From NCBI RefSeq assembly GCF_988242995.1, contig NZ_OZ547043.1: a DNA stretch of 64,000 nucleotides, one strand, 5' to 3'. Below, one piece after another: positions 1 to 64,000 of the stretch. Both the position numbers and the translations under genes were made by a program. How positions within the stretch are numbered: position 1 is the first letter of the stretch; every line of letters starts with the position of its first letter. The notes beneath the pieces were generated by a model, which ran no database searches, was not told the DNA's origin, and saw only the letters and a list, made by a program, of their open reading frames with translations.

Positions 1-452
1 CGTTTAAGGAGGTTTCAGCAGTAAGCCTGAATGGTGTTGCCGGAGGTAACGGTTTTTGTATCGACAGTTTTGATATTCAGTTCGATAACAAACTCCAGAC
101 ACAGCGTTGTATCGGGACTGGCTCGCCTTATGCAGGAGCAAATATTCCGACTACTTTTACACCGTCCGGTACGGTGACGCTTTCATGGTCTAAAGCCGCG
201 TGGGAAATCTGGAGTAAAACACTGACTGGAGAAACAGTTCCGTTCAGCTTCACGCTTTCGAATGGAGAGGGGGCATACACTTTCAGTTTCCCGAAGGTTC
301 AGGTGTCAGGTGAATGGCCTGATGGGGGTAATAGCGACATTATCCAGGTTCAATTGAGCATTACCGCAGCAGATGAAGCACCTACGATAACCAGAAAAAA
401 AAATTCCCCGGCTGCCGTGATCGCAAAAGCCAGTGCTGAGGCGATTAGTTGA
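1..452 (+). CDS. Phage major tail protein (lambda V-like), 3' fragment; the gene starts upstream of the window
   Basis: Reading frame is open from position 3 to the stop at 450-452; it sits immediately upstream of the G/GT-H-M-L-K-I-J block, as V does in lambda. Identity inferred from position only. Confidence 0.45.
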   Translation, partial: FKEVSAVSLNGVAGGNGFCIDSFDIQFDNKLQTQRCIGTGSPYAGANIPTTFTPSGTVTLSWSKAAWEIWSKTLTGETVPFSFTLSNGEGAYTFSFPKVQVSGEWPDGGNSDIIQVQLSITAADEAPTITRKKNSPAAVIAKASAEAIS

Positions 453-500
453 TTTTCCGTTATTCCTCCTGTGGTACTGCCCTACAGGGGGACGCATTGA

Positions 501-962
501 ATGAGGTTATGGATGTTTATTCTTAATCAGAAAATTATCATTGGTGGAGAACGCTGGTTTACGCCAATGAAGGACTTAAAACCTGTAGACGGGTTAAAAC
601 TGTTGGTGGTAAGCAGCGATAACGATCAGTATCGCTCCCGTAATGCATTAATCCGTCGCCACATTGAGAAAATGGATGCCAGTTTGCACGTCGGAACGAA
701 GGAGTTTGATATTTCAAAGGTTTCCGAGGTGGATTCTGTTGATGATTTACTCATTGATAATGCCGCTCGTTATCTGCTGAAAGACTGGAAAGGGGTTGGT
801 GAACTGGTTAATGGTGTTGAGGTTGCACTGGAATATACGGCAGAACGAGGGATCGCGCTGCTTAAGCAGAATCCAGAGTTGTACTGGCAGATCCTTGCAG
901 AAGCAGCCAGCATCGCCCAGGGTAAAGAGCAGCAGAAGCAGGATACGATAAAAAAGCCATAG
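501..962 (+). CDS. Tail assembly chaperone (lambda G-like)
   Basis: 153-aa ORF directly upstream of the tape measure gene; it ends just after an in-frame A_AAA_AAG slippery heptamer, and the -1 frame continues open into the next ORF (G/GT architecture). Confidence 0.6.
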   Translation: MRLWMFILNQKIIIGGERWFTPMKDLKPVDGLKLLVVSSDNDQYRSRNALIRRHIEKMDASLHVGTKEFDISKVSEVDSVDDLLIDNAARYLLKDWKGVGELVNGVEVALEYTAERGIALLKQNPELYWQILAEAASIAQGKEQQKQDTIKKP

Positions 963-1270
963 CTGCCCAGCGGTGGTTATCGGAGTTCGGGGGAGAAAGG
1001 GGGGAAAAGGCAAGATGGAAGCGAGAAAAACTCAGGTTGCCACCGATACCGGAACCAGAAATAGACCCGGTGCTTAAGGAGTTGTTGTACGCCTATTCGG
1101 TAATATCCCGTGCCCGACGTTATGCTGGAATGGCTGGGGTGCCTTTGCCTTTATCTCTGACAGAGATAAATGAATATTTAGCCACTCATCCGGTATTGAT
1201 TGAGCGCGATGAATTTGAAGCAGTGATCTTTGCACTGGATGACCAGTATTTTCAGGAGCAGTGTGTGTAG
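501..1270 (+). CDS. Tail assembly chaperone GT fusion, predicted product of a programmed -1 ribosomal frameshift
   Basis: The -1 frame is open from 956 through the 77-aa ORF 1037-1270 (which the track starts at TTG); I checked codon by codon for stops between 956 and 1037 and found none. Confidence 0.45.
950..956 (+). other. Putative -1 frameshift slippery heptamer A_AAA_AAG
   Basis: Codons ata-aaa-aag sit in the G frame at 948-956, three codons before the G stop; the heptamer is the same type as the dnaX frameshift site. Confidence 0.5.
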
Positions 1271-1390
1271 TTGTTAATTACGTACACTCTGTTACAGAGA
1301 TGTGATTGTGTCTTTAATTAAATCGATGATGCTCCTGGAGAAAAGCATTGCGTGGCCTCGTAATCGCTATATCTACTATTATGTCGCCTG

Positions 1391-1416
1391 AAACCCACTT
1401 CGCGGTGGGTTTTTTG
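1391..1416 (+). terminator. Terminator-like hairpin plus T-tract about 20 nt upstream of the tape measure start
   Basis: aacccac-ttcgcg-gtgggtt stem-loop followed by TTTTTTG; an AGGAG ribosome-binding site follows before the ATG at 1436. Confidence 0.35.
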
Positions 1417-1435
1417 TTGTCAGGAGTTTTAATAA

Positions 1436-4400
1436 ATGGCAGAGCAAACCTCGCGTCTCGCAATAATTATTGATAGCACTGGAGCGAAAAATAATGCTGA
1501 CAATCTGACCTCCTCATTAGTCAAAATGACGCAGGCTGGGGAAACTGCTGCAAATAGCGCAGGGAAAGTGACTAAGGCAACAGAAGATGAGAAGAACGCG
1601 CTCGCAAAATTAAAAGCAGCTATTGATCCAGTTGGTGCCGCAATTGATACTGTCGGTCGACGCTATTCTGAATTAAAGAAATTTTTCGATAAAGGGCTTA
1701 TTGATAAAGAAGAATATGAATTTCTTGTCCGTAAACTTAATGAAACCACAGAGGAATTGAGCGGGGTTGCGCAAGCGCAGAGAGAAGCCGAGAAGGCCGG
1801 AAAACTTGCTGCCGCCCAGCAGGAAGCGCAGGCTCAGGCCTTTCAAAGAATGCTGGACAAGATCGACCCTCTGGCTGCGGCGCTAAGAAATCTTGAACAA
1901 CAGCATGATGAACTTAATGCTGCGTTTGCATCCGGGAAAATAAATGGTTCTCAGTTTGAGAATTATAGCCGAAAAATACAGGAAACACGGCGAGAGCTTA
2001 CCGGAGAGGCTCAGGCAGAGCGAGAAGCAGCAAAAGCGCATGATGAACAGGTTGTTGCTTTGCAACGTCTGATTGCTCAACTTGATCCTGTCGGAACTGC
2101 TTTTAATCGTCTGGTAGAACAACAGAAACAGCTCAATGAAGCAAAAGCTAAGGGGATGCTTTCTCCTGAAATGTATGAGGAGCTTTCTGGAAAACTTCGT
2201 GCTATGCGGAGTGAGCTTGAGGTTACTCAATCACAATTAAGCAAAACCGGAATGTCGGCAAAACAAACGGCTTTTGCTATGCGCATGTTGCCTGCACAAA
2301 TGACGGATATTGTTGTTGGGTTGTCCACTGGTCAGTCGCCATTTATGGTGTTAATGCAGCAGGGCGGCCAGCTAAAAGATATGTTCGGTGGGATTGGCCC
2401 GGCGATCAAAGGTGTAGGTTCTTATGTGCTGGGATTAATTAATCCTTTTACCCTGGCCGCAGCAGCCGTTGGGGTCTTAGGACTGGCTTACTATAAAGGC
2501 TCTCAGGAGCAGGACGAATTTAATAAATCTCTTATTCTTACCGGAAATCAGTTGGGGACAACCAGCGGGCAATTGGGCGATATAGCTCAACGTGCCGGGA
2601 ATGCGGCTGATTCGACAACTGGTGCTGCGGCGGCAGTATTAAATCAGCTTGTGCGTTCGGGAAAGGTAGCGAGCAGTTCGCTGGAGCAAGTGACGACAGC
2701 GATAGTAAAAACGAGCGAAGTAACAGGAATATCAACCGAACAACTGGTTAATGACTTCAATGAAATTGCAAAGGATCCTGTCAGTGCCATATCAAAACTT
2801 AATGATCAGTACCATTTTCTGACACTTGCGACTTATAACCAGATTAAGGCGCTACAGGATGAAGGGAACCAGCAGGAGGCCGCCCGCATTGCGACAGAAG
2901 AATACTCATCCTCAATGATCCAGCGCACCAACCAGATTAAAGAAAATCTTGGTTATCTTGAGACTGCATGGAAAGCTGTCGCAGACTCCGCAAAATGGGC
3001 ATGGGATTCCATGCTGGATATTGGCCGTGAGGCCTCCCTTGATCAAAAAATCTCAGATGTTCTCCGTCAAATTGATGAAATAGAAAAAAATACCCGACCC
3101 GGAGTTTTCGGGTTAGGTGGCATTGGAGATGGCGGAGCTCAAAATAAAAGGCTGGCACGATTAAAGCAGCAATTGGGCGTACTTCAAGCAGAAAAAATTG
3201 CTCAGGACGTACTAAATTCATCAATAAACGATTACAACAAGCGACAACAGGAAGGAATTGAACTCAGACAGAGAGCAGATGCCTTTTCAAAACAATATCA
3301 GACCCGGGAGCAGCAGAGAGCTAGTGAACTTGCAAAACTGGAAAAGCTAAAGAATCAGTATTCAAAGGAAGAATATAATAATCTTATCGCTCAAATAAAT
3401 GAGCGTTATAAAGATCCAAAGCAACCAAAGGCGAAAGGTTATTCTGATGATGCAGCCCAACGAATGATTGATCATCTGAATCAACAGAATGCGTTACTAA
3501 GTTCACAAGCTGAGTTGACCGTTAAATTAAGTTCCTCTGAACAGGAACTGGTTAAGTGGCGTCAGCGGATTGCCGACCTAGAGTCACGACCATCATCGAA
3601 ATTAACCCAGGATCAGAAATCGCTTCTCTTACACCGGGAAGAAATAACCGCGTTGATGGAGAAAAATGTTGCGATTGAAAAGAATAACAGGCTAATCAAG
3701 GAATCCGCCGAAATAACAGCATGGCGTGATTCATTGCAGGCTTCGATTGATAATCGTCAGCAGGGGTATGATATTCAGATTGCTGGTTATGGGGTTGGCG
3801 ATAAAAATCAGCAACGCCAGCAGGAATTACTGCGGATTGAACATGGATATAACAATCAGCGTCTGCAACTTGAACGTGACTATGCAGATAAATCCCGTGG
3901 AATGTCAGATCATGTTTTTCAAGAGAAAATGCAGGCTCTGAATGATGCTCTGGAACGGGAAAAAGAAATTGTCAGACAGAAAAACGAGCAGCTCGATATT
4001 CAGGCAGGAGACTGGGTTAGTGGTGCCTCCCAGGGATTCAATAACTGGCTGGATGACACTAAGGATATCAGTGAGCAGATAAAATCAACCACGACTCAGA
4101 TGTTTGATGGGATGACCGATGCGCTGGGTGATTTTGTCACGACAGGCAAGGCAAATTTTCGTTCTTTCGCTACTTCCGTGATTTCGGATCTTAGTCGAAT
4201 AGCATTAAAGGCTTCAATTACTGGGATTTTCGACAGCATTAGTAACAGTTCTTCTGGGGGGATTTTAGGAACTATCGGGAGTGCTATTAGTAAATTTATT
4301 CCGAATGCAAAGGGCGGTGTTTATGAGTCTCCGTCATTGAGCACGTATTCGAACGGTATTTATGATTCCCCGCAATTTTTTGCTTTTGCAAAAGGGGCTG

Positions 4401-4669
4401 GTGTTTTTGGTGAGGCTGGACCGGAAGCCATTATGCCATTAACACGAACTTCCGATGGTTCTCTTGGTGTCAGAGCTATTAATAGTAAAAGTGGTAATGG
4501 AGGCGGAGATATTACCTATGCCCCTGTATACCAAATCACTATTCAAAATGACGGCCAGAATGGAGAGATTGGCCCTCAGGCAATAAAAGCACTTATGGGG
4601 ATGGTTGATCAGCGGGTGCAGGGCACTCTGTTAAATATGCGACGTGATGGGGGAATGTTAAGTGGCTAA
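1436..4669 (+). CDS. Phage tail tape measure protein (lambda H-like)
   Basis: 1077-aa ORF, coiled-coil-rich N-terminal half and Gly-rich C-terminal part; sits between G/GT and M. Confidence 0.85.
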
Positions 4670-5000
4670 TACGGAAGAATTTCACTGGTTACCAGAGGAT
4701 GGAATGAAAACAGAAAATAAACCATCGATAAAAACTGTAAGATTTGGCGATGGTTATGAGCAACGAAGTCCAAATGGACTTAATCATTCTCTGCGCGTTT
4801 TCACCTGTGATTTCAAAGTTGAGGCGAATGAACGTGATTCATTTGAAAAATTTTTAGCCCGGCATGAAGGCTATAAATCTTTTTTTTGGCGCCCGCCGGG
4901 TATTAACAGAAAAATCAGAGTGGTGTGTCGAACGTGGTCAGCGACAGAACATATCACCTATACCGATTTTTCGTGTCAGTTTGACGAAGTGGTGATCTGA
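4662..5000 (+). CDS. Minor tail protein M
   Basis: 112 aa; [10 protein letters not shown]...KSFFWRPP motifs resemble lambda gpM as I recall it; overlaps the H stop. Confidence 0.85.
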
Positions 5001-5698
5001 TGCAGGACATACAACAGGAAACACTGAATGAATGCATTCGGGCGGAGCAGTCGGCCAGCGTGGTGCTCTGGGAAATCGACCTGACAGAGGTTGGCGGGGA
5101 TCGCTACTTTTTCTGCAATGAGCAGAATGAAAAAGGTGAGTCTGTCACCTGGCAGAGTCGGCAGTATCAGGCCTATCCCATTCAGGGGAGTGGATTTGAG
5201 ATGAACGGCAAAGGTGCCAGTGCAAGGCCAACACTGAAAGTATCTAACCTGCACGGCATGGTCACCGGGATGGTGGAGGATTTACAGAGTCTGGTCGGCG
5301 GAACAGTCGTCCGGCGTAAGGTCTACGCCCGTTTTCTGGATGCGGTGAACTTCGTCAACGGAAACAGAGACGCCGATCCGGAGCAGGAGGTGATCAGCCG
5401 CTGGCGCATTGAGCAGTGCAGCGAACTGAGCGCGGTGAGTGCCTCTTTTGTACTGTCCACGCCGACGGAAACGGACGGCGCTGTTTTTCCGGGACGTATC
5501 ATGCTGGCCAACACCTGCACCTGGACCTATCGCGGCGATGAGTGCGGTTATCACGGTCCGGCGGTCGCGGATGAATATGACCAGCCAACGTCCGATATCA
5601 CGAAGGATAAATGCAGCAAATGCCTGAGCGGTTGTAAGTTCCGCAATAACGTCGGCAACTTTGGCGGCTTCCTTTCCATTAACAAACTTTCGCAGTAA
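5000..5698 (+). CDS. Minor tail protein L
   Basis: 232 aa, lambda gpL-like with a Cys-rich C-terminus (CTWTYRGDECGY...CSKCLSGCKF); start overlaps the M stop. Confidence 0.85.
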   Translation: MQDIQQETLNECIRAEQSASVVLWEIDLTEVGGDRYFFCNEQNEKGESVTWQSRQYQAYPIQGSGFEMNGKGASARPTLKVSNLHGMVTGMVEDLQSLVGGTVVRRKVYARFLDAVNFVNGNRDADPEQEVISRWRIEQCSELSAVSASFVLSTPTETDGAVFPGRIMLANTCTWTYRGDECGYHGPAVADEYDQPTSDITKDKCSKCLSGCKFRNNVGNFGGFLSINKLSQ

Positions 5699-5702
5699 TC
5701 CC

Positions 5703-6446
5703 ATGACAGAGACAGAATCAGCGATTCTGGCGCACGCCCGGCGATGTGCGCCAGCGGAGTCGTGCGGCTTCGTGGTAAGCACGCCGGAGGGGGAAAGATA
5801 TTTCCCCTGCGTGAATATCTCCGGTGAGCCGGAGGCGTATTTCCGTATGTCGCCGGAAGACTGGCTGCAGGCAGAAATGCAGGGTGAGATTGTGGCGCTG
5901 GTCCACAGCCACCCCGGTGGTCTGCCCTGGCTGAGTGAGGCCGACCGGCGGCTGCAGGTGCAGAGTGATTTGCCGTGGTGGCTGGTCTGCCGGGGGGCGA
6001 TTCATAAGTTCCGCTGTGTGCCGCATCTCACCGGGCGGCGCTTTGAGCACGGGGTGACGGACTGTTACACGCTGTTCCGGGATGCTTATCATCTGGCGGG
6101 GATTGAGATGCCGGATTTTCATCGCGAGGATGACTGGTGGCGTCACGGTCAGAATCTCTATCTGGATAATCTGGAGGCCACAGGGCTGTATCAGGTGCCG
6201 TTGTCATCAGCACAACCGGGCGATGTGCTGCTGTGCTGTTTTGGTTCATCGGTGCCGAATCATGCCGCCATTTACTGTGGTGATGGCGAGCTGCTGCACC
6301 ATATTCCTGAACAACTGAGCAAACGAGAGAGGTATACCGACAAATGGCAGCGACGCACACACTCCCTCTGGCGTCACCGGGCATGGCGCGCATCTGCCTT
6401 TACGGGGATTTACAACGATTTGGTCGCCGCATCGACCTTCGTGTGA
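5703..6446 (+). CDS. Tail assembly protein K (NlpC/P60-JAB-like)
   Basis: Start chosen at the internal ATG (MTETESAILAHARRCAPAESCGF...), in frame with the track ORF 5661-6446 (track start is TTG); contains an HSHPGG motif. Confidence 0.8.
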   Translation: MTETESAILAHARRCAPAESCGFVVSTPEGERYFPCVNISGEPEAYFRMSPEDWLQAEMQGEIVALVHSHPGGLPWLSEADRRLQVQSDLPWWLVCRGAIHKFRCVPHLTGRRFEHGVTDCYTLFRDAYHLAGIEMPDFHREDDWWRHGQNLYLDNLEATGLYQVPLSSAQPGDVLLCCFGSSVPNHAAIYCGDGELLHHIPEQLSKRERYTDKWQRRTHSLWRHRAWRASAFTGIYNDLVAASTFV

Positions 6447-6985
6447 AAACGGGGGCTGAAGCCATCCGGGCGCTGGCCACACAGCTCCCGGCGTTTCGTC
6501 AGAAACTGAGCGACGGCTGGTATCAGGTACGGATTGCCGGGCGTGATACAGGTGAAACGGAATTATCAGCCCGTCTTAATGAACCGCTGGCAAATGGTGC
6601 TGTGATCCATATCGTGCCGCGTCTGGCAGGAGCCAAAAGTGGCGGTGTGTTTCAGGCTGTGCTGGGGGCGGCTGTTATGGCGGTTGCTATATGGATGCCG
6701 GGGGTAGGAATTATGGCGAGTAATCTGCTGTTTTCTCTCGGTGCCAGTATGACGCTTGGCGGTGTTGCACAGATGCTGGCCCCTAAACCCAAAACCCCCC
6801 GCACACAGACAACGGATAACGGCAAACAGAACACCTATTTTTCTTCACTGGATAATATGGTTGCCCAGGGCAATGTTCTGCCCGTTCTGTACGGTGAAAT
6901 GCGCGTGGGATCACGTGTGGTATCTCAGGAGATCAGCACAGCAGATGAAGGTGATGGTGGTCAGGTTGTGGTGATTGGTCGCTGA
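6344..6985 (+). CDS. Tail assembly protein I
   Basis: 213 aa starting MAATHTLPLASPGMARICLYGDLQRFGRR, lambda gpI-like; overlaps the end of K as in lambda. Confidence 0.85.
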   Translation: MAATHTLPLASPGMARICLYGDLQRFGRRIDLRVKTGAEAIRALATQLPAFRQKLSDGWYQVRIAGRDTGETELSARLNEPLANGAVIHIVPRLAGAKSGGVFQAVLGAAVMAVAIWMPGVGIMASNLLFSLGASMTLGGVAQMLAPKPKTPRTQTTDNGKQNTYFSSLDNMVAQGNVLPVLYGEMRVGSRVVSQEISTADEGDGGQVVVIGR

Positions 6986-7004
6986 TGAAAAACGTTTTAT
7001 GTGA

Positions 7005-7030
7005 AACCGCCTCCGGGCGGTTTTATCGTT
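7005..7030 (+). terminator. Terminator-like hairpin between I and J
   Basis: aaccgcc-tccg-ggcggtt stem-loop followed by a T-rich run, 16-40 nt upstream of the J start. Confidence 0.3.
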
Positions 7031-7045
7031 TATGGAGCATGACGA

Positions 7046-10000
7046 ATGGGTAAAGGCAGCAGTAAGGGGCATACCCCGCGCGAAGCGAAGGACAACCTGA
7101 AGTCCACGCAGCTGCTGAGTGTGATCGATGCCATCAGCGAAGGGCCGGTTGAAGGTCCGGTGGATGGATTAAAAAGCGTGCTGCTGAACAGTACGCCGGT
7201 GCTGGACAGTGAGGGGAATACCAATATATCCGGCGTCACGGTGGTGTTCCGGGCCGGTGAGCAGGAGCAGACTCCGCCGGAGGGATTTGAATCCTCCGGT
7301 TCCGAGACGGTGCTGGGTACGGAAGTGAAATATGACACGCCGATCACCCGCACCATCACGTCGGCAAACATCGACCGTCTGCGCTTTACCTTCGGTGTGC
7401 AGGCACTGGTGGAAACCACCTCAAAGGGGGACAGGAATCCATCGGAAGTCCGCCTGCTGGTTCAGATACAACGTAACGGTGGCTGGGTGACGGAAAAAGA
7501 CATCACCATTAAGGGTAAAACCACCTCGCAGTATCTGGCCTCAGTGGTGGTGGATAACCTGCCGCCGCGCCCGTTTAATATCCGGATGCGCAGGATGACG
7601 CCGGACAGCACCACAGACCAGCTGCAGAACAAAACGCTCTGGTCGTCATACACCGAAATCATCGATGTGAAACAGTGCTACCCGAACACGGCACTGGTCG
7701 GCGTGCAGGTGGACTCGGAGCAGTTCGGCAGCCAGCAGGTGAGCCGTAATTATCATCTGCGCGGGCGTATTCTGCAGGTGCCGTCGAACTATAACCCGCA
7801 GACGCGGCAATACAGCGGTATCTGGGACGGGACGTTTAAACCGGCATACAGCAACAACATGGCCTGGTGTCTGTGGGATATGCTGACCCATCCGCGCTAC
7901 GGCATGGGGAAGCGTCTCGGTGCGGCGGATGTGGACAAATGGGCGCTGTATGTCATCGGCCAGAATTGCGACCAGTCGGTGCCGGATGGCTTTGGTGGCA
8001 CGGAGCCTCGCATCACCTGTAATGCCTGGCTGACCACGCAGCGCAAGGCGTGGGATGTGCTCAGTGATTTCTGCTCGGCGATGCGCTGTATGCCGGTATG
8101 GAACGGGCAGACGCTGACGTTCGTGCAGGACCGGCCATCGGATAAGGTGTGGACCTATAACCGCAGTAATGTGGTGATGCCGGATGATGGCGCGCCGTTC
8201 CGCTACAGCTTCAGCGCCCTGAAGGACCGTCATAATGCCGTTGAGGTGAACTGGATTGACCCGAATAACGGCTGGGAGACGGCGACAGAGCTTGTGGAGG
8301 ACACGCAGGCCATTGCCCGTTACGGTCGTAACGTCACGAAGATGGATGCCTTTGGCTGTACCAGCCGGGGGCAGGCACACCGCGCCGGGCTGTGGCTGAT
8401 TAAAACAGAACTGCTGGAAACGCAGACCGTGGATTTCAGCGTCGGCGCAGAAGGGCTTCGCCATGTACCGGGTGATGTTATTGAAATCTGCGATGATGAC
8501 TATGCGGGGATCAGCATTGGCGGGCGCGTGCTGGCGGTGAACAGCCAGACCCGGACGCTGACGCTCGACCGTGAAATCACGCTGCCATCCTCCGGTACCA
8601 CGCTGATAAGCCTGGTTGACGGGCAGGGGAGTCCGGTCAGCGTGGAGGTTCAGTCCGTCACCGACGGCGTGAAGGTGAAAGTGAGTCGGGTTCCTGACGG
8701 CGTTGCCGGATACAGCGTGTGGGGGCTGAAGCTGCCGACGCTGCGCCAGCGCCTGTTCCGCTGTGTGAGTATCCGTGAGAACGATGACGGCACGTATGCC
8801 ATCACTGCCGTGCAGCATGTACCGGAAAAAGAAGCCATCGTGGATAACGGGGCGCACTTTGACGGCGACCAGAGCGGCACGGTGAATGGTGTCACGCCGC
8901 CAGCGGTGCAGCACCTGACCGCCGAAGTCACCGCAGACAGCGGGGAATACCAGGTGCTGGCGCGCTGGGATACGCCGAAGGTGGTGAAGGGCGTGAGCTT
9001 TATGCTTCGCCTGACCGTGGCAGCGGATGACGGCAGTGAGCGGCTGGTCAGCACGGCCCGGACGACGGAAACCACATACCGCTTCAGGCAGCTGGCTCTG
9101 GGAAATTACAGTCTGACAGTCCGGGCGGTAAATGCGTGGGGGCAGCAGGGCGATCCGGCGTCGGTATCGTTCCGGATTGCCGCACCGGCAGCGCCATCGC
9201 GGATTGAGCTGACGCCGGGCTATTTTCAGATAACCGCCACGCCGCATCTTGCGGTTTATGATCCGACGGTACAGTTTGAGTTCTGGTTCTCGGAAAATCG
9301 GATTGCGGATATCAGGCAGGTTGAAACCAGCGCGCGTTATCTTGGCACGGCGCTGTACTGGATAGCCGCCAGTATCAATATCAAACCGGGCCATGATTAT
9401 TATTTTTACGTTCGCAGTGTGAACACCGTCGGCAAATCGACATTCGTGGAGGCTGTCGGTCGGGCGAGCGATGATGCGGAAGGTTACCTGGATTTTTTCA
9501 AAGGCAAGATAACCGAATCTCATCTCGGCAAGGAGTTGCTGGAAAAAGTCGACCTGACGGAGGATAACGCCAGCAGACTGGATGAGTTTTCGAAAGAGTG
9601 GAAGGATGCCAACGATAAATGGAATGCCATGTGGGCTGTCAAAATTGAGCAGACCAAAGACGGCAAACATTATGTCGCGGGTATTGGCCTCAGCATGGAG
9701 GATACAGAGGAAGGCAAACTGAGTCAGTTTCTGGTTGCCGCCAATCGTATCGCGTTTATTGACCCGGCAAACGGGAATGAAACGCCGATGTTTGTGGCGC
9801 AGGGCAATCAGATATTCATGAACGAAGTGTTCCTGAAATATCTGACGGCTCCCACCATTACCAGCGGCGGTAATCCTCCGGCATTTTCCCTGACACCGGA
9901 CGGGCGGCTGACGGCGAAAAATGCCGATATCAGCGGTAACGTGAATGCGAACTCCGGGACGCTCAACAACGTCACGATTAACGAGAACTGCCGGGTTCTG

Positions 10001-10441
10001 GGAAAACTGTCCGCGAACCAGATTGAAGGCGATCTCGTTAAAACAGTGGGCAAAGCTTTCCCCCGTGACTCCCGGGCACCGGAGCGGTGGCCATCAGGGA
10101 CCATTACCGTCAGGGTTTATGACGATCAGCCGTTTGACCGGCAAATTGTTATTCCGGCGGTGGCATTCAGTGGCGCTAAGCATGAGAGAGAGCATACTGA
10201 TATTTACTCCTCATGCCGTCTGATAGTGCGGAAAAACGGTGCTGAAATTTATAACCGTACCGCGCTGGATAATACGCTGATTTACAGTGGCGTTATTGAT
10301 ATGCCTGCCGGTCACGGTCACATGACACTGGAGTTTTCGGTGTCAGCATGGCTGGTAAATGGCTGGTATCCCACAGCAAGTATCAGCGATTTGCTGGTTG
10401 TTGTGATGAAGAAAGCCACTGCAGGCATCACGATTAGCTGA
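7046..10441 (+). CDS. Host specificity protein J (central tail fibre / tip attachment protein)
   Basis: 1131-aa ORF; N-terminus [34 protein letters not shown] and most of the length are lambda J-like from memory; the last ~150 aa diverge. Confidence 0.9.
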
Positions 10442-10460
10442 ATTTTATAACCCAGATACG

Positions 10461-10487
10461 GGCACCAGAAATGGTGCCTTTTTTATT
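10461..10487 (+). terminator. Intrinsic terminator downstream of J
   Basis: ggcacc-agaaat-ggtgcc hairpin followed by TTTTTTATT. Confidence 0.6.
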
Positions 10488-10508
10488 GCAGAAAAGCGAG
10501 AGGTAATT

Positions 10509-11108
10509 ATGCGTAAATTATGTGCTGTTATTCTGTCCGCAGTAGTCTGGCTGGTTGCCGCTGGTACGCCAGCGAGCGCAGCAGAGCATCAGTCCACACT
10601 AAGCGCCGGGTATCTTCAGACCCATACTGATATGCCAGGCAGTGATGACCTGAAGGGCATTAACGTGAAATACCGTTATGAATTTACGGACATGCTGGGG
10701 CTGGTGACGTCATTCAGTTATGCCAATGCCAAAGATGAGCAAAGAACGCATTACAGCGATACCCGCTGGCATGAAGATTCAGTGCGTAACCGCTGGTTCA
10801 GCATGATGGCGGGGCCATCTGTACGCGTGAATGAATGGTTCAGTGCTTATGCGATGGCAGGTGTGGCTTACAGCCGTGTTTCGACGTTCTCCGGGGATTA
10901 TCTCCGCGTAACTGACAACAAGGGGAAAACGCACGATGTGCTGACCGGAAGTGATGACGATCGCCACAGCAACACGTCTCTGGCGTGGGGAGCTGGCGTG
11001 CAGTTTAACCCGACCGAATCCGTGGCCATTGATATTGCTTATGAAGGCTCCGGCAGTGGCGACTGGCGCACTGACGGTTTCATCGTGGGTGTCGGTTATA
11101 AGTTCTGA
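10509..11108 (+). CDS. lom: Lom-like outer membrane beta-barrel protein (Ail/Lom/PagC family)
   Basis: 199 aa with a signal peptide and a C-terminal aromatic residue (…VGVGYKF); lambda lom position between J and stf; bracketed by terminator hairpins. Confidence 0.8.
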   Translation: MRKLCAVILSAVVWLVAAGTPASAAEHQSTLSAGYLQTHTDMPGSDDLKGINVKYRYEFTDMLGLVTSFSYANAKDEQRTHYSDTRWHEDSVRNRWFSMMAGPSVRVNEWFSAYAMAGVAYSRVSTFSGDYLRVTDNKGKTHDVLTGSDDDRHSNTSLAWGAGVQFNPTESVAIDIAYEGSGSGDWRTDGFIVGVGYKF

Positions 11109-11134
11109 TTAGCCAGGTAACACAGTGTTATGAC

Positions 11135-11162
11135 AGCCCGCCGGTTCAGGCGGGCTTTTTTG
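11135..11162 (+). terminator. Intrinsic terminator downstream of lom
   Basis: agcccgcc-ggttcag-gcgggct hairpin followed by TTTTTTG. Confidence 0.6.
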
Positions 11163-11166
11163 TGGA

Positions 11167-13530
11167 GTGGATATGGCAGCAGTAAAAATCTCAGGTGTGC
11201 TGAAAGATGGTGCGGGAAAACCAATACAGAACTGCACTATTCAACTGAAGGCAAAGCGTAACAGCACCACGGTACTGGTGAACACGGTGGCCTCTGAAAA
11301 TCCGGATGAAGCCGGGCGTTACAGCATGGATGTTGAGTATGGTCAGTACAGCGTCACCCTGCTGGTTGAAGGTTTTCCGCCTTCACATGCCGGGACCATT
11401 ACCGTCTATGAAGGTTCCAGACCAGGTACGCTGAATGATTTTCTCGGTGCCATGACGGAAGATGATGTCATGCCGGAGGCATTGCGTCGTTTTGAGGCAA
11501 TGGTGGAAGAAGCGGCACGCAACGCCGAAGCCGCCTCTCAGAGCGCAGCAGCGGCAAAGAAATCCGAAACTGCAGCGGCATCATCGAAGAACGCGGCGAA
11601 AACCTCAGAAACAAATGCAGCTAACAGCGCACAGGCGGCAGCGTCCTCGCAGACTGCATCGGCAAACTCCGCGACAGCAGCCAAAAAATCAGAAACCAAC
11701 GCGAAAAATAGCGAGACAGCCGCAAAGACGAGCGAAACCAACGCAAAGTCCAGCCAGACGGCAGCGAAAACAAGCGAAACGAATGCCAAAGCCAGTGAAA
11801 CTGCGGCAAAAAACAGCCAGGTTGCAGCAGCCCAAAGCGAGAGCGCGGCAGCCGGTTCTGCGACTTCAGCAGCTGGATCAGCAACTGCTGCGGCTAACAG
11901 CCAGAAAGCTGCGAAGACGAGTGAAACTAACGCAAAGTCCAGCCAGACGGCAGCGAAGACCAGCGAAACGAATGCCAAAGCCAGCGAAACTGCGGCGAAA
12001 AACAGTCAGGATGCAGCAGCCCAAAGCGAGAGTGCTGCAGCTGGTTCTGCCACTGCATCAGCCAACAGTCAAAAAGCAGCAAAAACCAGTGAAACCAATG
12101 CAAAGACAAGCGAGACTGCAGCGGCGAACTCGGCGAAAGCATCCGCTGCAAGCCAGACCGCTGCAAAAGCAAGTGAAGACGCAGCCAGAGAGTATGCAAG
12201 CCAGGCAGCAGATCCGTATAAATATGTCTTACAGCCGCTGCCTGATGTGTGGATACCGTTTAACGATTCACTGGATATGATTACGGGCTTTTCGCCATCA
12301 TATAAAAAGATTGTTATTGGTGACGACGAAATAACGATGCCTGGCGACAAGATTGTTAAGTTTAAACGTGCATCGAAAGCAACCTATATTAACAAATCTG
12401 GTGTGTTGACAGAGGCTGCCATTGATGAGCCACGATTTGAACGTGATGGCCTGCTTATTGAGGGGCAAAGAACTAATCTTCTGCTTAATTCAACAAATCC
12501 ATCTAAATGGAATAAGTCAGGCAATCTGGAACTCACAGAAATATCCACGGATTCTTTTAATTTTACTTATGGGAGATTTACTGTAAAAGATACTCTTATT
12601 GGTCAGACAAGTGCTATTAATATCGTAACGATTTCTGGCAGTAAAGGGTTTGATGTCACAGGTGATGAAAAATATGTGACCATTTCATGCCGTGTAAGAA
12701 GTGATGTTGAAAATATAAGGTGTCGTTTAAGATTTGAACACCATGATGGTTATACTTACACTTTTTTGGGAGATGCTTACCTCAATTTATCAACACTTGT
12801 AATTGATAAAACTGGTACTGCTGCAGACCGTATTATTGCAAAGGCTGTAAAAGATGAGGTTACTGGTTGGATTTTCTATCAGGCTACAATTAATGCACTA
12901 GATACAGAGAGCATGATTGGTGCGATGGTTCAATACGCTCCTGTAAAAGGTTCAGGTACAGCATCTGGAGACTATCTGGATATCGCAACTCCACAAGTGG
13001 AAGGTGGATCAAGTGCTTCGTCATTTATTGTAACTGATATAACTGCAAGCACTCGCGCAAGCGATATGGTGACAGTCCCAATCAAGAATAACCTTTATAA
13101 TCTTCCTTTTACGGTTCTTTGTGAGGTACATAAGAACTGGTATAAAACGCCAAATGCAGCACCGCGTGTTTTTGATACCGGCGGTCATCAAACCGGAGCG
13201 GCTATTATTCTTGGCTTCGGTCGTTCAACAGATTACGACGGATTTCCTTATTGTGATATAGGTTTGGCTAACAGACGGGTAAACGAAAACGCATCGCTTG
13301 AAAAAATGGTTATGGGGATGCGTGTAAAGTCAGATCAGTCTACGTGCTCAGTAAGTAACGGGCGTATATCCAGCGAAAAGAAAGCCACATGGTCCTATAT
13401 TCAGAACTCCGCAATTATCCGTATTGGAGGCCAGACTACAGCCGGGTTGCGTCATTTATTTGGTCATGTCAGGAATTTCAGAATATGGCACAAGGCATTG
13501 ACTGATGCTCAGATGGGGGAGTCAATCTAA
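11167..13530 (+). CDS. stf: Side tail fibre protein (Stf-like) with a replaced C-terminal receptor-binding region
   Basis: 787 aa; N-terminal region with Ala/Ser/Thr-rich KTSETNAK-type repeats typical of Stf; the C-terminal ~400 aa are markedly AT-richer by eye and end in a motif (GHVRNFRIWHKALTDAQM) reminiscent of ConA/LamG-like lectin folds. Confidence 0.8.
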   Translation: MDMAAVKISGVLKDGAGKPIQNCTIQLKAKRNSTTVLVNTVASENPDEAGRYSMDVEYGQYSVTLLVEGFPPSHAGTITVYEGSRPGTLNDFLGAMTEDDVMPEALRRFEAMVEEAARNAEAASQSAAAAKKSETAAASSKNAAKTSETNAANSAQAAASSQTASANSATAAKKSETNAKNSETAAKTSETNAKSSQTAAKTSETNAKASETAAKNSQVAAAQSESAAAGSATSAAGSATAAANSQKAAKTSETNAKSSQTAAKTSETNAKASETAAKNSQDAAAQSESAAAGSATASANSQKAAKTSETNAKTSETAAANSAKASAASQTAAKASEDAAREYASQAADPYKYVLQPLPDVWIPFNDSLDMITGFSPSYKKIVIGDDEITMPGDKIVKFKRASKATYINKSGVLTEAAIDEPRFERDGLLIEGQRTNLLLNSTNPSKWNKSGNLELTEISTDSFNFTYGRFTVKDTLIGQTSAINIVTISGSKGFDVTGDEKYVTISCRVRSDVENIRCRLRFEHHDGYTYTFLGDAYLNLSTLVIDKTGTAADRIIAKAVKDEVTGWIFYQATINALDTESMIGAMVQYAPVKGSGTASGDYLDIATPQVEGGSSASSFIVTDITASTRASDMVTVPIKNNLYNLPFTVLCEVHKNWYKTPNAAPRVFDTGGHQTGAAIILGFGRSTDYDGFPYCDIGLANRRVNENASLEKMVMGMRVKSDQSTCSVSNGRISSEKKATWSYIQNSAIIRIGGQTTAGLRHLFGHVRNFRIWHKALTDAQMGESI

Positions 13531-13811
13531 TGAAAGATTTAACACTCAAATTTGCAGACAGGGCCGACTTTTCGGCCTTTATGGATAGCATTGGCTATTA
13601 TGATGACGAGTCGATGCAGGATGATATTCTTATTGACGTGATAGGTAACGTGTACAAAGAAACCGGAGAACTGACTGAAGATGGCGAACCGGTATGTGTT
13701 AAGGAAGACGGATATTTTGTAAACGTGCGCATCATTAATGATGCAAAAAAATCGTCAATATTCGATGAATACGCGGTTGTAGTTGAACATCAACTTCGTG
13801 GCTGGATGTGA
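13530..13811 (+). CDS. Hypothetical acidic 93-aa protein; possible tail-fibre chaperone
   Basis: ATG overlaps the stf stop (TAATG), suggesting translational coupling; no family recognised. Confidence 0.4.
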   Translation: MKDLTLKFADRADFSAFMDSIGYYDDESMQDDILIDVIGNVYKETGELTEDGEPVCVKEDGYFVNVRIINDAKKSSIFDEYAVVVEHQLRGWM

Positions 13812-13820
13812 GGGAGACAA

Positions 13821-14525
13821 ATGGCTACATCGACAGTAATTCCAGGAGACATCACCACGTTAAAGGGAGATGTCAGTAAAGCCAAGGAAGATATTTCCTC
13901 AATTAACGGAAAAGTATCAACGCTTCAGGCTGATATGACCAGTGCAAAGCAGGATATCAGCACCAGATACACAAAAACTGAAGTTGATAATAAGCTGAAA
14001 AACAAACTGGAAGTGAACGCTCTGGAAAGCGGTCGTTATGGTGGAGATTTTTACCCGTTGACTGGCCGTGAAGCGTTTTATTTGTGGGGATTGGGCACGA
14101 CTACAGCGGCGGCAAACCTTTATCTTAATCCTGACCCCGCAATTTCGTCTGTGCTGCGGTCAACATCGTCTATCCGCTATAAACATTCAGTAGAGACAAT
14201 AGATTCAGAGCACGCCGAACTCATTTTCAGGATGCGCCCTGTGTGGTACAGGTCACAATGCGAAAATGACAGGCGTGACTGGGGATTCTACGGATTGATT
14301 GCCGAGGAAGTAGGAGAAATTGCCCCTCAGTTTGTACACTGGCGACCAGCTAACGAAGATGATGCACCGGAAGCTATTTCCAGCAATGGCCTTGTTGCCG
14401 AAGGTGTAATGTACGAACGTCTGGTTGTTCCACTGATTCACCATATCCAGAAGCTGACTGAAAGAGTTGATGAACTTGAGTCAGAATTAAAGTTGTTATC
14501 CGTTTCCCGAAGCGATATCGGATAA
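13821..14525 (+). CDS. Short fibre-like protein: N-terminal coiled coil plus C-terminal intramolecular-chaperone (peptidase S74-like) domain
   Basis: 234 aa; heptad-repeat N-terminus; C-terminal region (RPVWYRSQ...WGFYGLIAEEVGEIAPQFV...MYERLVVPLIHHIQKLTERVDELESEL) matches, from memory, the self-cleaving chaperone domain of endosialidase and T5 L-shaped tail fibres. Confidence 0.5.
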   Translation: MATSTVIPGDITTLKGDVSKAKEDISSINGKVSTLQADMTSAKQDISTRYTKTEVDNKLKNKLEVNALESGRYGGDFYPLTGREAFYLWGLGTTTAAANLYLNPDPAISSVLRSTSSIRYKHSVETIDSEHAELIFRMRPVWYRSQCENDRRDWGFYGLIAEEVGEIAPQFVHWRPANEDDAPEAISSNGLVAEGVMYERLVVPLIHHIQKLTERVDELESELKLLSVSRSDIG

Positions 14526-14535
14526 AGGAGGAGTA

Positions 14536-14829
14536 ATGGATATAACACCTTTCCTTCATGCGCTTTGTGCTGTGGCTGCGCAGCTACTGATTGGTCTTTT
14601 TACCGGGAACTGGGCTTACGGGGCGATAGCCGGTTGTACGTTCTTCATTGCGCGTGAACACACCCAGGCAGAATATCGCTGGATCGAAATGTTCGGGCAT
14701 GGCAAGCGAATGAATATGCCGTGGTGGGGCGGTTTTGATCCGCGCGCGTGGGATGTGGCAAGCCTGATGGATTTTGCTGTGCCGGTGGTGGCGTGTCTGC
14801 TGGTCTGGCTGTTGGTTAATCGTGGGTGA
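14536..14829 (+). CDS. Hypothetical small membrane protein
   Basis: 97 aa with two to three hydrophobic segments; GC-rich coding sequence; function unknown. Confidence 0.35.
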   Translation: MDITPFLHALCAVAAQLLIGLFTGNWAYGAIAGCTFFIAREHTQAEYRWIEMFGHGKRMNMPWWGGFDPRAWDVASLMDFAVPVVACLLVWLLVNRG

Positions 14830-14839
14830 AAAAAGGTGA

Positions 14840-14968
14840 GCTGTATATGCAACGGAGGAAGAAACCCCGTTGCTGGAAGCCTGGAAAAAGTATCGGATGC
14901 TGCTGAACCGTGTTGATACATCAACTGCACCTGATATTGAGTGGCCTACGAACCCTGTCAGGGAGTAA
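14840..14968 (+). pseudogene. tfa: 3' remnant of a tail fibre assembly gene (tfa), lacking start and N-terminal part
   Basis: Frame-2 translation gives ...[36 protein letters not shown], which matches the conserved C-terminus of lambda/P2-type Tfa proteins as I recall it; an in-frame stop lies immediately upstream (14837-14839). Confidence 0.55.
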
Positions 14969-15180
14969 TCATTGGGATTATGCCGCAGAAACGTTGTATG
15001 CAATAACGTTCTGCGGTTGGCTGATGCACTTTCGAGAGTGCATGTATTGAATTATTTCCAGCTATTATCGATTTTACGTATTTTTTGCATGAGAGAATTT
15101 GTACCTCCTCCCAACAACGACCTTCCATGACTTTCCGGACTTCTGTGGGCCAGCGGACGATGCTGCCCTCGGATGTTGTG

Positions 15181-16038
15181 CTAATTGGGTGATGACAAAT
15201 CCTGTGTATGGGTGTTTCCCTTTGTGCGTGCGTTGATGCTGGTAACGGTGAACGTCATGATGAACACAACCGCGAATAAGACGACAATCGTCGGAGCTGG
15301 TGCACTGTCGATAAAAAAGGACAACCAGACACCAGTCATTGACACTATTACCGATATGCCAATCGCCAGTAGGAGCGCAATATGAAAGCGTTGTGTCAGG
15401 AGTACCGCAATGGCGCCAGGCGCAATGAGCAGAGAAATGGAGAGAATGATACCTACCGCTTTCAGCGTCGCCACAATGGTCAGAGAGACCATGCACAGCA
15501 GCCCATAATGCAGACATCTCGTATGCAAACCGCTTACCTGCGCCTGTTGATAATCAAAGCTGAACAGCAAAAAATCCCGCCATTTTACGCTAATAACAAG
15601 TGTAACCAGCCCGGCAATAATCACCGTCTGGATTATATCGCCGATGGTTACCCCGAGCATGTCGCCGAAAAGAATATGGTCAAGATGTACGTCTGGTTTG
15701 ACTGCAATATACAAGATCAGACCTGCGGCAAACATGCCAGAAAAAACAATCCCCATCACTGTATCTTGCTTGATTCGGCTGTTGTCTTTCAGGTATCCCG
15801 TCGCCACCGCGCAGAATACTCCGGCGACGAATGCCCCTGTAGCCAGAGGTAACCCCAGAATCCAGGCAAGCACGATGCCAGGAAAAACCGCATGACTCAT
15901 CGCGTCACCCATCAGTGCCCAACCTTTCAGGACCAGAAAGACCGACAGCAGCGCACAGGGTATGGAAACTACCAGTGAAATCAGCAGTGCGTGACTCATA
16001 AAGGTGAACTGCAGTGGCTCCAGTAATAATGCCATCAT
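15181..16038 (-). CDS. sitD: Mn/Fe ABC transporter permease SitD
   Basis: 285-aa polytopic membrane protein of the ABC-3 (ZnuB/MntB) type; last gene of a four-gene operon with overlapping stop/start codons. Confidence 0.8.
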   Translation of the reverse strand: MMALLLEPLQFTFMSHALLISLVVSIPCALLSVFLVLKGWALMGDAMSHAVFPGIVLAWILGLPLATGAFVAGVFCAVATGYLKDNSRIKQDTVMGIVFSGMFAAGLILYIAVKPDVHLDHILFGDMLGVTIGDIIQTVIIAGLVTLVISVKWRDFLLFSFDYQQAQVSGLHTRCLHYGLLCMVSLTIVATLKAVGIILSISLLIAPGAIAVLLTQRFHIALLLAIGISVIVSMTGVWLSFFIDSAPAPTIVVLFAVVFIMTFTVTSINARTKGNTHTQDLSSPN

Positions 16039-16892
16039 GAGCGATCCTCCAGCGCTTTATGCGCACGCCGACGATTTGCCAAAAGCCCATGGGTGGGCGC
16101 AAATACAAATGCTAAAAGAAACAGCAGTGTCTGCGCCACCACGATGATTCCACCTGTCGCGCCGTCCAGAAAGTAACTGACCCACGCGCCGAGGAAACTG
16201 GTTACACTGCCAATAGTTACAGCAATTATGAGCAGGCGGGGAAAACGATCGGTTAACAACCATGCTGTTGCACCGGGAGTCACCACCAGACAGATCACCA
16301 GAAAGGCACCAACCGTTTGCAGCGCCGCAACGGTCGAAACCGACAGCAGGGTGAAGAAGAGGATTTTTAATCTGCCCGGATGCAATCCAATAGCACGAGC
16401 GTGATTCTCGTCGAAAAAGGTCACCATAAGATCTTTCCATTTGAAAAAAAGCACGATGATCGAGAGAATGCCAATGATAGTGAGTTGCAGGATATCCGCC
16501 GGATCGATTGCCAGAATATTGCCCAGGACGATGGTCTGAATGTTCACGGATGTCGGGTTCAATGACACCATAAACAGCCCCAGGCCAAAAAAGGAGGAGA
16601 AGATCAGGCCGATGATGGCATCTTCTTTTAAGCGAGTGCGTTGGTTAAGAAACAGCATGCTGCCCGCTGCCAGTCCGCCGGAAAAGAAGGCTCCCAGAGA
16701 AAACGGAAGCCCCAGCATATATGCCCCCGCAACACCCGGGACAATAGAGTGCGACAGCGCATCGCCAATCAGCGACCAGCCTTTTAGCATCAGATAGCAT
16801 GACAGGAAAGCGCAGAGACCGCCGACCATCGCCGAGACCCACATCGCATTGAGCATATATTCATAGCTGAAGGGTTCCAGTAGCACGTTCAT
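16035..16892 (-). CDS. sitC: Mn/Fe ABC transporter permease SitC
   Basis: 285-aa polytopic membrane protein; overlaps sitB and sitD by 4 nt each. Confidence 0.8.
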
Positions 16893-17716
16893 CTTGCTTC
16901 CCCCTGCACCGCTGACGGTCGATGTGCCACAAAAGGGTGTTCATCGTCAGTAATAATGCTTTCTTCCGAGCCGTTAAGTGTGACATGGCGCAGTACGCCG
17001 CTAAAAGCCAGCTCCAGGTTCTCGGCTGTAAAAGTGGTGTCTGTCGGCCCGCTTGCCAGGACGGTGCCTTTGACCATGACCGTATAATCGCAAAATGTCG
17101 TGACTGAGCCGAGATTGTGCGTTGAGACAAGCATCGTCTTGCCTTCCGCGCGTAACTCCCTCAACAGGCTGATGATTTTCGCTTCGGTTTTCACATCAAC
17201 GCCCGTAAAAGGTTCATCCAGCAGGATCACATCACCCTGCTGTGCAATCGCTCTCGCCAGAAAGACGCGTTTCTTTTGTCCACCGGAAAGCTCGCCGATT
17301 TGTCGATGGCGAAAATCCACCATATCGACACGTTCCAGCGCATCGGTGACAATCTGACGATCCCTCTTTTTGGCTATACGCAACATACCCATGTGCCCAT
17401 AGCGGCCCATCATCACCACATCTTCCACTAGTACAGGAAATGACCAGTCAACCTCTTCTGACTGAGGGACGTAGGCAACCAGGTTTTTCTGTAGCGCCTG
17501 TCGCGTGGGAATACCCAGAACAGATATCTTTCCGCTGGTCAGACGCACAAATCCCATAATCGCTTTAAACAACGTCGATTTTCCGGAACCGTTTACCCCA
17601 ACCAGAGCGGCAATAGATCCACTTGGTACTGTGAAGGATGCATCGCGCAGTGCTGTGTGCCCGTTACGCCAGGTGACAGTAACATCATTAACGACAATGC
17701 CCGCAGATTGCATCAT
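16889..17716 (-). CDS. sitB: Mn/Fe ABC transporter ATP-binding protein SitB
   Basis: Walker [10 protein letters not shown], signature LSGGQKKR, Walker B ILLDEP. Confidence 0.85.
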
Positions 17717-18630
17717 TATTTCTCCCTTTTCCCGGCTTTAATTCCCTGTACCAGCGTACTGGTAGTAACCTTCAGAAGGTCGATATACGTAGGTACCGGG
17801 CCGTTTTCTGTGCTCAGGGAATCGACATAGAGTACACCGCCGTAGTGCGCGCCGGTTTCACGCGCAACCTGACGCGCTGGTTTATCGGAAATCGTACTCT
17901 CGCTAAAGACTGCCGGGATATGATTTTTCTTCACCATATCAACAACCTTACGTACCTGCTGCGGCGTGCCTTGTTGATCGGCATTAATCGGCCACAGATA
18001 AAGCTCTTTTAGCCCCAAATCGCGTGCGAGATAAGAAAAAGCCCCTTCACTGGTGACCATCCATCGCTGATTCTCAGGGAGTTCAGCAATCTGCTTACGC
18101 AGGGGGGCAAGGGTTTGGGTAATCTTGGCTTTATAAGTATCGGCATTACGTTGGTAGGTTTGTGCATTTGCCGGATCGTATTTTATCAACGCATCACGAA
18201 TATTATCGACGTAAATCAGAGCATTATCTGGCGACATCCAGGCATGGGGGTTAGGTTTGCCCTCATAGGGGCCTTCAGTGATCCCTACTGGCGTCACACC
18301 CGAAGAGACAATTACTTCTGGAACCCCATTAAGATGCTGGTAAAAGCGTTGGAACCACAATTCCAGATTCATACCATTGGCGAGAATCAGTTGTGCCCCC
18401 TGCGCACGTTTAATATCGCCAGGGGTAGGCTGATACTCATGAATTTCTGCACCGGGCTTGGTTATGGATGAGACTTCTGCAGCATCTCCAGCCACGTTTT
18501 TGGCCATATCTGCGATGATGGTAAATGTTGTAATGACCTTGAATTTTTCAGTTGCACTCGCCTGAAATGCGATCGAGCAGGTGAGGGCGAGGCACCCCAA
18601 GAGCATGGTTACTTTTTTTATTGAGTACAT
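17716..18630 (-). CDS. sitA: Periplasmic metal-binding protein SitA (cluster A-I substrate-binding protein)
   Basis: 304 aa with a signal peptide; first gene of the operon; MntR and Fur boxes lie upstream. Confidence 0.85.
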
Positions 18631-18662
18631 AATTTAGTACCTATAGTGAGCAAAATTAGAAC

Positions 18663-18684
18663 AAACATAGCAACGGCTATGTTT
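18663..18684 (-). promoter_or_regulatory. MntR-box palindrome upstream of sitA
   Basis: AAACATAGCAACGGCTATGTTT, a perfect 9-bp inverted repeat matching the MntR operator type, ~33 bp upstream of the sitA start. Confidence 0.6.
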
Positions 18685-18703
18685 TATAGCACAACCTATA
18701 CAA

Positions 18704-18722
18704 AATGAAAATGATTATCATT
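18704..18722 (-). promoter_or_regulatory. Fur box upstream of sitA
   Basis: AATGAAAATGATTATCATT; about 16 of 19 positions match GATAATGATAATCATTATC. Confidence 0.55.
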
Positions 18723-18840
18723 AGCAGCTTTGGGGCCCAAAACAGGGATTAGGTTGTTTCCTGCTGGCGACGCGTTATTGAGGAAAAAAGTAAGGCAGCT
18801 AGTAGGCTTTGAAATGACTTGATGAGGAAAATTGTTGATG

Positions 18841-18892
18841 GCAAAAATGGGGCAAAGCGCTGCAAAAGGGGCAAAAAAGGGGCAAAAAAAGA
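18841..18892. repeat. Phased G-GCAAAA A-tract repeats (five copies at ~10-11 bp spacing); predicted intrinsically bent DNA
   Basis: gcaaaaatggggcaaagcgctgcaaaaggggcaaaaaaggggcaaaaaaag, with repeat starts at about 18841, 18852, 18862, 18871 and 18882. Confidence 0.5.
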
Positions 18893-19184
18893 GTGGGTTA
18901 TCGTAGCTTATTGTTGTCGCTGATGATATTTAACACATTGAAAAATAAGTAAAATACTTATGAGTCAGAGAGTTGTGATTTTTGCCCTTACTTGTTCAGG
19001 TTGTATTGTTCTTTCTTACTAAATTCTTGATTTTGCGACATTTAAAAGCGACTCAATTCGTTATATGGCATCAGAAGAGTATGCGTCATGCCGGAACGCC
19101 CAGCATAAGAAATCTGATATAAAAACTGTGGCGTGTATGGTACGGATTAGAGGGGAAAATGTCAGCACATTTGCGAAATGAATC

Positions 19185-19210
19185 AAAAAGCCCGCAGGAA
19201 TGTGCGGGCG
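19185..19210 (-). terminator. Intrinsic terminator downstream of uspF
   Basis: On the minus strand, a gcccgca-cattcc-tgcgggc hairpin followed by TTTTTG. Confidence 0.55.
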
Positions 19211-19216
19211 TTAGTG

Positions 19217-19732
<516 letters not shown>

Positions 19733-19759
19733 TTAGATCAAAGGAGGAAGAATAAGCAG

Positions 19760-19783
19760 AAAAAGCCCGCCATAACAGCGGGC
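19760..19783 (-). terminator. Intrinsic terminator downstream of ompN
   Basis: On the minus strand, a gcccgc-tgttat-ggcgggc hairpin followed by TTTTTC. Confidence 0.55.
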
Positions 19784-19791
19784 AGGAGGAT

Positions 19792-20910
19792 TTAGAACTG
19801 ATAAACCAGACCTAAAGCGACAATATCATCGGTAGAGATGCCGTTGGCAGCGTAGAAGCTGTCATCTTCATCCAACAGGTTGATTTTATAGTCAACATAA
19901 GTGGACATGTTTTTATTGAAATAGTAAGTCGCGCCAACATCGGCGTATTTAACCAGATCTTTATCACCGTCGGTACCGACCAAATCCTTGCCTTTAGACA
20001 TCAGGAAAGAGACTGCCGGACGCAGCCCAAAATCGAACTGATACTGCGCAGTAACTTCAAAGTTCTGGGTTTTGTTGGCAATCGTATTTGTTGAATCACC
20101 GTAAGGTGTCATGTTACGCGTTTCAGAATACATGGTCGCCAGGTAGATATTGTTAGCATCGTATTTTGCCCCGGCAGTCCAGGCATCTGCCTTATCGCCT
20201 TTTGCGGTAGAGAATTCAGCCTGCTGGTTAGTGCGATCGGAACTGGTATAGGCGGCACCAAAACTCATGCCCATACCTAAGTCGTAGGTAGTAGAGATGC
20301 CAAGACCGTCGCCATTGGCGTTCTTAATGTTTCGATCACCACCGTTTGCGGTACCTTCTTGCTCATGGGTGACCTGGTTTTCATTCGCACCCTGGTACTG
20401 TAACGCAAAATTCAGACCATCAACCAGACCGAAGAAATCAGTATTACGATAGGTTGCTACGCCATTGGCTCGACCGGTCATATAGTTATCGGCTTTGGTA
20501 TAAGAGTCACCACCGAATTCCGGTAGCATATCGGTCCAGCCTTCGATGTCGTACATTACGCCATAATTACGACCATAGTCGAATGAACCCAGGTCACCAA
20601 ATTTCAGACCGGCAAAAGCAAGACGAGTCCAGGAATCACCTTTATCACCTTCAGAGCCATTAGCCTGCACGTTATATTCCCACTGGCCATACCCAACCAG
20701 TTGATCCGTGATTTGCGTTTCACCCTTAAAACCAAAACGCACATAAGTTTGATCACCATCACTATTGGTATTATCAGAAAAATAATGCAGGCCATCAACT
20801 TTGCCATACAGATCTAATTTGTTGCCGTCTTTATTATAAACTTCGGCTGCATGTGCAGCACCTGCGGCGAGCAGGGCAGGAATTAAAAGTGCCAGTACTT
20901 TGCTTTTCAT
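19792..20910 (-). CDS. ompN: Outer membrane porin OmpN (OmpC/OmpF family)
   Basis: 372 aa; signal peptide [21 protein letters not shown], porin-like body, C-terminal ...GLVYQF. Confidence 0.8.
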
Positions 20911-21138
20911 TGAATAAATCCTTTAGTTATTTTATTTGCCTTTTCATCCCCATTTTGGGGAGTGAAAGCATCCTAAAGGAGAAGTTCAGTTAGCCGATAA
21001 ATATCATTTGTTACGCCTTAAGTAAAACCTTAATCAAATAATTCTTCTGAAATGATAATAAGTCTGGTGAATGTATTGAAGATAATACATACAAAATAAA
21101 AATTATACTTTTAATTTGCTATACGTTATTCTGCGCGG

Positions 21139-21248
21139 GTTATATGCCTTTATTGTCACAGATTTTATTTTCTGTTGGGCCATTGCGTTGCTACTGATTT
21201 TCCAACAAATAATGAGACAAGCCCGAACAGTCGTTCGGGCTTTTTTTT
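21139..21248 (+). ncRNA. micC: MicC small regulatory RNA
   Basis: Starts GTTATATGCCTTTATTGTCACAGATTTTATTTTCTGTTGGGCCATTGC and ends in a GCCCGAAC-AGTC-GTTCGGGC hairpin plus T8; matches the MicC sequence I recall and its known location between ompN and ydbK. Confidence 0.8.
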
Positions 21249-21276
21249 AGAATTGGATAATCCTTATCCAGTGCAT

Positions 21277-24200
21277 TTAATCGGTGTTGCTTTTTTCCGC
21301 TTTTCCGGCCATTTGTGCCAGGAAGTCATAGCGTTTTTGCAAATCAGCTGCAGCATCTTTCCATAACTGTTCTGCCACTTCTGGCTGCTGCGAATTCAGA
21401 CGACGGAAACGCTGCTCGTGAAGTAACGTTTCTTCCAGTGCTTCTGACGGCGGGCGTGAATCCAGTGCCAGCGGCAGTTTGCCTTCATCGGCTCGACGTG
21501 GATCGAAGCGATATAGCGGCCAGAAGCCGGTGGCAGTGAGTTGGCGCATCTGGTCGTGGCTGAGTGCCAGATCGTAACCATGCTCTTCACACGGGCTATA
21601 AGCAATGATCAGCGATGGCCCCGGATACGCTTCCGCTTCCTGAATCGCTTTCACCGTCTGGTTCAGCTGCGCGCCGAGAGAAATCTGCGCCACATAAACA
21701 TGACCGTACATCATCATACTGACGCCAAGATCTTTACGCGCTTTACGTTTGCCGTGCTCGCCAAACTTAGTCACCGCGCCAAGCGGCGTGGCTTTTGACG
21801 CCTGACCACCGGTATTGGAATAGCATTGCGTATCCAGCACCAGAATGTTGACGTTTTCCGTCAAACTCAATACATGATCCAGACCGCCAAAGCCGATATC
21901 GTAAGCCCAGCCGTCGCCACCAATCAGCCAGATTGATTTTTCCACCAGTGCATCTGCGTCACGTAGCAGTTCATGTGCTTCGGCAACATCGTTGAGTTGC
22001 TGGCGTAAAGCTGCGACCTGTTCTCGACGAACCTCTGGCGTGGCGTCTGATTTCAACGCAGTCAGTAATTCCGCCGGGATTTTATCGGCAAATTGATCCA
22101 GCAGACGCAGCACGCGGACACGGTGTTGATCGACCGTCAGGCGGAAACCAAGGCCAAATTCGGCATTATCTTCAAATAGAGAGTTCGCCCATGCCGGCCC
22201 GCGACCGTTGGTATCGGTGGTATACGGTGTAGAGGGCAGGTTACCGCCATAAATTGAAGAACAGCCGGTGGCGTTAGCGATCAACATCCGGTCGCCATAG
22301 AGCTGAGTCAGCAATTTAATATACGGCGTCTCGCCACAACCGGAGCAAGCACCGGAATATTCAAACAGCGGTGTAATCAGCTGCGATGTACGAATATCAA
22401 TACGCTCCAGTTTGCTACGGTCGATTTCTGGCAGGTTGAGGAAGAAATCGTAATTGATTTTCTCTTCTTCGACATGTTCCAGCCGCGACATCATATTGAT
22501 GGCTTTAATCTCTGGATTCTGACGGTCTTTCGCCGGGCAAACTTCGACGCACAGGTTACAACCGGTGCAATCTTCCGGAGCCACCTGCAAGACATATTTC
22601 TGCCCGCGCATATCACGCGATTTCACATCCAGCGAATGCAGGCTGGCAGGGGCGTTTTCCATCGCTTCAGGCGGCACCACTTTTGCGCGAATAGCTGAGT
22701 GTGGGCAAGCGGCGACGCAGTGGTTACATTGGGTACAGAGTTCCTCTTTCCAGATGGGGATCTCTTCGGCGATATTGCGTTTTTCCCAGCGCGTGGTGCC
22801 CATCGGCCAGGTGCCGTCTGGCGGCAGCGCCGAAACGGGGAGGGCATCACCAAGCCCGGCGAGCATCGCCGCGGTTACGGTTTTCACGAAATCAGGGGCG
22901 GCATCGGAAACCACTGGCGGTCGATTGGCGCTGTGCGGATTAACCGGCTGCAGCGGAACTTCTTCTACGGATTCACGTGCCAGCGCCAGAGCCTGCCAGT
23001 TGCGTTCCACCAGATCCTGACCTTTGCTACTGTAACTTTTGGCAATCGCACCCTGCAATTCTGCGAGGGCGCTATCGCCAGGCAGAATTTGCGTAAGATG
23101 GAAAAAAGCCATCTGCATGACGGTATTAATACGGGCCGCCAGGCCACATTCGCGGGCGATTTTCGCCGCGTTAATCACATAGAAGCGCGCTTTTTTCTGG
23201 TTTAACACGGCCTGAACTTCTTGCGGCAAGCGCGACCACACTTCATCTGCGCTGTACGGCGTGTTGAGCAGGAAAATGCCGCAAGGTTTTAAACGCTCAG
23301 CCATCTGATATTTATCGATAAACTGCAACTGGTGGCAGCCAACAAAATCAGCCTGGGAAATGAGATAAGCGGAACGAATCGGCTGTTCGCTCACGCGAAG
23401 GTGAGAAACCGTCAGGCCGCCCGCCTTTTTGGAGTCGTAAACAAAATAGCCCTGTGCGTACCACGGCGTGGAATTACCGATAATCTTGATATTGTTTTTG
23501 GTCGCGGAAACGCTGCCATCGCTACCAAGGCCATAAAACAAGGCTTCAAGTTTCGCCGAGTTTGGCAGGGTGTTTTCCGGCAACGGCAGTGACAGATTGG
23601 TCACATCATCGTAAATACCAACCGTAAAGCGCGCTTTCGGTTTAGCCGCGTTGAGCTCGGCAAATACCGCCAGTACACAGTCCGGGCCAAATTCTTTGGA
23701 TGAAAGACCATAGCGCCCACCAATGACACGGGGCAGGGTTTCGCGCTCGCCATTATTAAAGGCTTCTGCCAGTGCGGTCATCACATCCAGATAGAGCGGT
23801 TCAGCCTGGGCACCGGGTTCTTTGGTTCTGTCCAGTACCGCCACGCTGCGTACGGATCCCGGCAGAGCTTGTAGCAAGTGTTTGGCGGAGAAGGGACGGT
23901 ACAGGCGAACTTTCAGCACGCCGACTTTTTCGCCACGGGTTAGCAATTCATCAACCACTTCTTCACAGGTGCCAATGGCAGAGCCCATCAGGATAATCAC
24001 CCGTTCCGCTTGCGGATGCCCGTAATACTCAAACGGCTGATACTGACGACCTGTCGCGGCAGAGAAATCATTCATCGCCTGTTCAACATGGTCGTAAACT
24101 GCGTTGTACCACGGGTTGGTGGCTTCACGTGACTGGAAATAGGTGTCCGGGTTAGCCGAGGTACCACGAATCACCGGATGCTCCGGATTCAGCGCGCGGG

Positions 24201-24801
24201 CGCGGTGGGCATCAATTTCGGCCTGCGGTATCAGTTCAAGAATCGTGTCATCGGCCAGCGGGACAATTTTATTGATTTCGTGGGACGTGCGGAAACCATC
24301 AAAGAAATGAATAAATGGCACGCGACTCTTCAGCGTCGCGATGTGCGAAATAAGAGCAAAGTCTTGCGCTTCCTGGACGTTTGCCGCACACAACATCGCG
24401 CAACCCGTCTGGCGCACCGCCATAACGTCGGAATGATCGCCAAAAATAGAGAGTGCATGTGTGGCAACGGTACGTGCCGCTACATGCAGGACAAATGGCG
24501 TCAGTTCGCCTGCCAGTTTGTACAGCGTCGGGATCATCAGCAGCAAACCCTGCGATGACGTAAACGATGTTGAAAGGGCACCCGTCTGCAAAGCGCCATG
24601 CACGGTAGCGATAGCCCCCGCTTCCGACTGCATTTCAACCACGCGTGGTGTGTCTCCCCAAACGTTCTTCAAGCCGTTTCCGGCCCATGCATCAGCCTGT
24701 TCTGCCATCGTGGAACTGGGGGTAATAGGGTAGATGGCGATAACTTCACTGGTGCGAAACGCCACCGAAGCAACCGCGCCATTACCGTCAATAGTAATCA
24801 T
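21277..24801 (-). CDS. ydbK: Pyruvate:flavodoxin/ferredoxin oxidoreductase
   Basis: 1174 aa; 4Fe-4S cysteine motifs (CTQCNHCVAACP, CTGCNLCVEVCP); TPP-binding region. Confidence 0.9.
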   Translation of the reverse strand: MITIDGNGAVASVAFRTSEVIAIYPITPSSTMAEQADAWAGNGLKNVWGDTPRVVEMQSEAGAIATVHGALQTGALSTSFTSSQGLLLMIPTLYKLAGELTPFVLHVAARTVATHALSIFGDHSDVMAVRQTGCAMLCAANVQEAQDFALISHIATLKSRVPFIHFFDGFRTSHEINKIVPLADDTILELIPQAEIDAHRARALNPEHPVIRGTSANPDTYFQSREATNPWYNAVYDHVEQAMNDFSAATGRQYQPFEYYGHPQAERVIILMGSAIGTCEEVVDELLTRGEKVGVLKVRLYRPFSAKHLLQALPGSVRSVAVLDRTKEPGAQAEPLYLDVMTALAEAFNNGERETLPRVIGGRYGLSSKEFGPDCVLAVFAELNAAKPKARFTVGIYDDVTNLSLPLPENTLPNSAKLEALFYGLGSDGSVSATKNNIKIIGNSTPWYAQGYFVYDSKKAGGLTVSHLRVSEQPIRSAYLISQADFVGCHQLQFIDKYQMAERLKPCGIFLLNTPYSADEVWSRLPQEVQAVLNQKKARFYVINAAKIARECGLAARINTVMQMAFFHLTQILPGDSALAELQGAIAKSYSSKGQDLVERNWQALALARESVEEVPLQPVNPHSANRPPVVSDAAPDFVKTVTAAMLAGLGDALPVSALPPDGTWPMGTTRWEKRNIAEEIPIWKEELCTQCNHCVAACPHSAIRAKVVPPEAMENAPASLHSLDVKSRDMRGQKYVLQVAPEDCTGCNLCVEVCPAKDRQNPEIKAINMMSRLEHVEEEKINYDFFLNLPEIDRSKLERIDIRTSQLITPLFEYSGACSGCGETPYIKLLTQLYGDRMLIANATGCSSIYGGNLPSTPYTTDTNGRGPAWANSLFEDNAEFGLGFRLTVDQHRVRVLRLLDQFADKIPAELLTALKSDATPEVRREQVAALRQQLNDVAEAHELLRDADALVEKSIWLIGGDGWAYDIGFGGLDHVLSLTENVNILVLDTQCYSNTGGQASKATPLGAVTKFGEHGKRKARKDLGVSMMMYGHVYVAQISLGAQLNQTVKAIQEAEAYPGPSLIIAYSPCEEHGYDLALSHDQMRQLTATGFWPLYRFDPRRADEGKLPLALDSRPPSEALEETLLHEQRFRRLNSQQPEVAEQLWKDAAADLQKRYDFLAQMAGKAEKSNTD

Positions 24802-25074
24802 ATGACACCCTTACATTGCGCAAATGAGGGGCGCACGAAATTGCTGCGCGCCCAGTAGTAATCCTTCAATTTTAGCAAATGGCTTTCTTCTGCATTTTCG
24901 CTTTTGTGTCCCCCTCATCAGCGTAATGAATGTTTTGATCAAACAGAGGGCAAAAAAATAGCCATAAAAAAGTAAAAATGCGGGGCAACGCGCAGGACAG
25001 CTCTCGACGCCGCCCTCTGTGCTGCCTATTATTTATGGCGGTGTCGTTTGGCTTGAAGATCAGAGGAAGAAAAG

Positions 25075-25341
25075 ATGCGAGCAGCGTTTTGGGTAGGGTG
25101 TGCCGCTTTATTGTTGTCGGCGTGTAGTAGTGAACCTGTTCAGCAGGCGACTGCGGCGCACGTAGCGCCAGGTTTAAAAGCGTCGATGTCCAGTAGTGGA
25201 GAAGCAAATTGTGCAATGATCGGCGGTTCGCTTTCTGTTGCCCGTCAACTGGATGGTACGGCGATTGGGATGTGTGCATTACCCAACGGCAAACGCTGTA
25301 GCGAACAGTCACTTGCCGCCGGGAGCTGTGGCAGCTATTAA
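25075..25341 (+). CDS. ydbJ: Small lipoprotein YdbJ
   Basis: 88 aa with signal peptide and lipobox (LLLSACSS). Confidence 0.7.
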   Translation: MRAAFWVGCAALLLSACSSEPVQQATAAHVAPGLKASMSSSGEANCAMIGGSLSVARQLDGTAIGMCALPNGKRCSEQSLAAGSCGSY

Positions 25342-25760
25342 TTCATTAAATCCGCTAGCTTATAAGTTAATGTCTGTTTCGCGGTCGCCAGCGTTAACTG
25401 GTTCGCGGTCAGATCCACTTGTGCACCTTCTTTCAGCATTTCGCTAATGGTGTTATCGAGTTCATTAAGCTGCGGGTTAGCGCACATCATACGGGTCATT
25501 GCCAGCCCTTTGGCTGTCAGTTTACCATTAGACAGTTTGCCATCACCGCTAAAGCGGTTACACATGCTGCCGGAAATCATCATTTTTTCACCAAAGCTGA
25601 TTTCTGGCGGATTTTTATCGCTGGTCACGGGCTTACCGTTTACGCTTTCCAGCACAAAGCGATGATGCTGTAGCTGTTCTGGGGTTACAGCAATTTTGTC
25701 ATTACTTACACATCCCGCCATCAGCAGGCTTAGCGCAACAAACGCGGCTACTTTCTTCAT
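25338..25760 (-). CDS. hslJ: Heat-inducible lipoprotein HslJ
   Basis: 140 aa from MKKVAAFVALSLLMAGC, in frame with the track ORF 25338-25772. Confidence 0.8.
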   Translation of the reverse strand: MKKVAAFVALSLLMAGCVSNDKIAVTPEQLQHHRFVLESVNGKPVTSDKNPPEISFGEKMMISGSMCNRFSGDGKLSNGKLTAKGLAMTRMMCANPQLNELDNTISEMLKEGAQVDLTANQLTLATAKQTLTYKLADLMN

Positions 25761-25870
25761 TGTGGTTCTCAATTACAGTTTCTGACTCAGGACTATTTTA
25801 AGAATAGAGGATGAAAGGTCATTGGGGATTATCTGAATCAGCTCCCCTGGAATGCAGGGGAGCGGCAAGA

Positions 25871-26860
25871 TTAAACCAGTTCGTTCGGGCAGGTTTCGCC
25901 TTTTTCCAGATTGCTTAAGTTTTGCAGCGTAGTCTGAGAAATACTGGTCAGTGCTTCTGCTGTCAGGAATGCCTGGTGCCCGGTAAACAGCACGTTGTGG
26001 CAGGCAGACAGACGACGGAACACGTCATCCTGGATCACGTCGTTGGATTTGTCTTCAAAGAACAGATCGCGTTCGTTCTCATACACGTCCATACCCAACG
26101 AACCAATTTTCTGATTTTTCAGCGCTTCAATTGCCGCCTGAGAATCAATCAATGCACCGCGACTGGTATTGACGATCATCACGCCATTTTTCATCTGATC
26201 GAAGGCGGCTTCGTTCAACAGATGGTAGTTTTCCGGTGTCAGCGGGCAGTGCAGAGAGATAACGTCTGATTCAGAGAACAGGGTTGGCAGATCGACATAC
26301 TCCACACCGAGTTCCAGTGCCGCCGCACTTGGATACGGATCGAACGCCAGCAGACGCATACCAAAACCTTTCAGAATGCGCAGCATCGCCACACCGATTT
26401 TACCGGTACCGATAACGCCTGCCGTTTTGCCATACATAGTAAAGCCGGTCAGACCTTCCAGAGAGAAGTTGGCGTCACGAGTACGCTGATACGCTCGATG
26501 AATACGGCGGTTCAGCGTCATCATCATACCGATGGCGTGTTCAGCAACGGCTTCTGGATCATAGGCTGGAACACGGACTACTTTCAGCCCCAGTTCTTTT
26601 GCCGCGTCAAGGTCGACGTTATTGAAACCGGCACAGCGCAGGGCGATATATTTAACGCCGTGCTTTTTCAGCTCTTCCAGCACCGGGCGGCTGCCGTCAT
26701 CGTTTACGAAAATACATACCGCTTCGCAGCCATTGGCGGTTTTAGCGGTTTTTTCCGTCAGCAGAAAGTCAAAAAATTCCAGCTCAAAGCCAAAGGACTC
26801 GTTCACCTGTTGCAGGTACTTCTTGTCGTACTGTTTTGTGCTATAAACGGCGAGTTTCAT
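25871..26860 (-). CDS. ldhA: Fermentative D-lactate dehydrogenase (NAD-dependent 2-hydroxyacid dehydrogenase)
   Basis: 329 aa, MKLAVYSTKQYDKKYLQQVNESFGFELEFFDF..., GxGxxG fold motif. Confidence 0.95.
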   Translation of the reverse strand: MKLAVYSTKQYDKKYLQQVNESFGFELEFFDFLLTEKTAKTANGCEAVCIFVNDDGSRPVLEELKKHGVKYIALRCAGFNNVDLDAAKELGLKVVRVPAYDPEAVAEHAIGMMMTLNRRIHRAYQRTRDANFSLEGLTGFTMYGKTAGVIGTGKIGVAMLRILKGFGMRLLAFDPYPSAAALELGVEYVDLPTLFSESDVISLHCPLTPENYHLLNEAAFDQMKNGVMIVNTSRGALIDSQAAIEALKNQKIGSLGMDVYENERDLFFEDKSNDVIQDDVFRRLSACHNVLFTGHQAFLTAEALTSISQTTLQNLSNLEKGETCPNELV

Positions 26861-27067
26861 AAGACTTTCTCCAGTGATGTTGAATCACATTTAAGCTACT
26901 AAAAATATTTTACAAAATTTCAAATATAATTGAAAGCTATGGCGATATTGAAAAATTCATCAACAACTATGCTTAGTGTAGGCGCAACCTTCAACTGAAC
27001 GGTTAAACATGCCACAATACCCGTATTGAATGCTTAATTTTTCGCTAAATCAGGATATTAACTACCC

Positions 27068-29707
27068 ATGCTGGGTAAATATAAAGCCGTTCTCGCGCTG
27101 TTATTACTGATTATTCTTGTGCCGTTGACGCTGCTGATGACGCTCGGCTTGTGGGTTCCCACACTGGCGGGCATCTGGCTACCGCTCGGGACACGTATTG
27201 CATTAGATGAAAGCCCACGCATTACGCGTAAAGGTTTAATCATTCCCGATCTCCGTTATCTGGTGGGAGATTGTCAGCTTGCGCATATCACCAACGCCAG
27301 CCTTTCACATCCGAGCCGCTGGTTATTGAACGTCGGCACGGTAGAACTTGATTCTGCTTGTCTGGCGAAATTGCCGCAGACGGAGCAATCGCCTGCCGCT
27401 CCAAAAACCCTCGCGCAGTGGCAGGCCATGTTGCCTAACACCTGGATCAATATCGATAAACTAATTTTTTCTCCCTGGCAGGAATGGCAGGGAAAACTCT
27501 CTCTCGCATTAAACTCCGATATCCAGCAACTGCGTTATCAGGGCGAAAAAGTTAAATTTCAAGGCCAGCTGAAAGGGCAACAACTTACAGTCAGCGAACT
27601 GGATGTCGTCGCGTTTGAAAATCAGCCGCCGGTAAAACTGGTGGGGGAATTTACTATGCCGCTAGTGCCGGATGGACTTCCTGTAAGTGGTCATGCTACT
27701 GCGACGTTAAACTTGCCGCAGGAACCGTCACTGGTGGATGCCGAGCTGGACTGGTTGGAAAATAGCGGGCAATTGATTGTGCTGGCACGGGATAACGGCG
27801 ATCCGTTGCTCGATTTGCCGTGGCAAATTACTCGTCAACAATTGACCGTAAGCGATGGTCGCTGGAGTTGGCCGTATGCAGGTTTTCCTTTGAGTGGCCG
27901 ACTGGGTGTCAAAGTCGACAACTGGCAGGCAGGGCTCGAGAACGCTCTGGTCAGCGGACGACTGAGTGTGCTGACCCAGGGGCAAGCGGGTAAAGGCAAC
28001 GCGGTGCTTAATTTTGGCCCAGGAAAATTAAGCATGGATAACAACCAGCTGCCTATGCAACTGACCGGTGAAGCGAAACAGGCGGACCTCATTTTATATG
28101 CCCGTTTACCTGCGCAGCTAAGCGGAAGTCTGACTGACCCAACGCTGGCCTTTGAGCCTGGCGCGTTACTTCGTTCAAAGGGAAGAGTCATTGATTCGCT
28201 GGACATCGATGAAATCCGCTGGCCTTTAGCGGGTGTAAAAGTCACCCAACGTGGTATTGACGGACGTTTGCAGGCCATTTTGCAGGCGCATGAAAATGAA
28301 CTGGGCGATTTCGTGCTGCATATGGATGGACTGGCGAATGATTTTCTCCCTGACGCTGGCCGCTGGCAGTGGCGCTACTGGGGAAAAGGCAGTTTTACAC
28401 CGATGAATGCCACCTGGGATGTCGCAGGAAAGGGTGAGTGGCATGACAGCACGATTACGCTGACCGATCTCTCCACCGGTTTCGACCAGTTACAATACGG
28501 TACGATGACGGTAGAAAAGCCGCGATTAATTCTCGACAAGCCCGTCGTCTGGGTACGTGACGCACAGCATCCCTCCTTCAGTGGCGCGCTGTCACTGGAC
28601 GCCGGGCAAACGCTGTTCACTGGCGGCAGTGTGTTACCGCCATCAACCTTAAAATTTAGCGTCGATGGGCGCGATCCGACGTATTTCCTCTTTAAAGGCG
28701 ATTTACATGCTGGTGAGATTGGCCCGGTTCGGGTAAATGGTCGCTGGGACGGTATTCGTCTGCGCGGTAACGCCTGGTGGCCTAAACAATCACTGACTGT
28801 ATTCCAGCCGCTGGTGCCACCCGACTGGAAGATGAACTTACGCGATGGTGAACTGTATGCTCAGGTTGCATTTTCTGCTGCGCCTGAACAAGGATTCCGC
28901 GCGGGAGGGCACGGCGTGTTGAAAGGCGGTAGTGCCTGGATGCCAGATAATCAGGTTAACGGTGTCGATTTTGTCCTGCCTTTCCGTTTTGCCGATGGAG
29001 CCTGGCATCTGGGGACTCGCGGCCCCGTTACGTTGCGAATTGCCGAAGTGATTAATCTGGTGACAGCGAAAAATATTACGGCTGATTTGCAAGGGCGCTA
29101 TCCGTGGACTGAAGAAGAACCATTGCTGTTGACTGATGTTAGCGTCGATGTGTTAGGCGGTAACGTGCTGATGAAACAATTACGTATGCCGCAACATGAC
29201 CCGGCGCTGTTGCGGCTGAATAATCTCTCATCCAGCGAACTGGTTAGCGCCGTCAATCCGAAACAATTCGCCATGTCCGGGGCATTTAGTGGTGCATTGC
29301 CGTTATGGCTAAACAACGAAAAATGGATAGTGAAAGATGGTTGGCTGGCAAATAGCGGGCCAATGACCTTGCGGCTGGATAAAGACACCGCAGATGCGGT
29401 GGTGAAAGACAATATGACTGCGGGTTCAGCAATTAACTGGTTGCGCTATATGGAAATTAGCCGTTCATCGACAAATATTAATTTAGATAATCTCGGTTTA
29501 TTAACCATGCAGGCCAACATTACAGGTACCAGTCGCGTTGATGGTAAAAGCGGTACGGTAAACCTTAATTACCATCATGAAGAGAATATTTTTACGCTGT
29601 GGCGCAGTTTACGCTTTGGCGATAATCTCCAGGCATGGTTGGAGCAGAACGCACGTCTGCCGGGAAATGACTGTCCGCAAGGAAAAGAGTGTGAGGAAAA
29701 ACAATGA
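27068..29707 (+). CDS. ydbH: AsmA/TamB-like envelope protein YdbH
   Basis: 879 aa with an N-terminal membrane anchor; forms an operon with ynbE-ydbL as recalled for K-12. Confidence 0.85.
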   Translation: MLGKYKAVLALLLLIILVPLTLLMTLGLWVPTLAGIWLPLGTRIALDESPRITRKGLIIPDLRYLVGDCQLAHITNASLSHPSRWLLNVGTVELDSACLAKLPQTEQSPAAPKTLAQWQAMLPNTWINIDKLIFSPWQEWQGKLSLALNSDIQQLRYQGEKVKFQGQLKGQQLTVSELDVVAFENQPPVKLVGEFTMPLVPDGLPVSGHATATLNLPQEPSLVDAELDWLENSGQLIVLARDNGDPLLDLPWQITRQQLTVSDGRWSWPYAGFPLSGRLGVKVDNWQAGLENALVSGRLSVLTQGQAGKGNAVLNFGPGKLSMDNNQLPMQLTGEAKQADLILYARLPAQLSGSLTDPTLAFEPGALLRSKGRVIDSLDIDEIRWPLAGVKVTQRGIDGRLQAILQAHENELGDFVLHMDGLANDFLPDAGRWQWRYWGKGSFTPMNATWDVAGKGEWHDSTITLTDLSTGFDQLQYGTMTVEKPRLILDKPVVWVRDAQHPSFSGALSLDAGQTLFTGGSVLPPSTLKFSVDGRDPTYFLFKGDLHAGEIGPVRVNGRWDGIRLRGNAWWPKQSLTVFQPLVPPDWKMNLRDGELYAQVAFSAAPEQGFRAGGHGVLKGGSAWMPDNQVNGVDFVLPFRFADGAWHLGTRGPVTLRIAEVINLVTAKNITADLQGRYPWTEEEPLLLTDVSVDVLGGNVLMKQLRMPQHDPALLRLNNLSSSELVSAVNPKQFAMSGAFSGALPLWLNNEKWIVKDGWLANSGPMTLRLDKDTADAVVKDNMTAGSAINWLRYMEISRSSTNINLDNLGLLTMQANITGTSRVDGKSGTVNLNYHHEENIFTLWRSLRFGDNLQAWLEQNARLPGNDCPQGKECEEKQ

Positions 29708-29889
29708 AAATTTTACTGGCTGCGTTGACGTCATCTTTTATGCTGGTTGGCTGTACGCCTCGCATTGAAGTCGCTGCGCCTAAGGAACCGATCACTATCA
29801 ATATGAACGTTAAAATTGAGCATGAGATCATCATCAAGGCAGACAAAGATGTCGAAGAGCTGCTTGAGACTCGTAGCGATCTTTTCTGA
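29704..29889 (+). CDS. ynbE: Small lipoprotein YnbE
   Basis: 61 aa, MKILLAALTSSFMLVGC; start overlaps the ydbH stop. Confidence 0.8.
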   Translation: MKILLAALTSSFMLVGCTPRIEVAAPKEPITINMNVKIEHEIIIKADKDVEELLETRSDLF

Positions 29890-29896
29890 GGCGATG

Positions 29897-30223
29897 ATGA
29901 AGAAAACATTACTTCTTTGTGCGTTTCTTGTTGGGCTGGTAAGCAGCAATGTAATGGCATTGACTCTGGATGAAGCCAGAACTCAGGGGCGGGTAGGGGA
30001 AACATTTTATGGTTATCTGGTTGCGCTGAAAACAGATGCTGAAACAGAGAAATTAGTAAACGACATTAATGCCGAACGTAAAGCGAGTTACCAACAACTG
30101 GCAAAGCAGAATAATGTCTCGGTAGATGATATCGCGAAACTCGCCGGGCAAAAGCTCGTAGCTCGGGCTAAACCGGGGGAATATGTACAAGGGATAAACG
30201 GTAAATGGGTGCGAAAATTTTAA
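29897..30223 (+). CDS. ydbL: Periplasmic protein YdbL
   Basis: 108 aa from MKKTLLLCAFLVGLVSSNVMA, in frame with the track ORF 29816-30223. Confidence 0.75.
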   Translation: MKKTLLLCAFLVGLVSSNVMALTLDEARTQGRVGETFYGYLVALKTDAETEKLVNDINAERKASYQQLAKQNNVSVDDIAKLAGQKLVARAKPGEYVQGINGKWVRKF

Positions 30224-30357
30224 TAGCAAAACCGCAATATCGGGATAACGCTACAGGAGAAGGCGATTATTCTATTTTCCGGAAACAAGGTGAATATTCA
30301 AAAATTCCTGTCAAATTGCCTTTCGCCCTGAAAAATGCATAGTCAAATATCTGTTTT

Positions 30358-30396
30358 AACTAATTCGCGTTGCTGTACATGCAACGCGAATTAGTT
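30358..30396. terminator. Perfect 16-bp inverted repeat between convergent ydbL and feaR (candidate bidirectional terminator or protein-binding site)
   Basis: aactaattcgcgttgc-TGTACA-gcaacgcgaattagtt; there is no clear T-tract on either side. Confidence 0.4.
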
Positions 30397-31300
30397 AGCG
30401 GAATTTACGTCGATACTCGCCTGGCGTCATCCCAAAGCGTTGCTTAAATACCGTTGAAAAATGACTCTGGTCGGAAAATCCCCAATGAAAGCCAATGCCT
30501 GCCAGTTTTTCATCATCTGCGGCATGGCGAATCGCATCTGCACAAAAATCGAGACGACGGTTACGGATATATTGCGCGACTACCAAACCTTTATCGGCAA
30601 ACATTCGGTACAAACTACGTACTGACATACCTGTCTCTCCGGCTATCCACTCCGGGCGTAATATCTCTTCGCGAATATTATCGTCTATCAACGTAACCAC
30701 TTTTTGAAACTGACGTTCACGGCGAGGTTGGACAGATTCCCGCTGATGAAGTACTGGGCGAAGCAGACACACCATCGCCTGTAGCGCAGCTTCACTTTCT
30801 GTTTCAGAAAGTGCCGGATTATTCATGCTCTCCTGTAACAGGCGATGACTGAGTTGCACCATGGGTAAGTCAGCGTCCAGTCTTTCTGCGCAGACAGGTT
30901 TTTGATGGGGAAAATATTGTTCCAGCAGAGTGCGTGGCAAAAGTAATGAAATCTGTTTAGAAGACTCCTGCCAGTAAAGCGAACAGGGGCGTGAGGCATC
31001 GAGTAACGTAATATCGCCAGCGCCAATCTGCACCTGACGCTCATCCTGCTCCATTATTGCCTGACCACTAAGCTGAAAAACGGTGTAAAACCAGGCATCG
31101 TCGCTGCCTTTTATTTCCTGCCAGGTGCGGGATAAATTCACCCCGTTGGTTGTCACGGTACTCAGCTTTAGTCCTTTGGCAAAATGCGTATCCAGTACAC
31201 CCGTGTAACGCTCAGTCAGCAGGCGTCCGGTAAAATTTCCGCATACCTGATTGATTTGGGAAAGCCATTGCTGAAACTCATTATCCACTGCGGGGTTCAT
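30395..31300 (-). CDS. feaR: AraC-family transcriptional activator FeaR
   Basis: 301 aa with a C-terminal AraC helix-turn-helix; divergent from feaB. Confidence 0.9.
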   Translation of the reverse strand: MNPAVDNEFQQWLSQINQVCGNFTGRLLTERYTGVLDTHFAKGLKLSTVTTNGVNLSRTWQEIKGSDDAWFYTVFQLSGQAIMEQDERQVQIGAGDITLLDASRPCSLYWQESSKQISLLLPRTLLEQYFPHQKPVCAERLDADLPMVQLSHRLLQESMNNPALSETESEAALQAMVCLLRPVLHQRESVQPRRERQFQKVVTLIDDNIREEILRPEWIAGETGMSVRSLYRMFADKGLVVAQYIRNRRLDFCADAIRHAADDEKLAGIGFHWGFSDQSHFSTVFKQRFGMTPGEYRRKFR

Positions 31301-31418
31301 GGCACGTTTTCGCTCTGTGAAATGTATTTTTATTGTTGCATTTGTGTTGCAATAAACGAAGCTAATGAGCCTGACTATAGGAAATAAGTCTTGTCAGGCA
31401 TAGAGACATAAGCGGTTA

Positions 31419-31480
31419 TTGTCACGATTTGCGGAGCTTGTCACAGCTGACAAAGCGAATGTCACAGCGAAAAAAGTGAC
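31419..31480. promoter_or_regulatory. TGTCAC(A)-repeat cluster in the feaR-feaB intergenic region (candidate FeaR operator)
   Basis: Four TGTCAC/GTGACA motifs, including the palindrome TGTCACAGCTGACA; a related palindrome lies upstream of tynA. Confidence 0.4.
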
Positions 31481-31535
31481 TTTTCTTGTCGCTGCGTACA
31501 CTGAAATCACACTGGGTAAATGATAAGGAAAAGTG

Positions 31536-33035
31536 ATGACAGAGCCGCATGTAGCAGTATTAAGCCAGGTCCAACAGTTTCTCGATCGTCAACACGGTCT
31601 TTATATTGATGGTCGTCCTGGCCCCGCACAAAGTGAAAAACGGTTGGCGATCTTTGATCCGGCCACCGGGCAAGAAATTGCGTCAACTGTTGATGCCAAC
31701 GAAGCGGATGTAGATAACGCGGTCATGTCTGCCTGGCGGGCCTTTGTCTCGCGTCGCTGGGCCGGGCGATTACCCGCAGAGCGTGAACGTATCCTGCTAC
31801 GTTTTGCCGATCTGGTGGAACAGCACGGTGAGGAGCTGGCACAGCTGGAAACCCTGGAGCAAGGCAAGTCAATTGCTATTTCCCGTGCTTTTGAAGTGGG
31901 CTGTACGCTGAACTGGATGCGTTATACCGCTGGGTTAACGACCAAAATCGCGGGTAAAACGCTGGACTTGTCGATTCCCTTACCCCAGGGGGCGCGCTAT
32001 CAGGCCTGGACGCGTAAAGAGCCGGTTGGCGTAGTGGCGGGAATTGTGCCATGGAACTTCCCGTTGATGATTGGCATGTGGAAGGTGATGCCAGCACTGG
32101 CAGCAGGCTGTTCAATCGTGATTAAGCCTTCGGAAACCACGCCACTGACGATGTTGCGCGTGGCGGAACTGGCCAGCGAGGCTGGTATCCCTGATGGCGT
32201 TTTTAATGTCGTCACCGGGGCCGGTGCTGTATGCGGCGCGGCCCTGACGTCACATCCTCATGTTGCGAAAATCAGTTTTACCGGTTCAACCGCGACGGGC
32301 AGAGGTATTGCCAGAACTGCTGCTGATCGCTTAACGCGTGTAACGCTGGAACTGGGCGGTAAAAACCCGGCAATTGTATTAAAAGATGCTGATCCGCAAT
32401 GGGTTATTGAAGGCTTGATGACCGGAAGCTTCCTGAATCAGGGGCAAGTATGCGCCGCCAGTTCGCGAATTTATATTGAAGCGCCGTTGTTTGACACGAT
32501 GGTTAGTGGATTTGAGCAGGCGGTAAAATCGTTGCAAGTGGGACCGGGGATGTCACCTGTTGCACAGATTAACCCTTTGGTTTCTCGTGCGCACTGCGAC
32601 AAAGTGTGTTCATTCCTCGACGATGCGCAGGCACAGCAAGCAGAGCTGATTCGCGGGTCGAATGGACCAGCCGGAGAGGGGTATTATGTTGCGCCAACGC
32701 TGGTGGTAAATCCCGATGCTAAATTGCGCTTAACTCGTGAAGAGGTGTTTGGTCCGGTGGTTAACCTGGTGCGAGTAGCAGACGGAGAAGAGGCGTTACA
32801 ACTGGCAAACGACACGGAATATGGCTTAACTGCCAGCGTCTGGACGCAAAATCTCTCCCAGGCTCTGGAATATAGCGATCGCTTACAGGCAGGGACGGTG
32901 TGGGTAAACAGTCATACCTTAATTGACGCTAACTTACCGTTTGGTGGGATGAAGCAGTCAGGAACAGGCCGTGATTTTGGCCCGGACTGGCTGGACGGTT
33001 GGTGTGAAACTAAGTCGGTGTGTGTACGGTATTAA
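31536..33035 (+). CDS. feaB: Phenylacetaldehyde dehydrogenase
   Basis: 499 aa from [26 protein letters not shown]; aldehyde dehydrogenase family. Confidence 0.9.
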
Positions 33036-33049
33036 TCTGGTTCGCTCAT

Positions 33050-33762
33050 AATAAATATCCTCCGGCATAGCCGGAGGTTTTTCAAATGCGCCTATAAGGC
33101 TCTCTTACCAGCCGCGCCCTAACAGGCGCACACGATCTGACATTTGCATCCAACTTCGTTACTTACGGCCCGTAAACGGGCTGCCCGGATAGGGAATCGA
33201 TAACTGCTCTCCCATTTTATCCTCTTCAAGCTGGTGCTTTATGTAATCCTGTATCTTCGCCGTGTTCTTACCCACTGTATCGACGTAGTACCCTCTGCAC
33301 CAGAACTCCCTGTTCCTGTATTTGAATTTCAAATCACCAAACTGCTCGTAAAGCATCAGACTGCTTTTCCCTTTCAGATATCCCATAAACCCGGATACGC
33401 TCATTTTGGGCGGGATCTCCACAAGCATATGGATATGATCTGCACAGCATTCAGCTTCCAGAATCCGTACGCTTTTCCACTCACACAGCTTTCTCAAAAT
33501 ACTGCCTATTGCTCTACGCTTCTCTCTGTAGAACACCTGTCTTCGGTATTTTGGCGCAAAAACTATGTGATATTTACAGTTCCATCGGGTGTGCGCTAAG
33601 CTCTTTTCGTTCCCCATTGGGACCCCCTTTTGATTTCTTGTTTGACACTTGCAGTTGCCAGACCGCAAAGTGTTTTAACAAATCAAAAGGGGTTTTAATA
33701 ACTGGCTCAAAGCTGAAAGCTTTCCGGAACCCCCAGCCTAGCTGGGGGTTTTCTGTGCACAA
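33050..33762 (-). mobile_element. IS200-type insertion sequence (IS200/IS605 family), copy A
   Basis: ~713-bp unit whose reverse complement matches 62558-63270 along its whole length by eye; encodes a 152-aa HuH Y1 transposase; sits between convergent feaB and tynA. Confidence 0.8.
33159..33617 (-). CDS. tnpA: IS200/IS605-family transposase TnpA (Y1 HuH)
   Basis: 152 aa from MGNEKSLAHTRWNCKYHIVFAPKYRRQVFY; the track ORF has an upstream extension. Confidence 0.85.
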   Translation of the reverse strand: MGNEKSLAHTRWNCKYHIVFAPKYRRQVFYREKRRAIGSILRKLCEWKSVRILEAECCADHIHMLVEIPPKMSVSGFMGYLKGKSSLMLYEQFGDLKFKYRNREFWCRGYYVDTVGKNTAKIQDYIKHQLEEDKMGEQLSIPYPGSPFTGRK

Positions 33763-33763
33763 G

Positions 33764-33792
33764 TAAAAAACGGCACCTGGTGCCGTTTTTTT
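33764..33792 (-). terminator. Bidirectional terminator hairpin downstream of tynA
   Basis: A7-cggcacc-ggtgccg-T7. Confidence 0.55.
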
Positions 33793-33804
33793 AGTCTGAA
33801 ACAA

Positions 33805-36078
33805 TCACTTATCTTTCTTTAGCGCCCCTAGCGTTGGCGTTTCGTCAAAGAAGTTCCATGGTTTCAGCAGGGTATGTACCCATTCGGTCGGCATAATCGG
33901 CCACTCTTCGGCGCGGGCCACATGTGTGGTGCCGGTGGTCATCCAGACAACGGCGTCGGTGTTGTCCAGCGACTCGTTATCTTTACTGTATTGTCCAAGA
34001 CCGGTGTCATGAGTAGAACGGTTCGGATATTTGCCTTCCGGGAAACGCTCGCCAGGATGATAACGCGTTACCCAGAGCTGCTTGTCCATAAAGCTTAAAC
34101 GATGATAGATCCACTCGTCCGGCGCGAACTGGGCACCTTTTGCTACCGGGTGAGTACCACCTGCATAAGGAATAATTTGATAGGAAACCGGATTGCCCAT
34201 GCGGTTCTCTTTGTTCAGGTTACTCAACAGACGAATCGTGCCCGGATCAAACTTCTGCGCGGCATCCTGTTCATTGCCGATGTTGTACTGATTAACTTGC
34301 ATGGTACTGGTGCGTGGGCCACCGGCAGTATTCGGTTTTACCACCGGGTCCATCGCCACCAGGCTGTTATTCTCGCCATCTACATCCAGATCGAGGCGGA
34401 AATTATAAATATGTTGGTGTGTAGTACCCACTATATTGTGATCGATAAGCGTGCCGTAGCGCGTGTCATCTTTCGCCGTCTCATCGTGCATGGTTTTCGC
34501 TTTAACACCTTTCACCGCTTCGATGCCCGTAGCACCGGCATCAATGCCAATAGTGCCGTTTTCATGGAAGATCCAGTCAAAAATGTAGTCATAGTTACCC
34601 ACTGTACTGATCCAGCGCACCACCAACTCCCGGCGTTCGGTACTGACGTTGGGCTGGCCCATTTCCTGATGCTTATACTCAGGCCCGGCATAACGTTCAA
34701 ATACCGCGATAGCGCGAGGGATCTCCATCGGCACGCCAGTGTAGTCGGCGATGGTTTCATTAAGGAGCACTGCGTTAGACGGTGCATCTTTACCACGAGC
34801 AATTGGTGAGGTTAGCGTGCCCATACCGTAGTCACCAGAGTCCAGATACGCTTTAAAGTACCAGCCAATATCAGGATCACCGTAAGGCACAATCATGCCG
34901 CCGAGAGAACCTTCGTACATGACTTTGCGTTTGGTGCCATTGTCGTTATAAGTCACGGTGGAGATCATCGGCCCGACGCGAGAGTTCATGCTGAGGTGAA
35001 AATCCCAGTTACGCCAGTGAATCATATCGCCAGTAATGGTGTAATTTTTACCTTCAGGCTCGATGATTTGCATAGGTTTAACTGCCGGAGCAATGCGGTC
35101 ACGGCCATCAAATGGGCGTGCGGTCATTGGCACCGGAACTACCGGACCTTCTTCAATCTTAACGATTTTTTTCTGTTCTAAGTCAACGACCGCCACCAGG
35201 TTTTCGATGGGATGTGCCCAGTAGTTGCCATCACCAACATCAAGATAGCTGATGACTTTGAGCAACCGGGCATCTTGTTTCAGGCCATCTTTACCATCGA
35301 AATAACCTACGGTCAGCGGCGTGGTAATCACTTTCTTCGCATCAGTAATACCGCGCTTCTTCACGGCAGCGGCAAATTCTTCACTGTTGTTAATAATGTT
35401 CTGCACACTGGCGAAATCATCCAGCAACACCATACCGTGGGCGTCTTTAATGGGTTGCCAGGAGAGCAGTTTGTTGTTTTGCAGATCCACCACCGCTTCG
35501 ATGATATGTTTGCCGTCGAGCATAATGACGTCGGCTTTGCGCGGCTGGTCAACTGGTTTGTTTTCGAGCGCAAACGCCCAGACAGCTTCTTTATCTGGCG
35601 GTAGCAGGGAGATCTCAGTAAAACGGGTATTGGGTTTGAAGTCCGCGGAAGCTTTAACAATTTCAACGGCCTGTTTAATTTCGTCCGCAGTTAGCGCATT
35701 AAGTGGGTGAGGGCGCTTTTCTACCTGAAAGGTTTGATCCAGCCCGGACTGGAAAACATCGTTAATAAAGGTGTCAGAAACCCAGGCTTTATTGTCTTTC
35801 ATCACTACCGGGACTTGCAGTGCCAGAGGCTGACCATTAACAATTGCTGTTTGCGCACCAGGCTTCACTTTCACGTACGCGCCATCTTTAATCAGGGTAA
35901 AGATCTGGGCGTAGTCGTCCCACTGCACATCGGCACCAAATTCTTTAAGCGTTTTATCCATTGGCACCATATGCGCTTCACCACCGTGGGCAAATACCGG
36001 CGCTTGCCAGGCGAAACTTAAGGCGACTGCCAACGCCAGGGCTGTTTTACGGGCAGAATACAGAGAGGGGCTTCCCAT
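33805..36078 (-). CDS. tynA: Periplasmic copper/topaquinone amine oxidase (tyramine oxidase)
   Basis: 757 aa from MGSPSLYSARKTALALAVALSFAWQAPVFA, in frame with the track ORF. Confidence 0.9.
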   Translation of the reverse strand: MGSPSLYSARKTALALAVALSFAWQAPVFAHGGEAHMVPMDKTLKEFGADVQWDDYAQIFTLIKDGAYVKVKPGAQTAIVNGQPLALQVPVVMKDNKAWVSDTFINDVFQSGLDQTFQVEKRPHPLNALTADEIKQAVEIVKASADFKPNTRFTEISLLPPDKEAVWAFALENKPVDQPRKADVIMLDGKHIIEAVVDLQNNKLLSWQPIKDAHGMVLLDDFASVQNIINNSEEFAAAVKKRGITDAKKVITTPLTVGYFDGKDGLKQDARLLKVISYLDVGDGNYWAHPIENLVAVVDLEQKKIVKIEEGPVVPVPMTARPFDGRDRIAPAVKPMQIIEPEGKNYTITGDMIHWRNWDFHLSMNSRVGPMISTVTYNDNGTKRKVMYEGSLGGMIVPYGDPDIGWYFKAYLDSGDYGMGTLTSPIARGKDAPSNAVLLNETIADYTGVPMEIPRAIAVFERYAGPEYKHQEMGQPNVSTERRELVVRWISTVGNYDYIFDWIFHENGTIGIDAGATGIEAVKGVKAKTMHDETAKDDTRYGTLIDHNIVGTTHQHIYNFRLDLDVDGENNSLVAMDPVVKPNTAGGPRTSTMQVNQYNIGNEQDAAQKFDPGTIRLLSNLNKENRMGNPVSYQIIPYAGGTHPVAKGAQFAPDEWIYHRLSFMDKQLWVTRYHPGERFPEGKYPNRSTHDTGLGQYSKDNESLDNTDAVVWMTTGTTHVARAEEWPIMPTEWVHTLLKPWNFFDETPTLGALKKDK

Positions 36079-36248
36079 TATTAACCTCGTCAGATGTTGT
36101 GTTCTTGTTAGCAACCGCGCTCTGTGGGCGGTTTAGTCAGGTTCACATTATCAGTACTGATGTAAAGGGGATTGCCTGCACCTGCCAGGTTGTTTGGCAG
36201 GTGTGCCAGCTTTTCATACAGTGAGTGCCCTGAAAATACAGATACACA

Positions 36249-36263
36249 TCATGCATAATGTGA
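36249..36263. promoter_or_regulatory. TGTGACA-ACG-TCACA palindrome upstream of tynA (candidate FeaR site)
   Basis: Same TGTCAC motif family as in the feaB promoter region. Confidence 0.35.
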
Positions 36264-36276
36264 CAACGTCACAAAA

Positions 36277-36306
36277 TTTGGTGAAATAAAAGGGCAACTA
36301 TTCGCC
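36277..36306 (-). terminator. Intrinsic terminator downstream of paaZ
   Basis: Minus strand: aagggcaac-ggcgaata-gttgccctt followed by TTTATTT. Confidence 0.5.
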
Positions 36307-36325
36307 GTTGCCCTTCATTGACCGA

Positions 36326-38371
36326 TTAATCGACAAAATCACCGTGCTGCCTGGCCACCAGCGTCAGAATTGAATACAGCGCCACCGGGGTTTGATGCTG
36401 ATTGAATACCTCTACCGACCATTCCACTACACCTGTTGGTTTTTCTTCTGCGCTACGCTGTTTTTTCAGCGTCTTGCGCTTACAGGTGAGACGCACCTGG
36501 ATGGTATCGCCTGGTTTTACGGGTTCGATAAAACGCAAGTTTTCCAGCCCGTAGTTAGCAATGACCGGACCAACTCCGGCATCGACAAACAGACCCGCAG
36601 CCGCAGAAAGCACAAAATACCCATGCACCACCCGCTCACCGAAAATAGATTCGGCAGCGGCAATTTTATCCATATGTGCATAGAAATGATCGCCGCTGAG
36701 GCAAGCAAAGTTAACAATATCGGCCTCTGTCATTGTGCGGCGGGGGGTCAGCAGGCTGTCGCCTGGTTGCAACTCCTCAAAATATTTGCGGAACGGATGA
36801 ATACGATCTTCTTCGACTTTCGCACCGCGCACCCACTGTTTACTGATAGCGGCAAGCATCGTCGGACTACCCTGAACAGCGGTTCGCTGCATGTAATGTT
36901 TCACCGCTCGTAAACCACCTAATTCTTCACCGCCTCCTGCGCGACCAGGCCCACCATGTAACAGTTGTGGCAGTGGGGAGCCATGCCCGGTGGATTCTTT
37001 TGCCGATTCTTCATTGAGGATCTGAATTCGCCCATGCGTACGCGCCGCGTCGGCAATAAACTGACGCGCAATTTGCGGATCAGCCGTCACCAGCGTTCCC
37101 GCAAGGCTACCACCGCCTGCACAAGCCAGTTGCAGAGCATGTTGCTGGTTTTGTGCTGGCATCAGCGTTGCGACAGGGCCAAAGGCTTCTGTTGCATGTA
37201 CCGCCGGTGTTTCATCCGGCTGCGGACAGTACAATAAGGTTGGCGGGAAGAATGCACCCGCAGCAGATAAATCCGCCTGACCACCGAGGCGAATCTCGCA
37301 TCCTGCAGCCAGCAATGTGTTCACTTTTTCCTGCACATCGGCACGCTGTTCAGCATTTACCAGTGCGCCCATTTTCACGCCTTCCTGCCCAGGATCACCG
37401 ACCACGACTTTCTGTAATCGCGCAACCAGAGCATCACTGACAGCATTAACCAATGCCTGCGGCACAATAATCCGCCGGATTGCCGTACATTTTTGCCCGG
37501 CTTTTGTGGTCATCTCACGCACAACTTCACGAATAAACAGTGCAAACTCCGGTTGATCCGGGGTGACATCTTCGCCCAGTACGCAGCAGTTCAGGGAATC
37601 AGCTTCCATGGTGAAGGGGATAGATTTGGCGACGATATTTGGCTGAACACGTAGCATCTGTCCGGTCGTCGCAGAGCCCGTGAAAGTCACCACATCCTGG
37701 CTGTCCAGATGATCCAACAAGTCGCCCGCACTACCGCAGATCAGACTAATTGCGCCTTCGGGAACAAGACCACTATCGACAATTGATTTTACCATCGCCT
37801 GAGTCAGTTGGGCAGTCGCGGTGGCAGGTTTGATGATGGCTGGCATTCCGCCCAGCCACGTTGGTGCCAGCTTTTCCAGCATTCCCCAGCAGGGGAAGTT
37901 AAAGGCGTTAATATGCACTGCCACGCCTGACTTTGAGGTCAGTACATGGCGCGCGGCAAATCCACCTTCTTTCGATAAGGGGATCAATTCATCTTCCGGC
38001 CACAGCGTATCGTCAGGCAGCTCCCGGCTACCGAGGCTGGCGTATGTAAATAACGTCCCAATGCCACCTTCAATATCAACCCAACTGTCTGCCCGCGTTG
38101 CGCCTGTTTGTGCAGAAAGAGCATAGAAACGCTCTTTTTCACTCAGCAGATGTTTAGCGACCGCTTTAAGCATCGCCGCACGTTCGATAAAGGTCATAGC
38201 GCGGAGGGCGGGGGCACCTTTTTCAATGGCAAACTGGCGGGCAGCCGCCATATCAAGACCTTCACTGGTCACTTCCCATAACGCCTCGCCGCTAATGGCG
38301 TGGTGAATCAAACGGCTACGGCCCCGGCCAGACTGCCAGGTACCGGATAAGAAACTGGCTAACTGCTGCAT
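36326..38371 (-). CDS. paaZ: Bifunctional oxepin-CoA hydrolase / aldehyde dehydrogenase PaaZ
   Basis: 681 aa; aldehyde dehydrogenase domain plus C-terminal MaoC-like hotdog domain. Confidence 0.9.
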
Positions 38372-38603
38372 CGCTACTCTCCAGATGTTTCACATTTCTG
38401 TTGCTAATAGTTAAATCGCGAATCATAAAAAGCAAGTGGTCTTTTAACGAAATGTTAACTATGCGATCTGTATAGCAACTGCGAAAAACATTAATGCACT
38501 GATAAATAATGATTTATAAAAATAGGGTGCGAAATTCGTCACAGTTCAAACATACAAAATTTGTGATTTTAGTTAACCATTGTGTAACTTTCATAAAACA
38601 ACG

Positions 38604-38642
38604 TGATTCGTGTTTTTAATTAAATCACGAAATCTGGAATCG
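38604..38642. promoter_or_regulatory. Candidate PaaX operator in the paaA promoter
   Basis: TGATTC-N27-GAATCG, one mismatch to the TGATTC-N27-GAATCA consensus as I recall it, just upstream of paaA. Confidence 0.45.
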
Positions 38643-38655
38643 TAAAGGTGATGAC

Positions 38656-39585
38656 GTGACCCAAGAAGAACGCTTTGAGCAACGGATAGCCCAGGAAACG
38701 GCTATCGAGCCGCAGGACTGGATGCCCGATGCTTACCGAAAGACATTGATCCGCCAGATTGGGCAGCATGCGCACTCCGAGATTGTGGGTATGTTGCCTG
38801 AAGGTAACTGGATCACTCGCGCACCAACCTTGCGGCGTAAAGCCATTCTGTTAGCCAAAGTGCAGGATGAAGCCGGTCATGGTCTGTATCTCTATAGCGC
38901 CGCCGAAACACTGGGCTGCGCCAGAGAAGACATCTACCAAAAAATGCTCGACGGACGGATGAAATATTCCTCCATCTTTAATTATCCGACATTGAGTTGG
39001 GCTGATATCGGTGTTATCGGCTGGCTGGTGGATGGCGCAGCGATCGTCAATCAGGTGGCGTTATGCCGCACTTCTTATGGCCCGTATGCCAGAGCAATGG
39101 TGAAAATCTGCAAAGAAGAGAGTTTTCACCAGCGTCAGGGGTTTGAAGCCTGCATGGCACTGGCGCAGGGCAGCGAAGCTCAAAAGCAGATGTTGCAAGA
39201 CGCCATTAACCGTTTCTGGTGGCCAGCCTTAATGATGTTCGGGCCAAACGATGATAACTCGCCAAACAGCGCCAGAAGTCTCGCCTGGAAAATCAAACGT
39301 TTCACCAACGACGAACTCCGCCAGCGTTTCGTGGATAACACCGTTCCACAGGTTGAAATGCTCGGTATGACCGTTCCTGACCCGGATCTGCATTTTGATA
39401 CTGAAAGCGGTCACTACCGCTTTGGTGAGATCGACTGGCAGGAGTTTAACGAAGTGATAAACGGTCGCGGAATTTGTAATCAGGAGCGGCTCGACGCCAA
39501 ACGTAAAGCCTGGGAAGAAGGTACCTGGGTACGGGAAGCTGCGCTGGCCCATGCACAAAAACAACATGCCTGTAAGGTCGCATAA
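38656..39585 (+). CDS. paaA: Phenylacetyl-CoA 1,2-epoxidase subunit A
   Basis: 309 aa, [14 protein letters not shown] (GTG start). Confidence 0.9.
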
Positions 39586-39596
39586 GGAGTTTCAAA

Positions 39597-39884
39597 ATGA
39601 GTAATGTTTACTGGCCGTTATACGAAGTTTTCGTGCGTGGCAAACAGGGCTTATCACACCGCCATGTTGGCAGTTTACATGCTGCCGATGAGCGGATGGC
39701 ACTGGAAAATGCCCGTGATGCTTATACCCGTCGTAGCGAAGGATGTTCAATTTGGGTGGTGAAGGCGAGTGAAATTGTTGCCTCGCAACCGGAAGAACGC
39801 GGTGAATTTTTTGATCCGGCTGAAAGCAAGGTCTATCGCCATCCAACGTTTTACACCATCCCTGATGGCATTGAGCACATGTGA
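39597..39884 (+). CDS. paaB: Phenylacetyl-CoA epoxidase subunit B
   Basis: 95 aa. Confidence 0.9.
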   Translation: MSNVYWPLYEVFVRGKQGLSHRHVGSLHAADERMALENARDAYTRRSEGCSIWVVKASEIVASQPEERGEFFDPAESKVYRHPTFYTIPDGIEHM

Positions 39885-39892
39885 GGTCGGAA

Positions 39893-40639
39893 ATGAATCA
39901 GTTAACGGCTTACACCTTGCGCCTGGGCGATAACTGCCTGGTGCTCTCCCAGCGGTTGGGTGAATGGTGCGGTCACGCACCGGAACTGGAAATCGATCTC
40001 GCACTGGCAAACATTGGCCTCGATTTATTAGGTCAGGCACGCAACTTCTTATCGTATGCCGCTGAATTAGCGGGAGAAGGCGATGAAGATACCCTGGCCT
40101 TCACCCGAGACGAGCGCCAGTTCAGCAACTTATTGTTGGTTGAACAACCAAACGGCAATTTTGCCGACACCATTGCACGCCAGTATTTCATCGATGCATG
40201 GCATGTGGCGCTCTTTACCCGTCTGATGGAAAGCCGCGAGCCGCAACTGGCGGCGATTTCTGCCAAAGCAATTAAAGAAGCTCGCTATCACCTGCGTTTT
40301 AGTCGTGGCTGGCTGGAGCGACTGGGCAATGGTACTGACGTATCAGGGCAAAAGATGCAGCAGGCCATCAACAAGTTGTGGCGTTTTACCGCCGAACTGT
40401 TCGATGCCGACGAGATTGATATTGCACTGAGTGAAGAGGGTATTGCGGTTGACCCACGCACTTTACGCGCAGCGTGGGAAGCCGAAGTTTTTGCCGGGAT
40501 CAACGAAGCCACATTGAACGTACCGCAAGAGCAGGCGTATCGCACTGGCGGTAAAAAAGGACTGCATACCGAACACCTTGGACCCATGCTGACAGAAATG
40601 CAGTATCTCCAGCGTGTCTTGCCCGGTCAGCAATGGTAA
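39893..40639 (+). CDS. paaC: Phenylacetyl-CoA epoxidase subunit C
   Basis: 248 aa from MNQLTAYTLRLGDN. Confidence 0.85.
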   Translation: MNQLTAYTLRLGDNCLVLSQRLGEWCGHAPELEIDLALANIGLDLLGQARNFLSYAAELAGEGDEDTLAFTRDERQFSNLLLVEQPNGNFADTIARQYFIDAWHVALFTRLMESREPQLAAISAKAIKEARYHLRFSRGWLERLGNGTDVSGQKMQQAINKLWRFTAELFDADEIDIALSEEGIAVDPRTLRAAWEAEVFAGINEATLNVPQEQAYRTGGKKGLHTEHLGPMLTEMQYLQRVLPGQQW

Positions 40640-40653
40640 CAGAGGAGATGGGT

Positions 40654-41151
40654 ATGCAACGTCTGGCCACCATTGCACCGCCACAGGTTCATGAAATATG
40701 GGCGCTACTCAGCCAGATCCCGGACCCGGAGATTCCGGTGCTGACCATTACCGATTTAGGCATGGTGCGTAATGTGACACAGATGGGAGAAGGATGGGTG
40801 ATCGGCTTTACGCCAACATATTCCGGTTGTCCGGCAACGGAACATTTGATTGGCGCGATACGTGAGGCAATGACAACCCACGGGTTTACTCCCGTTCAGG
40901 TTGTGCTTCAACTCGACCCGGCATGGACCACCGACTGGATGACCCCCGATGCCCGTGAGCGTCTGCGACTGTATGGCATTAGCCCGCCCGCCGGACACAG
41001 TTGCCATGCCCATTTGCCGCCAGAAGTACGTTGCCCGCGCTGCGCCAGCGTCCATACCACACTTATCAGTGAATTTGGTTCCACGGCCTGCAAAGCATTG
41101 TATCGCTGCGATAGTTGCCGCGAACCTTTCGATTATTTCAAATGTATTTGA
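40654..41151 (+). CDS. paaD: Phenylacetate degradation protein PaaD
   Basis: 165 aa from MQRLATIAPPQVHEIW. Confidence 0.85.
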   Translation: MQRLATIAPPQVHEIWALLSQIPDPEIPVLTITDLGMVRNVTQMGEGWVIGFTPTYSGCPATEHLIGAIREAMTTHGFTPVQVVLQLDPAWTTDWMTPDARERLRLYGISPPAGHSCHAHLPPEVRCPRCASVHTTLISEFGSTACKALYRCDSCREPFDYFKCI

Positions 41152-41158
41152 GGATGCC

Positions 41159-42229
41159 ATGACAACGTTTCATTCCTTAACGGTGGCAAAAGTGGAGCCG
41201 GAAACCCGTGATGCGGTGACCATTACCTTTGCGGTGCCCCAGCCTTTGCAGGAGGCGTATCGCTTTCGCCCCGGTCAACATTTGACCTTAAAAGCCAGCT
41301 TTGATGGTGAAGAATTACGCCGTTGTTACTCCATTTGCCGCAGCTACCTGCCTGGCGAAATTAGTGTGGCGGTGAAAGCCATTGAAGGCGGACGTTTCTC
41401 CCGCTATGCCCGCGAACACATACGCCAGGGTATGACGCTGGAGGTCATGGTGCCGCAGGGGCATTTCGGCTATCAGCCGCAGGCCGAACGCCAGGGGCGC
41501 TATCTGGCTATTGCAGCAGGATCAGGTATTACGCCAATGCTGGCGATTATCGCTACCACTTTACAAACCGAGCCTGAAAGTCAGTTCACCCTGATCTACG
41601 GTAACCGTACCAGCCAGAGCATGATGTTTCGCCAGGCACTGGCAGACCTGAAAGACAAATATCCTCAGCGTTTACAGTTGTTGTGCATTTTCAGTCAGGA
41701 AACCCTCGACAGCGATCTGCTTCACGGGCGTATTGACGGTGAAAAATTACAGTCACTTGGGGCCTCGCTCATTAATTTTCGTCTTTATGATGAGGCGTTT
41801 ATTTGTGGTCCGGCGGCGATGATGGATGACGCGGAAGCCGCCTTAAAAGCACTGGGAATGCCAGAAAAAGCTATTCATCTGGAGCGGTTTAATACGCCTG
41901 GCACGCGCGTCAAACGTAGCGTTAACGTGCAAAGTGACGGACAAAAAGTGACTGTACGTCAGGATGGGCGGGATCGGGAAATCGTGCTTAATGCCGACGA
42001 TGAAAGCATTCTCGATGCGGCATTGCGCCAGGGGGCGGATCTGCCCTATGCCTGCAAAGGCGGCGTCTGTGCGACCTGCAAATGCAAAGTGCTGCGTGGC
42101 AAAGTGGCGATGGAAACCAATTACAGTCTGGAACCGGATGAACTGGCCGCAGGCTATGTGTTGAGTTGCCAGGCACTGCCGCTGACCAGCGATGTGGTGG
42201 TTGACTTTGACGCGAAGGGGATGGCATGA
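41159..42229 (+). CDS. paaE: Phenylacetyl-CoA epoxidase reductase subunit (ferredoxin-NADPH reductase)
   Basis: 356 aa from MTTFHSLTVAKVEPETRD; C-terminal 2Fe-2S motif CKGGVCATCKC. Confidence 0.9.
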   Translation: MTTFHSLTVAKVEPETRDAVTITFAVPQPLQEAYRFRPGQHLTLKASFDGEELRRCYSICRSYLPGEISVAVKAIEGGRFSRYAREHIRQGMTLEVMVPQGHFGYQPQAERQGRYLAIAAGSGITPMLAIIATTLQTEPESQFTLIYGNRTSQSMMFRQALADLKDKYPQRLQLLCIFSQETLDSDLLHGRIDGEKLQSLGASLINFRLYDEAFICGPAAMMDDAEAALKALGMPEKAIHLERFNTPGTRVKRSVNVQSDGQKVTVRQDGRDREIVLNADDESILDAALRQGADLPYACKGGVCATCKCKVLRGKVAMETNYSLEPDELAAGYVLSCQALPLTSDVVVDFDAKGMA

Positions 42230-42993
42230 GCGAACTGATCGTCAGCCGTCAGCAACGAGTATTGTTGCTGACCCTTAACCGTCCCGCCGCACGTAATGCG
42301 CTAAATAATGCCCTTCTGACGCAACTGGTAAATGAACTGGAAGCTGCGGCTACCGATAGCAGCATTTCGGTCTGTGTGATTACCGGTAATGCACGCTTTT
42401 TTGCCGCCGGGGCCGATCTCAACGAAATGGCAGAAAAAGATCTCGCGGCCACCTTAAACGATACACGTCCCCAGCTATGGGCGCGATTGCAGGCCTTTAA
42501 CAAACCACTCATCGCAGCCGTCAATGGTTACGCGCTTGGTGCGGGTTGCGAACTGGCATTGTTGTGCGATGTGGTGGTTGCCGGAGAGAACGCGCGTTTT
42601 GGGTTGCCGGAAATCACTCTCGGCATCATGCCTGGCGCAGGCGGAACGCAACGTTTAATCCGTAGTGTCGGTAAATCGTTAGCCAGCAAAATGGTGCTGA
42701 GCGGAGAAAGTATCACCGCCCAGCAAGCACAGCAGGCCGGGCTGGTTAGCGACGTATTCCCCAGAGATTTAACCCTCGAATACGCCTTACAGTTGGCATC
42801 GAAAATGGCACGTCACTCGCCGCTGGCCTTACAAGCGGCAAAGCAAGCGCTGCGCCAGTCGCAGGAAGTGGCTTTGCAAGCCGGACTTGCCCAGGAGCGA
42901 CAGTTATTCACCTTGCTGGCGGCAACAGAAGATCGTCATGAAGGCATCTCCGCTTTCTTACAAAAACGCACGCCCGACTTTAAAGGACGCTAA
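42226..42993 (+). CDS. paaF: 2,3-dehydroadipyl-CoA hydratase (enoyl-CoA hydratase)
   Basis: 255 aa, crotonase fold. Confidence 0.9.
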   Translation: MSELIVSRQQRVLLLTLNRPAARNALNNALLTQLVNELEAAATDSSISVCVITGNARFFAAGADLNEMAEKDLAATLNDTRPQLWARLQAFNKPLIAAVNGYALGAGCELALLCDVVVAGENARFGLPEITLGIMPGAGGTQRLIRSVGKSLASKMVLSGESITAQQAQQAGLVSDVFPRDLTLEYALQLASKMARHSPLALQAAKQALRQSQEVALQAGLAQERQLFTLLAATEDRHEGISAFLQKRTPDFKGR

Positions 42994-43781
42994 TGATGGA
43001 ATTCATCCTCAGTCATGTAGAAAAGGGCGTGATGACACTAACGCTCAACCGCCCGGAACGCCTGAACAGTTTTAATGATGAGATGCACGCACAACTGGCA
43101 GAGTGCCTGAAACAGGTCGAGCGCGACGACACTATCCGTTGCTTGTTAATTACAGGTGCCGGACGTGGATTTTGTGCTGGTCAGGATCTTAACGATCGTA
43201 ACGTTGATCCCACAGGCCCCGCACCGGATTTAGGTATGTCAGTGGAGCGTTTCTATAACCCACTGGTACGTCGCCTGGCAAAACTGCCAAAACCGGTGAT
43301 CTGTGCAGTTAATGGCGTGGCTGCAGGGGCAGGCGCAACACTGGCACTGGGGTGCGATATCGTTATTGCTGCCCGTTCAGCAAAATTCGTCATGGCGTTT
43401 AGTAAGTTAGGTTTGGTACCCGATTGCGGTGGTACCTGGTTACTGCCACGCGTTGCCGGACGAGCGCGCGCCATGGGGCTGGCACTGCTGGGGAATCAAC
43501 TGAGTGCTGAACAGGCGCACGAATGGGGGATGATCTGGCAGGTTGTTGATGATGAAACGCTGGCAGATACCGCGCAACAGCTGGCACGGCATCTGGCGAC
43601 ACAACCGACATTTGGTCTTGGACTTATCAAGCAAGCGATAAATAGCGCTGAAACCAATACGCTTGATACGCAACTGGATCTGGAACGTGACTATCAGCGA
43701 CTTGCCGGACGGAGCGCAGATTATCGTGAAGGTGTCAGTGCGTTCCTGGCTAAACGCTCACCGCAGTTCACGGGGAAATAG
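42993..43781 (+). CDS. paaG: 1,2-epoxyphenylacetyl-CoA isomerase
   Basis: 262 aa, crotonase fold. Confidence 0.9.
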   Translation: MMEFILSHVEKGVMTLTLNRPERLNSFNDEMHAQLAECLKQVERDDTIRCLLITGAGRGFCAGQDLNDRNVDPTGPAPDLGMSVERFYNPLVRRLAKLPKPVICAVNGVAAGAGATLALGCDIVIAARSAKFVMAFSKLGLVPDCGGTWLLPRVAGRARAMGLALLGNQLSAEQAHEWGMIWQVVDDETLADTAQQLARHLATQPTFGLGLIKQAINSAETNTLDTQLDLERDYQRLAGRSADYREGVSAFLAKRSPQFTGK

Positions 43782-43782
43782 C

Positions 43783-45207
43783 ATGATGATAAATGTGCAA
43801 ACTGTGGCAGTGATTGGGAGCGGCACCATGGGGGCTGGCATTGCTGAAGTTGCCGCCAGTCATGGACATCAGGTTTTACTGTATGACATTTCTGCTGAAG
43901 CGCTGACCCGCGCAATCGACGGGATACACGCGCGGCTAAATTCACGAGTGACGCGGGGAAAACTGACTGCTGAAACCTGTGAACGCACATTGAAACGCCT
44001 GATCCCGGTGACCGATATTCACGCGCTGGCAGCTGCGGACCTGGTCATTGAAGCGGCGTCTGAACGTCTGGAAGTCAAAAAAGCGCTCTTTGCACAGCTG
44101 GCGGAAGTTTGCCCGCCACAAACGCTATTGACCACTAACACTTCGTCAATCTCTATAACCGCGATTGCTGCGGAGGTAAAAAATCCTGAACGTGTTGCGG
44201 GGCTGCATTTTTTTAACCCGGCACCGGTGATGAAGTTGGTGGAGGTGGTCAGTGGGCTGGCAACGGCAGCGGAAGTTGTTGAGCAGTTGTGTGAACTAAC
44301 GTTGAGTTGGGGTAAGCAGCCTGTGCGCTGTCATTCGACTCCTGGATTTATCGTTAACCGTGTTGCGCGTCCTTATTATTCCGAGGCCTGGCGGGCACTG
44401 GAAGAGCAGGTTGCTGCACCAGAAGTGATTGACGCTGCACTTCGCGATGGCGCTGGTTTCCCGATGGGGCCGCTGGAATTAACCGATCTGATTGGTCAGG
44501 ACGTCAATTTTGCTGTCACCTGTTCGGTGTTTAACGCTTTCTGGCAGGAGCGTCGTTTTTTACCTTCGCTGGTGCAACAGGAACTGGTGATTGGTGGACG
44601 GTTGGGCAAGAAAAGTGGGCTGGGCGTGTACGACTGGCGCGCGGAACGTGAGGCAGTTGTTGGCCTGGAAGCGGTAAGCGACAGTTTTAGCCCCATGAAA
44701 GTAGAAAAGAAAAGTGACGGTGTCACGGAAATTGACGATGTTTTATTGATTGAGACACAAGGCGAGACGGCACAGGCGCTGGCAATACGACTGGCACGCC
44801 CGGTGGTAGTGGTCGACAAAATGGCGGGCAAGGTGGTGACCATTGCTGCGGCAGCGGTGAACCCGGACTCAGCGACCCGCAAGGCCATTTATTACCTGCA
44901 ACAGCAGGGCAAAACAGTGCTGCAAATTGCAGATTACCCAGGAATGCTGATTTGGCGAACGGTAGCAATGATCATCAATGAAGCCCTTGATGCGCTTCAA
45001 AAAGGCGTGGCCTCTGAACAGGATATCGATACCGCCATGCGTCTTGGGGTGAATTATCCATATGGCCCGCTTGCCTGGGGAGCGCAACTTGGCTGGCAGC
45101 GAATATTAAGGCTCCTGGAAAATCTACAACATCACTATGGCGAAGAACGCTATCGCCCATGTTCATTGCTGCGCCAACGAGCGCTTCTGGAGAGCGGTTA
45201 TGAGTAA
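43783..45207 (+). CDS. paaH: 3-hydroxyadipyl-CoA dehydrogenase
   Basis: 474 aa from MMINVQTVAVIGSGTMGAGIA (Rossmann GxGxxG). Confidence 0.9.
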   Translation: MMINVQTVAVIGSGTMGAGIAEVAASHGHQVLLYDISAEALTRAIDGIHARLNSRVTRGKLTAETCERTLKRLIPVTDIHALAAADLVIEAASERLEVKKALFAQLAEVCPPQTLLTTNTSSISITAIAAEVKNPERVAGLHFFNPAPVMKLVEVVSGLATAAEVVEQLCELTLSWGKQPVRCHSTPGFIVNRVARPYYSEAWRALEEQVAAPEVIDAALRDGAGFPMGPLELTDLIGQDVNFAVTCSVFNAFWQERRFLPSLVQQELVIGGRLGKKSGLGVYDWRAEREAVVGLEAVSDSFSPMKVEKKSDGVTEIDDVLLIETQGETAQALAIRLARPVVVVDKMAGKVVTIAAAAVNPDSATRKAIYYLQQQGKTVLQIADYPGMLIWRTVAMIINEALDALQKGVASEQDIDTAMRLGVNYPYGPLAWGAQLGWQRILRLLENLQHHYGEERYRPCSLLRQRALLESGYE

Positions 45208-45622
45208 TAAGGCCTGGCAAAATGCCCATGCAATGTATGAGAACGATGCCTGCGCCAAAGCGCTTGGCATCGACATTATCTCAATGGATGAAGGCTTTGC
45301 TGTAGTGACCATGACCGTCACTGCACAAATGCTTAATGGTCATCAAAGTTGCCACGGCGGGCAGCTATTTTCACTGGCTGATACTGCCTTTGCCTACGCC
45401 TGCAATAGCCAGGGGCTGGCAGCCGTCGCTTCTGCCTGCACGATTGATTTTTTGCGTCCAGGCTTTGCCGGAGACACCTTAACTGCTACTGCGCAGGTAC
45501 GTCATCAGGGCAAGCAAACCGGTGTTTACGACATCGAAATTGTTAACCAACAACAAAAAACGGTTGCGCTGTTTCGCGGTAAATCTCACCGCATCGGCGG
45601 CACCATTACAGGAGAAGCCTGA
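45200..45622 (+). CDS. paaI: Hydroxyphenylacetyl-CoA thioesterase (hotdog fold)
   Basis: 140 aa from MSNKAWQNAHAMYEND. Confidence 0.9.
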   Translation: MSNKAWQNAHAMYENDACAKALGIDIISMDEGFAVVTMTVTAQMLNGHQSCHGGQLFSLADTAFAYACNSQGLAAVASACTIDFLRPGFAGDTLTATAQVRHQGKQTGVYDIEIVNQQQKTVALFRGKSHRIGGTITGEA

Positions 45623-46827
45623 TGCGTGAAGCCTTTATCTGTGACGGAATTCGTACGCCAATTGGTCGCTACGGCGGGGCATTATCAGGTGTTCGGGCTG
45701 ATGATCTGGCTGCTATCCCTTTGCGGGAACTGCTGGTGCGAAACCCGCGTCTCGATGCGGAATGTATCGATGATGTGATCCTCGGCTGTGCTAATCAGGC
45801 GGGAGAAGATAACCGTAACGTAGCCCGGATGGCGACTTTACTGGCGGGGCTGCCGCAGAGTGTTTCCGGCACAACCATTAACCGCTTGTGTGGTTCCGGA
45901 CTGGACGCACTGGGGTTCGCCGCACGGGCGATTAAAGCGGGCGATGGCGATTTGCTGATCGCTGGTGGCGTGGAGTCAATGTCTCGGGCACCGTTTGTTA
46001 TGGGCAAGGCAACCAGTGCATTTTCTCGTCAGGCTGAGATGTTTGATACCACTATTGGCTGGCGATTTGTGAACCCGCTCATGGCTCAACAATTTGGAAC
46101 TGACAGCATGCCGGAAACGGCAGAGAATGTAGCTGAACTGTTAAAAATCTCGCGAGAAGATCAAGATAGTTTTGCGCTACGCAGTCAGCAACGTACAGCA
46201 AAAGCGCAATCTTCAGGCATTTTAGCTGAAGAGATTGTTCCGGTTGTGTTGAAAAACAAAAAAGGTGTTGTAACAGAAATACAACATGACGAGCATCTGC
46301 GCCCGGAAACGACGCTGGAACAGTTACGTGGACTAAAAGCACCATTTCGTGCCAATGGAGTGATCACCGCAGGCAATGCCTCCGGGGTGAATGATGGAGC
46401 CGCTGCGTTGATTATTGCCAGTGAACAGATGGCAGCAGCGCAAGGACTGACACCGCGAGCGCGTATCGTAGCCATGGCAACCGCCGGGGTGGAACCGCGC
46501 CTGATGGGGCTTGGTCCGGTGCCTGCAACTCGTCGGGTGCTGGAACGCGCGGGGTTGAGTATTCACGATATGGACGTGATTGAACTGAACGAAGCGTTCG
46601 CGGCCCAGGCGTTGGGTGTACTACGCGAATTGGGGCTGCCTGATGATGCCCCACATGTTAACCCCAACGGAGGCGCTATCGCCTTAGGCCATCCATTGGG
46701 AATGAGTGGTGCCCGCCTGGCACTGGCTGCCAGCCATGAGCTGCATCGGCGTAACGGTCGTTATGCATTATGCACCATGTGCATCGGTGTCGGTCAGGGC
46801 ATCGCCATGATTCTGGAGCGTGTTTGA
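45622..46827 (+). CDS. paaJ: 3-oxoadipyl-CoA / 3-oxo-5,6-dehydrosuberyl-CoA thiolase
   Basis: 401 aa, thiolase motifs. Confidence 0.9.
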
Positions 46828-46853
46828 GCATATCAACCTGCGAGTAACCTACA

Positions 46854-48167
46854 ATGATAACCAATACAAAGCTTGACCCGATTGAAACCGCGTCTGTTGA
46901 TGAGTTACAGGCGTTGCAAACACAGCGTCTGAAATGGACGCTCAAACACGCGTATGAAAATGTGCCGATGTATCGGCGCAAATTCGACGCAGCAGGCGTA
47001 CATCCTGATGATTTCAGGGAACTTTCAGACCTGCGTAAATTTCCCTGTACCACCAAACAGGATCTGCGCGACAACTATCCCTTTGACACCTTTGCCGTGC
47101 CAATGGAACAAGTGGTGCGCATTCATGCTTCTTCGGGAACCACAGGTAAACCGACAGTTGTCGGCTATACGCAAAACGATATTGATAACTGGGCCAATAT
47201 TGTAGCGCGTTCTTTGCGTGCGGCAGGGGGCTCGCCCAAAGACAAAATTCATGTCGCCTATGGTTACGGCCTGTTTACTGGCGGGCTGGGTGCGCACTAT
47301 GGTGCCGAACGTCTGGGCGCTACGGTGATCCCGATGTCTGGCGGGCAGACGGAAAAACAAGCGCAACTGATCCGTGATTTTCAACCAGATATGATCATGG
47401 TTACGCCATCTTATTGCCTTAACCTGATTGAAGAGCTGGAGCGGCAGTTGGGCGGTGATGCCAGCGGTTGCTCGCTGCGGGTTGGAGTATTTGGTGCTGA
47501 GCCGTGGACACAGGCCATGCGTAAAGAAATTGAGCGTCGCCTGGGGATCACCGCACTGGATATTTATGGCCTGTCAGAAGTGATGGGGCCGGGGGTGGCG
47601 ATGGAGTGTCTGGAAACTACCGACGGCCCAACCATTTGGGAAGATCATTTCTATCCTGAAATTGTTAATCCTCAGGACGGCACACCGCTTGCCGATGGTG
47701 AACATGGCGAACTGTTATTCACCACGCTGACCAAAGAAGCATTGCCGGTCATTCGTTACCGCACGCGTGATTTAACCCGACTGTTACCAGGAACGGCGCG
47801 GACTATGCGCCGCATGGATCGCATCAGCGGACGCAGCGATGACATGTTGATTATTCGCGGTGTAAATGTCTTTCCGTCACAACTGGAAGAAGAGATTGTC
47901 AAATTCGAACATTTATCGCCGCATTACCAACTGGAGGTGAACCGCCGGGGGCATCTTGATTCACTTTCTGTGAAAGTGGAGTTGAAAGAAAGCAGCCTGA
48001 CATTGACGCATGAGCAGCGTTGCCAGGTGTGCCACCAGCTACGCCATCGGATTAAGTCGATGGTGGGGATCTCTACTGATGTAATGATCGTGAACTGTGG
48101 CAGTATCCCGCGTTCAGAAGGCAAGGCGTGTCGGGTGTTTGATCTGCGCAATATTGTTGGTGCCTGA
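46854..48167 (+). CDS. paaK: Phenylacetate-CoA ligase
   Basis: 437 aa, adenylate-forming enzyme. Confidence 0.9.
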   Translation: MITNTKLDPIETASVDELQALQTQRLKWTLKHAYENVPMYRRKFDAAGVHPDDFRELSDLRKFPCTTKQDLRDNYPFDTFAVPMEQVVRIHASSGTTGKPTVVGYTQNDIDNWANIVARSLRAAGGSPKDKIHVAYGYGLFTGGLGAHYGAERLGATVIPMSGGQTEKQAQLIRDFQPDMIMVTPSYCLNLIEELERQLGGDASGCSLRVGVFGAEPWTQAMRKEIERRLGITALDIYGLSEVMGPGVAMECLETTDGPTIWEDHFYPEIVNPQDGTPLADGEHGELLFTTLTKEALPVIRYRTRDLTRLLPGTARTMRRMDRISGRSDDMLIIRGVNVFPSQLEEEIVKFEHLSPHYQLEVNRRGHLDSLSVKVELKESSLTLTHEQRCQVCHQLRHRIKSMVGISTDVMIVNCGSIPRSEGKACRVFDLRNIVGA

Positions 48168-48267
48168 TGTGTCGTCTGGCCCTGGTGAGGTAAAGCGCCA
48201 GGGCCAGAAGTCGATACGACCTGTGCTATGATTCATAAATCACAACAATAACAACAGACTGAATCGA

Positions 48268-49218
48268 ATGAGTAAACTTGATACTTTTATCCAACATGCT
48301 GTAAACGCTGTTCCGGTCAGTGGCACATCTTTGATCTCCTCTCTGTATGGTGATTCACTTTCCCATCGTGGTGGTGAAATCTGGCTGGGTAGTCTGGCTG
48401 CTTTGCTGGAAGGGCTGGGATTTGGTGAGCGTTTCGTGCGCACCGCTTTGTTTCGTCTTAATAAAGAAGGCTGGCTGGATGTTTCCCGCATCGGGCGACG
48501 CAGTTTCTATAGCCTCAGTGATAAAGGCTTGCGCCTGACGCGACGGGCAGAAAGTAAAATTTATCGCGCTGAGCAACCTGCATGGGATGGTAAATGGCTC
48601 CTGTTGCTCTCGGAAGGTTTAGATAAAACGACGCTGGCTGATGTCAAAAAGCAGTTGATCTGGCAAGGTTTTGGCGCACTGGCACCCAGCCTGATGGCAT
48701 CGCCGTCGCAAAAACTGGCCGATGTACAGACACTTTTGCATGAAGCGGGTGTGGCGGATAACGTGATTTGTTTTGAAGCGCAAATACCACTGGCGCTTTC
48801 TCGCGCAGCACTGCGTGCCAGAGTAGAAGAGTGCTGGCATTTAACTGAACAAAATGCCATGTACGAAACCTTTATTCAGTCATTCCGCCCGCTGGTGCCG
48901 CTGTTAAAAGAGGCGGCAGACGAATTAACCCCGGAGCGTGCATTTCATATTCAGCTTTTACTGATCCATTTTTATCGCCGTGTCGTCCTTAAAGACCCAT
49001 TGTTGCCGGAGGAGTTGCTTCCGGCTCACTGGGCAGGGCATACGGCGCGTCAGCTGTGTATCAACATTTATCAGCGCGTAGCGCCTGCTGCTTTAGCGTT
49101 CGTTAGTGAAAAAGGTGAAACCTCGGTCGGTGAACTGCCTGCGCCGGGAAGCCTGTATTTTCAACGTTTTGGCGGTTTGAACATTGAACAGGAGGCGTTA
49201 TGCCAATTTACCAGATAG
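48268..49218 (+). CDS. paaX: Transcriptional repressor PaaX
   Basis: 316 aa. Confidence 0.9.
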
Positions 49219-49790
49219 ACGGTCTGACTCCGGTTGTACCAGAAGAGAGTTTTGTTCATCCGACAGCGGTATTGATCGGCGATGTTATTCTCGGCAAGGG
49301 CGTGTACGTTGGGCCAAATGCCAGCCTGCGTGGCGATTTCGGTCGTATCGTGGTGAAAGATGGCGCGAACATTCAGGATAATTGCGTTATGCACGGTTTT
49401 CCCGATCAGGATACTGTCGTGGAAGAAGATGGGCATATTGGTCATAGCGCTATCCTTCACGGCTGCATTATCCGCCGCAATGCATTAGTGGGTATGAACG
49501 CGGTAGTGATGGACGGTGCGGTGATTGGCGAGAACAGCATTGTTGGCGCTTCCGCATTTGTGAAAGCCAAAGCAGAAATGCCTGCTAATTACCTGATTGT
49601 CGGCAGCCCGGCAAAAGCGATTCGTGAACTTAGTGAGCAGGAACTGGCATGGAAAAAGCAGGGCACGCATGAGTATCAGGTGCTGGTGACACGCTGTAAG
49701 CAGACGTTACATCAAGTCGAGCCATTGCGGGAAGTTGAACCTGGCAGGAAACGCCTGGTATTTGATGAGAATCTGCGACCGAAACAGTAA
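49200..49790 (+). CDS. paaY: Hexapeptide-repeat thioesterase PaaY
   Basis: 196 aa, left-handed beta-helix repeats. Confidence 0.9.
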
Positions 49791-49822
49791 CAGATGTAAA
49801 ATTATTTTGTCCTTTTAATTAT

Positions 49823-49860
49823 AAAGCAGAGTTATGTTTCAGCTCTGCTTTATTTATTTT
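49823..49860 (+). terminator. Intrinsic terminator downstream of paaY
   Basis: aaagcagag-loop-ctctgcttt hairpin followed by ATTTATTTT. Confidence 0.55.
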
Positions 49861-50120
49861 AGTATTAAATCATACCGTTTTTTTCATTATATGATTATTT
49901 ATAATGGTAATTTGGTTTAATTTATAATATGTATAATATACACAATTCATATATTTCATGGTCTTTTTTTATTCATCTGAATTATAACTGTGAATTATCG
50001 TAAAGTATATTTGATTAGATAATAATCCACTGGCAATATAGGATGTCTTCAATGTTTTAAATAACTAATTGGTCGGGTTAGTGCATCCGGCTTTCTTTAT
50101 ATTCGCCAGAAGGATTTATT

Positions 50121-53100
50121 ATGCAAAGGAAAACTTTATTGTCGGCCTGTATTGCATTAGCTCTGAGTGGTCAGGGTTGGGCGGCAGATATCACAGAGGT
50201 AGAAACCACCACAGGTGAAAAGAAAAATACTAATGTGACTTGTCCGGCAGATCCAGGAAAACTCAGTCCGGAAGAGCTTAAACGCTTACCCTCTGAATGC
50301 ACCCCTTTAGTCGAACAAAACCTGATGCCATGGCTTGCCACAGGCGCTGCTGCGTTAATCACGACCTTAGCCGTAGTGGAACTAAACGACGATGATGATC
50401 ATCATCATCGCAACAATTCTCCACTCCCACCGACGCCCCCTGATGATGATTCAGACGACACTCCAGTGCCCCCAACTCCTGGCGGAGATGAGATAATACC
50501 GGACGTTCCGGATGATACGCCTACACCTCCCAAACCGATTTCGTTTAATAATGACGTTATTCTCGATAAAACAGAAAAAACGTTAACTATTCGCGATTCA
50601 GTTTTTACTTATACCGAGAATGCTGACGGGACTATTTCTCTGCAAGATAACAGTGGTCGTAAGGCAACGATTAATCTTTGGCAGATTGATGAAGCGAATA
50701 ATACTGTTGCCCTTGAAGGTGTGAGCGCAGATGGCACAACAAAGTGGCGATATAATCACAACGGTGAGCTTGTTATAACGGGTGATAATGCCACAGTAAA
50801 CAACAATGGCAAAACCACCGTTGACGGTAAAGACTCCACCGGCACGGAAATCAACGGTAATAACGGAAAAGTTATCCAGGACGGCGATCTGGATGTCAGC
50901 GGCGGCGGTCACGGCATTGATATCACCGGCGACAGCGCGACGGTGGATAACAAGGGCACCATGACCGTCACCGATCCGGAGTCCATCGGTATTCAGATCG
51001 ACGGCGACAAGGCGGTTGTTAACAACGAAGGCGACAGCACCATCAGCAATGGTGGCACCGGCACACAGATTAACGATGATGATGCCACGGCGAATAACAA
51101 CGGCAAAACCACCGTTGACGGCAAGGATTCCACCGGTACAGAAATCAACGGTAATAACGGGAAGGTTATCCAGGATGGCGATCTGGATGTCAGCGGTGGC
51201 GGTCACGGGATTGATATTACCGGCGACAGCGCAACGGTGGACAACAAGGGCACCATGACCGTCACCGATCCGGAGTCCATGGGGATCCAGATCGACGGCG
51301 ACAAGGCCATCGTCAATAACGAAGGCGAGAGCACCATCACCAACGGCGGCACCGGTACGCAGATTAACGGTGATGACGCCACGGCGAACAACAACGGCAA
51401 AACTACCGTTGACGGTAAAGATTCCACCGGTACAGAAATCAACGGTAATAACGGAAAAGTGATTCAGGGCGGCGATCTGGATGTCAGCGGCGGGGGCCAC
51501 GGCATTGATATCACCGGTGACAGCGCGACGGTGGATAACAAGGGCACCATGACCGTTACCGATCCGGAGTCCATCGGTATCCAGATCGACGGCGACAAGG
51601 CGGTTGTCAATAACGAAGGCGACAGTTCCATCAGCAACGGCGGCACCGGTACGCAGATTAACGGAGATGACGCCACGGCGAACAACAGCGGCAAAACCAC
51701 CGTTGACGGTAAAGACTCCACCGGCACGGAAATCAACGGTAATAACGGAAAAGTTATCCAGGACGGCGATCTGGATGTCAGCGGCGGCGGTCACGGCATT
51801 GATATCACCGGTGACAGCGCAACGGTGGACAACAAGGGTACCATGACTGTCACCGATCCGGAGTCCATCGGTATTCAGATCGACGGCGACAAGGCCATCG
51901 TCAATAACGAAGGCGACAGCACCATCAGCAACGGCGGCACCGGCACACAGATTAACGGTGATGACGCCACGGCAAACAACAACGGCAAAACCACCGTTGA
52001 CGGTAAAGATTCCACCGGTACGGAAATCAACGGTAATAACGGAAAAGTGATTCAGGACGGCGATCTGGATGTCAGCGGTGGCGGTCACGGGATTGATATT
52101 ACCGGTGACAGCGCGACGGTGGATAACAAGGGCACCATGACCGTCACCGATCCGGAGTCCATGGGGATCCAGATCGACGGCGACAAGGCCATCGTCAATA
52201 ACGAAGGCGAGAGCACCATCACCAACGGCGGCACCGGCACGCAGATTAACGGTGATGACGCCACGGCGAACAACAACGGCAAAACTACCGTTGACGGCAA
52301 GGATTCCACCGGCACGGAAATCAACGGCAATAACGGAAAAGTTATCCAGGACGGTGATCTGGATGTCAGCGGCGGCGGTCACGGCATTGATATTTCTGGC
52401 GATAATGCCGCCGTCGATAACAAAGGCAATATGACCGTCACGGACGCAGACTCGATCGGTGTACTGATCAATGGCGACAACGCGACACTTGCCAATACTG
52501 GTGATGTGGATGTCAGTAATTCAGCGACGGGATTTGCTATTACCAGCGACGAGGGGAAAATCTCCCTCGCGGGAAGTATGCAGGTCGGTGATTTTTCAAC
52601 AGGGCTGACATTAACTGGCGATAATAATAGCCTGACAATGGCAATGCAGGATCTTAATGTCGTTGGTCAGAAAGCTACAGGTATTAACGTCTCCGGTGAT
52701 GCCAACACAATTGATATAACTGGTAATATTCTGGTTGATAAAGATCAGAGCGCAGACAATGCGGCAGAGTATTTTTATGACGCTTCCGTGGGCGTAAATG
52801 TCAGTGGTCATAATAACAATGTGACACTGGATGGTAAATTAACGCTTGTTGCGGATGGTGAAACTACCACACGTGATGTCTCGAATTTTGATGGTAGCCA
52901 GGAAAATATTTCTGGTCTTATTGTTTCCGGTGATGGTAACAACATCAATCTGAATGGCGGGATTGCATTTGTTGGTGAAATAAATGCGCTGACCGATGGT
53001 TCAGCCATTGCTAACAAACGGACTTTCTTCGGTAATACGCCACTTATTGGTATTGATGGTGAATCGAAGGTATATCTGAATGGTGACTCAACGATCAGTG

Positions 53101-56100
53101 GTGATCTGCAACTAGGATATGCAAGCCTTATCCAGTTAAAAAATAAAGCAGCTATTGAGATTGGCAGTGAAGCTACTTTCAATATGCGGGATATTGAAAA
53201 TTATGATCATTACTATGCACAAACACCACAGATTATAAAGGCAGAAAGTAGCTCTGAGGTCATAAATAACGGTAATGTTGATATCTGGAATATCAGTTTT
53301 GCTGGTATCTTTGGCGAAAATACCACAGGTATCAATAACGGGAATATCACACTTTCTCTGTATGATTATGCCTCAACTAATACGCCAGCACCGGAACCAG
53401 ATAACACGGCCTTCTTGACCTCTAACGGCGGCAGCGCAGTAAACAAAGGGGTAATTACCTCAAAAGTAATGGAGCAACATAGCGTTGTTAATATGGCTGC
53501 ACTCACGGGGTCAACGGATCAGCGCGTGTTTAATAACAGCGTAGCAAGCATGATGGGGATGGAGGCGTATAATAAAGGCTCTGTTCTCAATGCCGAAGAT
53601 GCTGTCATTGATATGTATGGACGCGGTAGCATTGGCATGTTAGCCATCGATAACTCAACGGCGGATAATGCAGGCAATATTACGGTGGATACGTTATGGA
53701 TTGATGACAATGACACCACCAGTTTGCATACCGATCTTCCGGGGGCAACGGCAAAAGATTATGGCGTTGGTATGGCAACCGGGACAGACACCGGGGGTGG
53801 CGCTCGTAACAACGCTATTGCGACCAACCTGGAAGGTGGTGTAATTACTGTATATAACGCAGGTGCCGGTATGGCCGCCTACGGTAACAGTAATATGGTT
53901 ATTAACCAGGGAATCATTAACCTCGAGAAAAATGCAGATTACGATGCAAACCTGGGTAGTAATACGCTGGTAGGGATGGCAGTGTATAAAGGTGCTACGG
54001 CAATAAACGACCAAACTGGTGTAATCAATATTAATGTTGATACGGGCCAGGCGTTTTATAATGATGGTACAGGCATTATCCTCAACTATGGTGAGATTAA
54101 TCTCAACGGAGCGGAAATTGATAGCACCGACTCTCATTATGGTGCTCCTGCAGAGAATCTGGAACTGTTATCTGAATTGAGTGCCAGTGGAGAGAACATT
54201 ACAAAAACAGTTATCCGAGATGGCTTTGTTACCATTAAACCGCTGGCTAATTATGGTACAGAAATACTGAACGGCGATGTCGATGCCAACCTATGGTTAT
54301 ATAACGAGGATAAGGCCAGCCTGACAGTTAATGGTGATTTGAATATTGTCCAGGGGCTGGAAAACAGCGGGAGCATGGATGCCGACAAGCTTACTGCCAA
54401 TGCCAGTGTTTACAATCGCGCCTCGGGCAGTATGACAACCGAACTGTTAATGTTAAAAGGCGGGTCTGCCTTCTTCAATGAGGGAAGCTTTAGCGGAGTA
54501 ATTAGCGGTGATAGTTATAAACAAAACGTTGTAAATACGGGGGAGATGACAACTGTCACAGATGGTAGTGCCTTAATTAACGGCAGTTTCGTACTTTATA
54601 ATGAAGCCGGTTCAACGCTTACAAATAGCGGCAATGCTATTGCGGGAGGGGAAAATGCCATCGTTAATATCACACGCACCAGTGATTCTCTTTCACAGGT
54701 TAACCGCGGAAAAATTACCGCCACAAACGGTTACAGTGCGATTAAAACTGCCAGCACAGCCTCTAACAGCAACGGCAAATGGATTTGGAATACAGAAACC
54801 GGTGTAATTAATGGTATCAATCCAGATGCTCCACTGATTGATTTAGGTCGCGGGTATAATTTTGCTAACGCCGGAACAATTAATGTTCAGGGTGATGGTT
54901 CAGTTGCTATTAGCGGAGGCACCACCAGCTATACTGTTCAGTTAGTGAACAGCGGCACAATTAACGTGGGTACTGAACAGGGCAAAGCAGATGGAAGCAA
55001 CGGTGAAGGTCTGATTGGCATCAAAGGAAATGGTTCTGCAACAACGATTAATAATACTAAAGACGGTGTCATTAACGTTTATGCAGATAATTCATGGGCG
55101 TTTGGTGGTTCCACTAAAGCGATTGTGAATAATGGGATAATCAACCTGTTGTGTAATATTGGTTGCGAGATTTATGCGCCAAATACCACAGGGACGAGAA
55201 ACAGTCAGGATGGAACTGCGGATATAATCGTACCGGTCGCTTCTGCGACGCCTGGGCAAGGTAATGTTCCTGCGGCACCAGTCAATGCTGTAAGTCAGCA
55301 AAAACTTACCAATTACACTATTGGTACTAATAGCGACGGAAGTTCCGGCACCTTGAAAGCCAATAACCTTGTTATCAGTGACAACGTCAAGGTAAATACT
55401 GGCTTTAGTGCAGGAACTGCTGATACTACCGTGGTGATTGATGATGTTTTCAAAGGTGAAAATATCAGCGGCGCGGAGAATATCACTTCCTCTTCAGTTG
55501 TCTGGAACGCTAAAGGCAGTACCGATGCCAGCGGCAACGTTGACGTCACTATGAGCAAAAACGCTTATACCGATGTGGCGACCGATGCTTCGGTGAATGA
55601 CGTCGCGAAAGCACTGGATGCGGGTTACACCAACAACGAGCTGTATACCAGCCTGAACGTCGGCACGACTGCCGAACTGAACAGCGCCCTGAAACAGGTC
55701 AGCGGTAGCCAGGCGACCACGGTATTCCGCGAAGCGCGTGTGCTCAGCAACCGCTTTAGCATGCTGGCAGATGCCGCACCGAAAGTGGGTAACGGTCTGG
55801 CGTTCAACGTGGTGGCGAAAGGCGATCCGCGCGCGGAGCTGGGGAACAATACCGAGTACGACATGCTGGCACTGCGTAAAACCATTGACCTGAGTGAAAG
55901 TCAGACCATGAGTCTGGAGTACGGTATCGCTCGTCTCGATGGCGACGGTGCGCAGAAAGCTGGCGATAATGGTGTTACAGGCGGTTACAGCCAGTTCTTT
56001 GGCCTGAAACATCAGATGTCCTTCGACAATGGCATGAACTGGAACAACGCATTGCGTTATGACGTTCACAACCTTGACAGCAGCCGTTCGATTGCATTTA

Positions 56101-56612
56101 GCAACACGAACAAAACTGCTGATACCGACGTGAAACAGCAGTACCTGGAGTTCCGCAGCGAAGGAGCGAAGACTTTCGAACCGAGCGAAGGGCTGAAGGT
56201 CACACCATATGCGGGTGTGAAACTGCGTCACACACTGGAAGGTGGCTATCAGGAGCGCAATGCCGGAGACTTTAACCTGAATATGAACAGTGGTAGCGAA
56301 ACGGCGGTGGACAGCATCGTCGGGCTGAAACTGGACTATGCAGGTAAAGACGGCTGGAGCGCTAGCGCTACGCTGGAAGGCGGGCCGAACTTGAGCTACG
56401 CGAAGAGCCAGCGCACAGCAAGCCTGGCAGGTGCAGGCAGTCAGCACTTTAACATCGATGACGGTCAGAAGGGCGGCGGCATCAACAGCCTGGCAAGTGT
56501 CGGCGTGAAGTACAGCAGCAAAGAAAGTTCGCTGAATCTGGATGCGTACAACTGGAAAGAGGAAGGCATCAGCGACAAAGGCGTGATGCTGAACTTCAAG
56601 AAAACGTTCTAA
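50121..56612 (+). CDS. ydbA: Large autotransporter adhesin-like protein, uninterrupted
   Basis: 2163 aa: signal peptide, Pro/Asp/His-rich linker, about six and a half tandem 98-aa repeats, long beta-helix-like passenger, and a C-terminal beta-barrel translocator ending in F. Confidence 0.85.
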   Translation: MQRKTLLSACIALALSGQGWAADITEVETTTGEKKNTNVTCPADPGKLSPEELKRLPSECTPLVEQNLMPWLATGAAALITTLAVVELNDDDDHHHRNNSPLPPTPPDDDSDDTPVPPTPGGDEIIPDVPDDTPTPPKPISFNNDVILDKTEKTLTIRDSVFTYTENADGTISLQDNSGRKATINLWQIDEANNTVALEGVSADGTTKWRYNHNGELVITGDNATVNNNGKTTVDGKDSTGTEINGNNGKVIQDGDLDVSGGGHGIDITGDSATVDNKGTMTVTDPESIGIQIDGDKAVVNNEGDSTISNGGTGTQINDDDATANNNGKTTVDGKDSTGTEINGNNGKVIQDGDLDVSGGGHGIDITGDSATVDNKGTMTVTDPESMGIQIDGDKAIVNNEGESTITNGGTGTQINGDDATANNNGKTTVDGKDSTGTEINGNNGKVIQGGDLDVSGGGHGIDITGDSATVDNKGTMTVTDPESIGIQIDGDKAVVNNEGDSSISNGGTGTQINGDDATANNSGKTTVDGKDSTGTEINGNNGKVIQDGDLDVSGGGHGIDITGDSATVDNKGTMTVTDPESIGIQIDGDKAIVNNEGDSTISNGGTGTQINGDDATANNNGKTTVDGKDSTGTEINGNNGKVIQDGDLDVSGGGHGIDITGDSATVDNKGTMTVTDPESMGIQIDGDKAIVNNEGESTITNGGTGTQINGDDATANNNGKTTVDGKDSTGTEINGNNGKVIQDGDLDVSGGGHGIDISGDNAAVDNKGNMTVTDADSIGVLINGDNATLANTGDVDVSNSATGFAITSDEGKISLAGSMQVGDFSTGLTLTGDNNSLTMAMQDLNVVGQKATGINVSGDANTIDITGNILVDKDQSADNAAEYFYDASVGVNVSGHNNNVTLDGKLTLVADGETTTRDVSNFDGSQENISGLIVSGDGNNINLNGGIAFVGEINALTDGSAIANKRTFFGNTPLIGIDGESKVYLNGDSTISGDLQLGYASLIQLKNKAAIEIGSEATFNMRDIENYDHYYAQTPQIIKAESSSEVINNGNVDIWNISFAGIFGENTTGINNGNITLSLYDYASTNTPAPEPDNTAFLTSNGGSAVNKGVITSKVMEQHSVVNMAALTGSTDQRVFNNSVASMMGMEAYNKGSVLNAEDAVIDMYGRGSIGMLAIDNSTADNAGNITVDTLWIDDNDTTSLHTDLPGATAKDYGVGMATGTDTGGGARNNAIATNLEGGVITVYNAGAGMAAYGNSNMVINQGIINLEKNADYDANLGSNTLVGMAVYKGATAINDQTGVININVDTGQAFYNDGTGIILNYGEINLNGAEIDSTDSHYGAPAENLELLSELSASGENITKTVIRDGFVTIKPLANYGTEILNGDVDANLWLYNEDKASLTVNGDLNIVQGLENSGSMDADKLTANASVYNRASGSMTTELLMLKGGSAFFNEGSFSGVISGDSYKQNVVNTGEMTTVTDGSALINGSFVLYNEAGSTLTNSGNAIAGGENAIVNITRTSDSLSQVNRGKITATNGYSAIKTASTASNSNGKWIWNTETGVINGINPDAPLIDLGRGYNFANAGTINVQGDGSVAISGGTTSYTVQLVNSGTINVGTEQGKADGSNGEGLIGIKGNGSATTINNTKDGVINVYADNSWAFGGSTKAIVNNGIINLLCNIGCEIYAPNTTGTRNSQDGTADIIVPVASATPGQGNVPAAPVNAVSQQKLTNYTIGTNSDGSSGTLKANNLVISDNVKVNTGFSAGTADTTVVIDDVFKGENISGAENITSSSVVWNAKGSTDASGNVDVTMSKNAYTDVATDASVNDVAKALDAGYTNNELYTSLNVGTTAELNSALKQVSGSQATTVFREARVLSNRFSMLADAAPKVGNGLAFNVVAKGDPRAELGNNTEYDMLALRKTIDLSESQTMSLEYGIARLDGDGAQKAGDNGVTGGYSQFFGLKHQMSFDNGMNWNNALRYDVHNLDSSRSIAFSNTNKTADTDVKQQYLEFRSEGAKTFEPSEGLKVTPYAGVKLRHTLEGGYQERNAGDFNLNMNSGSETAVDSIVGLKLDYAGKDGWSASATLEGGPNLSYAKSQRTASLAGAGSQHFNIDDGQKGGGINSLASVGVKYSSKESSLNLDAYNWKEEGISDKGVMLNFKKTF
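50798..52560 (+). repeat. In-frame tandem repeats inside ydbA: 294-bp unit (98 aa), ~6.5 copies
   Basis: Recurring unit NNNGKTTVDGKDSTGTEINGNNGKVIQDGDLDVSGGGHGIDITGDSATVDNKGTMTVTDPESIGIQIDGDKAVVNNEGDSTISNGGTGTQINDDDATA with a few substitutions per copy. Confidence 0.85.
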
Positions 56613-56630
56613 TTTTTAGCACGTGATACA

Positions 56631-56666
56631 CAAACCGCAATGCTGATACAGGTTGCGGTTTTTTAT
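56631..56666 (+). terminator. Intrinsic terminator downstream of ydbA
   Basis: aaccgcaa-tgctgatacaggt-tgcggtt hairpin followed by TTTTTATT. Confidence 0.55.
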
Positions 56667-56819
56667 TGCCGGATGCGATGCTTTAGGCGTTTTGTTTTGG
56701 TGTCTTCAAGGACAATAGAGCAACTCATCCAGTAATCTTGTTTACGCCTTCGCATTATTTATCTCTTTTCGTTTCTATACTGATTTTTCTTAATCCGTTT
56801 TATTACAGGGCAGGGTGCG

Positions 56820-57680
56820 ATGAGCAGCAACACATTTACTCTCGGTACAAAATCCGTTAACCGTCTTGGTTATGGCGCGATGCAACTGGCAGGCCCTGGG
56901 GTTTTTGGCCCCCCAAGAGATCGCCACGTTGCTATAACCGTGCTGCGCGAGGCGCTGGCATTGGGCGTCAATCATATTGATACCAGCGACTTTTATGGTC
57001 CGCACGTCACCAATCAGATTATCCGCGAAGCGCTACATCCTTACTCTGACGACCTGACAATTGTCACTAAAATTGGTGCACGACGTGGTGAGGATGCTTC
57101 CTGGTTGCCCGCATTTTCTCCGGCAGAGCTGCAAAAAGCGGTACACGATAATCTACGTAATCTCGGCCTGGACGTACTGGATGTGGTTAACCTGCGCGTC
57201 ATGATGGGGGATGGTCATGGCCCGGCGGAAGGATCGATTGAAGCCAGCCTGACCGTGCTGGCAGAGATGCAACAACAAGGCCTGGTAAAACATATTGGCC
57301 TGAGCAACGTCACACCGACGCAGGTCGCAGAGGCGCGTAAGATTACCGAAATCGTCTGTGTGCAGAACGAATACAACATTGCTCATCGTGCTGATGACGC
57401 AATGATTGATGATTTGGCCCGCGTTGGCATTGCTTACGTGCCGTTCTTCCCGCTTGGGGGCTTTACGCCGCTGCAATCCTCCACACTTTCGGATGTAGCA
57501 GCGAGCCTGGGCGCAACACCAATGCAGGTGGCGCTGGCGTGGCTGTTACAACGTTCACCGAATATTTTGCTGATCCCAGGGACATCTTCTGTTGCGCATT
57601 TACGGGAGAATATGGCTGCTGAAAAATTGCATCTTTCTGAGGAAGTGTTGTCTACGTTGGATGGTATTTCGCGAGAATAA
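56820..57680 (+). CDS. ydbC: Aldo-keto reductase
   Basis: 286 aa; family motifs (GYGAMQLAG, IDTSDFYG). Confidence 0.85.
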   Translation: MSSNTFTLGTKSVNRLGYGAMQLAGPGVFGPPRDRHVAITVLREALALGVNHIDTSDFYGPHVTNQIIREALHPYSDDLTIVTKIGARRGEDASWLPAFSPAELQKAVHDNLRNLGLDVLDVVNLRVMMGDGHGPAEGSIEASLTVLAEMQQQGLVKHIGLSNVTPTQVAEARKITEIVCVQNEYNIAHRADDAMIDDLARVGIAYVPFFPLGGFTPLQSSTLSDVAASLGATPMQVALAWLLQRSPNILLIPGTSSVAHLRENMAAEKLHLSEEVLSTLDGISRE

Positions 57681-57749
57681 CGAGTCAGGCGCTCGCAGAT
57701 TGTGCTTAAGGAAGAGCACAAAGCGATAGAAAACAGGTAAGCGGATTGA

Positions 57750-57779
57750 GATGTGGACTGAATATCTACAGTCCACATC
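57750..57779. terminator. Strong hairpin between convergent ydbC and azoR (candidate bidirectional terminator)
   Basis: gatgtggact-(10 nt)-agtccacatc, a perfect 10-bp stem. Confidence 0.45.
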
Positions 57780-57793
57780 AAGATCGTGTCCGG

Positions 57794-58408
<615 letters not shown>

Positions 58409-58599
58409 TTATGGATGTTTGAATGGGCGATGCCCTGTTGCTTGTTGACACTTTATTCACAATCCTGCCACAGAGATAGCGCAATAAATCGAAGCCTATG
58501 TTCGAATTTATTGAACAACGCATAGAAAGCCGCGATGTGGTACTCTATATCTATCATTTAAAAGAAAATTAATCAGGCAGCCTACTGCCCACTAACGTT

Positions 58600-61500
58600 A
58601 TGACAGAACAACAAAAATTGACCTTTACGGCCTTGCAGCAGCGGCTGGATTCGCTGATGCTGCGCGACAGACAGCGTTTTTTACGCCGTCTTCACGGTGT
58701 GAAGAAGGTTAAAAATCCTGATGCACAACAGGCCATTTTCCAGGAGATGGCGAAAGAGATTGACCAGGCGGCAGGGAAAGTCCTGCTGCGTGAAGCGGCA
58801 CGTCCGGAAATTACTTATCCGGACAATTTGCCGGTTAGTCAGAAAAAGCAGGACATTCTCGAAGCAATTCGTGATCACCAGGTAGTGATCGTCGCCGGGG
58901 AAACGGGTTCCGGTAAAACGACTCAGCTACCGAAAATCTGTATGGAGCTGGGCCGCGGGATTAAAGGGCTGATCGGCCATACCCAGCCGCGTCGTCTGGC
59001 GGCACGAACGGTGGCCAACCGTATTGCGGAAGAGCTGAAAACGGAGCCGGGCGGTTGCATCGGTTACAAAGTGCGTTTCAGCGATCACGTAAGTGATAAC
59101 ACGATGGTCAAGCTGATGACCGACGGTATCCTGCTGGCGGAGATCCAGCAAGACCGCCTGCTGATGCAGTACGACACTATCATTATTGACGAAGCGCACG
59201 AACGCAGCCTGAATATCGATTTTCTGCTCGGCTATTTGAAAGAGTTGCTGCCGCGGCGTCCTGACCTAAAAATCATTATCACTTCCGCGACTATCGACCC
59301 GGAACGCTTTTCGCGCCACTTTAATAATGCGCCGATTATCGAAGTCTCCGGCCGGACCTATCCGGTGGAAGTGCGCTATCGCCCGATTGTTGAAGAAGCC
59401 GATGATACCGAGCGCGATCAGTTGCAGGCGATTTTTGACGCCGTAGACGAACTGAGCCAGGAAAGTCCCGGCGACATTCTGATCTTTATGAGCGGTGAGC
59501 GGGAAATTCGCGATACCGCCGATGCGCTGAACAAGCTGAACTTACGCCATACCGAAATCTTGCCGCTTTATGCGCGGCTTTCGAACAGCGAACAGAACCG
59601 CGTGTTCCAGTCGCACAGCGGACGGCGTATTGTGCTGGCGACCAACGTCGCGGAAACCTCGCTGACCGTACCGGGGATTAAATACGTTATCGACCCCGGT
59701 ACAGCACGTATCAGCCGCTACAGCTATCGCACCAAAGTGCAGCGTTTGCCGATTGAGCCGATTTCGCAGGCGTCTGCCAATCAGCGTAAAGGCCGCTGTG
59801 GTCGTGTGTCTGAAGGGATCTGTATTCGTCTCTATTCCGAAGACGATTTCCTCTCGCGCCCGGAGTTTACCGATCCGGAGATTCTGCGTACCAACCTGGC
59901 CTCGGTTATTTTGCAGATGACCGCGCTGGGGCTGGGTGATATCGCGGCGTTCCCGTTTGTCGAAGCACCGGATAAACGCAATATCCAGGATGGCGTGCGT
60001 CTGCTCGAAGAACTGGGCGCGATCACCACTGATGAACAGGCCAGCGCTTATAAACTGACGCCGCTCGGTCGCCAGCTCTCGCAGTTGCCTGTCGACCCAC
60101 GTCTGGCGCGTATGGTGCTGGAAGCGCAAAAACATGGCTGCGTGCGTGAGGCGATGATTATCACGTCCGCGCTCTCCATTCAGGATCCGCGCGAGCGTCC
60201 GATGGATAAACAGCAGGCATCGGACGAAAAACATCGCCGCTTCCACGACAAAGAATCCGACTTCCTCGCGTTTGTAAATCTGTGGAATTATCTCGGCGAG
60301 CAGCAAAAGGCGCTTTCTTCTAACGCCTTCCGTCGCCTGTGTCGTACCGATTATCTCAACTATCTGCGCGTGCGCGAATGGCAGGATATCTACACCCAGT
60401 TGCGTCAGGTAGTGAAAGAACTTGGCATTCCGGTTAACAGCGAACCGGCGGAGTATCGCGAAATTCACATCGCCTTACTGACCGGTTTGCTTTCCCATAT
60501 CGGCATGAAAGATGCCGATAAACAAGAATATACCGGCGCACGTAACGCGCGTTTCTCCATTTTCCCCGGTTCCGGCTTATTTAAAAAGCCGCCGAAATGG
60601 GTAATGGTGGCGGAACTGGTAGAAACCAGCCGCCTGTGGGGGCGCATTGCGGCACGCATCGACCCTGAATGGGTAGAACCCGTTGCTCAGCATTTGATTA
60701 AACGCACCTACAGCGAACCGCACTGGGAACGGGCGCAGGGCGCGGTGATGGCAACGGAAAAAGTCACTGTTTATGGTTTGCCGATTGTTGCTGCGCGTAA
60801 GGTCAACTACAGCCAGATCGATCCGACGTTATGTCGTGAACTCTTTATTCGCCACGCTCTGGTGGAAGGTGACTGGCAGACACGTCACGCATTCTTCCGT
60901 GAAAACCTGAAACTGCGGGCCGAAGTGGAAGAGCTGGAACACAAATCACGTCGCCGCGATATTCTGGTTGATGACGAAACGCTGTTTGAGTTCTACGACC
61001 AGCGCATCAGCCACGATGTAATCTCCGCTCGTCACTTCGATAGCTGGTGGAAAAAAGTCAGCCGCGAAACGCCTGATTTGCTCAACTTTGAAAAGAGCAT
61101 GTTGATCAAAGAAGGGGCGGAAAAAATCAGCAAGCTGGATTACCCGAACTTCTGGCATCAGGGCAATCTCAAGCTGCGTTTGAGCTATCAGTTTGAGCCC
61201 GGCGCGGACGCGGACGGTGTGACCGTGCATATTCCGCTGCCGCTGCTTAATCAGGTAGAAGATAGCGGGTTTGAATGGCAAATCCCCGGCCTGCGTCGTG
61301 AACTGATCATCGCACTGATTAAATCGTTGCCGAAACCGGTACGCCGTAATTTTGTGCCTGCACCAAACTACGCCGAAGCGTTTTTAGGCCGCGTCACACC
61401 GCTGGAGTTACCGTTGCTCGACAGCCTTGAGCGCGAGTTACGGCGGATGACCGGCGTTACCGTTGACCGCGAAGACTGGCACTGGGATCAGGTGCCTGAT

Positions 61501-62502
61501 CACCTGAAAATCACCTTCCGCGTGGTGGATGACAAAAACAAGAAGCTAAAAGAAGGGCGCTCTCTACAAGGTCTGAAAGATGCGCTGAAAGACAAAGTGC
61601 AGGAAACGCTGTCTGCGGTGGCGGATGACGGTATCGAGCAGAGCGGCTTACATATCTGGAGTTTTGGTCAGCTGCCGGAAAGCTACGAACAGAAGCGTGG
61701 CAACTATAAAGTGAAGGCGTGGCCAGCGCTAGTGGATGAACGCGACAGCGTGGCGATCAAACTGTTTGATAATCCGCTGGAACAAAAGCAGGCAATGTGG
61801 AACGGTCTTCGCCGTCTACTGCTGCTGAATATTCCCTCGCCAATCAAATATTTGCATGAGAAGTTGCCAAACAAAGCCAAGCTGGGGCTGTACTTTAACC
61901 CGTATGGCAAAGTGCTGGAGCTGATCGACGACTGTATCTCCTGCGGTGTGGATCAACTGATCGACGCCAATGGTGGCCCGGTCTGGACGGAAGAAGGCTT
62001 TGCTGCGCTGCATGAAAAAGTCCGCGCTGAACTGAACGACACGGTGGTGGATATTGCGAAGCAGGTCGAGCAAATCCTTACTGCAGTCTTCAATATCAAC
62101 AAACGCCTGAAAGGGCGGGTGGATATGACTATGGCGCTGGGGCTTTCTGACATCAAAGCGCAGATGGGCGGGTTGGTGTATCGCGGTTTTGTCACTGGCA
62201 ACGGTTTTAAACGGCTGGGCGACACGCTGCGTTATTTGCAGGCGATTGAAAAACGACTGGAAAAACTGGCGGTTGATCCGCATCGTGACCGTGCTCAGAT
62301 GCTGAAAGTCGAAAACGTCCAGCAGGCGTGGCAGCAATGGATCAACAAACTGCCGCCCGCACGTCGTGAGGATGAAGACGTGAAAGAGATCCGTTGGATG
62401 ATAGAAGAGTTGCGCGTTAGTTACTTCGCTCAACAACTTGGTACGCCTTATCCGATTTCAGATAAGCGTATTTTGCAGGCGATGGAGCAGATTAGCGGTT
62501 AA
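58600..62502 (+). CDS. hrpA: ATP-dependent RNA helicase HrpA (DEAH-box)
   Basis: 1300 aa; Walker A GETGSGKTTQ, DEAH motif (IIIDEAHERS). Confidence 0.95.
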   Translation: MTEQQKLTFTALQQRLDSLMLRDRQRFLRRLHGVKKVKNPDAQQAIFQEMAKEIDQAAGKVLLREAARPEITYPDNLPVSQKKQDILEAIRDHQVVIVAGETGSGKTTQLPKICMELGRGIKGLIGHTQPRRLAARTVANRIAEELKTEPGGCIGYKVRFSDHVSDNTMVKLMTDGILLAEIQQDRLLMQYDTIIIDEAHERSLNIDFLLGYLKELLPRRPDLKIIITSATIDPERFSRHFNNAPIIEVSGRTYPVEVRYRPIVEEADDTERDQLQAIFDAVDELSQESPGDILIFMSGEREIRDTADALNKLNLRHTEILPLYARLSNSEQNRVFQSHSGRRIVLATNVAETSLTVPGIKYVIDPGTARISRYSYRTKVQRLPIEPISQASANQRKGRCGRVSEGICIRLYSEDDFLSRPEFTDPEILRTNLASVILQMTALGLGDIAAFPFVEAPDKRNIQDGVRLLEELGAITTDEQASAYKLTPLGRQLSQLPVDPRLARMVLEAQKHGCVREAMIITSALSIQDPRERPMDKQQASDEKHRRFHDKESDFLAFVNLWNYLGEQQKALSSNAFRRLCRTDYLNYLRVREWQDIYTQLRQVVKELGIPVNSEPAEYREIHIALLTGLLSHIGMKDADKQEYTGARNARFSIFPGSGLFKKPPKWVMVAELVETSRLWGRIAARIDPEWVEPVAQHLIKRTYSEPHWERAQGAVMATEKVTVYGLPIVAARKVNYSQIDPTLCRELFIRHALVEGDWQTRHAFFRENLKLRAEVEELEHKSRRRDILVDDETLFEFYDQRISHDVISARHFDSWWKKVSRETPDLLNFEKSMLIKEGAEKISKLDYPNFWHQGNLKLRLSYQFEPGADADGVTVHIPLPLLNQVEDSGFEWQIPGLRRELIIALIKSLPKPVRRNFVPAPNYAEAFLGRVTPLELPLLDSLERELRRMTGVTVDREDWHWDQVPDHLKITFRVVDDKNKKLKEGRSLQGLKDALKDKVQETLSAVADDGIEQSGLHIWSFGQLPESYEQKRGNYKVKAWPALVDERDSVAIKLFDNPLEQKQAMWNGLRRLLLLNIPSPIKYLHEKLPNKAKLGLYFNPYGKVLELIDDCISCGVDQLIDANGGPVWTEEGFAALHEKVRAELNDTVVDIAKQVEQILTAVFNINKRLKGRVDMTMALGLSDIKAQMGGLVYRGFVTGNGFKRLGDTLRYLQAIEKRLEKLAVDPHRDRAQMLKVENVQQAWQQWINKLPPARREDEDVKEIRWMIEELRVSYFAQQLGTPYPISDKRILQAMEQISG

Positions 62503-62528
62503 CACTGCTATTTGCCTGATAAATCTAA

Positions 62529-62559
62529 AACCCGGTAAGCATTTAGCGCCGGGTTTTTT
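62529..62559 (+). terminator. Intrinsic terminator downstream of hrpA
   Basis: aacccgg-loop-ccgggtt hairpin followed by T6; IS200 copy B begins in or directly after the T-tract. Confidence 0.5.
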
Positions 62560-63270
62560 GTGCACAGAAAACCCCCAGCTAGGCTGGGGGTTCCGGAAAG
62601 CTTTCAGCTTTGAGCCAGTTATTAAAACCCCTTTTGATTTGTTAAAACACTTTGCGGTCTGGCAACTGCAAGTGTCAAACAAGAAATCAAAAGGGGGTCC
62701 CAATGGGGAACGAAAAGAGCTTAGCGCACACCCGATGGAACTGTAAATATCACATAGTTTTTGCGCCAAAATACCGAAGACAGGTGTTCTACAGAGAGAA
62801 GCGTAGAGCAATAGGCAGTATTTTGAGAAAGCTGTGTGAGTGGAAAAGCGTACGGATTCTGGAAGCTGAATGCTGTGCAGATTATATCCATATGCTTGTG
62901 GAGATCCCGCCCAAAATGAGCGTATCCGGCTTTATGGGATATCTGAAAGGGAAAAGCAGTCTGATGCTTTACGAGCAGTTTGGTGATTTGAAATTCAAAT
63001 ACAGGAACAGGGAGTTCTGGTGCAGAGGGTACTACGTCGATACAGTGGGTAAGAACACGGCGAAGATACAGGATTACATAAAGCACCAGCTTGAAGAGGA
63101 TAAAATGGGAGAGCAGTTATCGATTCCCTATCCGGGCAGCCCGTTTACGGGCCGTAAGTAACGAAGTTGGATGCAAATGTCAGATCGTGTGCGCCTGTTA
63201 GGGCGCGGCTGGTAAGAGAGCCTTATAGGCGCATTTGAAAAACCTCCGGCTATGCCGGAGGATATTTATT
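62558..63270 (+). mobile_element. IS200-type insertion sequence (IS200/IS605 family), copy B
   Basis: ~713 bp, reverse complement of copy A (33050-33762); the transposases differ at one residue (Tyr vs His in CCAD[Y/H]IHML). Confidence 0.8.
62703..63161 (+). CDS. tnpA: IS200/IS605-family transposase TnpA (Y1 HuH)
   Basis: 152 aa from MGNEKSLAHTRWNCKYHIVFAPKYRRQVFY. Confidence 0.85.
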   Translation: MGNEKSLAHTRWNCKYHIVFAPKYRRQVFYREKRRAIGSILRKLCEWKSVRILEAECCADYIHMLVEIPPKMSVSGFMGYLKGKSSLMLYEQFGDLKFKYRNREFWCRGYYVDTVGKNTAKIQDYIKHQLEEDKMGEQLSIPYPGSPFTGRK

Positions 63271-63443
63271 CTTTATGAATTCTGAAAAATAGCAAGGGCG
63301 GTACTATTTTACATAAGTTACATTCATACTCTGCCCATGGTAAACAGGACGTATTGCAATGAGTAAGCATGATATTTTAATGAGATCGTATTATGAGCGA
63401 ATAATAGAGCTTGATTGCGTCGGTCAGGCTTTAATCTCTTTCT

Positions 63444-63836
63444 ATGAAAAACTTCCAGAGGAAATTTTATCAGAAAGTAATGGATTGGATTAATAGTATG
63501 AAAAATTTAGACAATATTATCTGGCATGATGGTGTTTTAGTAGAAACCAGAATGGAATGTCACCACACCGAGTATAATTTTATATTGACGGCAGAACTTT
63601 ATGTTGATGAATTTACAGCCGGAAGGGAACGAAAAAGGTTCGAGTTTACGGGAGTGGAACATTTATCGCAGGTTATGGATATTGCTGAACTTATAGATAA
63701 CCAAAATGCAGGTAATATTAAAGATGCGGTAATTGTTTATAAGGCAAAGAAGTATGAAATTTCACTTCATTTGTTTGGCGGTTTTTTAAATTTTATATTT
63801 AAAACCATGCGAGTTGTTGACAATGAATTTGAGTAA
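63444..63836 (+). CDS. Hypothetical protein in an AT-rich accessory segment; start uncertain (candidate ATG at 63498 gives 112 aa)
   Basis: Track ORF of 130 aa; an overlapping 44-aa ORF (63359-63493) in another frame suggests a possible frameshifted or degenerate gene; no family recognised. Confidence 0.35.
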   Translation: MKNFQRKFYQKVMDWINSMKNLDNIIWHDGVLVETRMECHHTEYNFILTAELYVDEFTAGRERKRFEFTGVEHLSQVMDIAELIDNQNAGNIKDAVIVYKAKKYEISLHLFGGFLNFIFKTMRVVDNEFE

Positions 63837-64000
63837 TACCAAATGCGACAAATTGTCTTTTTATGAAGAAAAAATCCGCTGGCGAATGCGTCGGCAAATC
63901 TCGAATGCAGAGGCAATATTTTACGAGAATCAGGAAGAACACATTCAGCGCTTTTTAGGCAGATATACCTGCCGCAAACCGGTTCTTGTTTATTGGGAAA
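63826..64000 (+). CDS. Hypothetical protein, 5' fragment running off the window end
   Basis: ATG at 63826 overlaps the stop of the previous ORF by 11 nt; open to the window end (MNLSNTKCDKLSFYEEKIRWRMRRQISNAEAIFYENQEEH...). Confidence 0.3.

What the first reader, a model, noticed from the sequence alone, without database searches (positions are those of the whole stretch)
30358..30396. Perfect 16-bp palindrome overlapping the feaR stop codon
A 38-bp perfect inverted repeat with a TGTACA centre lies between convergent ydbL and feaR, with no flanking T-tract on either strand. It is longer and more perfect than most terminators, so it could be a protein-binding site or a REP-like structural element rather than a simple terminator.
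Basis: seen in the sequence. Interest (0 to 1): 0.3.

Follow-up and report, generated by a model that had tools for sequence, protein, structure and literature searches.

The report
Tail-less RNA hairpin ending feaR
A real but ordinary single-copy 41-bp hairpin sits at the very end of the E. coli feaR gene; it lacks the U-tail of a self-acting terminator and most likely just caps and protects the ends of transcripts that the Rho factor terminates further downstream.

Summary
The inverted repeat is real, but its geometry was mis-stated. It has two perfect 17-bp arms (30357-30373 and 30381-30397) around a 7-nt loop, TGTACAT, 41 bp in all. The feaR stop codon TAA forms the outermost 3 bp. It is the longest perfect inverted repeat in the window and far beyond chance.

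It is not a canonical terminator: neither strand has a T-tract after it. Published data for MG1655 place a Rho-dependent termination region about 120 nt beyond it on the ydbL-sense strand, with complete read-through when Rho is inhibited.

It is not REP-like or mobile. There is one copy per E. coli genome and none in other contexts.

It is confined to E. coli and some E. fergusonii. Other genera have the same convergent ydbL/feaR pair with abutting stop codons and no hairpin.

Within E. coli, stem pair 10 occurs as C:G, G:C, A:T or a G·G mismatch (about 10%). Every allele in which both arms are present still folds strongly.

The best reading is a U-tract-less 3' stem-loop of the kind found at the ends of Rho-terminated transcripts, acting as an exonuclease barrier. 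That role is inferred, not shown. It may instead be a neutral relic.

In passing, the ydbL-feaR spacer proved to be the remnant of a deleted orphan Rhs-immunity-like gene. Interest is low.

The parts
30357..30373 (.). Left arm of the inverted repeat, TAACTAATTCGCGTTGC. It is the 5' arm in ydbL-sense RNA and the 3' arm in feaR mRNA.
30374..30380 (.). Seven-nt loop, TGTACAT. In the MG1655 allele 30374 is A, which pairs with T30380 and gives an 18-bp stem with a 5-nt loop.
30381..30397 (.). Right arm, GCAACGCGAATTAGTTA. Its reverse complement is the 5' arm of the hairpin in feaR mRNA.
30395..30397 (-). feaR stop codon TAA, which is the first three nucleotides of the hairpin in feaR mRNA.
   Evidence: ORF 30395..31300; RefSeq feaR annotation at the homologous place
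30398..31300 (-). feaR coding sequence (301 aa, AraC-family activator).
29897..30223 (+). ydbL coding sequence, last gene of the ydbH-ynbE-ydbL operon. Its stop lies 134 nt upstream of the hairpin.
30237..30283 (+). Relic of the last ~16 codons (DIGITLQEKAI.LFS) of a 101-aa orphan Rhs-immunity-like gene that is intact in E. fergusonii. In the window its stop codon is mutated from TGA to GGA.
30284..30356 (+). Relic of that gene's 3' flank, leading up to the hairpin. It ends in TCTGTTTT, a T-run on the wrong (upstream) side of the hairpin.
30398..30600 (+). Stretch antisense to the feaR 3' end in which plus-strand (ydbL-sense) transcripts are terminated by Rho. MG1655 coordinate 1446501 corresponds to about window 30518. 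The C/G ratio downstream of the hairpin (30398-30697) is 1.25-1.39.
   Evidence: PMC7815308 Supplementary file 2

Best explanation
The element is a stable RNA stem-loop with no U-tract. In feaR mRNA it makes up the whole 3' UTR, and the stop codon UAA is the first 3 nt of the stem. On the other strand it lies in the 3' UTR of ydbH-ynbE-ydbL.

It does not stop RNA polymerase on its own. Polymerase transcribes through it and is released by Rho further downstream.

The hairpin then most likely acts as the barrier at which 3'-to-5' exonucleases (PNPase, RNase II) stop. This would give a defined, protected 3' end that still contains the complete coding sequence.

Its near-perfect symmetry is kept by structure-dependent change. 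That change could be compensatory selection, or replication template-switching, which copies one arm of a quasi-palindrome onto the other.

Shown here: the structure, the absence of U-tracts, the single-copy status, the lineage restriction, the allele series, and (from published data) Rho dependence of plus-strand termination near it.

Inferred: the exonuclease-barrier role, and any role in feaR mRNA.
For: 1. Structure. There are 17 perfect pairs. The hairpin alone folds at about -25 kcal/mol on either strand, and it dominates the fold of a 96-nt context.

2. No U-tract. None follows the hairpin on either strand, and the only T-run (TCTGTTTT) is upstream of it on the + strand.

3. Rho dependence. 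Adams et al. 2021 (PMC7815308, Supplementary file 2) list a Rho termination region at MG1655 1446501 (+), antisense to feaR. Read counts upstream/downstream are 54/14 without bicyclomycin and 87/91 with it (Rho score 4.0, p = 1.3e-5). This is 121 nt beyond the hairpin at 1446340-1446380.

4. A known class fits. Dar & Sorek 2018 (PMC6061677) showed that Rho-dependent E. coli transcripts end immediately 3' of stable stem-loops. These lack U-rich tails, protect against PNPase and RNase II, and are followed by mild C-over-G enrichment. Here C/G is 1.25-1.39 downstream on the + strand.

5. Pairing is maintained. Pair 10 (30366/30388) occurs as C:G, G:C and A:T. All five common variable sites are symmetry partners or loop-closing positions. 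Every allele in which both arms are present folds at -17 to -28 kcal/mol.

6. A weak strand signal. The three stem transitions seen (30380, 30381, 30386) all give G·U wobbles in feaR-sense RNA but mismatches in ydbL-sense RNA. By chance this has probability 1/8.
Against: - No curated Term-seq 3' end lies within MG1655 1446000-1446699 in Adams et al. (LB and M63). None was found in the TERMITe or SMRT-Cappable-seq supplements either. Both transcripts are weakly expressed, so this is inconclusive, but there is no direct 3'-end evidence.
- No data exist for the feaR strand.
- The published Rho measurement uses 800-nt windows, so partial termination at the hairpin cannot be excluded.
- The hairpin is absent from Pseudocitrobacter, Pluralibacter and a divergent Escherichia genome, which have the same convergent gene pair. 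It is therefore dispensable for feaR.
- Nucleotide diversity in the hairpin (0.048) is at least as high as in the junk spacer (0.033).
- About 10% of genomes, including E. coli B, carry a G·G mismatch in mid-stem.
- Formal covariation on six alleles is not significant.
- The hairpin stays perfect in strains where feaR is a truncated pseudogene. This is what a young neutral relic would look like.
Confidence: 0.5

Rival explanations
1. Neutral relic. The hairpin has no selected function. It arrived or arose together with the now-decayed orphan immunity-like gene next to feaR. It persists because the lineage is young, and it stays symmetrical only through quasi-palindrome template-switch mutation. 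Any effect on RNA ends is incidental.
For: - It is restricted to E. coli and some E. fergusonii and is absent from other genera with the same gene pair.
- It is contiguous with a gene remnant.
- Its diversity is not lower than that of the adjacent spacer.
- The G·G allele is present in about 10% of genomes.
- It remains perfect beside truncated feaR pseudogenes.
- It is lost or damaged without obvious consequence: a 15-bp deletion, an IS5-family insertion, and about 480 genomes with deletions running into the spacer.
- Template-switch correction of quasi-palindromes is an established E. coli mutational mechanism (PMC7202029).
Against: - Three different Watson-Crick pairs at one stem position, plus wobble-only transitions on the feaR-sense strand, suggest that pairing matters.
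- A -25 kcal/mol hairpin in a transcribed 3' region will physically block exonucleases whether or not it is selected for.
- The stop codon of an intact, regulated gene is embedded in it.
Confidence: 0.3
2. Non-canonical, weak bidirectional intrinsic terminator. The long stem alone makes some polymerases terminate in both directions despite the missing U-tract.
For: It sits exactly between convergent transcription units, where bidirectional terminators are common. Its stem is unusually long and stable. Partial termination is not excluded by the 800-nt-window data.
Against: - No U-tract follows it on either strand, and the T-run is on the wrong side.
- With Rho inhibited, plus-strand coverage downstream equals that upstream (91 vs 87 reads).
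- It is not in the curated 3'-end or terminator lists that could be searched.
- A textbook bidirectional terminator in the same window (33765-33791, A6-stem-T6) shows what the canonical form looks like.
Confidence: 0.12
3. DNA-level protein-binding site, such as an operator for a dimeric regulator or a recombination site at the left edge of the mao-paa (feaR...paaY) island.
For: It has perfect dyad symmetry and lies at the boundary between core genes (ydbHL) and the variable mao-paa cluster.
Against: - 17-bp arms are far longer than typical operator half-sites.
- There is no second copy at the other island boundary or anywhere else in the window.
- Position 10 takes three different base pairs, and the inner positions vary.
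- No literature mention was found.
- The island is adjacent to ydbL without the hairpin in other genera.
Confidence: 0.05
4. Member or remnant of a dispersed repeat family (REP/BIME, ERIC, MITE or an IS end).
For: Its palindromic form and intergenic position resemble REP elements. An IS5-family element has used its CTAA as a target in one strain.
Against: - There is one copy per genome in up to 4,196 E. coli genomes, and the flanking spacer is also single-copy.
- The plasmid and phage hits are mislabelled chromosome pieces.
- In the metagenome scan, 109 of 120 hits are at the same locus and the remaining 11 are unrelated short hairpins.
- There is no Rfam family hit.
- No terminal repeats or target duplications were seen by eye at the spacer ends.
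Confidence: 0.03

Closest known systems
Stem-loops at the steady-state 3' ends of Rho-dependent E. coli transcripts (Dar & Sorek 2018, NAR, PMC6061677)
   Same: It is a stable stem-loop with no U-rich tail and no upstream A-tract. There is mild C>G enrichment downstream, and a Rho-dependent termination region lies just beyond it on the + strand. It sits at the end of a gene, and in that class such ends may lie inside the neighbouring convergent gene's territory.
   Different: No 3' end has been mapped at this hairpin in any dataset I could search. The stem (17-18 bp) looks longer and more perfect than a typical terminator-like hairpin, though I did not check published length distributions. It begins with the stop codon itself.
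Canonical intrinsic / bidirectional terminators between convergent genes (e.g. window 33765-33791)
   Same: It occupies a position between convergent transcription units and forms a hairpin on both strands.
   Different: It has no U-tract on either strand, a low G+C stem (39%), and Rho-dependent read-through behaviour on the + strand.
REP/BIME elements as mRNA 3' stabilisers (established knowledge, not tested here beyond copy number)
   Same: It is an intergenic imperfect-to-perfect palindrome of about 40 nt that forms an RNA hairpin able to block 3' exonucleases.
   Different: REP elements are G+C-rich and present in hundreds of copies with a shared consensus. This element is A+T-rich, unique in the genome, and restricted to one locus.
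Quasi-palindrome template-switch mutational hotspots (Lovett laboratory; PMC7202029)
   Same: Variation is concentrated at symmetry-related positions, and a mismatched allele (G·G) coexists with 'corrected' perfect alleles.
   Different: No mutation-rate measurement exists for this site. Recombination inside the hairpin also explains some haplotypes.

Membership tests
Intrinsic (Rho-independent) terminator | Stable stem-loop | tested here: met
   A 17-bp perfect stem folding at about -25 kcal/mol. Its G+C content is only 39%.
Intrinsic (Rho-independent) terminator | U-rich tract immediately 3' of the stem | tested here: not met
   The + tail is GCGGAATTTA and the - tail is AAACAGATAT. The scan finds no terminator-like site here.
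Intrinsic (Rho-independent) terminator | Termination independent of Rho | tested here: not met
   This holds for the + strand only and comes from published data. Coverage falls 54 to 14 without BCM and is 87 to 91 with BCM across MG1655 1446501 (PMC7815308 Supplementary file 2). The 800-nt windows give coarse resolution. There are no data for the - strand.
Bidirectional intrinsic terminator | A-tract upstream and T-tract downstream, so that each strand sees hairpin plus U-tract | tested here: not met
   The only T-run (TCTGTTTT, 30350-30357) is upstream on the + strand, which reads as an A-run downstream on the - strand.
Protective 3' stem-loop of Rho-dependent transcripts (Dar & Sorek class) | Stable stem-loop without U-tail or upstream A-tract | tested here: met
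Protective 3' stem-loop of Rho-dependent transcripts (Dar & Sorek class) | Rho-dependent termination and C>G (rut-like) sequence just downstream | tested here: met
   A Rho termination region lies 121 nt downstream on the + strand. C/G is 1.25 over 150 nt and 1.39 over 300 nt. On the - strand C/G is only 1.07-1.19 and there are no Rho data.
Protective 3' stem-loop of Rho-dependent transcripts (Dar & Sorek class) | Precise steady-state RNA 3' end immediately 3' of the stem, sensitive to PNPase/RNase II | tested here: inconclusive
   No curated 3' end lies within 1446000-1446699 in Adams et al., and there is none in the TERMITe or SMRT-Cappable-seq supplements. The Dar & Sorek supplement is not held. 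Both transcripts are poorly expressed in the conditions used.
REP/BIME | Many dispersed copies per genome sharing a consensus | tested here: not met
   There is one copy per genome and no other context in metagenomes.
MITE / IS remnant | Multiple copies, terminal inverted repeats and target-site duplication | tested here: not met
   The spacer and the hairpin are single-copy. No terminal repeats or duplications were seen at the spacer ends (inspection). The spacer is instead a gene remnant.
RNase III substrate hairpin | About two helical turns of dsRNA, cleaved in vivo | tested here: inconclusive
   The stem is 17-18 bp, extendable to about 26 bp with wobble pairs on the + strand. No p19-captured duplex was found at the site in the held, truncated supplement of PMC7373196. 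The Altuvia et al. supplement is not held.
Known Rfam RNA family | Score at or above the family's gathering threshold | tested here: not met
   The best hit is a eukaryotic miRNA model at 28.6 bits against a threshold of 90.

The most novel reading that the evidence does not exclude
The hairpin could be a strand-specific RNA element selected in feaR mRNA, and its position could matter.

The stop codon is the first three nucleotides of the stem, and the stem is the whole 3' UTR. Every terminating ribosome must therefore melt the only structure that protects the mRNA 3' end. This could couple the number of translation rounds to exonucleolytic decay, acting as a translation-counted lifetime for the mRNA of a transcription activator.

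The wobble-only substitutions on the feaR-sense strand are the only hint.
Probability: 0.06. Interest if true: 0.55.

Novelty: new member of a known kind. Interest (0 to 1): 0.2.

Why it matters
If the main reading is right, this is one more unannotated example of a common, recently recognised way of making mRNA 3' ends in E. coli: Rho termination followed by trimming back to a tail-less hairpin.

It is useful mainly as an annotation for feaR and ydbHL, and as a caution for terminator predictors. It is the most striking hairpin in 64 kb, yet it is not an intrinsic terminator.

The natural allele series (C:G, G:C, A:T, G·G, a wobble-topped form, a 15-bp deletion) is a ready-made set for testing how stem integrity affects 3'-end protection. 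It could equally be used to measure quasi-palindrome correction in a natural locus.

The relic of an orphan Rhs-immunity-like gene beside it documents how this intergenic region arose.

None of this would surprise a specialist.

Tried and rejected
- Rfam search of 29700-30900 at permissive E-values gave only sub-threshold eukaryotic miRNA/snoRNA look-alikes, as any long hairpin would.
- Repeat-family idea. I searched the arm with up to 3 mismatches in the window, the 41-mer and 61-mer in 5,426 E. coli genomes, plasmids and phages, and a degenerate hairpin pattern in metagenomes. The result was a single locus only. The 'plasmid' hits are a 252.6-kb E. coli record and two 4.8-4.9-Mb records, which I took to be chromosomal sequence. 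The 'phage' hit is an unannotated 23-kb record.
- The 45-aa ORF at 30205-30342 is spurious. It is interrupted by TGA in MG1655 and is out of frame with the gene relic.
- Deep covariation analysis was not possible. Orthologous loci in Pseudocitrobacter, Pluralibacter and a divergent Escherichia genome have no spacer or hairpin. E. albertii, E. marmotae and E. ruysiae lack feaR next to ydbL.
- Pair counting on the six E. coli alleles gives one covarying pair. The shuffle controls are not significant: 49/500 on the + strand and 16/500 on the - strand for the covariation score.
- Direct 3'-end evidence. Adams et al. curated Term-seq lists, TERMITe and SMRT-Cappable-seq have no entry. The supplements of Dar & Sorek, Herzel et al., Conway et al. 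and Altuvia et al. are not held, and Ju et al. is not held at all.
- The p19 dsRNA dataset has nothing at the hairpin in the held text.
- Literature searches for ydbL/feaR/tynA with 'terminator' or 'inverted repeat' found no mention of this element.
- The idea that the hairpin travels with the immunity-like gene was rejected. The 63%-identical copy in Rhs loci has a different 3' flank without the hairpin.

Full report
WHAT IS THERE

The sequence at 30357-30397 is TAACTAATTCGCGTTGC-TGTACAT-GCAACGCGAATTAGTTA. It has two perfectly complementary 17-bp arms around a 7-nt spacer.

TGTACA is itself a palindrome, but its axis does not coincide with that of the arms, so it stays in the loop.

The feaR ORF runs 30395..31300 on the minus strand. 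Its TAA stop is therefore the outermost three base pairs of the right arm. In feaR mRNA the hairpin starts with the stop codon and forms the entire 3' UTR. ydbL ends at 30223, 134 nt upstream on the plus strand.

Neither strand has a T-run after the hairpin. The only one (TCTGTTTT) is upstream on the plus strand, which is the wrong side for both directions. The consensus terminator scan reports nothing here.

The repeat is the longest perfect inverted repeat in the window. In 200 Markov-simulated windows the longest arm was 8-14 bp. As RNA it folds at about -25 kcal/mol alone and dominates the fold of its context on both strands, with z-scores of -4.5 and -5.3.

IDENTITY OF THE LOCUS

The window is E. 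coli. The region is 97.6% identical to MG1655, where the hairpin is at NC_000913.3 1446340-1446380 and carries no annotation. Rfam has no family for it.

NOT A REPEAT FAMILY

- The arm occurs only twice in the window, as the two arms.
- Every E. coli genome that has the element has exactly one copy. The rest of the spacer is single-copy too.
- The three 'plasmid' hits are a 252.6-kb E. coli record and two 4.8-4.9-Mb records, which I take to be chromosomal sequence. The one 'phage' hit is an unannotated 23-kb record, which I take to be mislabelled chromosome sequence.
- A degenerate hairpin pattern scanned over metagenome contigs returned 120 stretches. Of these, 109 are this same feaR locus and 11 are unrelated shorter hairpins with no similarity beyond the pattern.

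REP-like or MITE-like membership is therefore rejected.

VARIATION WITHIN E. COLI

The element has a small set of alleles:

| Allele | Pair 10 (30366/30388) | Other features | Approx. genomes (of 4,196) |
|---|---|---|---|
| Window | C:G | loop T at 30374 | 880 |
| MG1655 | G:C | loop A at 30374, which adds an 18th pair | 1,403 |
| KOr019 type | A:T | - | about 136 |
| FDAARGOS_401 and E. coli B | G·G mismatch | - | up to about 412 |
| 2013C-3513 / O111 type | G:C | 30380-81 TG changed to CA | about 1,363 together with a rarer G·G/CA recombinant |

The counts are derived.

All five common variable sites are symmetry partners or loop-closing positions. Every allele in which both arms are present still folds at -17 to -28 kcal/mol.

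The three transitions seen in the stem (30380, 30381, and 30386 in strain A23) each give a G·U wobble in feaR-sense RNA and a mismatch in ydbL-sense RNA. This is a weak hint (1 in 8 by chance) that the feaR-sense hairpin is the relevant form.

Against strong constraint:
- Nucleotide diversity is 0.048 in the hairpin, against 0.033 in the adjacent spacer and 0.015-0.02 in the flanking coding sequence.
- Formal covariation on six alleles is not significant.
- Flanking haplotypes show that at least some combinations arose by recombination inside the hairpin.
- One genome has lost 15 bp of the right arm.
- One has an IS5-family element inserted at CTAA in the left arm.
- About 480 genomes have deletions that remove feaR and the hairpin altogether.

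Repeated hits on one base pair fit either compensatory selection or quasi-palindrome template switching, a known E. coli mutational process (PMC7202029). I cannot separate the two.

ORIGIN

In Pseudocitrobacter (two species) and Pluralibacter, feaR and ydbL are also convergent neighbours, but their stop codons abut with no spacer.

In a divergent Escherichia genome (L005), FeaR is 97% identical in protein. DNA identity to the window is 94% on the feaR side and 87% on the ydbL side. Homology to the window stops at the last sense codon of feaR (window 30399, the base just inside the stop codon) and a few bases inside the 3' end of ydbL (window 30218). An unrelated 72-nt spacer lies between.

E. 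albertii, E. marmotae, E. ruysiae and some E. coli lack the whole feaR-paa cluster next to ydbL.

Two assemblies whose proteins NCBI labels E. fergusonii explain the E. coli spacer:
- Between ydbL and feaR they carry an intact 101-aa gene.
- Window 30237-30283 is the remnant of its last 16 codons, and 30284-30356 is its 3' flank.
- The identical hairpin (the window allele) follows, abutting feaR.
- None of the 5,426 complete E. coli genomes retains the body of that gene.

The protein has no Pfam or NCBIfam match. A 63%-identical homologue lies immediately downstream of a PAAR-Rhs toxin gene and upstream of orphan Rhs fragments, which is the position of an Rhs immunity gene. That copy is not followed by the hairpin.

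So the hairpin is a young feature of the Escherichia lineage. It sits between feaR and a former orphan immunity-like gene. The window allele is probably ancestral, since the E. fergusonii-type loci share it.

HOW IT MOST LIKELY WORKS

Published DirectRNA-seq with and without bicyclomycin lists a Rho termination region at MG1655 1446501 on the plus strand, antisense to feaR and 121 nt past the hairpin. In 800-nt windows upstream/downstream, coverage is 54/14 without the drug and 87/91 with it (PMC7815308 Supplementary file 2).

Polymerase coming from ydbL therefore passes the hairpin and is stopped by Rho. Without Rho there is no net termination. This argues against an ordinary bidirectional intrinsic terminator, at least on that strand.

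Dar & Sorek (PMC6061677) showed that Rho-dependent E. coli transcripts end precisely at stable stem-loops. These lack U-tails, shield the RNA from PNPase and RNase II, and are followed by mild C-over-G enrichment. The present hairpin matches that description, with C/G of 1.25-1.39 downstream on the plus strand.

I therefore favour a 3'-end-defining, exonuclease-blocking stem-loop, at confidence about 0.5. For feaR mRNA it would leave a transcript ending just after an intact stop codon.

What is missing is a mapped 3' end. None appears in the curated lists I could search. Several key supplements are not held, and both genes are weakly expressed in the conditions used.

The main rival (about 0.3) is that the hairpin is a selectively neutral relic whose symmetry is maintained by mutation bias. 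Weak intrinsic termination (about 0.12), a DNA-binding site (about 0.05) and a repeat family (about 0.03) follow.

VERDICT

- It is best filed as a new, unannotated member of a known kind, the U-tract-less 3' stem-loop associated with Rho-dependent termination.
- Interest is low.

Noticed in passing
window 30224-30356 (relic: 30237-30283 CDS tail, 30284-30356 3' flank); intact gene at L136 2381-2686 and L145 1501-1806: The E. coli ydbL-feaR 'intergenic spacer' is the remnant of a deleted 101-aa gene. The gene is intact in two assemblies whose proteins NCBI labels E. fergusonii and absent from all 5,426 complete E. coli genomes. A 63%-identical homologue sits directly after a PAAR-Rhs toxin gene, so it looks like an orphan Rhs immunity gene. 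It has no Pfam or NCBIfam family.
   Followed up: partly
L136 (GCA_026012115.1), junction near 2640: In this E. fergusonii-labelled genome, ydbH-ydbL is only 85.8% identical to the window. Everything from the end of the 101-aa gene through feaR and feaB is 98.1% identical. This suggests recent exchange of the feaR side between E. coli and E. fergusonii, with a junction in or near the small gene.
   Followed up: no
window 33159-33668 (-), within 33036-33804: A 169-aa ORF resembling an IS200-family (Y1) transposase, an assignment by eye that I did not test. It lies with flanking hairpins in a roughly 700-bp insertion between feaB and tynA. In MG1655 these genes are only 57 bp apart (from memory, not checked here).
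   Followed up: no
window 33765-33791: A textbook bidirectional intrinsic terminator (AAAAAACGGCACC-T-GGTGCCGTTTTTT) lies just downstream of tynA. It is the second-longest perfect inverted repeat in the window and a useful contrast to the feaR hairpin.
   Followed up: no
L152 1952-2932 (E. coli TUM13770), insertion point = window ~30359/30360: An IS5-like ISKpn26 element is inserted at the CTAA inside the left arm of the hairpin, in a strain whose feaR is already a truncated pseudogene.
   Followed up: partly
L003 2539-3117, L011 299-561 (window equivalents ~30395-30646 joined to ~49067-49450): Many E. coli genomes (e.g. SK1144) carry a deletion fusing the C-terminal 84 codons of feaR to a fragment of paaY or paaX. 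This removes tynA, feaB and most of the paa cluster but keeps the hairpin intact.
   Followed up: partly
L146 1825-1860 (E. coli lacking the feaR-paa cluster): In cluster-less E. coli, ydbL is followed a few bases after its stop by a different, small G+C-rich hairpin (CCCGC-TTGTT-GCGGG). The ydbHL operon therefore has different 3' structures in different lineages.
   Followed up: no
one search hit list (YdbL homologues): YdbL proteins labelled E. coli range from 99% down to about 75% identity to the window's copy. That is unusually wide for a core gene and suggests frequent recombination with other Escherichia species at this locus.
   Followed up: no

Follow-up and report, generated by a model that had tools for sequence, protein, structure and literature searches.

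Within the IS200/IS605 family, whose members move by single-strand 'peel and paste' via a Y1/HUH transposase and from which genome-editing tools are now derived, IS200 is the smallest autonomous insertion sequence. Bacterial group II introns of class C (IIC) are also mobile, and target the 3' flank of the stem-loops of intrinsic terminators. For IS1541, Odaert et al. 1998 (J Bacteriol 180:178) are said to have found terminator-like stem-loops at 8/14 sites and to have proposed them as hot spots, and an association of IS200-type elements with terminators was noted before in a 2025 preprint. IS608 and ISDra2 carry guide sequences 5' of the feet of their hairpins (PMC5934647). Here, we describe two IS200 copies that lie in inverted orientation on an E. 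coli chromosome, each beside a host terminator, and compare their insertion sites with those of other IS200-group elements.

The stretch of DNA analysed (64,000 nt, hereafter the window) contains one inverted repeat pair found by repeat search, with 713-nt arms at 33050-33762 (minus strand) and 62558-63270 (plus strand), 28,795 nt apart. Exact, base-by-base alignment of the copies and their flanks shows the arms to be identical at 711/713 nt; chance falls far short of explaining 711 bp matched at 99.7% identity. The original prediction, made by eye from the letters alone, described near-identical copies of ~713 bp that differ in one codon, His versus Tyr. The near-identity stands, as does that codon (33437/62883; CAT, His61, in copy A and TAT, Tyr61, in copy B), while a second difference, synonymous at Gly76, had been overlooked (33390/62930, GGG versus GGC). 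The predicted length is right for the matching arms and not for the element: when empty sites of other E. coli are set against the occupied ones, each copy proves to be 711 bp of inserted DNA (Table 1), and the match runs longer because the outer TT is target sequence, coincidentally the same at both sites.

Both copies are IS200, as predicted. Their transposases score 147.7 bits (copy A) and 142.1 bits (copy B) with the NCBIfam model transpos_IS200 (NF033573, cutoff 55), with a Pfam Y1_Tnp match (PF01797) at 4.4e-38, and copy B gives a full-length (1-124) match to Rfam STnc490 (RF01405, 144.6 bits versus a gathering score of 56). Near-identical copies carry the name IS200C in RefSeq, and the copy A protein is the tnpA product of RefSeq IS200C copies, since one such element differs only at non-coding position 92. 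PDB relatives of TnpA are 2ec2, 2f5g and 2a6m (IS608); H61, H63 and Y125 align with H64, H66 and Y127 of IS608 TnpA (2a6m). Each 711-bp copy carries a single ORF, tnpA, of 152 aa, and no tnpB. The element ends, GTGCAC…TTATT, have no inverted-repeat relation and instead lie near hairpins that fold at -18.7 kcal/mol (left end) and -15.9 kcal/mol (right end). IS200 is multi-copy, with up to 35-36 matching places per E. coli genome and strain-variable occupancy, and identical 711-bp copies are present at three loci.

Table 1. Window coordinates of the two IS200 copies, their target terminators and the segment between them.
Feature	Position	Strand	Basis or remark
IS200 copy A, 711 bp, GTGCACAG...GGATATTTATT on minus strand	33050..33760	-	repeat and base comparison, empty site
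IS200 copy B, 711 bp	62560..63270	+	repeat and base comparison, empty site
tnpA copy A, 152 aa, intact HUH motif D60-H61-I62-H63 and Tyr125	33159..33617	-	profile and structure alignment
tnpA copy B, 152 aa, H61Y, codon TAT at 62883-62885	62703..63161	+	score falls from 147.7 to 142.1 bits
Left-end hairpin (33728-33750) and 5'-UTR stem-loop, copy A	33627..33750	-	identical to 62570-62693, the STnc490 match
Left-end hairpin (62570-62592) and 5'-UTR structured RNA, copy B	62570..62693	+	Rfam STnc490
Right-end hairpin, copy A	33059..33077		terminator-like on both strands; TTTTT after stem on plus strand
Right-end hairpin, copy B, then ATATTTATT (9 nt) to element tip	63243..63261		terminator scan and folding
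Bidirectional feaB/tynA intrinsic terminator, A7-stem-T6, copy A target	33765..33791	-	folding; empty site
hrpA intrinsic terminator, copy B target; hairpin 62527-62557, T-tract 62554-62559	62527..62559	+	folding; empty site
Bracketed interval, 28.8 kb: tynA, paaZ, paaA-K, paaXY, ydbA, pdxI, azoR, hrpA	33761..62559		collinear with K-12

At both sites, tynA/feaB and hrpA, the same element end (the left, upstream of tnpA) abuts the T-tract of a terminator, as had been read from the letters. Copy A lies between the feaB stop codon and the common feaB/tynA terminator, its insertion point following TTTTTTACTT and lying 10 nt from the GC stem on the 3' side (junction ...CGGCACCAGGTGCCG-TTTTTTACTT^IS); the empty site in other E. 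coli reads ...GTTTTTTACTT^ATGCGCG, with a boundary ambiguous by 2 nt (TT). Copy B follows immediately after T6 of the hrpA terminator (junction ...CCCGG(13-nt loop region)CCGGG-TTTTTT^IS; empty site in other E. coli, GGGTTTTTT^CTTTATG). As RNA, the terminator hairpins fold at -15.2 kcal/mol (z = -5.1) at site A and -15.6 kcal/mol (z = -4.0) at site B. These host terminators were taken from direct folding; a consensus terminator scanner picked up only the IS right-end hairpins, missing the tynA terminator most likely because the A7/T6 tracts lengthen the stem and consume the T-tail, and the hrpA terminator because its 13-nt loop region is beyond the scanner's 3-8 nt limit. An Rfam Leu_leader match at 62482-62559 was rejected (19.5 bits versus a gathering score of 50) and corresponds to the hrpA terminator.

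In empty-site genomes, the sequences on either side of each copy join directly, and each copy is therefore a simple insertion, clean and without target duplication. In other strains, occupancy of site A is independent of that of site B, and site A in strain SC418 holds an IS variant with 28 differences. At least 22 of 5,426 complete E. coli genomes carry a copy at the hrpA terminator, with hits at three distinct points or backbones (T6^, T6CTT^ and T6ATT^); this terminator has been struck at least three separate times in E. coli. IS200 presence or absence varies even between strains with 99.9-100% identical flanks, which indicates recent movement in this E. coli lineage. The neighbouring genes are left unharmed, with tynA and hrpA retaining their own terminators. 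Behind feaB there is now the IS right-end hairpin, which is terminator-like in the feaB direction and, being followed by TTTTT on the plus strand, can terminate feaB read-through; a post-terminator position also protects tnpA against read-through transcription. The pair is very probably two E. coli IS200C-type IS200 copies that inserted separately and simply 3' of terminators and today form a passive inverted repeat. A point against is that copy A runs counter to replication, as judged from a positive GC skew on the plus strand, which is the less favoured orientation under the lagging-strand-template model for IS608 and ISDra2 (PMC5027513).

A preference for hairpin targets, invoked in the original prediction for these two sites, proved to be a property of the group. 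A scan with the 23-nt left-end hairpin yielded at least 120 DNA stretches from Yersinia, Vibrio, Brenneria, Oxalobacter, Mailhella/Desulfovibrio and Bacillota MAGs, which together with the E. coli copies gave at least 126 unique left-end flanks, with 17 left-end-tip variants among those listed. A strong hairpin, defined as MFE <= -10 kcal/mol in the 38 nt ending 4 nt before the insertion, lies 5' of the left end in 95.2% of the 126 listed flanks, a set dominated by few element lineages and including 52 sites from one Y. pestis genome. Among the controls, random sites give 15.5%, T-matched sites 13.1% and 11.5%, and TTNTT sites in ORF-free DNA 15.8%. This folding-energy threshold replaced two earlier hairpin classifiers that gave 63% and 83%, under-calling extended stems and long loops; one T-matched control reached 37% under the early classifiers, probably inflated by lax criteria. 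With an independent detector demanding a G-C pair at the stem base, the distance from the foot of the GC stem to the insertion is 6-9 nt in 92/102 listed sites. The final two target bases are TT in 111/126 listed sites, with a consensus of TTNTT, and the left end invariably lies on the T-tail side of the terminator in the surveyed sites. Tandem IS-IS insertions are also found, in which the right end of a resident copy serves as the target.

The His/Tyr difference between the copies falls in the catalytic HUH motif, a placement absent from the original prediction. Copy A has H61-I-H63 and Y125, whereas copy B reads Y61-I-H63 and has lost the first His of the motif. Because this His belongs to the metal-binding HUH motif, the copy B transposase is, from its sequence, probably inactive, and copy B is probably non-autonomous and reliant on transposase from other copies. 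Among sampled IS200-group copies, position 61 is His in 60 and Tyr in 8, all eight being this E. coli allele. The Y61 allele is present at at least six loci, three of them with identical 711-bp sequence. Transposase acting in trans or gene conversion accounts for this distribution, although residual activity of the Y61 protein would fit it too.

The target appears to consist of a GC-rich hairpin with TTNTT 6-9 nt further on, laid out as in the right end of the element itself (hairpin plus ATATTTATT), and is complementary to the A-rich GAAAA that lies just 5' of both IS hairpins, where IS608 has its guide sequence. We infer this recognition mechanism from the site statistics and the likeness to IS608 (PMC5934647). 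The 6 nt 5' of targeted hairpins are weakly enriched in A (3.26 versus 2.68, p = 0.001), so targets need not copy the right end strictly, down to a guide of their own. The transposase-DNA complex may recognise any single-stranded hairpin followed after 6-9 nt by TTNTT, since this layout copies the right end; selection after insertion for harmless sites could add to the bias. Taken jointly with the H61Y allele, we offer a tentative reading, possible but short of probable, in which IS200-group elements are dedicated 'terminator-homing' transposons and a non-autonomous, HUH-defective allele spreads through E. coli by parasitising intact copies. If true, intrinsic terminators of the host would be natural landing pads across several bacterial phyla, and target choice would have a structural layer absent from the IS608/ISDra2 model. 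The two insertions are ordinary IS200 behaviour, and the terminator association was known before, though its near-universality, fixed spacing and right-end mimicry may be under-appreciated.

The same distribution could arise if insertion into T-rich DNA were roughly random and only copies in harmless, post-terminator places survived selection. Insertions 3' of convergent genes are expected to be neutral, and IS1541 is found also in inv and caf1A. IS200 is likewise able to insert into coding DNA, as in the polar hisD984::IS200 (PMC4513863). We nevertheless consider this explanation unlikely, because ORF-free TTNTT sites differ so widely from IS flanks in their rate of strong hairpins (15.8% against 95.2%; odds ratio 107, Fisher p = 2e-80), insertions keep a narrow range of distances from the stem foot (6-9 nt in 90% of listed sites) and the orientation is fixed, with the left end toward the T-tail. 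The same terminator is moreover struck repeatedly within 3 nt, and the right ends of resident IS copies, which selection would not specifically favour, serve as targets.

Genome comparison shows the gene order and orientation of the bracketed interval to equal those of K-12, as stated in the original prediction, and the 28.8-kb segment is therefore not inverted; ydbA (BigA-like) is intact within it. Could a single rearrangement, by intramolecular replicative transposition or as a composite transposon, have both created the second, inverted IS copy and flipped or mobilised the 29-kb segment? The geometry of an inverted pair around an accessory-like gene block would suit it, as would the absence of the paa/tynA cluster from some E. 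coli (e.g., strain 7/2), yet it is highly improbable: the flanks of both copies are contiguous in empty-site genomes, the order and orientation of K-12 are kept while K-12 itself has no IS200 at these sites, and sites A and B are occupied independently elsewhere. In addition, the family moves a single strand, on which the left end must be 5' of the right end (PMC5934647), and since both left ends here face inward on opposite strands, by that mechanism no left-end...right-end pair would span the interval. A composite transposon was rejected, as the outer ends make no left-end...right-end pair and the enclosed genes are in their native K-12 order.

The two separate insertions could, as a possibility that the original prediction soundly raised, still invert the 28.8 kb between them by RecA-dependent recombination. 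The inverted isomer was not found among 5,426 complete E. coli genomes, searched for feaB plus IS without tynA, nor among 24 same-lineage draft contigs encoding identical FeaB, of which 9 continue through the IS into tynA and 15 break within the IS. Short-pattern searches (<=600 nt) cannot separate the isomers, since every flank-IS junction survives inversion and the IS is 711 bp long. Over 8.5 kb, identity to draft assemblies such as GCA_051412695.1 is 100%. In a near-identical strain with the same site-A insertion, there is 1 mismatch in ~5.7 kb of flank versus 8 in the 711-bp IS; such mosaic copies indicate that IS200 copies recombine with each other. A passage of PMC8496262 cites Haack & Roth 1995 for IS200-mediated duplications, and IS1541-flanked amplifications have been published (PMC12755819).

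An identity of the units as REP-associated tyrosine transposase (RAYT/TnpA-REP) loci, in place of the mobile IS of the original prediction, has next to no probability, for although the two families share the Y1/HUH fold and copy A has weak similarity to the RAYT model NF047646 (32.2 bits versus a cutoff of 80, against 147.7 versus 55 for the IS200 model; a profile search gave no NF047646 match for copy B), E. coli has one RAYT copy, fixed in its locus and invariably flanked by REP/BIME (PMC3333891), whereas here two copies lie at unrelated loci within 64 kb, the element reaches up to about 34 copies per genome, its presence differs among near-identical strains, and its ends are IS200 hairpins with no REPs in the flanks.

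Short-read contigs of this lineage break at IS200 copies, and long-read assemblies of the lineage are the ones to check for both orientations of the 28.8-kb segment with paa, tynA and hrpA, for use in annotation and assembly. The survey yields a simple, strong landing rule for IS200-type elements (hairpin, 6-9 nt, TTNTT), which explains how these elements are tolerated at high copy number, helps to forecast insertion hot spots such as the hrpA terminator, and points to structure-guided target choice in the IS200/IS605 family.

Compared with IS200 of Salmonella enterica and E. coli (IS200C), the two copies are alike in size (~707-711 bp) and in having a 152-aa tnpA as sole gene. Similarly, they have the left-end hairpin that acts as a terminator, the 5'-UTR stem-loop that hides the ribosome-binding site, and STnc490/art200 (PMC4513863). 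They also have no inverted terminal repeats or target duplication, and no structural difference separates them from IS200, H61Y in the HUH motif being the distinguishing feature of copy B. IS200 is described in the literature as nearly immobile (PMC4513863), whereas here its sites vary between near-identical strains. IS1541, the IS200-like element of Yersinia pestis and Y. pseudotuberculosis, has the same 23-nt left-end hairpin and follows the same insertion rule, with a strong hairpin before the left end at 50/52 sites in Y. pestis; it differs in its left-end tip (GTGCCCAGAA versus GTGCACAGAA) and in a far higher copy number in Yersinia. IS608 of Helicobacter pylori and ISDra2, the mechanistic models of the family, have in common with IS200 a Y1/HUH TnpA, end hairpins bound by TnpA and insertion 3' of a short motif that is kept beside the left end (PMC5934647). 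IS608, however, needs only the tetranucleotide TTAC and carries tnpB, while IS200 has no tnpB and its sites have a hairpin 6-9 nt upstream of TTNTT, a structural requirement not described for IS608. Class C group II introns are retroelements with a wholly different mechanism, and their likeness to IS200 lies in the target niche only.

A single long inverted repeat was found in the window by repeat search, with arms exactly where the original prediction had placed them, and base-by-base comparison of the arms gives an identity of 711/713. The prediction that the copies are identical save for one codon was partly right: transposase codon 61 encodes His (CAT) in copy A and Tyr (TAT) in copy B (33437/62883), but a second, synonymous difference in the Gly76 codon (GGG vs GGC; 33390/62930) had been overlooked. 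Strains ST2747 (L003) and 7/2 (L004) served as empty-site references for site A (feaB/tynA) and site B (hrpA), where the empty sequences read ...GGCACCAGGTGCCGTTTTTTACTT^ATGCGCG... and ...GCGCCGGGTTTTTT^CTTTATG..., respectively; 711 bp are added at each caret in the window, and the element is therefore 711 bp. Target duplications are absent at both insertions, and the insertion boundary can be placed only to within 2 nt, since target and element both finish in TT.

Features of the window, the IS200 element and insertions at hrpA
Feature	Position	Details
Tail module of lambdoid prophage, left end of window	1436-14525	tape-measure protein (TIGR01541), tail protein L, TipJ (2340 bits), side tail-fibre-like protein
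Fibre-like ORF	11167-13530	189-nt tandem repeat at 11668-12045
Inverted repeat, 713 nt	33050-33762 / 62558-63270	arms 28,795 nt apart
IS200 element, 711 bp, copies A (-) and B (+)	33050-33760 and 62560-63270	GTGCACAG...GGATATTTATT; basis: empty sites
Left end (upstream of tnpA)		perfect hairpin CCCCCAGC-TAG-GCTGGGGG; -18.7 kcal/mol by folding
5' UTR		structured; full-length Rfam STnc490 (RF01405) match, 144.6 bits vs gathering score 56
ORF		one reading frame, 152 aa
Right end		hairpin CCTCCGGC-TAT-GCCGGAGG, then ATATTTATT
Intact ydbA, 2163-aa BigA-like autotransporter	50121-56612	NF033178, score below cutoff; six 294-nt tandem repeats at 50781-52550
azoR directly after pdxI (ydbC)	57680-57794	~7-kb ydbD-ynbABCD block missing
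Small hypothetical-gene island between hrpA and ydcF	63271-64000	in the window's lineage (also L004, L141)
hrpA insertion point 1	after T6	window
hrpA insertion point 2	after T6CTT	strains 98224, EC21Z-151; IS variants 5 and 28 positions off copy B
hrpA insertion point 3	after T6ATT, K-12-type hrpA-ydcF spacer	PCN033, 30EVA1, HCP4S3_I4

The transposase matches NCBIfam transpos_IS200 (147.7 bits, cutoff 55) and Pfam Y1_Tnp (4e-38), can be aligned to solved IS200/IS605 transposases, with its His61, His63 and Tyr125 at the positions of IS608 TnpA His64, His66 and Tyr127, and near-identical copies carry the RefSeq label 'IS200C family transposase'. REP-associated tyrosine transposases (RAYTs) are present as one copy at a fixed, REP-flanked locus (PMC3333891). 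A RAYT reading is rejected by a RAYT model score of 32 bits (cutoff 80) and by an element that is multi-copy and varies in placement among E. coli genomes, and the original assignment to IS200 stands. A composite transposon is likewise ruled out by left ends that both face inward on opposite strands, and a single inverting event by the position of each copy within an otherwise intact site. The pair consists of ordinary IS200 insertions.

The His/Tyr difference falls on residue 61, the first His of the HUH motif, which in HUH endonucleases coordinates the catalytic metal. Sampled IS200-group copies read DHIHML (58), EHIHML (1), DHVHML (1) or DYIHML (8), and all eight DYIHML copies are this E. 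coli allele. Loss of this His, along with a transpos_IS200 score 5.6 bits lower than that of copy A, argues that the copy B transposase is probably inactive, with element ends intact. Even so, 36 blocks of the protein collection contain the exact Y61 protein, which is encoded at six or more distinct E. coli loci (rplT-pheM, the icd side, fadR-ycgB, kdsA-ldr, site A of another strain, and hrpA of the window), with the rplT-pheM and icd-side copies identical to copy B at 711/711 positions. Mobilisation of Y61 elements by the intact transposase of a sibling copy, or gene conversion, would explain this spread; alternatively, the Y61 protein may be partly active.

As predicted, the same element end, the left, abuts the tynA and hrpA terminators, and folding confirms both hairpins, which also form as DNA. 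The copy A target is an A7-stem-T6 terminator common to convergent tynA and feaB (-15.2 kcal/mol, z = -5.1), and the copy B target is the hrpA terminator (-15.6 kcal/mol, z = -4.0). After insertion, tynA and hrpA retain their own terminators, and feaB (stop codon at 33035) reads into the IS right-end hairpin, which a terminator scan scores as terminator-like on both strands and which is followed by TTTTT on the feaB strand, so both insertions should be close to neutral for neighbouring genes. The terminator position should also protect tnpA from read-through transcription.

The exact 23-nt left-end hairpin was sought in one genome per species, yielding at least 120 DNA stretches; the matches listed include Yersinia pestis, several Vibrio, Brenneria, Dickeya, Edwardsiella, Pluralibacter, Oxalobacter, Mailhella/Desulfovibrio, and metagenome-assembled genomes (MAGs) labelled Bacillota, Peptococcaceae and Saccharibacteria. 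Together with E. coli copies, the matches listed gave 126 unique left-end flanks and 17 left-end-tip variants, and by visual inspection nearly all of these flanks have a GC hairpin and T-tract. A minimum free energy of -10 kcal/mol or lower, over 38 nt ending 4 nt before the insertion, was found for 95.2% of the 126 flanks (median -16.3), vs 15.5% of random positions in the same loci, 13.1% and 11.5% of two T-matched sets (Mann-Whitney p ~1e-67 for each), and 15.8% of ORF-free TTNTT controls (odds ratio 107, Fisher p = 2e-80). Among the same listed matches and E. coli copies, the G-C foot of the stem lies 6-9 nt from the insertion in 92/102 sites, and the final two target bases are TT in 111/126, with TTTTT, TTATT and TTGTT the commonest final five. 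The right end of IS200 is arranged like a target (a hairpin followed by 9 nt that finish in TTATT), and at survey loci resident right ends serve as targets, giving tandem copies. In Y. pestis (L070, L071, L073, L117), head-to-tail tandem copies of IS1541, the IS200-like element of Yersinia, have the left end exactly after the ATATTTATT tip of the neighbouring copy; tandem IS200 duplication is known in Salmonella LB5000 (PMC8496262).

The hairpin itself, AACCCCCAGCTAGGCTGGGGGTT, is conserved base-for-base across Gammaproteobacteria, Oxalobacter and Desulfovibrionaceae (Mailhella) (loci L005-L124), and occurs in MAGs labelled Bacillota, Peptococcaceae, Elusimicrobiaceae and Saccharibacteria, where MAG contamination is possible. 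Elements sharing it differ in left-end tip and downstream sequence, and its conservation reflects either very strong constraint or recent wide horizontal spread.

Of 5,426 complete E. coli genomes, one (strain SC418) has an insertion at site A, the IS variant with 28 differences, at exactly the same nucleotide as in the window, and at least 22 have one at the hrpA terminator, at three distinct points or backbones, always with the left end toward the terminator. These repeated occupancies look like independent insertions at the same hairpins. The hrpA terminator is a target both with the hrpA-ydcF island and on the K-12-type spacer, from which the island is missing; the first island ORF has no NCBIfam match. 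In L125 (GCA_034225025.1), an IS200 identical to copy B has the rplT terminator on one side and the pheM leader on the other, upstream of pheST, and a Yersinia IS1541 copy is known from the pheL-pheA interval (PMC3082878); elements may often land in leader/attenuator regions, where they could affect regulation. Part of the terminator bias may come from selection for harmless sites, but the ORF-free control, the stem-insertion spacing and the recurrence argue against it as the main cause.

In IS608, each end hairpin has a guide immediately on its 5' side that base-pairs with the cleavage and target tetranucleotides (PMC5934647). GAAAA(A) precedes both IS200 hairpins (GTGCACAGAAAA before CCCCC at the left end, TTTGAAAAA before CCTCC at the right), and by analogy this A-rich guide would read the TTNTT site, which fits the T-rich sequence of right-end tip and targets alike. 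The apparent need of IS200 for a hairpin 6-9 nt upstream has no counterpart in the IS608 model; the target hairpin may be bound as a pseudo right end, or a single strand may be better exposed beside an extruded hairpin. A-richness 5' of the targeted stems is weakly enriched at survey sites, suggesting that the target needs no guide of its own. GC skew is positive across the window, which places copy B in the direction of replication and copy A against it; the lagging-strand-template model of IS608/ISDra2 favours one orientation (PMC5027513), and that of copy A is the less favoured.

The gene order feaB(+), tynA(-), paaZ(-), paaA-K(+), paaXY, ydbA, pdxI, azoR(-), hrpA(+) is shared with K-12, where this region carries no IS200; the bracketed segment thus retains its ancestral orientation, and direct comparison bears out the view that it is not inverted. 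Elsewhere in the region, ydbA is interrupted by IS2 and IS30 in K-12, and ydbD-ynbABCD separates pdxI and azoR in K-12 and strain 7/2 (L140). Strain 7/2 is 99.9% identical to the window in its hrpA-side flanks and yet has no feaR-feaB-tynA-paa cluster, with ydbL followed directly by the autotransporter gene, so the region is mosaic between close relatives.

The pair had also been proposed to mediate inversion. L126 (GCA_002464975.1), from a near-identical strain, has the same insertion at site A, with 1 mismatch over ~5.7 kb of its flanks but 8 over the 711 bp of the IS, including the Y61 base and a block common to the divergent variant; this mosaic is a signature of ectopic gene conversion, indicating that copies recombine. 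IS200-mediated inversions were reportedly described in S. Typhi by Alokam et al. in 2002. IS200 copies support RecA-type duplications, according to the citation of Haack & Roth 1995 in PMC8496262, and IS1541 copies flank amplifications (PMC12755819). Inversion of the segment is possible, but no feaB-IS junction lacking tynA was found among the 5,426 complete genomes, and no inverted isomer in these or in 24 draft contigs encoding identical FeaB, of which 9 pass through the IS into tynA and 15 end ~111 nt into it. One contig of 74,254 nt (GCA_051412695.1) matches the window at 100% identity over the 8.5 kb compared and, if collinear, would end ~102 nt inside copy B, which suggests that in its lineage the two copies are present and arranged as in the window.

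Terminator-like stem-loops were reportedly noted at IS1541 sites in a 1998 study. A 2025 preprint finds terminator-like sequences on the upstream side of ISs, most strongly for IS200/IS605, and the structured ends, dormancy and RNA products of IS200 are already well documented (PMC4513863 among sources). The survey establishes no new kind of system. It sharpens the known association (95% of sites, fixed spacing, a TTNTT end and right-end resemblance), and the modest additions to what is known of IS200 are this quantitative statement of terminator homing, a still-spreading HUH-mutant allele, and gene conversion between copies.

Follow-up and report, generated by a model that had tools for sequence, protein, structure and literature searches.

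The segment spanning positions 38604-38642 of the 64-kb stretch of DNA analyzed here (hereafter, the window) is, judging from its sequence and from comparison with other genomes, very probably the operator through which the GntR-type repressor PaaX controls the E. coli paaA (Pa) promoter. As such, it constitutes an already known element, described previously and found intact in its known place in this strain. The 601 bases surrounding the site have matches in 3,131 of 5,426 complete E. coli genomes, and the annotation there names the flanking genes paaZ and paaA. The operator is contained in the 284 bp that separate paaZ from paaA; it ends 13 bases before the GTG start codon of paaA at 38656. 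The features relevant to this assignment are the following.

36326-38371, minus strand: paaZ, divergently transcribed; from the annotation of matching genomes, Pfam and K-12 alignment.
38386-38425, minus strand: paaZ promoter (Pz) operator, TGATTC-N28-GAAACA; found in a one-mismatch scan and predicted to reach from about -26 to about +14 relative to the Pz start.
38399, minus strand: predicted paaZ (Pz) transcription start, from the ArcA coordinates in PMC3798270.
38548-38601, minus strand: published predicted ArcA-P site with four direct repeats, mapped from the PMC3798270 supplement; covers the Pa core promoter.
38594, plus strand: predicted start of Pa (paaA) transcription, located 62 bases upstream of the GTG; from the ArcA coordinates in PMC3798270.
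38604-38642, plus strand: Pa operator for PaaX, TGATTC-N27-GAATCG; assigned from its unique pattern, consensus and conservation, and predicted to span about +11 to +49.
38604-38609, plus strand: promoter-proximal half-site TGATTC; perfect consensus match, invariant in every sequence examined.
38610-38636, plus strand: A+T-rich spacer of 27 bases; sequence not conserved.
38637-38642, plus strand: promoter-distal half-site GAATCG; the consensus is GAATCA, and the last base differs, as it does in K-12.
38645-38652, plus strand: Shine-Dalgarno-like AAGGTGAT of paaA, 2 bases past the operator; assigned by inspection, in a flank conserved across genera.
38656-39585, plus strand: paaA, first gene of the paaABCDEFGHIJK operon, with a GTG start; from Pfam and K-12 alignment.
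48229-48266, plus strand: paaX promoter (Px) operator, TGATTC-N26-GAATCG; exact match directly before the paaX ATG.
48268-49218, plus strand: paaX, the repressor gene, encoding 316 aa; from Pfam, K-12 identity and the match to PDB 8A39.
49200-49790: paaY.

The Pa operator was read from the plus strand of the window as TGATTC (38604-38609), a 27-base spacer with the sequence GTGTTTTTAATTAAATCACGAAATCTG (38610-38636; 74% A+T) and GAATCG (38637-38642). The initial annotation had placed a TGATTC-N27-GAATCG inverted repeat upstream of paaA, and the search for this pattern confirms it at 38604-38642: exactly one match was obtained on both strands of the window, none is expected by chance, and all of 100 dinucleotide-preserving shuffles returned zero matches. 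Relaxing the pattern to TGATTC-N25-29-GAATC yielded two matches, versus 0.24 expected, the second of which (48229-48265) lies directly before the paaX ATG. When one mismatch in total was allowed, nine strand-counted hits were identified in the window, versus a mean of 2.7 in block shuffles, and the scan also picked up the paaZ-side site. Two one-mismatch matches were found outside the paa cluster, at 2608-2646 and 19604-19640; their number is consistent with chance, and they are likely to be chance occurrences.

The E. coli PaaX binding sequence is given in a 2022 review (PMC9493321) as TGATTC(N27)GAATCA and attributed there to Kim et al. 2004. Against this consensus, the window site shows the exact N27 spacing and matches 11 of 12 half-site bases (6/6 for TGATTC, 5/6 for GAATCG), so that the fit to PaaX half-sites and spacing that had originally been suggested holds. 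The sole departure in the half-sites is the final G in place of A, which is common to K-12. The same review mentions a sequence in Pseudomonas sp. Y2 resembling the E. coli PaaX site and states that PaaX represses all three promoters, Pa, Pz and Px, with phenylacetyl-CoA as the inducer, that PaaX autoregulates Px, and that, as of its publication, no structure of a PaaX-DNA complex had been reported (PMC9493321). Literature searches on the operator sequence and its footprints met the consensus only in PMC9493321, the other papers mentioning PaaX being without site data. The RefSeq record for K-12 annotates no regulatory features at the paaZ-paaA locus. The original papers reportedly describe an extended 15-base motif around the proximal half-site, WWTRTGATTCGYGWT. 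Relative to this motif, the K-12 Pa (AATGTGATTCGTGTT) and Pz (TTTATGATTCGCGAT) sequences are full matches, and the window Pa sequence (AACGTGATTCGTGTT) matches at 14 of 15 positions.

The repressor itself is encoded 9.6 kb downstream of the Pa operator, within the same cluster. The predicted PaaX protein contains the Pfam PaaX, PaaX_M and PaaX_C domains, is identical to K-12 PaaX at 314 of 316 residues (99%) and corresponds along its whole length to the E. coli PaaX of the solved structure PDB 8A39. The other paa Pfam domains were detected as expected, and each of the 14 paa proteins can be aligned from first to last residue with its K-12 counterpart at 98.5-100% identity, with no gaps and no stops. 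Given an intact paaX and all 14 paa genes at full length, the further proposal of the initial annotation, that this strain harbors a functional, repressor-controlled paa operon, may fairly be upheld. The phenylacetate-degradation cluster of this strain is accordingly intact and its wiring normal, the three promoters under PaaX control all being present, a result that adds little beyond annotation.

Two further observations were made at and beyond the distal end of the cluster. Between the paaK stop codon and the Px operator, positions 48175-48208 form a perfect stem of 11 bases around a loop of 12 (TCTGGCCCTGG...CCAGGGCCAGA) that is not followed by a T-run; this could be a partial terminator or a transcript-stabilizing hairpin dividing paaK from paaXY. 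On the 3' side of paaY, positions 50121-56612 hold an uninterrupted open reading frame of 2,163 aa with BigA/YdbA N-terminal and beta-sandwich domains. Its K-12 counterpart, ydbA, is a disrupted pseudogene, and this strain may have kept an intact ydbA copy.

Like the Pa operator, the sister operators at Pz and Px each present a perfect promoter-proximal TGATTC with a second hexamer 26-28 bases away. The Pz operator differs from Pa in its degenerate distal half (GAAACA), in its N28 spacing and in its predicted overlap with the core promoter (-26 to +14). In those Enterobacteriaceae where paaZ is divergent, the proximal TGATTC of Pz is unchanged in sequence and position, and the distal hexamer is degenerate, appearing as GAAACA, GAACCA or GTAACA. 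A conserved AACTAT was also observed within the Pz operator spacer. The Px operator differs from Pa in its N26 spacing and in abutting the paaX ATG; an N26 site occupies the same place before paaX in 17 other genera-level loci, and the site at 48229-48266 is presumably the operator for Px autoregulation. The distal Px hexamer is polymorphic in E. coli: it reads GAATCG in the window and in strains RMDEC364, NIPH17 and KS-NP019, and GAAGCG, a poorer match, in K-12 and Sanji.

Conservation of the Pa operator was assessed first within E. coli. The K-12 paaZ-paaA intergenic region is 98% identical to that of the window, with both hexamers unchanged. Both Pa hexamers are invariant in eight E. coli alleles with 92.9-99.6% identity; K-12 and six further E. 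coli alleles share the half-sites of the window exactly. The spacer varies among these alleles through substitutions and, in strain HS-02, through a one-base deletion that results in N26 spacing. The window allele additionally presents a perfect inner 7-base inverted repeat, CGTGATT/AATCACG, at 38602-38608 and 38623-38629. This inner repeat is also present in the Citrobacter sp. R56 sequence, and it is weaker in K-12 (5/7) because two of the three differences between the window and K-12 fall within it.

The analysis was extended to species-representative genomes encoding PaaA, comprising 80 scanned loci. In Enterobacterales, all 43 of 43 paaA loci contain an exact TGATTC-N26-28-GAATC instance located 51-83 bases before the aligned paaA start. 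Across 851 kb of Enterobacterales loci, only 18 other exact matches were identified, all of them with N26 spacing and directly before paaX. The spacing ranges from 26 to 28 bases in 44 orthologous sites. The distal hexamer is the fully palindromic GAATCA in most genera and GAATCG in E. coli, Citrobacter sp. R56 and Rosenbergiella. The Pa spacers of the Enterobacterales average 78% A+T, with pairwise identities of 42-44%. The preservation of the hexamers while the spacers diverge points to selection acting on the hexamers and on the distance between them, and not on the spacer sequence. A third GAATC copy, in the form GTGAATC, was observed in the Pa spacer 11 bases before the distal hexamer in several genera (loci L016, L018, L022, L025 and L027), which suggests alternative or additional PaaX contacts. 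At the 21 loci from Bacteroidota and Alphaproteobacteria, for which the sequence examined (within about 10 kb of paaA) showed no paaX, no TGATTC-N26-28-GAATC site was found.

In the Moraxellaceae, the architecture of the E. coli operator is retained with different hexamers. All 16 of 16 loci from this family (Acinetobacter, Psychrobacter and others; L042, L045-L052 and L054-L060) present a GATAC-N27/28-GTATC site about 87-101 bases before paaA. Where paaX falls within the examined sequence, the Moraxellaceae PaaX is about 39% identical to that of E. coli. A second GATAC/GTATC copy with N26/27 spacing was found about 2.5 kb upstream at twelve of these loci, and about 3.1 kb upstream at L045; this second copy probably sits before paaZ. 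Pseudomonas PaaX sites reportedly use GATACA/TGTATC-type hexamers, as the Moraxellaceae loci do. We put forward as a tentative model, possible rather than probable, that PaaX reads a long-range bipartite site of two hexamers about three helical turns apart, separated by an A+T-rich spacer that can bend and is free in sequence, that hexamer specificity has co-evolved with the repressor (TGATTC/GAATC in Enterobacterales versus GATAC/GTATC in Moraxellaceae), and that natural variants tune repression between strains. If this bipartite reading is true, the tuning variants would be the N26, N27 and N28 spacings, the distal GAATCG of E. coli, the weakened GAAGCG of K-12 Px and the inner CGTGATT/AATCACG repeat.

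No promoter for paaA emerged on the plus strand in a simple sigma-70 scan, and the start site was hence derived from ArcA coordinates. The supplement of PMC3798270 lists a predicted ArcA site at paaA (U00096.2 1451843-1451896) located at -46 to +11 from the paaA start, as taken from Ferrandez et al., and an ArcA site at paaZ located at -62 to -42. Mapping these coordinates onto K-12 and the window yielded the Pa and Pz starts. The resulting Pa start, 38594, agrees with the construct ends given in PMC3798270, at -194 relative to the start of translation and at -132 relative to that of transcription, if both constructs have a common upstream end. On this basis, the Pa operator would lie at about +11 to +49 and the Pz operator at about -26 to +14. 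The ArcA site ends, at 38601, just before the PaaX operator, which would place the two repressors side by side. Two CRP-like sequences, either of which may be the published CRP site, were also observed upstream of paaA: TGCGA-N6-TCACA at 38528-38543, conserved in Citrobacter and centered at about -58.5, and TGTGA-N6-TTAAC at 38562-38577, inside the ArcA site.

These elements can be assembled into a putative mechanism. PaaX, produced from paaXY in the same cluster, would bind the inverted hexamers TGATTC and GAATCG, the centers of which lie 33 bp apart; since this distance corresponds to about three helical turns, the hexamers would be displayed on roughly the same face of the DNA, and the A+T-rich spacer, arbitrary in sequence, probably eases bending. 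According to the literature, bound PaaX would keep paaABCDEFGHIJK off as long as phenylacetyl-CoA is lacking, and phenylacetyl-CoA, the first intermediate of the pathway, would release PaaX from the operator. PaaX is described as competing with RNA polymerase at Px and Pz, and as acting by a different mechanism at Pa (PMC9493321). The predicted operator positions, +11 to +49 at Pa versus -26 to +14 at Pz, fit the statement that PaaX acts differently at Pa, and competition with polymerase fits a Pz operator overlapping the core promoter and a Px operator abutting the start codon. With the Pa operator downstream of the predicted start, repression is likely to act after or alongside polymerase binding, and it probably blocks late initiation or promoter escape instead of simply excluding RNA polymerase.

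The adjacency of the ArcA site also bears on whether the repeat could belong to another regulator of Pa, such as ArcA, CRP or IHF, and not to PaaX. The ArcA-P site ends at 38601, and its stated footprint of -46 to +11 touches the left half-site; moreover, the spacer holds TTAATTAA, which resembles the ArcA core. The ArcA footprint, however, stops where the PaaX operator starts, and conservation is confined to the two hexamers, leaving out the spacer. These hexamers are met again ahead of paaX and of paaZ; across the loci examined, they were found only where a PaaX at least 53% identical to that of E. coli is detectable, or in close relatives whose examined sequence ends before paaX. Assignment to a different regulator is consequently regarded as very improbable.

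Since the operator falls within the predicted 62-base leader and is probably transcribed (+11 to +49), ending 2 bases before the Shine-Dalgarno sequence, its arms might instead act as RNA, forming a paaA leader hairpin that controls translation or stability; the perfect inner 7-base inverted repeat of the window allele, CGTGATT/AATCACG, would also be compatible with such a role. The leader, however, folds at -10.7 kcal/mol (z = 0.32), a value equaled or bettered by 114 of 200 shuffles. The outer arms would provide just five pairs to close a loop of 27 bases. In the 44 sequences compared, the arms do not covary but stay the same in sequence, which points to base-specific recognition by a protein, and the Pz copy of the motif lies mostly upstream of its start. 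A leader hairpin was thus rejected as hardly credible, its folding being no better than that of shuffled sequences. That the repeat is a functionless coincidence of A+T-rich intergenic sequence can be excluded from the pattern of conservation and retains practically no probability: short hexamers are indeed common (TGATTCG occurs 8 times in the window, versus 10.7 expected) and one-mismatch versions of the full pattern exist at 2608 and 19604, but the full pattern is unique in the window, where none is expected, and the site persists at all 43 Enterobacterales loci although their spacers have turned over, with other exact matches only before paaX.

With a PaaX operator at Pa as the favored assignment, the cross-genus comparison provides a computational definition of this operator in terms of invariant hexamers, a spacing of 26-28 bases and a free, A+T-rich spacer. 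This definition could serve the annotation of PaaX regulons and the choice of variants for structural study of the 33-bp span.

Compared with the PaaX operator described at Pa of E. coli W and K-12 (Ferrandez, Garcia and Diaz 2000), the window site shares the locus, the half-sites, the 27-base spacing and the distance to the paaA GTG. Its probable coincidence with the region footprinted there is supported by the consensus in PMC9493321, by the start coordinates derived from PMC3798270 and by the 15-base motif. It departs from the K-12 Pa sequence by three point differences, one at 38602, shortly before the left half-site, with C replacing T, and two within the spacer, at 38624 and 38631. The sites at the penicillin G acylase (pac) promoter of E. 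coli W (Kim et al. 2004; Galan et al. 2004) and at the paa and sty promoters of Pseudomonas sp. Y2 (del Peso-Santos et al. 2006), outlined in part in PMC9493321, reportedly have the same bipartite inverted-repeat architecture and serve different target genes; they share with the paa operators the repressor family and the response to phenylacetyl-CoA.

Follow-up and report, generated by a model that had tools for sequence, protein, structure and literature searches.

The window analysed here (64,000 nt of contig NZ_OZ547043.1, assembly GCF_988242995.1) very probably carries an intact allele of ydbA, at the same locus as upaH of CFT073, encoding a type Va autotransporter with a β-helical repeat stalk whose copy number is altered in frame by homologous recombination. 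The coding sequence (50121-56612, + strand, as are all features within it) runs from an ATG start to its sole terminal stop, so the single uninterrupted 2163-aa ORF of the original prediction stands. The encoded protein is 100% identical to RefSeq WP_019842676.1, which is found in E. coli CFSAN061763 and about 40 further complete genomes and, as the exact protein, on at least 1000 public contigs.

Genomic location and identity of the gene

The gene order paaY - gene - pdxI - azoR is the same in the window and in CFSAN061763, and the position is that of K-12 ydbA, 3' of paaX-paaY and 5' of pdxI (ydbC). In K-12, ydbA consists of two pseudogene fragments with IS2 and IS30 between them (paaY - ydbA::IS2/IS30 - pdxI), as originally stated, whereas the window copy is intact. 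The N-terminal 218 aa and the C-terminal 433 aa of the K-12 product are 95% and 92% identical to the window protein, respectively, but its mid-passenger is of another allelic type (43-57% amino acid identity over the aligned parts). The naming of the gene as ydbA is borne out by this synteny, by the BigA_N and BigA_beta Pfam domains (“BigA and YdbA”) and by the PF03797 barrel. Full-length ydbA occurs in about 42% of phylogroup A (PMC4951805).

The gene also corresponds to upaH. Published upaH primers, designed on GenBank FJ719778.1 (PMC11658850, Table 1), match the CFT073 gene at the ydbL / pdxI / azoR locus with 0 mismatches, in convergent orientation and 665 bp apart. The gene order there is ydbL - gene - pdxI-like - azoR - hrpA, and the CFT073 protein shows 69% identity to the window protein across 90% of the query length. 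To judge from the primer matches, synteny, the 69% identity and secondary citations, the window gene is an allele of upaH. UpaH of uropathogenic CFT073 was reportedly characterised by Allsopp et al. in 2010 and 2012, and its published length is said to be 2845 aa. The original prediction did not mention that the gene is this already characterised one; an intact ydbA/upaH with a repeat-variable stalk is a genuine feature, but an ordinary one that has been described before.

The two alleles share their chromosomal location 5' of pdxI-azoR-hrpA, although the paa island is missing 5' of upaH in CFT073. They also share the complete series of parts (signal peptide, Cys motif, hydrophobic segment, Asp/His/Pro linker, BigA_N, array of 49-aa modules, BigA_3rd/4th, BigA_beta and barrel). 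The CFT073 protein differs in having 20 modules with a 147-aa (3-module) periodicity and a length of 2555 aa (from a draft assembly), compared with 12 modules and a 98-aa periodicity for the window allele, and the mid-passenger of CFT073-type alleles is about 70% identical to that of the window allele.

Domain organization of the predicted protein

The N-terminus begins with a predicted Sec signal peptide (aa 1-21, 50121-50183), read from the sequence as MQRK, a hydrophobic core and GWA/AD, and kept in homologues. It is followed by a two-Cys motif, C41-P...L-P-x-x-C60 (50241-50300), of which C41, P42, L48 and C60 are invariant in the homologue alignment, and by a Gly/Ala-rich, marginally hydrophobic segment (aa 68-88, LMPWLATGAAALITTLAVVEL, 50322-50384) that is also conserved in homologues. 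For this segment the Kyte-Doolittle 19-residue mean is 1.79, the summed Hessa scale gives +1.9 kcal/mol, and the AF2 pLDDT is <50. Such a segment has no place in a simple autotransporter scheme, and it complicates the reading of the signal peptide. Next comes a DDDDHHH Asp/His patch leading into a Pro/Asp-rich linker (aa 89-139, 50385-50537; NDDDDHHHRNN...PPKP), with 15 Pro, 13 Asp, a net charge of -12 and pLDDT <50; homologues have at this position a polar patch with His and variable-length PPDDGG[DN]xT repeats. The Asp/His/Pro segment is thus present as originally noted, but the passenger does not start with it, because the two-Cys motif and aa 68-88 precede it in the mature protein. Model confidence is low throughout aa 22-139 (pLDDT mostly <60, and <50 for aa 67-130).

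The first domain that is modelled with strands is BigA_N, a small β-barrel domain (aa 140-220, 50538-50780; PF25784, E = 1.2e-31, 109 bits against a cut-off of 24.5; pLDDT 64-83). It is N-terminal to the helix, and would presumably sit at the far end since the passenger is attached to the translocator by its C-terminus. The repeat array follows, and then a non-repetitive passenger region, presumed to be an irregular β-helix (aa 807-1730, 52539-55310). The BigA_3rd and BigA_4th matches in this region (PF27417, PF27415) are precomputed ones for a one-unit-shorter variant in the same 90% cluster (P0003), and both families are precomputed in 120 of the 120 homologues among the matches listed.

The C-terminal portion consists of three parts. 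A BigA_beta sandwich (aa 1731-1815, 55311-55565; PF25783, E = 6.5e-27, 93.6 bits against a cut-off of 24.3) is modelled as strands at residues 14-100 of the C-terminal segment used for AF2. An α-helical linker (aa about 1816-1884, 55566-55772) accounts for segment residues 103-171, and its last long helix (aa about 1867-1884) directly precedes the first barrel strand; by analogy with solved type Va structures, this helix presumably sits in the barrel pore. The outer-membrane β-barrel translocator itself (aa about 1888-2163, 55782-56609; PF03797, E = 4.5e-19, 69.6 bits against a cut-off of 26, in a search with aa 1731-2163) is built from about 12 long strands according to the DSSP string of the model (mean pLDDT 83), and Foldseek matches the C-terminal model to the barrels of AaaA, EstA, EspP, NalP, BrkA and Hbp with a probability of 1.00 (E down to 9e-10). 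The PF03797 barrel and the α-helical pre-barrel linker are both features of classical (type Va) autotransporters, and BigA_N and BigA_beta, both above the Pfam gathering scores, place the protein in the BigA/YdbA family. By this assignment, the Sec signal peptide would direct the protein to the periplasm, the barrel of about 12 strands would insert in the outer membrane (as the Pfam match and the model support), and the passenger, roughly 1850 aa, would be threaded outward, as in the family, and fold as a long three-stranded parallel β-helix.

Structure of the repeat array

The array (50775-52538) contains six in-register 294-bp units, at aa 219-316, 317-414, 415-512, 513-610, 611-708 and 709-806. 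Tandem Repeats Finder reports a period of 294 bp over 50776-52480 (5.8 copies, 89% matches, no indels, score 2680). Units 1-5 are nearly identical as protein (92-99% identity), while in unit 6 the first 49 aa are the same as in unit 5 and the second half has diverged, so that it is 75-78% identical overall to the other units. The in-frame 98-aa array is therefore as originally described, but the copy number is about six, five near-identical units and a half-diverged sixth, rather than 6.5. Likewise, the description of the units as having only a few substitutions applies to the protein and not to the DNA, which is 87-95% identical between units, with most of the differing codons synonymous (26 synonymous and 8 non-synonymous for units 1 and 2). 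Between units, dS is 0.24-0.63 and dN/dS is 0.02-0.11, values that point to strong purifying selection on the protein sequence of the repeats alongside divergence of their DNA. In-register exact runs are 23-56 bp for most unit pairs, and 113-122 bp for pairs 1/4 and 2/5.

The AF2 model of aa 220-512 is a three-stranded parallel β-helix with a rung period of 24/25 aa and high confidence (pLDDT 90-98). In the model, each 98-aa unit comprises four rungs and each 49-aa module two, which makes the array of twelve modules (about 24 rungs) a predicted length module of the stalk. At the textbook rise of 0.48 nm per rung, the 12-module allele would differ from its 2-module deletion derivative by 20 rungs, or about 9.6 nm.

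Copy-number variation

The clearest length variant is a 5022-bp allele (1673 aa), which is the window gene minus a clean 1470 bp (5 x 294) with 0 mismatches elsewhere. It was found on at least 1000 contigs, and 86 complete genomes contain its junction. The crossover interval lies at 50886-50924 in unit 1, with its partner at 52356-52394 in unit 6, and the junction coincides with the longest exact match of the two units (38-39 bp). One-unit deletions exist with two different crossover points, and here too the junctions coincide with the longest identical inter-unit runs; these examples come from draft assemblies, in which assembly error is possible in principle. Across E. coli, homologues range from 1669 to 2700 aa in steps of 49 aa, and arrays from 2 to 23 modules, with the module count tracking protein length. 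The comparison of repeat number across genomes that was originally proposed does reveal variation, and the array gives rise to size variation of the protein, as anticipated.

Copy number shifts in frame by homologous recombination, either unequal or intramolecular, at inter-unit identical stretches of 20-39 bp. The original prediction allowed for slipped-strand or recombinational change. Recombination is favoured by the mapped junctions, and slipped-strand mispairing fits less well because the period is 294 bp and the units are 5-13% diverged as DNA. This divergence also keeps recombination infrequent. Accordingly, the suggestion that the array is prone to change is upheld by the documented variants, but change is rare, and over short time scales the array keeps its length: all intact copies listed of the exact window allele (42 complete genomes) have a 6492-bp gene. 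Comparison with the ST2747 allele gives a dS of 0.25 for the array and 0.036 for the rest of the gene, with unit-to-unit orthology absent; internal units have been reshuffled from allele to allele.

Relationship to other surface proteins

BigA of Salmonella enterica (NF033178) has BigA_N, BigA_beta and the barrel in common with the window protein, as well as the N-terminal Cys / hydrophobic / His / Pro-Asp module. BigA is described as combining an AIDA-I-like passenger with a barrel of the NalP type (group 6) (PMC3419190), and NalP is among the best structural matches of the window protein's barrel. The window protein is a relative of BigA and not BigA proper, as it scores 1864 bits against the NF033178 (auto_BigA) cut-off of 3400 and aligns over aa 627-2163 only. 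In BigA-type proteins the linker carries a long tandem repeat (PDDGGNT / PPDDGGNVT) and 98-aa stalk repeats are few or absent, whereas in YdbA the linker is short and non-repetitive and the stalk array is long.

Ag43, AIDA-I and TibA share type Va secretion and a parallel β-helical passenger with the window protein, and Ag43 and TibA are among the structural matches of the passenger model, although weakly (Foldseek, E > 1e-3). We reject membership of this self-associating group: no Pfam AIDA or pertactin repeats are found in the passenger segments, even at E <= 1, and the rung period is 24/25 aa, unlike the AIDA-I/TibA repeats of about 19 aa. Streptococcal alpha C/Rib and staphylococcal Bap also have in-frame tandem structural units in a surface protein and length variants arising by inter-repeat recombination. 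Their DNA repeats are near-identical and deletions are frequent, in contrast to the window units, which are 5-13% diverged, mostly synonymously, in an array that is stable within the clone.

Upstream region

The intergenic region 5' of the gene (49791-50120, + strand), presumed to contain the promoter and regulatory sites, is AT-rich (24.8% GC) and includes a paaY terminator-like hairpin (49821-49853). No GATC is present in 49791-50120, and the upstream GATC clusters of agn43 have no counterpart here. A passage in PMC5012682, citing Allsopp 2012, states that H-NS represses upaH. Together with the very low GC content of the region, this repression suggests that the gene is silent under many conditions.

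Alternative explanations

A tentative but possible alternative is that size variation is a neutral by-product in a mostly silenced, slowly decaying gene, with array length of no functional consequence. Inactivation is indeed frequent: IS1 interrupts the window allele in 6 complete genomes, in 1 other the allele has 8 extra bases and is split into two CDSs, strain N3 has a frameshifted gene fragment, and K-12 carries IS2 and IS30. The IS1 knockouts, the split copy and the K-12 copy imply that the gene is dispensable, and the low upstream GC, the reported H-NS repression and the slight, strain-dependent deletion phenotypes of UpaH (review, PMC12525524) also speak for the neutral reading. Decay is difficult to reconcile, however, with the dN/dS values (0.02-0.11 between units, and 0.07 for the whole gene against the ST2747 allele), which indicate sustained purifying selection that includes the repeats; in addition, all length variants seen are in frame, and conservation of the N- and C-terminal modules extends across genera of the Enterobacterales. 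A switch of the ON/OFF (contingency) type is far less probable still, having in its favour nothing beyond the fact that a surface-protein gene contains repeats. The 294-bp unit is 98 codons, so gain or loss of units keeps the frame, and all observed variants are full-length ORFs; no homopolymer or short frame-shifting tract stood out in 49760-50540 as read or in repeat scans, and there are no agn43-like GATC clusters upstream. On the grounds of the 98-codon unit and natural variants that are all in frame, we reject membership of the phase-variable genes.

The direction of change could also be reversed, if the one-unit 1673-aa allele were the older and the six-unit array had been imported by recombination from another allele. 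Arrays have clearly been exchanged or reshuffled between alleles, and the identity of the 1673-aa and window alleles outside the array by itself gives no direction. We nevertheless consider import improbable, as it requires a donor that matches the recipient perfectly throughout the 5 kb of gene flanking the array, and endpoints that both fall inside units 1 and 6, whereas a single event, intramolecular deletion at the 38-bp stretch shared by these units, is enough to account for the data. Moreover, units 2-5 differ mutually by 5-13%, which makes their recent origin from one unit impossible. Finally, the length of the window array might be an artefact of collapsed or expanded repeats, as the highly repetitive upaH was misassembled in the original CFT073 genome (PMC5595812). 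This is very unlikely here, given that 42 complete genomes, assembled independently and differing in laboratory and host, carry an identical 6492-bp gene and that the exact protein is on at least 1000 contigs; with units differing at 5-13% of bases and exact runs mostly of 23-56 bp, collapse is also less likely. In-frame change by homologous recombination in an intact ydbA/upaH allele remains our preferred reading.

Implications for function

UpaH of CFT073 is surface-displayed according to a report cited in PMC5595812, and for both Ag43 and UpaH, differences between alleles are reported to have functional consequences (PMC5595812). UpaH variants differ in passenger sequence and biofilm phenotype (PMC12525524), and UpaH does not promote aggregation of cells (review, PMC12525524). 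By orthology, the window allele may share the role reported for UpaH, that of an H-NS-repressed surface factor for biofilm formation and colonisation, and the length of its stalk may affect how it functions.

Gene identity and genomic context

The gene at 50121–56612 (+) appears in the ORF list of the window as a single ATG-initiated frame of 2163 aa, and its translation contains only the terminal stop, in agreement with the uninterrupted ORF of the original prediction. It is flanked upstream by paaK, paaX and paaY and downstream by pdxI (ydbC) and azoR. A CDS with 100% identity is present in E. coli CFSAN061763 (WP_019842676.1) and in about 40 further complete genomes, and at least 1000 contigs carry the exact protein. 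In K-12 this position is occupied by two pseudogene fragments, annotated as “beta strand repeat-containing protein” and “autotransporter domain-containing protein”, with IS2 and IS30 transposase genes between them, and the K-12 gene is indeed split by insertion elements, as the original prediction stated. Full-length ydbA has been reported in about 42% of the genomes of phylogroup A (PMC4951805).

We tested the link to upaH directly, by primer matching and locus comparison. The link is easily overlooked, and in the searchable literature we found no paper that uses both the names upaH and ydbA. A pair of upaH primers designed on GenBank FJ719778.1 (PMC11658850, 2024) matches inside the gene of the CFT073 homologue (P0034; 2555 aa, 69% identical across 90% of the query) with no mismatches, the two primers being convergent and 665 bp apart. 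This CFT073 gene lies between ydbH-ynbE-ydbL on one side and pdxI-azoR-hrpA on the other. The same primers have no match in the window, K-12 or Combat2C1 alleles with up to four substitutions allowed, because their target is the divergent mid-passenger. Together with the literature on upaH and ydbA, the primer matches and the CFT073 locus indicate, at the level of sequence comparison, that the window gene is an allele of the already characterised gene upaH. According to the secondary literature, upaH is highly repetitive and its CFT073 sequence was misassembled (PMC5595812), its passenger is variable, with variants that differ in biofilm formation (PMC12525524), and it is repressed by H-NS (PMC5012682); no other AIDA-I-type autotransporter of E. 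coli is described as larger.

The NCBI pipeline labels many YdbA/UpaH copies “EntS/YbdA MFS transporter” (for example at 154–7971 of locus L007, from NZ_CP019243.1), which looks like a confusion of the names ydbA and ybdA that has spread through dozens of records. In the window, pdxI (56820–57680) is followed directly by azoR (57794–58399, −), while the genes directly after pdxI are ydbD in K-12 and ynbA-ynbB in Combat2C1; these genes are missing between pdxI and azoR in the window, CFSAN061763 and CFT073 alike. A 2016 paper describes the region as a site of genomic heterogeneity (PMC4951805).

Structure of the repeat array

Tandem Repeats Finder reports one array in the gene (50776–52480; period 294 bp, 5.8 copies, 89% matches, no indels, score 2680). 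In register, the 98-aa units occupy aa 219–316, 317–414, 415–512, 513–610, 611–708 and 709–806 (window 50775–52538, +). Units 1–5 are 92–99% identical in protein sequence, and unit 6 has its first 49 aa in common with unit 5, the remainder having diverged; aa 807–904 have no sequence kinship to the units. The predicted in-frame array is thus present, but it consists of about six repeats, not about 6.5.

Identity between units is only 87–95% at the DNA level, and the differing codons are mostly synonymous. Nei-Gojobori comparisons between units give dS values of 0.24–0.63 and dN values of 0.004–0.038 (dN/dS 0.02–0.11), so that the units are under purifying selection. On these grounds we consider the units, as judged from their sequences, to be old copies under protein constraint and not the product of recent amplification.

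The longest exact matches within 50775–52538 are between units 1 and 4 (122 bp), 2 and 5 (113 bp) and 3 and 6 (53 bp), which hints at either an older three-unit (882-bp) super-repeat or recent conversion tracts. The G+C content of the array is 54–57%, compared with 41–48% in the remaining gene, and the array has a strong A-over-T skew. An antisense ORF of 594 aa (50598–52382, −), repetitive and rich in Val, Ala, Gly, Asp and Ile, crosses and mirrors the array; we interpret it as a by-product of the codon composition of the repeats and not as a gene.

Copy-number variants and their junctions

The original prediction held that the array would generate size variation, and this is borne out by natural, in-frame length variants whose junctions fall at identical stretches. 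The 90% cluster that contains the query also has members of 1673 aa (on at least 1000 contigs), 2065 aa and 2261 aa. The gene of strain WP9-S17-ESBL-11 (5022 bp) is the window gene minus exactly 1470 bp (5 × 294), with no other mismatches. Its junction can be placed at any point in 50886–50924 / 52356–52394, an interval that coincides with the longest run (38 bp, offset 111) over which units 1 and 6 match exactly in register. The PaaX, PaaY and PdxI accessions are identical in this strain and in CFSAN061763, which carries the window allele, and a 600-bp probe across the junction has a full match at ≥99% identity in 86 complete genomes. In the 2065-aa variant, a crossover between units 1 and 2 has removed one unit, and two distinct intervals occur for this crossover: 50883–50903 (one contig) and 50949–50987 (two contigs), the latter being the 38-bp longest match between these units. 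All three contigs carry the same single SNP elsewhere in the gene, and, since they are draft assemblies, the one-unit deletions are read with some caution. The intact copies of the exact allele that were listed (42 complete genomes) are all 6492 bp long.

For a species-wide count we used a profile of the 49-aa module, or half a unit, on full-length E. coli homologues. These contain 2 to 23 modules, and protein length (1669–2700 aa) follows the module count; the repeat number is therefore not invariant across E. coli genomes. Three near-identical variants (P0002, P0004 and P0044) lack 25, 44 and 319 aa within the array, with zero or one other difference. Their deletions are out of the 98-aa register (25 aa corresponds to one rung of the predicted β-helix, 319 aa to about 13), and, as TPA or draft assemblies, they may be either true rung-level recombinants or assembly errors.

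Copy-number change had been attributed to slipped-strand or recombinational events, and the data favor the second. Because the units have diverged and most pairs share exact runs of only 23–56 bp (113–122 bp for units 1/4 and 2/5), low-frequency homologous recombination is the better explanation, and replication slippage is disfavored. The allele comparisons show that the array changes copy number, rarely, and by recombination.

Allelic divergence and gene loss

The ST2747 allele is also 6492 bp long, and its first 218 codons are identical to those of the window gene. Between these two alleles dS is 0.036 after the array and 0.25 within it, and units 2–5 are without one-to-one counterparts; internal units have therefore been shuffled or substituted, with the length unchanged and the protein sequence conserved. 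Mid-passenger identity between alleles is only 43–73%, with dS saturated, and by this measure the ydbA/upaH locus carries deep allelic lineages. The six-unit allele is broken by IS1 in six complete genomes (H81–H84, H86 and H90), and in another genome, H88, it has 8 additional bases and is annotated as two CDSs. All of these disruptions are independent of the IS2/IS30 insertions in K-12, and thus the gene has been lost repeatedly.

The repeated insertional knock-outs are compatible with a gene in neutral decay, in which size variation of the array is a neutral by-product; the low dN/dS speaks against this, and we regard it as possible but doubtful. It is improbable that the six-unit array was instead imported into an ancestral short allele, as this requires more coincidences than a single deletion. 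The array length is most unlikely to be an assembly artefact, given the many identical, independent assemblies. The repeats are recombination-competent yet diverged, which explains why assembly from short reads usually gets this allele right, whereas other upaH alleles may be assembled incorrectly. Finally, with a period of 294 bp the frame is preserved, and the array accordingly yields size variation and not ON/OFF switching, which leaves a phase-variation switch highly implausible. Recombinational deletion from an old array remains our preferred account.

Domain organization and predicted folds

The protein begins with a predicted Sec signal peptide (aa 1–21; from inspection of the sequence and homologues), and after the N-terminal module described below comes the Pfam BigA_N small β-barrel (aa 140–220). 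The repeat array (aa 219–806) is assigned to β-helix rungs by its register and by AlphaFold2, and is followed by a passenger without repeats (aa 807–1730; NCBIfam/Pfam), the BigA_beta sandwich (aa 1731–1815; Pfam and AlphaFold2), a helical linker (aa about 1816–1884; AlphaFold2) and the β-barrel translocator (aa about 1888–2163; Pfam PF03797, AlphaFold2 and Foldseek). The NCBIfam auto_BigA score, 1864 bits, lies below the cut-off of 3400, which makes the protein a relative of Salmonella BigA and not BigA proper. The hit P0175 of the representative search was dismissed as a low-complexity false lead.

An AlphaFold2 model of aa 1–512, built on an alignment of 17 sequences, has pLDDT values below 50 for aa 1–41 and 67–130, 64–83 in the BigA_N region and 90–98 for aa 230–512. 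The last segment is predicted to be a regular β-helix with three strands per rung and a rung every 24 or 25 residues; the 49-aa module would thus be two rungs and the 98-aa unit four. Foldseek matches of this model to the PDB, among them Ag43, TibA, AlgE4 and polygalacturonases, are weak (E > 1e-3, low TM), probably owing to the roughly 130 disordered residues in the model. We use them for the fold class alone, a predicted parallel β-helix as in Ag43, TibA and pectate-lyase-like enzymes.

The autotransporter barrel is not listed in a Pfam scan of the whole protein. We rejected the reading that it is missing, since this is a filter effect: the C-terminal 433 aa scanned alone give PF03797 at 69.6 bits (cut-off 26). 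A sequence search of the C-terminus against the PDB returned no match at E ≤ 1, so that fold comparison was required. The C-terminal AlphaFold2 model (mean pLDDT 83) contains the sandwich, the helical linker and about 12 long strands, and has a Foldseek probability of 1.00 to the AaaA, EstA, EspP, NalP, BrkA and Hbp translocators. The literature places the BigA barrel with that of NalP (PMC3419190), and the NalP match agrees. Family models and predicted structures thus support both the barrel and the β-helix.

The N-terminal module

The segment between the signal peptide and BigA_N (aa 22–139) has features that are kept in 19 representatives at ≤50% identity. These are an invariant C-P...L-P-x-x-C motif (aa 41–60; 50241–50300), a conserved, Trp-led, Gly/Ala-rich hydrophobic segment (aa 68–88; 50322–50384), and a polar patch in which His is always present, followed by a Pro/Asp-rich spacer whose length varies greatly (aa 89–139; 50385–50537). 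In the query, patch and spacer read DDDDHHHRNN...PPKP, with 15 Pro, 13 Asp and a net charge of −12. The Asp/His/Pro-rich segment noted in the original prediction is therefore real, but it is a family trait shared by BigA/YdbA representatives and not unusual; the whole module (two Cys, hydrophobic segment, His patch and Pro/Asp spacer) occurs in every BigA/YdbA member examined. For aa 22–139 there is neither a Pfam model nor a confident AlphaFold2 fold, and aa 1–220 are matched by only 62 cluster representatives out of 1.84 billion. A lipoprotein reading of “LLSAC” was rejected, as the Cys is not kept in homologues.

Across the family, aa 68–88 have Kyte-Doolittle values of 1.5–2.1 (TM-like) and position-independent Hessa sums of +0.4 to +3.6 kcal/mol (marginal). 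The segment sits downstream of a cleavable-looking signal peptide, and as a stop-transfer helix it would clash with passenger export; it probably crosses the membrane, i.e., is translocated. The module could serve as a metal-dependent or membrane-interacting tether, or hold back the N-terminus during secretion. That the module performs an as yet undescribed function at the distal tip of the passenger, and is not a passive spacer, we consider unlikely on balance, though it might be the sole part of the locus with room for novelty.

In E. albertii, the linker at this position is a 9-aa tandem repeat (PPDDGGNVT) in strain-variable copies, and the proteins range from 1796 to 1913 aa in 9-aa steps (P0149 and P0197–P0210). 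The BigA/YdbA family thus has two distinct length-variable modules, and in E. albertii it is the linker that varies, not the stalk. The DDDDHHH codons, (GAT)4(CAT)3 at 50389–50411, appear as a near-palindrome in a hairpin scan; homologous alleles read DDDDHH or DDGNHHH at this site, which may reflect small triplet-level changes.

Proposed mechanism and significance

The protein would be exported by Sec, and its barrel would then be inserted in a BAM-dependent manner and its passenger translocated, as in other type Va proteins. Loss or gain of a unit would shift the stalk by about 1.9 nm, and the six- and one-unit forms would differ by about 9.6 nm at 0.48 nm per rung. By orthology with UpaH, a role in biofilm formation and colonisation may be expected, as may H-NS silencing, with which the 24.8% GC of the upstream region is consistent.

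The observation behind the original prediction is confirmed and its interpretation supported. As a discovery it carries little weight: this is the known gene ydbA/upaH, in an allele common in public genomes, and the gene, its intactness in many strains, its repeats and its strain variation are in the literature, and the protein is in RefSeq. The incremental additions are the ydbA = upaH link, the 49-aa two-rung quantisation, the exact deletion junctions, and the synonymous divergence and reshuffling of units. The six-, five- and one-unit forms are near-isogenic natural alleles, identical elsewhere, and could be used to test how the length of an autotransporter stalk relates to its reach beyond the O-antigen or capsule.

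Follow-up and report, generated by a model that had tools for sequence, protein, structure and literature searches.

The pdxI-azoR Spacer of Escherichia coli Clonal Complex 38 Is Probably the Scar of a Single ~7.06-kb Deletion

In Escherichia coli K-12 MG1655 (NC_000913.3), the gene order is pdxI (b1406)-ydbD-ynbA-ynbB-ynbC-ynbD-azoR (b1412)-hrpA, and the 7,173 bp from the pdxI stop to the azoR stop contain five genes. According to the RefSeq annotation, YdbD is a DUF2773 bactofilin, YnbA is a CDP-alcohol phosphatidyltransferase, YnbC is a hydrolase/methyltransferase, and YnbD is a PAP2/dual-specificity phosphatase. Earlier work reported that YnbB is a paralogue of CdsA and that MPIase glycolipid levels rise when it is overproduced; the ynbB knockout grew normally with an unchanged MPIase level, indicating an auxiliary role (PMC6362211). 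It was also reported that BglJ-RcsB activates the ynbA promoter and that ynbA is an H-NS-type silenced target (PMC3950696). Our literature search on the transcription of ynbD or azoR and on loss of the cluster returned only these functional papers on ynbB and ynbA together with strain-typing papers, and none of them concerned the deletion described here.

Here, we analysed a 64,000-nucleotide stretch of DNA (the window), in which pdxI (formerly ydbC) and azoR are convergent and lie 113 bp apart according to the list of open reading frames (Table 1). A first-pass annotation had noted this short distance and the absence of the ydbD-ynbABCD segment, and it had stated that K-12 carries ydbD and ynbA-ynbD between the two genes. 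All of these points were borne out by the ORF coordinates and by NC_000913.3, in which ydbC is not directly adjacent to azoR. The same annotation had called the locus strain-variable, and our genome searches agreed: of the 5,426 complete genomes, 3,755 had at least 80% of the K-12 segment, many had partial forms, and in 785 pdxI and azoR were adjacent. The window resembled the K-12 locus in its flanking genes, their orientation, the ynbD stop, and the ynbD-azoR spacer, including an identical 30-nt hairpin. Unlike K-12, the window lacked 7.06 kb, namely the pdxI terminator, ydbD, ynbA, ynbB, ynbC, and 94% of ynbD. Taken with the evidence below, we consider it very likely that the ancestor of clonal complex 38 (CC38; ST38/ST963, phylogroup D) lost ~7.06 kb in a single deletion, of which the 113-bp spacer is the scar.

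Table 1. Positions of the features at the pdxI-azoR locus of the window
Feature	Position	Strand	Description	Basis
pdxI (formerly ydbC)	56820-57680	+	pyridoxine 4-dehydrogenase, 286 aa; TAA at 57678-57680	ORF list and RefSeq annotation of identical DNA
Deletion junction	57681-57683		3-nt CGA microhomology adjoining the pdxI stop; the hairpin starts 69 nt downstream	
ynbD 3' remnant	57681-57740	+	20 codons including TAA at 57738-57740	alignments, translation
Inverted repeat in the ynbD remnant	57700-57721		TTGTGCTT-AAGGAA-GAGCACAA; 8-bp stem; from ynbD coding sequence	
Ancestral ynbD-azoR intergenic spacer	57741-57793		53 nt, intact, identical in CE10 and NMBU-W10C18	
Hairpin	57750-57779		GATGTGGACTG-AATATCTA-CAGTCCACATC; arms 57750-57760 and 57769-57779; perfect 11-bp stem, 8-nt loop	
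azoR	57794-58399	-	FMN-dependent NADH-azoreductase, 201 aa	ORF list and RefSeq annotation

The window was aligned with K-12, CE10 (O7:K1), NMBU-W10C18, UID2309220031, O157:H7, APEC O2:K1:H7, and O100:H21. These alignments, among them the one with K-12 that the first-pass annotation had suggested as a check, revealed that the spacer consisted of the 3' end of ynbD followed by the ynbD-azoR spacer. The remnant corresponded to the last 72 nt of the ynbD frame minus 12 nt (gap between 57727 and 57728), and it carried 4 substitutions relative to the CE10-type allele. It translated to RVRRSQIVLKEEHKAIENR followed by the stop, and the counterparts were RARRSRIVLKEEHKAMLKLWENR with a stop in CE10 and a 23-residue peptide in K-12; the C-terminal peptide of YnbD was kept in the translation of the window remnant. 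Over the whole 113 bp, there were 4 mismatches to the CE10/NMBU allele and 10 to K-12, indicating that the phylogroup-F CE10 type was closest. All four mismatches to the CE10/NMBU allele were located inside the remnant. The remnant showed 4 mismatches in 60 nt in addition to the 12-nt loss, compared with 3 in the 659 nt of spacer and azoR relative to NMBU-W10C18 (Fisher p = 0.0013). This excess divergence of the remnant fits decay after loss of function. Three of the substitutions and the 12-nt loss were found in no sampled full-length ynbD allele; these changes could also predate the deletion, in an unsampled allele, or stem from complex repair rather than from later decay.

The breakpoint was located by comparing the two flanks in the full-length alleles. 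In K-12, CE10, NMBU-W10C18, and UID2309220031, the left flank was TAA-CGA-ATATAC and the right flank, inside ynbD, was ATT-CGA-GCCAGA, and the window read TAA-CGA-GTCAGG. Over a longer stretch, pdxI was followed by TAA-CGA-ATATACAAAAGGGAAAGATGCATTTCCCTTTT in each full-length allele and by TAA-CGA-GTCAGGCGC in the window, and the ynbD sequence was ATT-CGA-GCCAGACGC. The BLAST alignments to ynbD started exactly at 57681. In CE10 coordinates, the deletion comprised 7,057 bp (L003 1944 to 9000) and removed the pdxI terminator, all of ydbD, ynbA, ynbB, and ynbC, and 1,221 nt from the start of ynbD. The lost pdxI terminator was called by the terminator scan in K-12 (L001 10092-10117) as GGGAAAGATGCATTTCCC followed by a T-run, and it was missing from the window. 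Inspection of the four full-length alleles found no direct repeats longer than CGA at the deletion endpoints. Likewise, no integrase or att-type repeat was found at the junction, where the endpoints shared CGA only, and the annotations of K-12, CE10, and NMBU-W10C18 contained only pdxI, ydbD, ynbA-D, and azoR, with no mobile-element gene at the boundary.

The junction thus resembles those of microhomology-associated (illegitimate) bacterial deletions, with one clean junction, a 3-nt sequence shared by the endpoints, and no mobile elements, and we found no feature in the window that would distinguish it from them. The sequence cannot prove the mechanism. A 3-nt microhomology is expected at ~5% of random junctions, and it is therefore weak evidence for any particular mechanism. 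We propose that the ancestor carried pdxI, its terminator, ydbD, ynbA, ynbB, ynbC, ynbD, the hairpin, and azoR, in this order. Illegitimate recombination at CGA would have joined the base after the pdxI stop to ynbD codon 408, by either replication slippage or microhomology-mediated joining. Decay of the leftover 72 nt of ynbD would have followed, with a loss of 12 nt and 3-4 transitions, and the ynbD-azoR spacer would have stayed intact.

The first-pass annotation had offered the opposite direction of change, in which the short form is an unoccupied insertion site, the K-12-like strains gained ydbD-ynbABCD, and the hairpin is both the junction and a shared terminator. Such a gain would suit the base composition in part, as the cluster is somewhat AT-richer than the flanking genes (46.7% versus 52-53% GC), with ydbD and ynbB at ~43.5% but ynbC and ynbD at ~51%. 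It would also suit the variation of the locus among strains and the reported silencing of ynbA together with its activation by BglJ-RcsB (PMC3950696). However, an empty site cannot hold part of the insert, and the spacer contains the 60-nt coding 3' end of ynbD with its stop. The presence of these C-terminal codons indicates that the short form is derived. Moreover, the pdxI terminator is gone from the window, and the boundaries show no integrase and no direct repeats longer than 3 nt; the IS elements observed at the locus lie inside the clusters of other strains. The hairpin did not prove to be the junction either: it lies 69 nt from the break, and the region 57741-57793 that contains it is identical in cluster-bearing genomes, so the hairpin was inherited with the cluster-bearing haplotype and was neither made by the deletion nor its junction. 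In the ancestral arrangement, its neighbour on the side away from azoR was ynbD rather than pdxI. The ideas of an insertion hotspot and of a recombination junction at the hairpin are both corrected by these results.

The outgroups were also compared with respect to the ancestral state. In E. albertii, azoR was adjoined by a homologous hairpin and a sequence resembling the 3' end of ynbD. In several Citrobacter species, Klebsiella spallanzanii, Phytobacter ursingii, and Superficieibacter, ynbD-C-B-A were found downstream of azoR at a distance of 0.4-1.5 kb, and in Phytobacter massiliensis ynbC-B-A abutted azoR directly without ynbD. The presence of ynb genes beside azoR in E. albertii and many Enterobacteriaceae argues against an unoccupied site and indicates that the cluster-bearing state is old. 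Within E. coli, too, the K-12 segment was far more widespread than the window junction (3,755 versus 145 of the 5,426 genomes), which agrees with this order of events. On the other side, azoR was next to pdxI without ynb genes in Kluyvera, Enterobacter sp. kpr-6, and C. amalonaticus, as the insertion reading would predict. Within Escherichia, the outgroup scan returned E. coli and E. albertii; E. fergusonii, E. marmotae, and E. ruysiae were not among its matches, and the contig of E. albertii ended 266 nt beyond azoR. The data on the ancestral state in this genus are thus limited. With both sides weighed, we regard the gain of the segment at an empty site as very improbable, and a deletion from a cluster-bearing ancestor is the preferred explanation.

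The distribution of this deletion was determined with a 170-nt junction probe. A full match was found in only 145 of the 5,426 complete E. coli genomes, nearly all at an identity of at least 99%; the two places usually matched per genome in the junction search corresponded to the pdxI part and the ynbD-azoR part of the query. The pdxI allele of the window occurred at an identity of at least 99% in 141 genomes. The next best allele (97.8%, UID2309220031) lay beside a complete cluster, in which ynbC was frameshifted. The perfect or near-perfect junction matches included CE2050, 28Eco12, and 266917_2. CE2050 is the ST963 reference genome, and ST963 belongs to CC38 in phylogroup D (PMC9429958); 28Eco12 and 266917_2 are ST38 strains (PMC6963479). 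From the sequence identity and these few typed strains, we infer that the 145 carriers represent one lineage, CC38. The unique 113-bp junction would thus serve as a precise sequence marker for this clonal complex.

The two flanks of the junction showed different affinities. The azoR gene was 99.5% identical to that of the cluster-bearing NMBU-W10C18, and pdxI was only ~95% identical to the alleles of NMBU-W10C18, CE10, and K-12. This difference, the high polymorphism of the region, and the mosaicism evident at the locus in ST131 would agree with an unsampled donor lineage having passed the deletion to CC38 by homologous recombination, rather than with its birth in the CC38 ancestor. However, no genome outside the ~141-145 carriers had the junction or a pdxI allele at 99% identity or more, and the scar would in any case still be a deletion from a ynb-bearing haplotype. 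We consider such an import quite unlikely and favour an origin of the deletion within the CC38 ancestor. Among the complete genomes, no perfect match to the last 25 kb of the window was found; the best matches reached 99.0% over the whole length or 99.7% over 94-97% of it.

The adjacency of pdxI and azoR was further examined with a 901-nt search, which found the two genes contiguous in 785 genomes. Separate junction searches assigned 145 genomes to the window type and 643 to an ST131 type, exemplified by O25b:H4-ST131 MB1341. The ST131-type locus resembles the window in that pdxI and azoR are convergent without ynb genes between them, and both types belong to extraintestinal pathogenic lineages and jointly make up the 785 adjacent genomes. 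These similarities would be expected if the two forms were one ancient ynb-less haplotype spread by recombination. The direct sequence comparison led us to reject this idea. Unlike the window, the ST131 type has an unrelated spacer of 39 bp (L002 3388-3426), without a ynbD remnant and without the 11-bp hairpin, and its pdxI has a divergent 3' end (288 aa). In addition, the window junction was matched in only 145 genomes and the ST131 junction in 643. We therefore assign a common origin of the two forms only a negligible probability and treat the CC38 deletion as an event of its own.

On the azoR strand, the ST131-type spacer reads CCTCCCAC-GAAA-GTGGGAGG-TTTTTT, which the scan called terminator-like. 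This canonical azoR intrinsic terminator is of the CCTCCC...GGGAGG type. The same hairpin is found downstream of azoR in Citrobacter, Salmonella enterica subsp. arizonae, Klebsiella, Phytobacter, and the GTDB E. coli representative, and judging from this distribution it looks like a family-wide azoR terminator. The ST131 and APEC O1 sequences were near-identical over the first ~650 nt of pdxI and over azoR, and they differed at 47 positions in the last ~200 nt of pdxI as well as in the spacer. This pattern suggests that the ST131 form arose by allelic replacement with a breakpoint inside pdxI, separately from the window deletion. The same gene adjacency would thus have been reached twice by unrelated routes, through a deletion in CC38 and through carriage of an old alternative haplotype in ST131.

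Apart from the hairpin at 57750-57779, no strong inverted repeat was found between pdxI and azoR. The first-pass annotation had described it as a perfect 10-bp stem at the centre of the spacer. The hairpin was real, but its perfect stem measured 11 bp, and its midpoint (~57764.5) did not coincide with that of the gap (57737); it started 69 nt past the pdxI stop and ended 14 nt from azoR, in the azoR-proximal third. The hairpin is no product of chance, as perfect 11-bp stems are expected at ~1.7e-4 in 113 nt. The predicted fold of the + strand spacer had an energy of -41.8 kcal/mol (z = -5.6), which was matched by 0 of 200 shuffles, and no shuffle was as good as the fold of the - strand (z = -4.4). 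For the hairpin alone, which has 6 G-C pairs in its stem, the predicted energies were -23.4 kcal/mol (+ strand) and -20.6 kcal/mol (- strand).

The hairpin resembles intrinsic and bidirectional terminators in being a stable stem-loop that separates two convergent genes and lies 14 nt beyond the azoR stop. Unlike them, it has no U-tract on either strand and no pair of A-tract and U-tract. Its 3' flank was AAGATCGTG on the + strand and TCAATCCGC on the - strand (AAGATCG and TCAATCC). The terminator scan did not call the hairpin in the window or in K-12, and the same scan called the deleted pdxI terminator and the ST131-type azoR terminator. A canonical or bidirectional intrinsic terminator was therefore rejected, and the shared convergent terminator proposed by the first-pass annotation is probably not what the hairpin represents. 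A dispersed palindrome of the REP/BIME type was also rejected: only one copy was found in the 64-kb window, even with 3 mismatches allowed, and the genome searches found the hairpin-containing piece at the azoR locus only. No match to Rfam 15 with E <= 1 was found in 57300-58700 on either strand.

The stem was invariant across the E. coli alleles examined, with a loop of 8 or 5 nt. In E. albertii, one stem position was changed, which would give a G-U pair on the azoR-sense strand and an A-C mismatch on the other, with predicted energies of -22.9 and -14.9 kcal/mol, respectively. The hairpin thus appears to be under selection for structure. Its most likely place of action is the azoR transcript, either as a stem-loop that stabilises the 3' end or as a weak terminator; this suggestion draws on the structure, its conservation, and the one informative substitution in E. 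albertii, which together form thin evidence.

Loss of the pdxI terminator might also affect transcription. Without a canonical terminator, pdxI transcripts in CC38 would be predicted to end in or beyond the ynbD scrap, with its 8-bp stem at 57700-57721, and the hairpin. Read-through from pdxI, antisense to azoR, is possible in CC38 as judged from the arrangement of these elements; if it occurs, the terminator loss could alter the expression of azoR or pdxI.

The repeat at 57700-57721 was the first predicted stem-loop of the spacer, and its stem was also present in the ynbD of K-12 and CE10. At the 3' end of ynbD, the repeat TTGTGCT...AGCACAA was found in both E. coli allele types, with the loop TAAGGAA in one and GACAGAC in the other (K-12: L001 17149-17170). 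The corresponding arms in E. albertii (L006) were TTATATT...AACATAA, in which two changes look compensatory and one mismatch is present. This pattern suggests that the inverted repeat may be a conserved RNA or DNA structure. It was also observed that the ynbD remnant lies in the pdxI frame, right behind its TAA (57678-57740), and that read-through of the pdxI stop would add a YnbD-derived tail of 19 residues (RVRRSQIVLKEEHKAIENR). The shared frame is probably a coincidence, with a chance of 1 in 3.

The cluster was found in various states of erosion in other lineages. APEC O1 had no ydbD gene, nor did a large class of genomes that cover ~67% of the K-12 segment (L001 10083-17255), and a class covering 78% of the segment had an internal ynbA-ynbC deletion. 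IS1203, ISEc52, and IS10-type insertions occurred sporadically inside the cluster of some strains. The ynbB gene had an internal stop in NMBU-W10C18 (L004) and YDC107 (L085), and ynbC had a frameshift in UID2309220031 (L090). The CC38 loss fits a dispensable, decaying cluster that erodes independently in many lineages; it is an ordinary lineage-specific deletion of a familiar kind. CC38 is naturally without YdbD and YnbA-D, which agrees with the dispensability of ynbB in the laboratory (PMC6362211).

The repeated loss of ynbABCD in successful extraintestinal lineages (CC38 and ST131) might alternatively reflect selection against a product of the cluster. This idea derives from the independent routes in CC38 and ST131, together with the ydbD deletions, the ynbB internal stop, and the ynbC frameshift elsewhere. 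YnbB can contribute to MPIase glycolipid synthesis (PMC6362211). The other genes resemble enzymes that modify a lipid derived from a CDP-alcohol. Neutral decay is the alternative, and we consider selection unlikely.

The genes next to the junction also varied. The pdxI gene is unusually polymorphic for a chromosomal gene of E. coli, and the window allele differed by ~5% from those of K-12, CE10, and NMBU-W10C18, mostly at third codon positions. For pdxI with its upstream 200 nt, 3,718 of the 5,212 genomes showed just 90-95% identity, and 214 genomes had no pdxI match at all; azoR and hrpA, beside this polymorphic gene, differed by 0.5-3%. Further upstream, ydbA (50121-56612) was an intact ORF for an autotransporter of 2,163 aa with long internal tandem repeats, and its K-12 counterpart is a pseudogene interrupted by IS2D and IS30C. 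The closest genomes matched the last 25 kb of the window in 2-3 pieces or covered 94-97% of it. NMBU-W10C18 (L004 13980-15390) and YDC107 (L085 13980-15390) carried ~1.4 kb between hrpA and ydcF, with three hypothetical genes and a gene fragment, which was missing in K-12, CE10, and APEC O1. In UID2309220031 (L090 8536-9467), most of the paa operon and the whole of ydbA were gone, with a paaX fragment and paaY directly upstream of pdxI; this gap is a further large deletion in the neighbourhood of pdxI.
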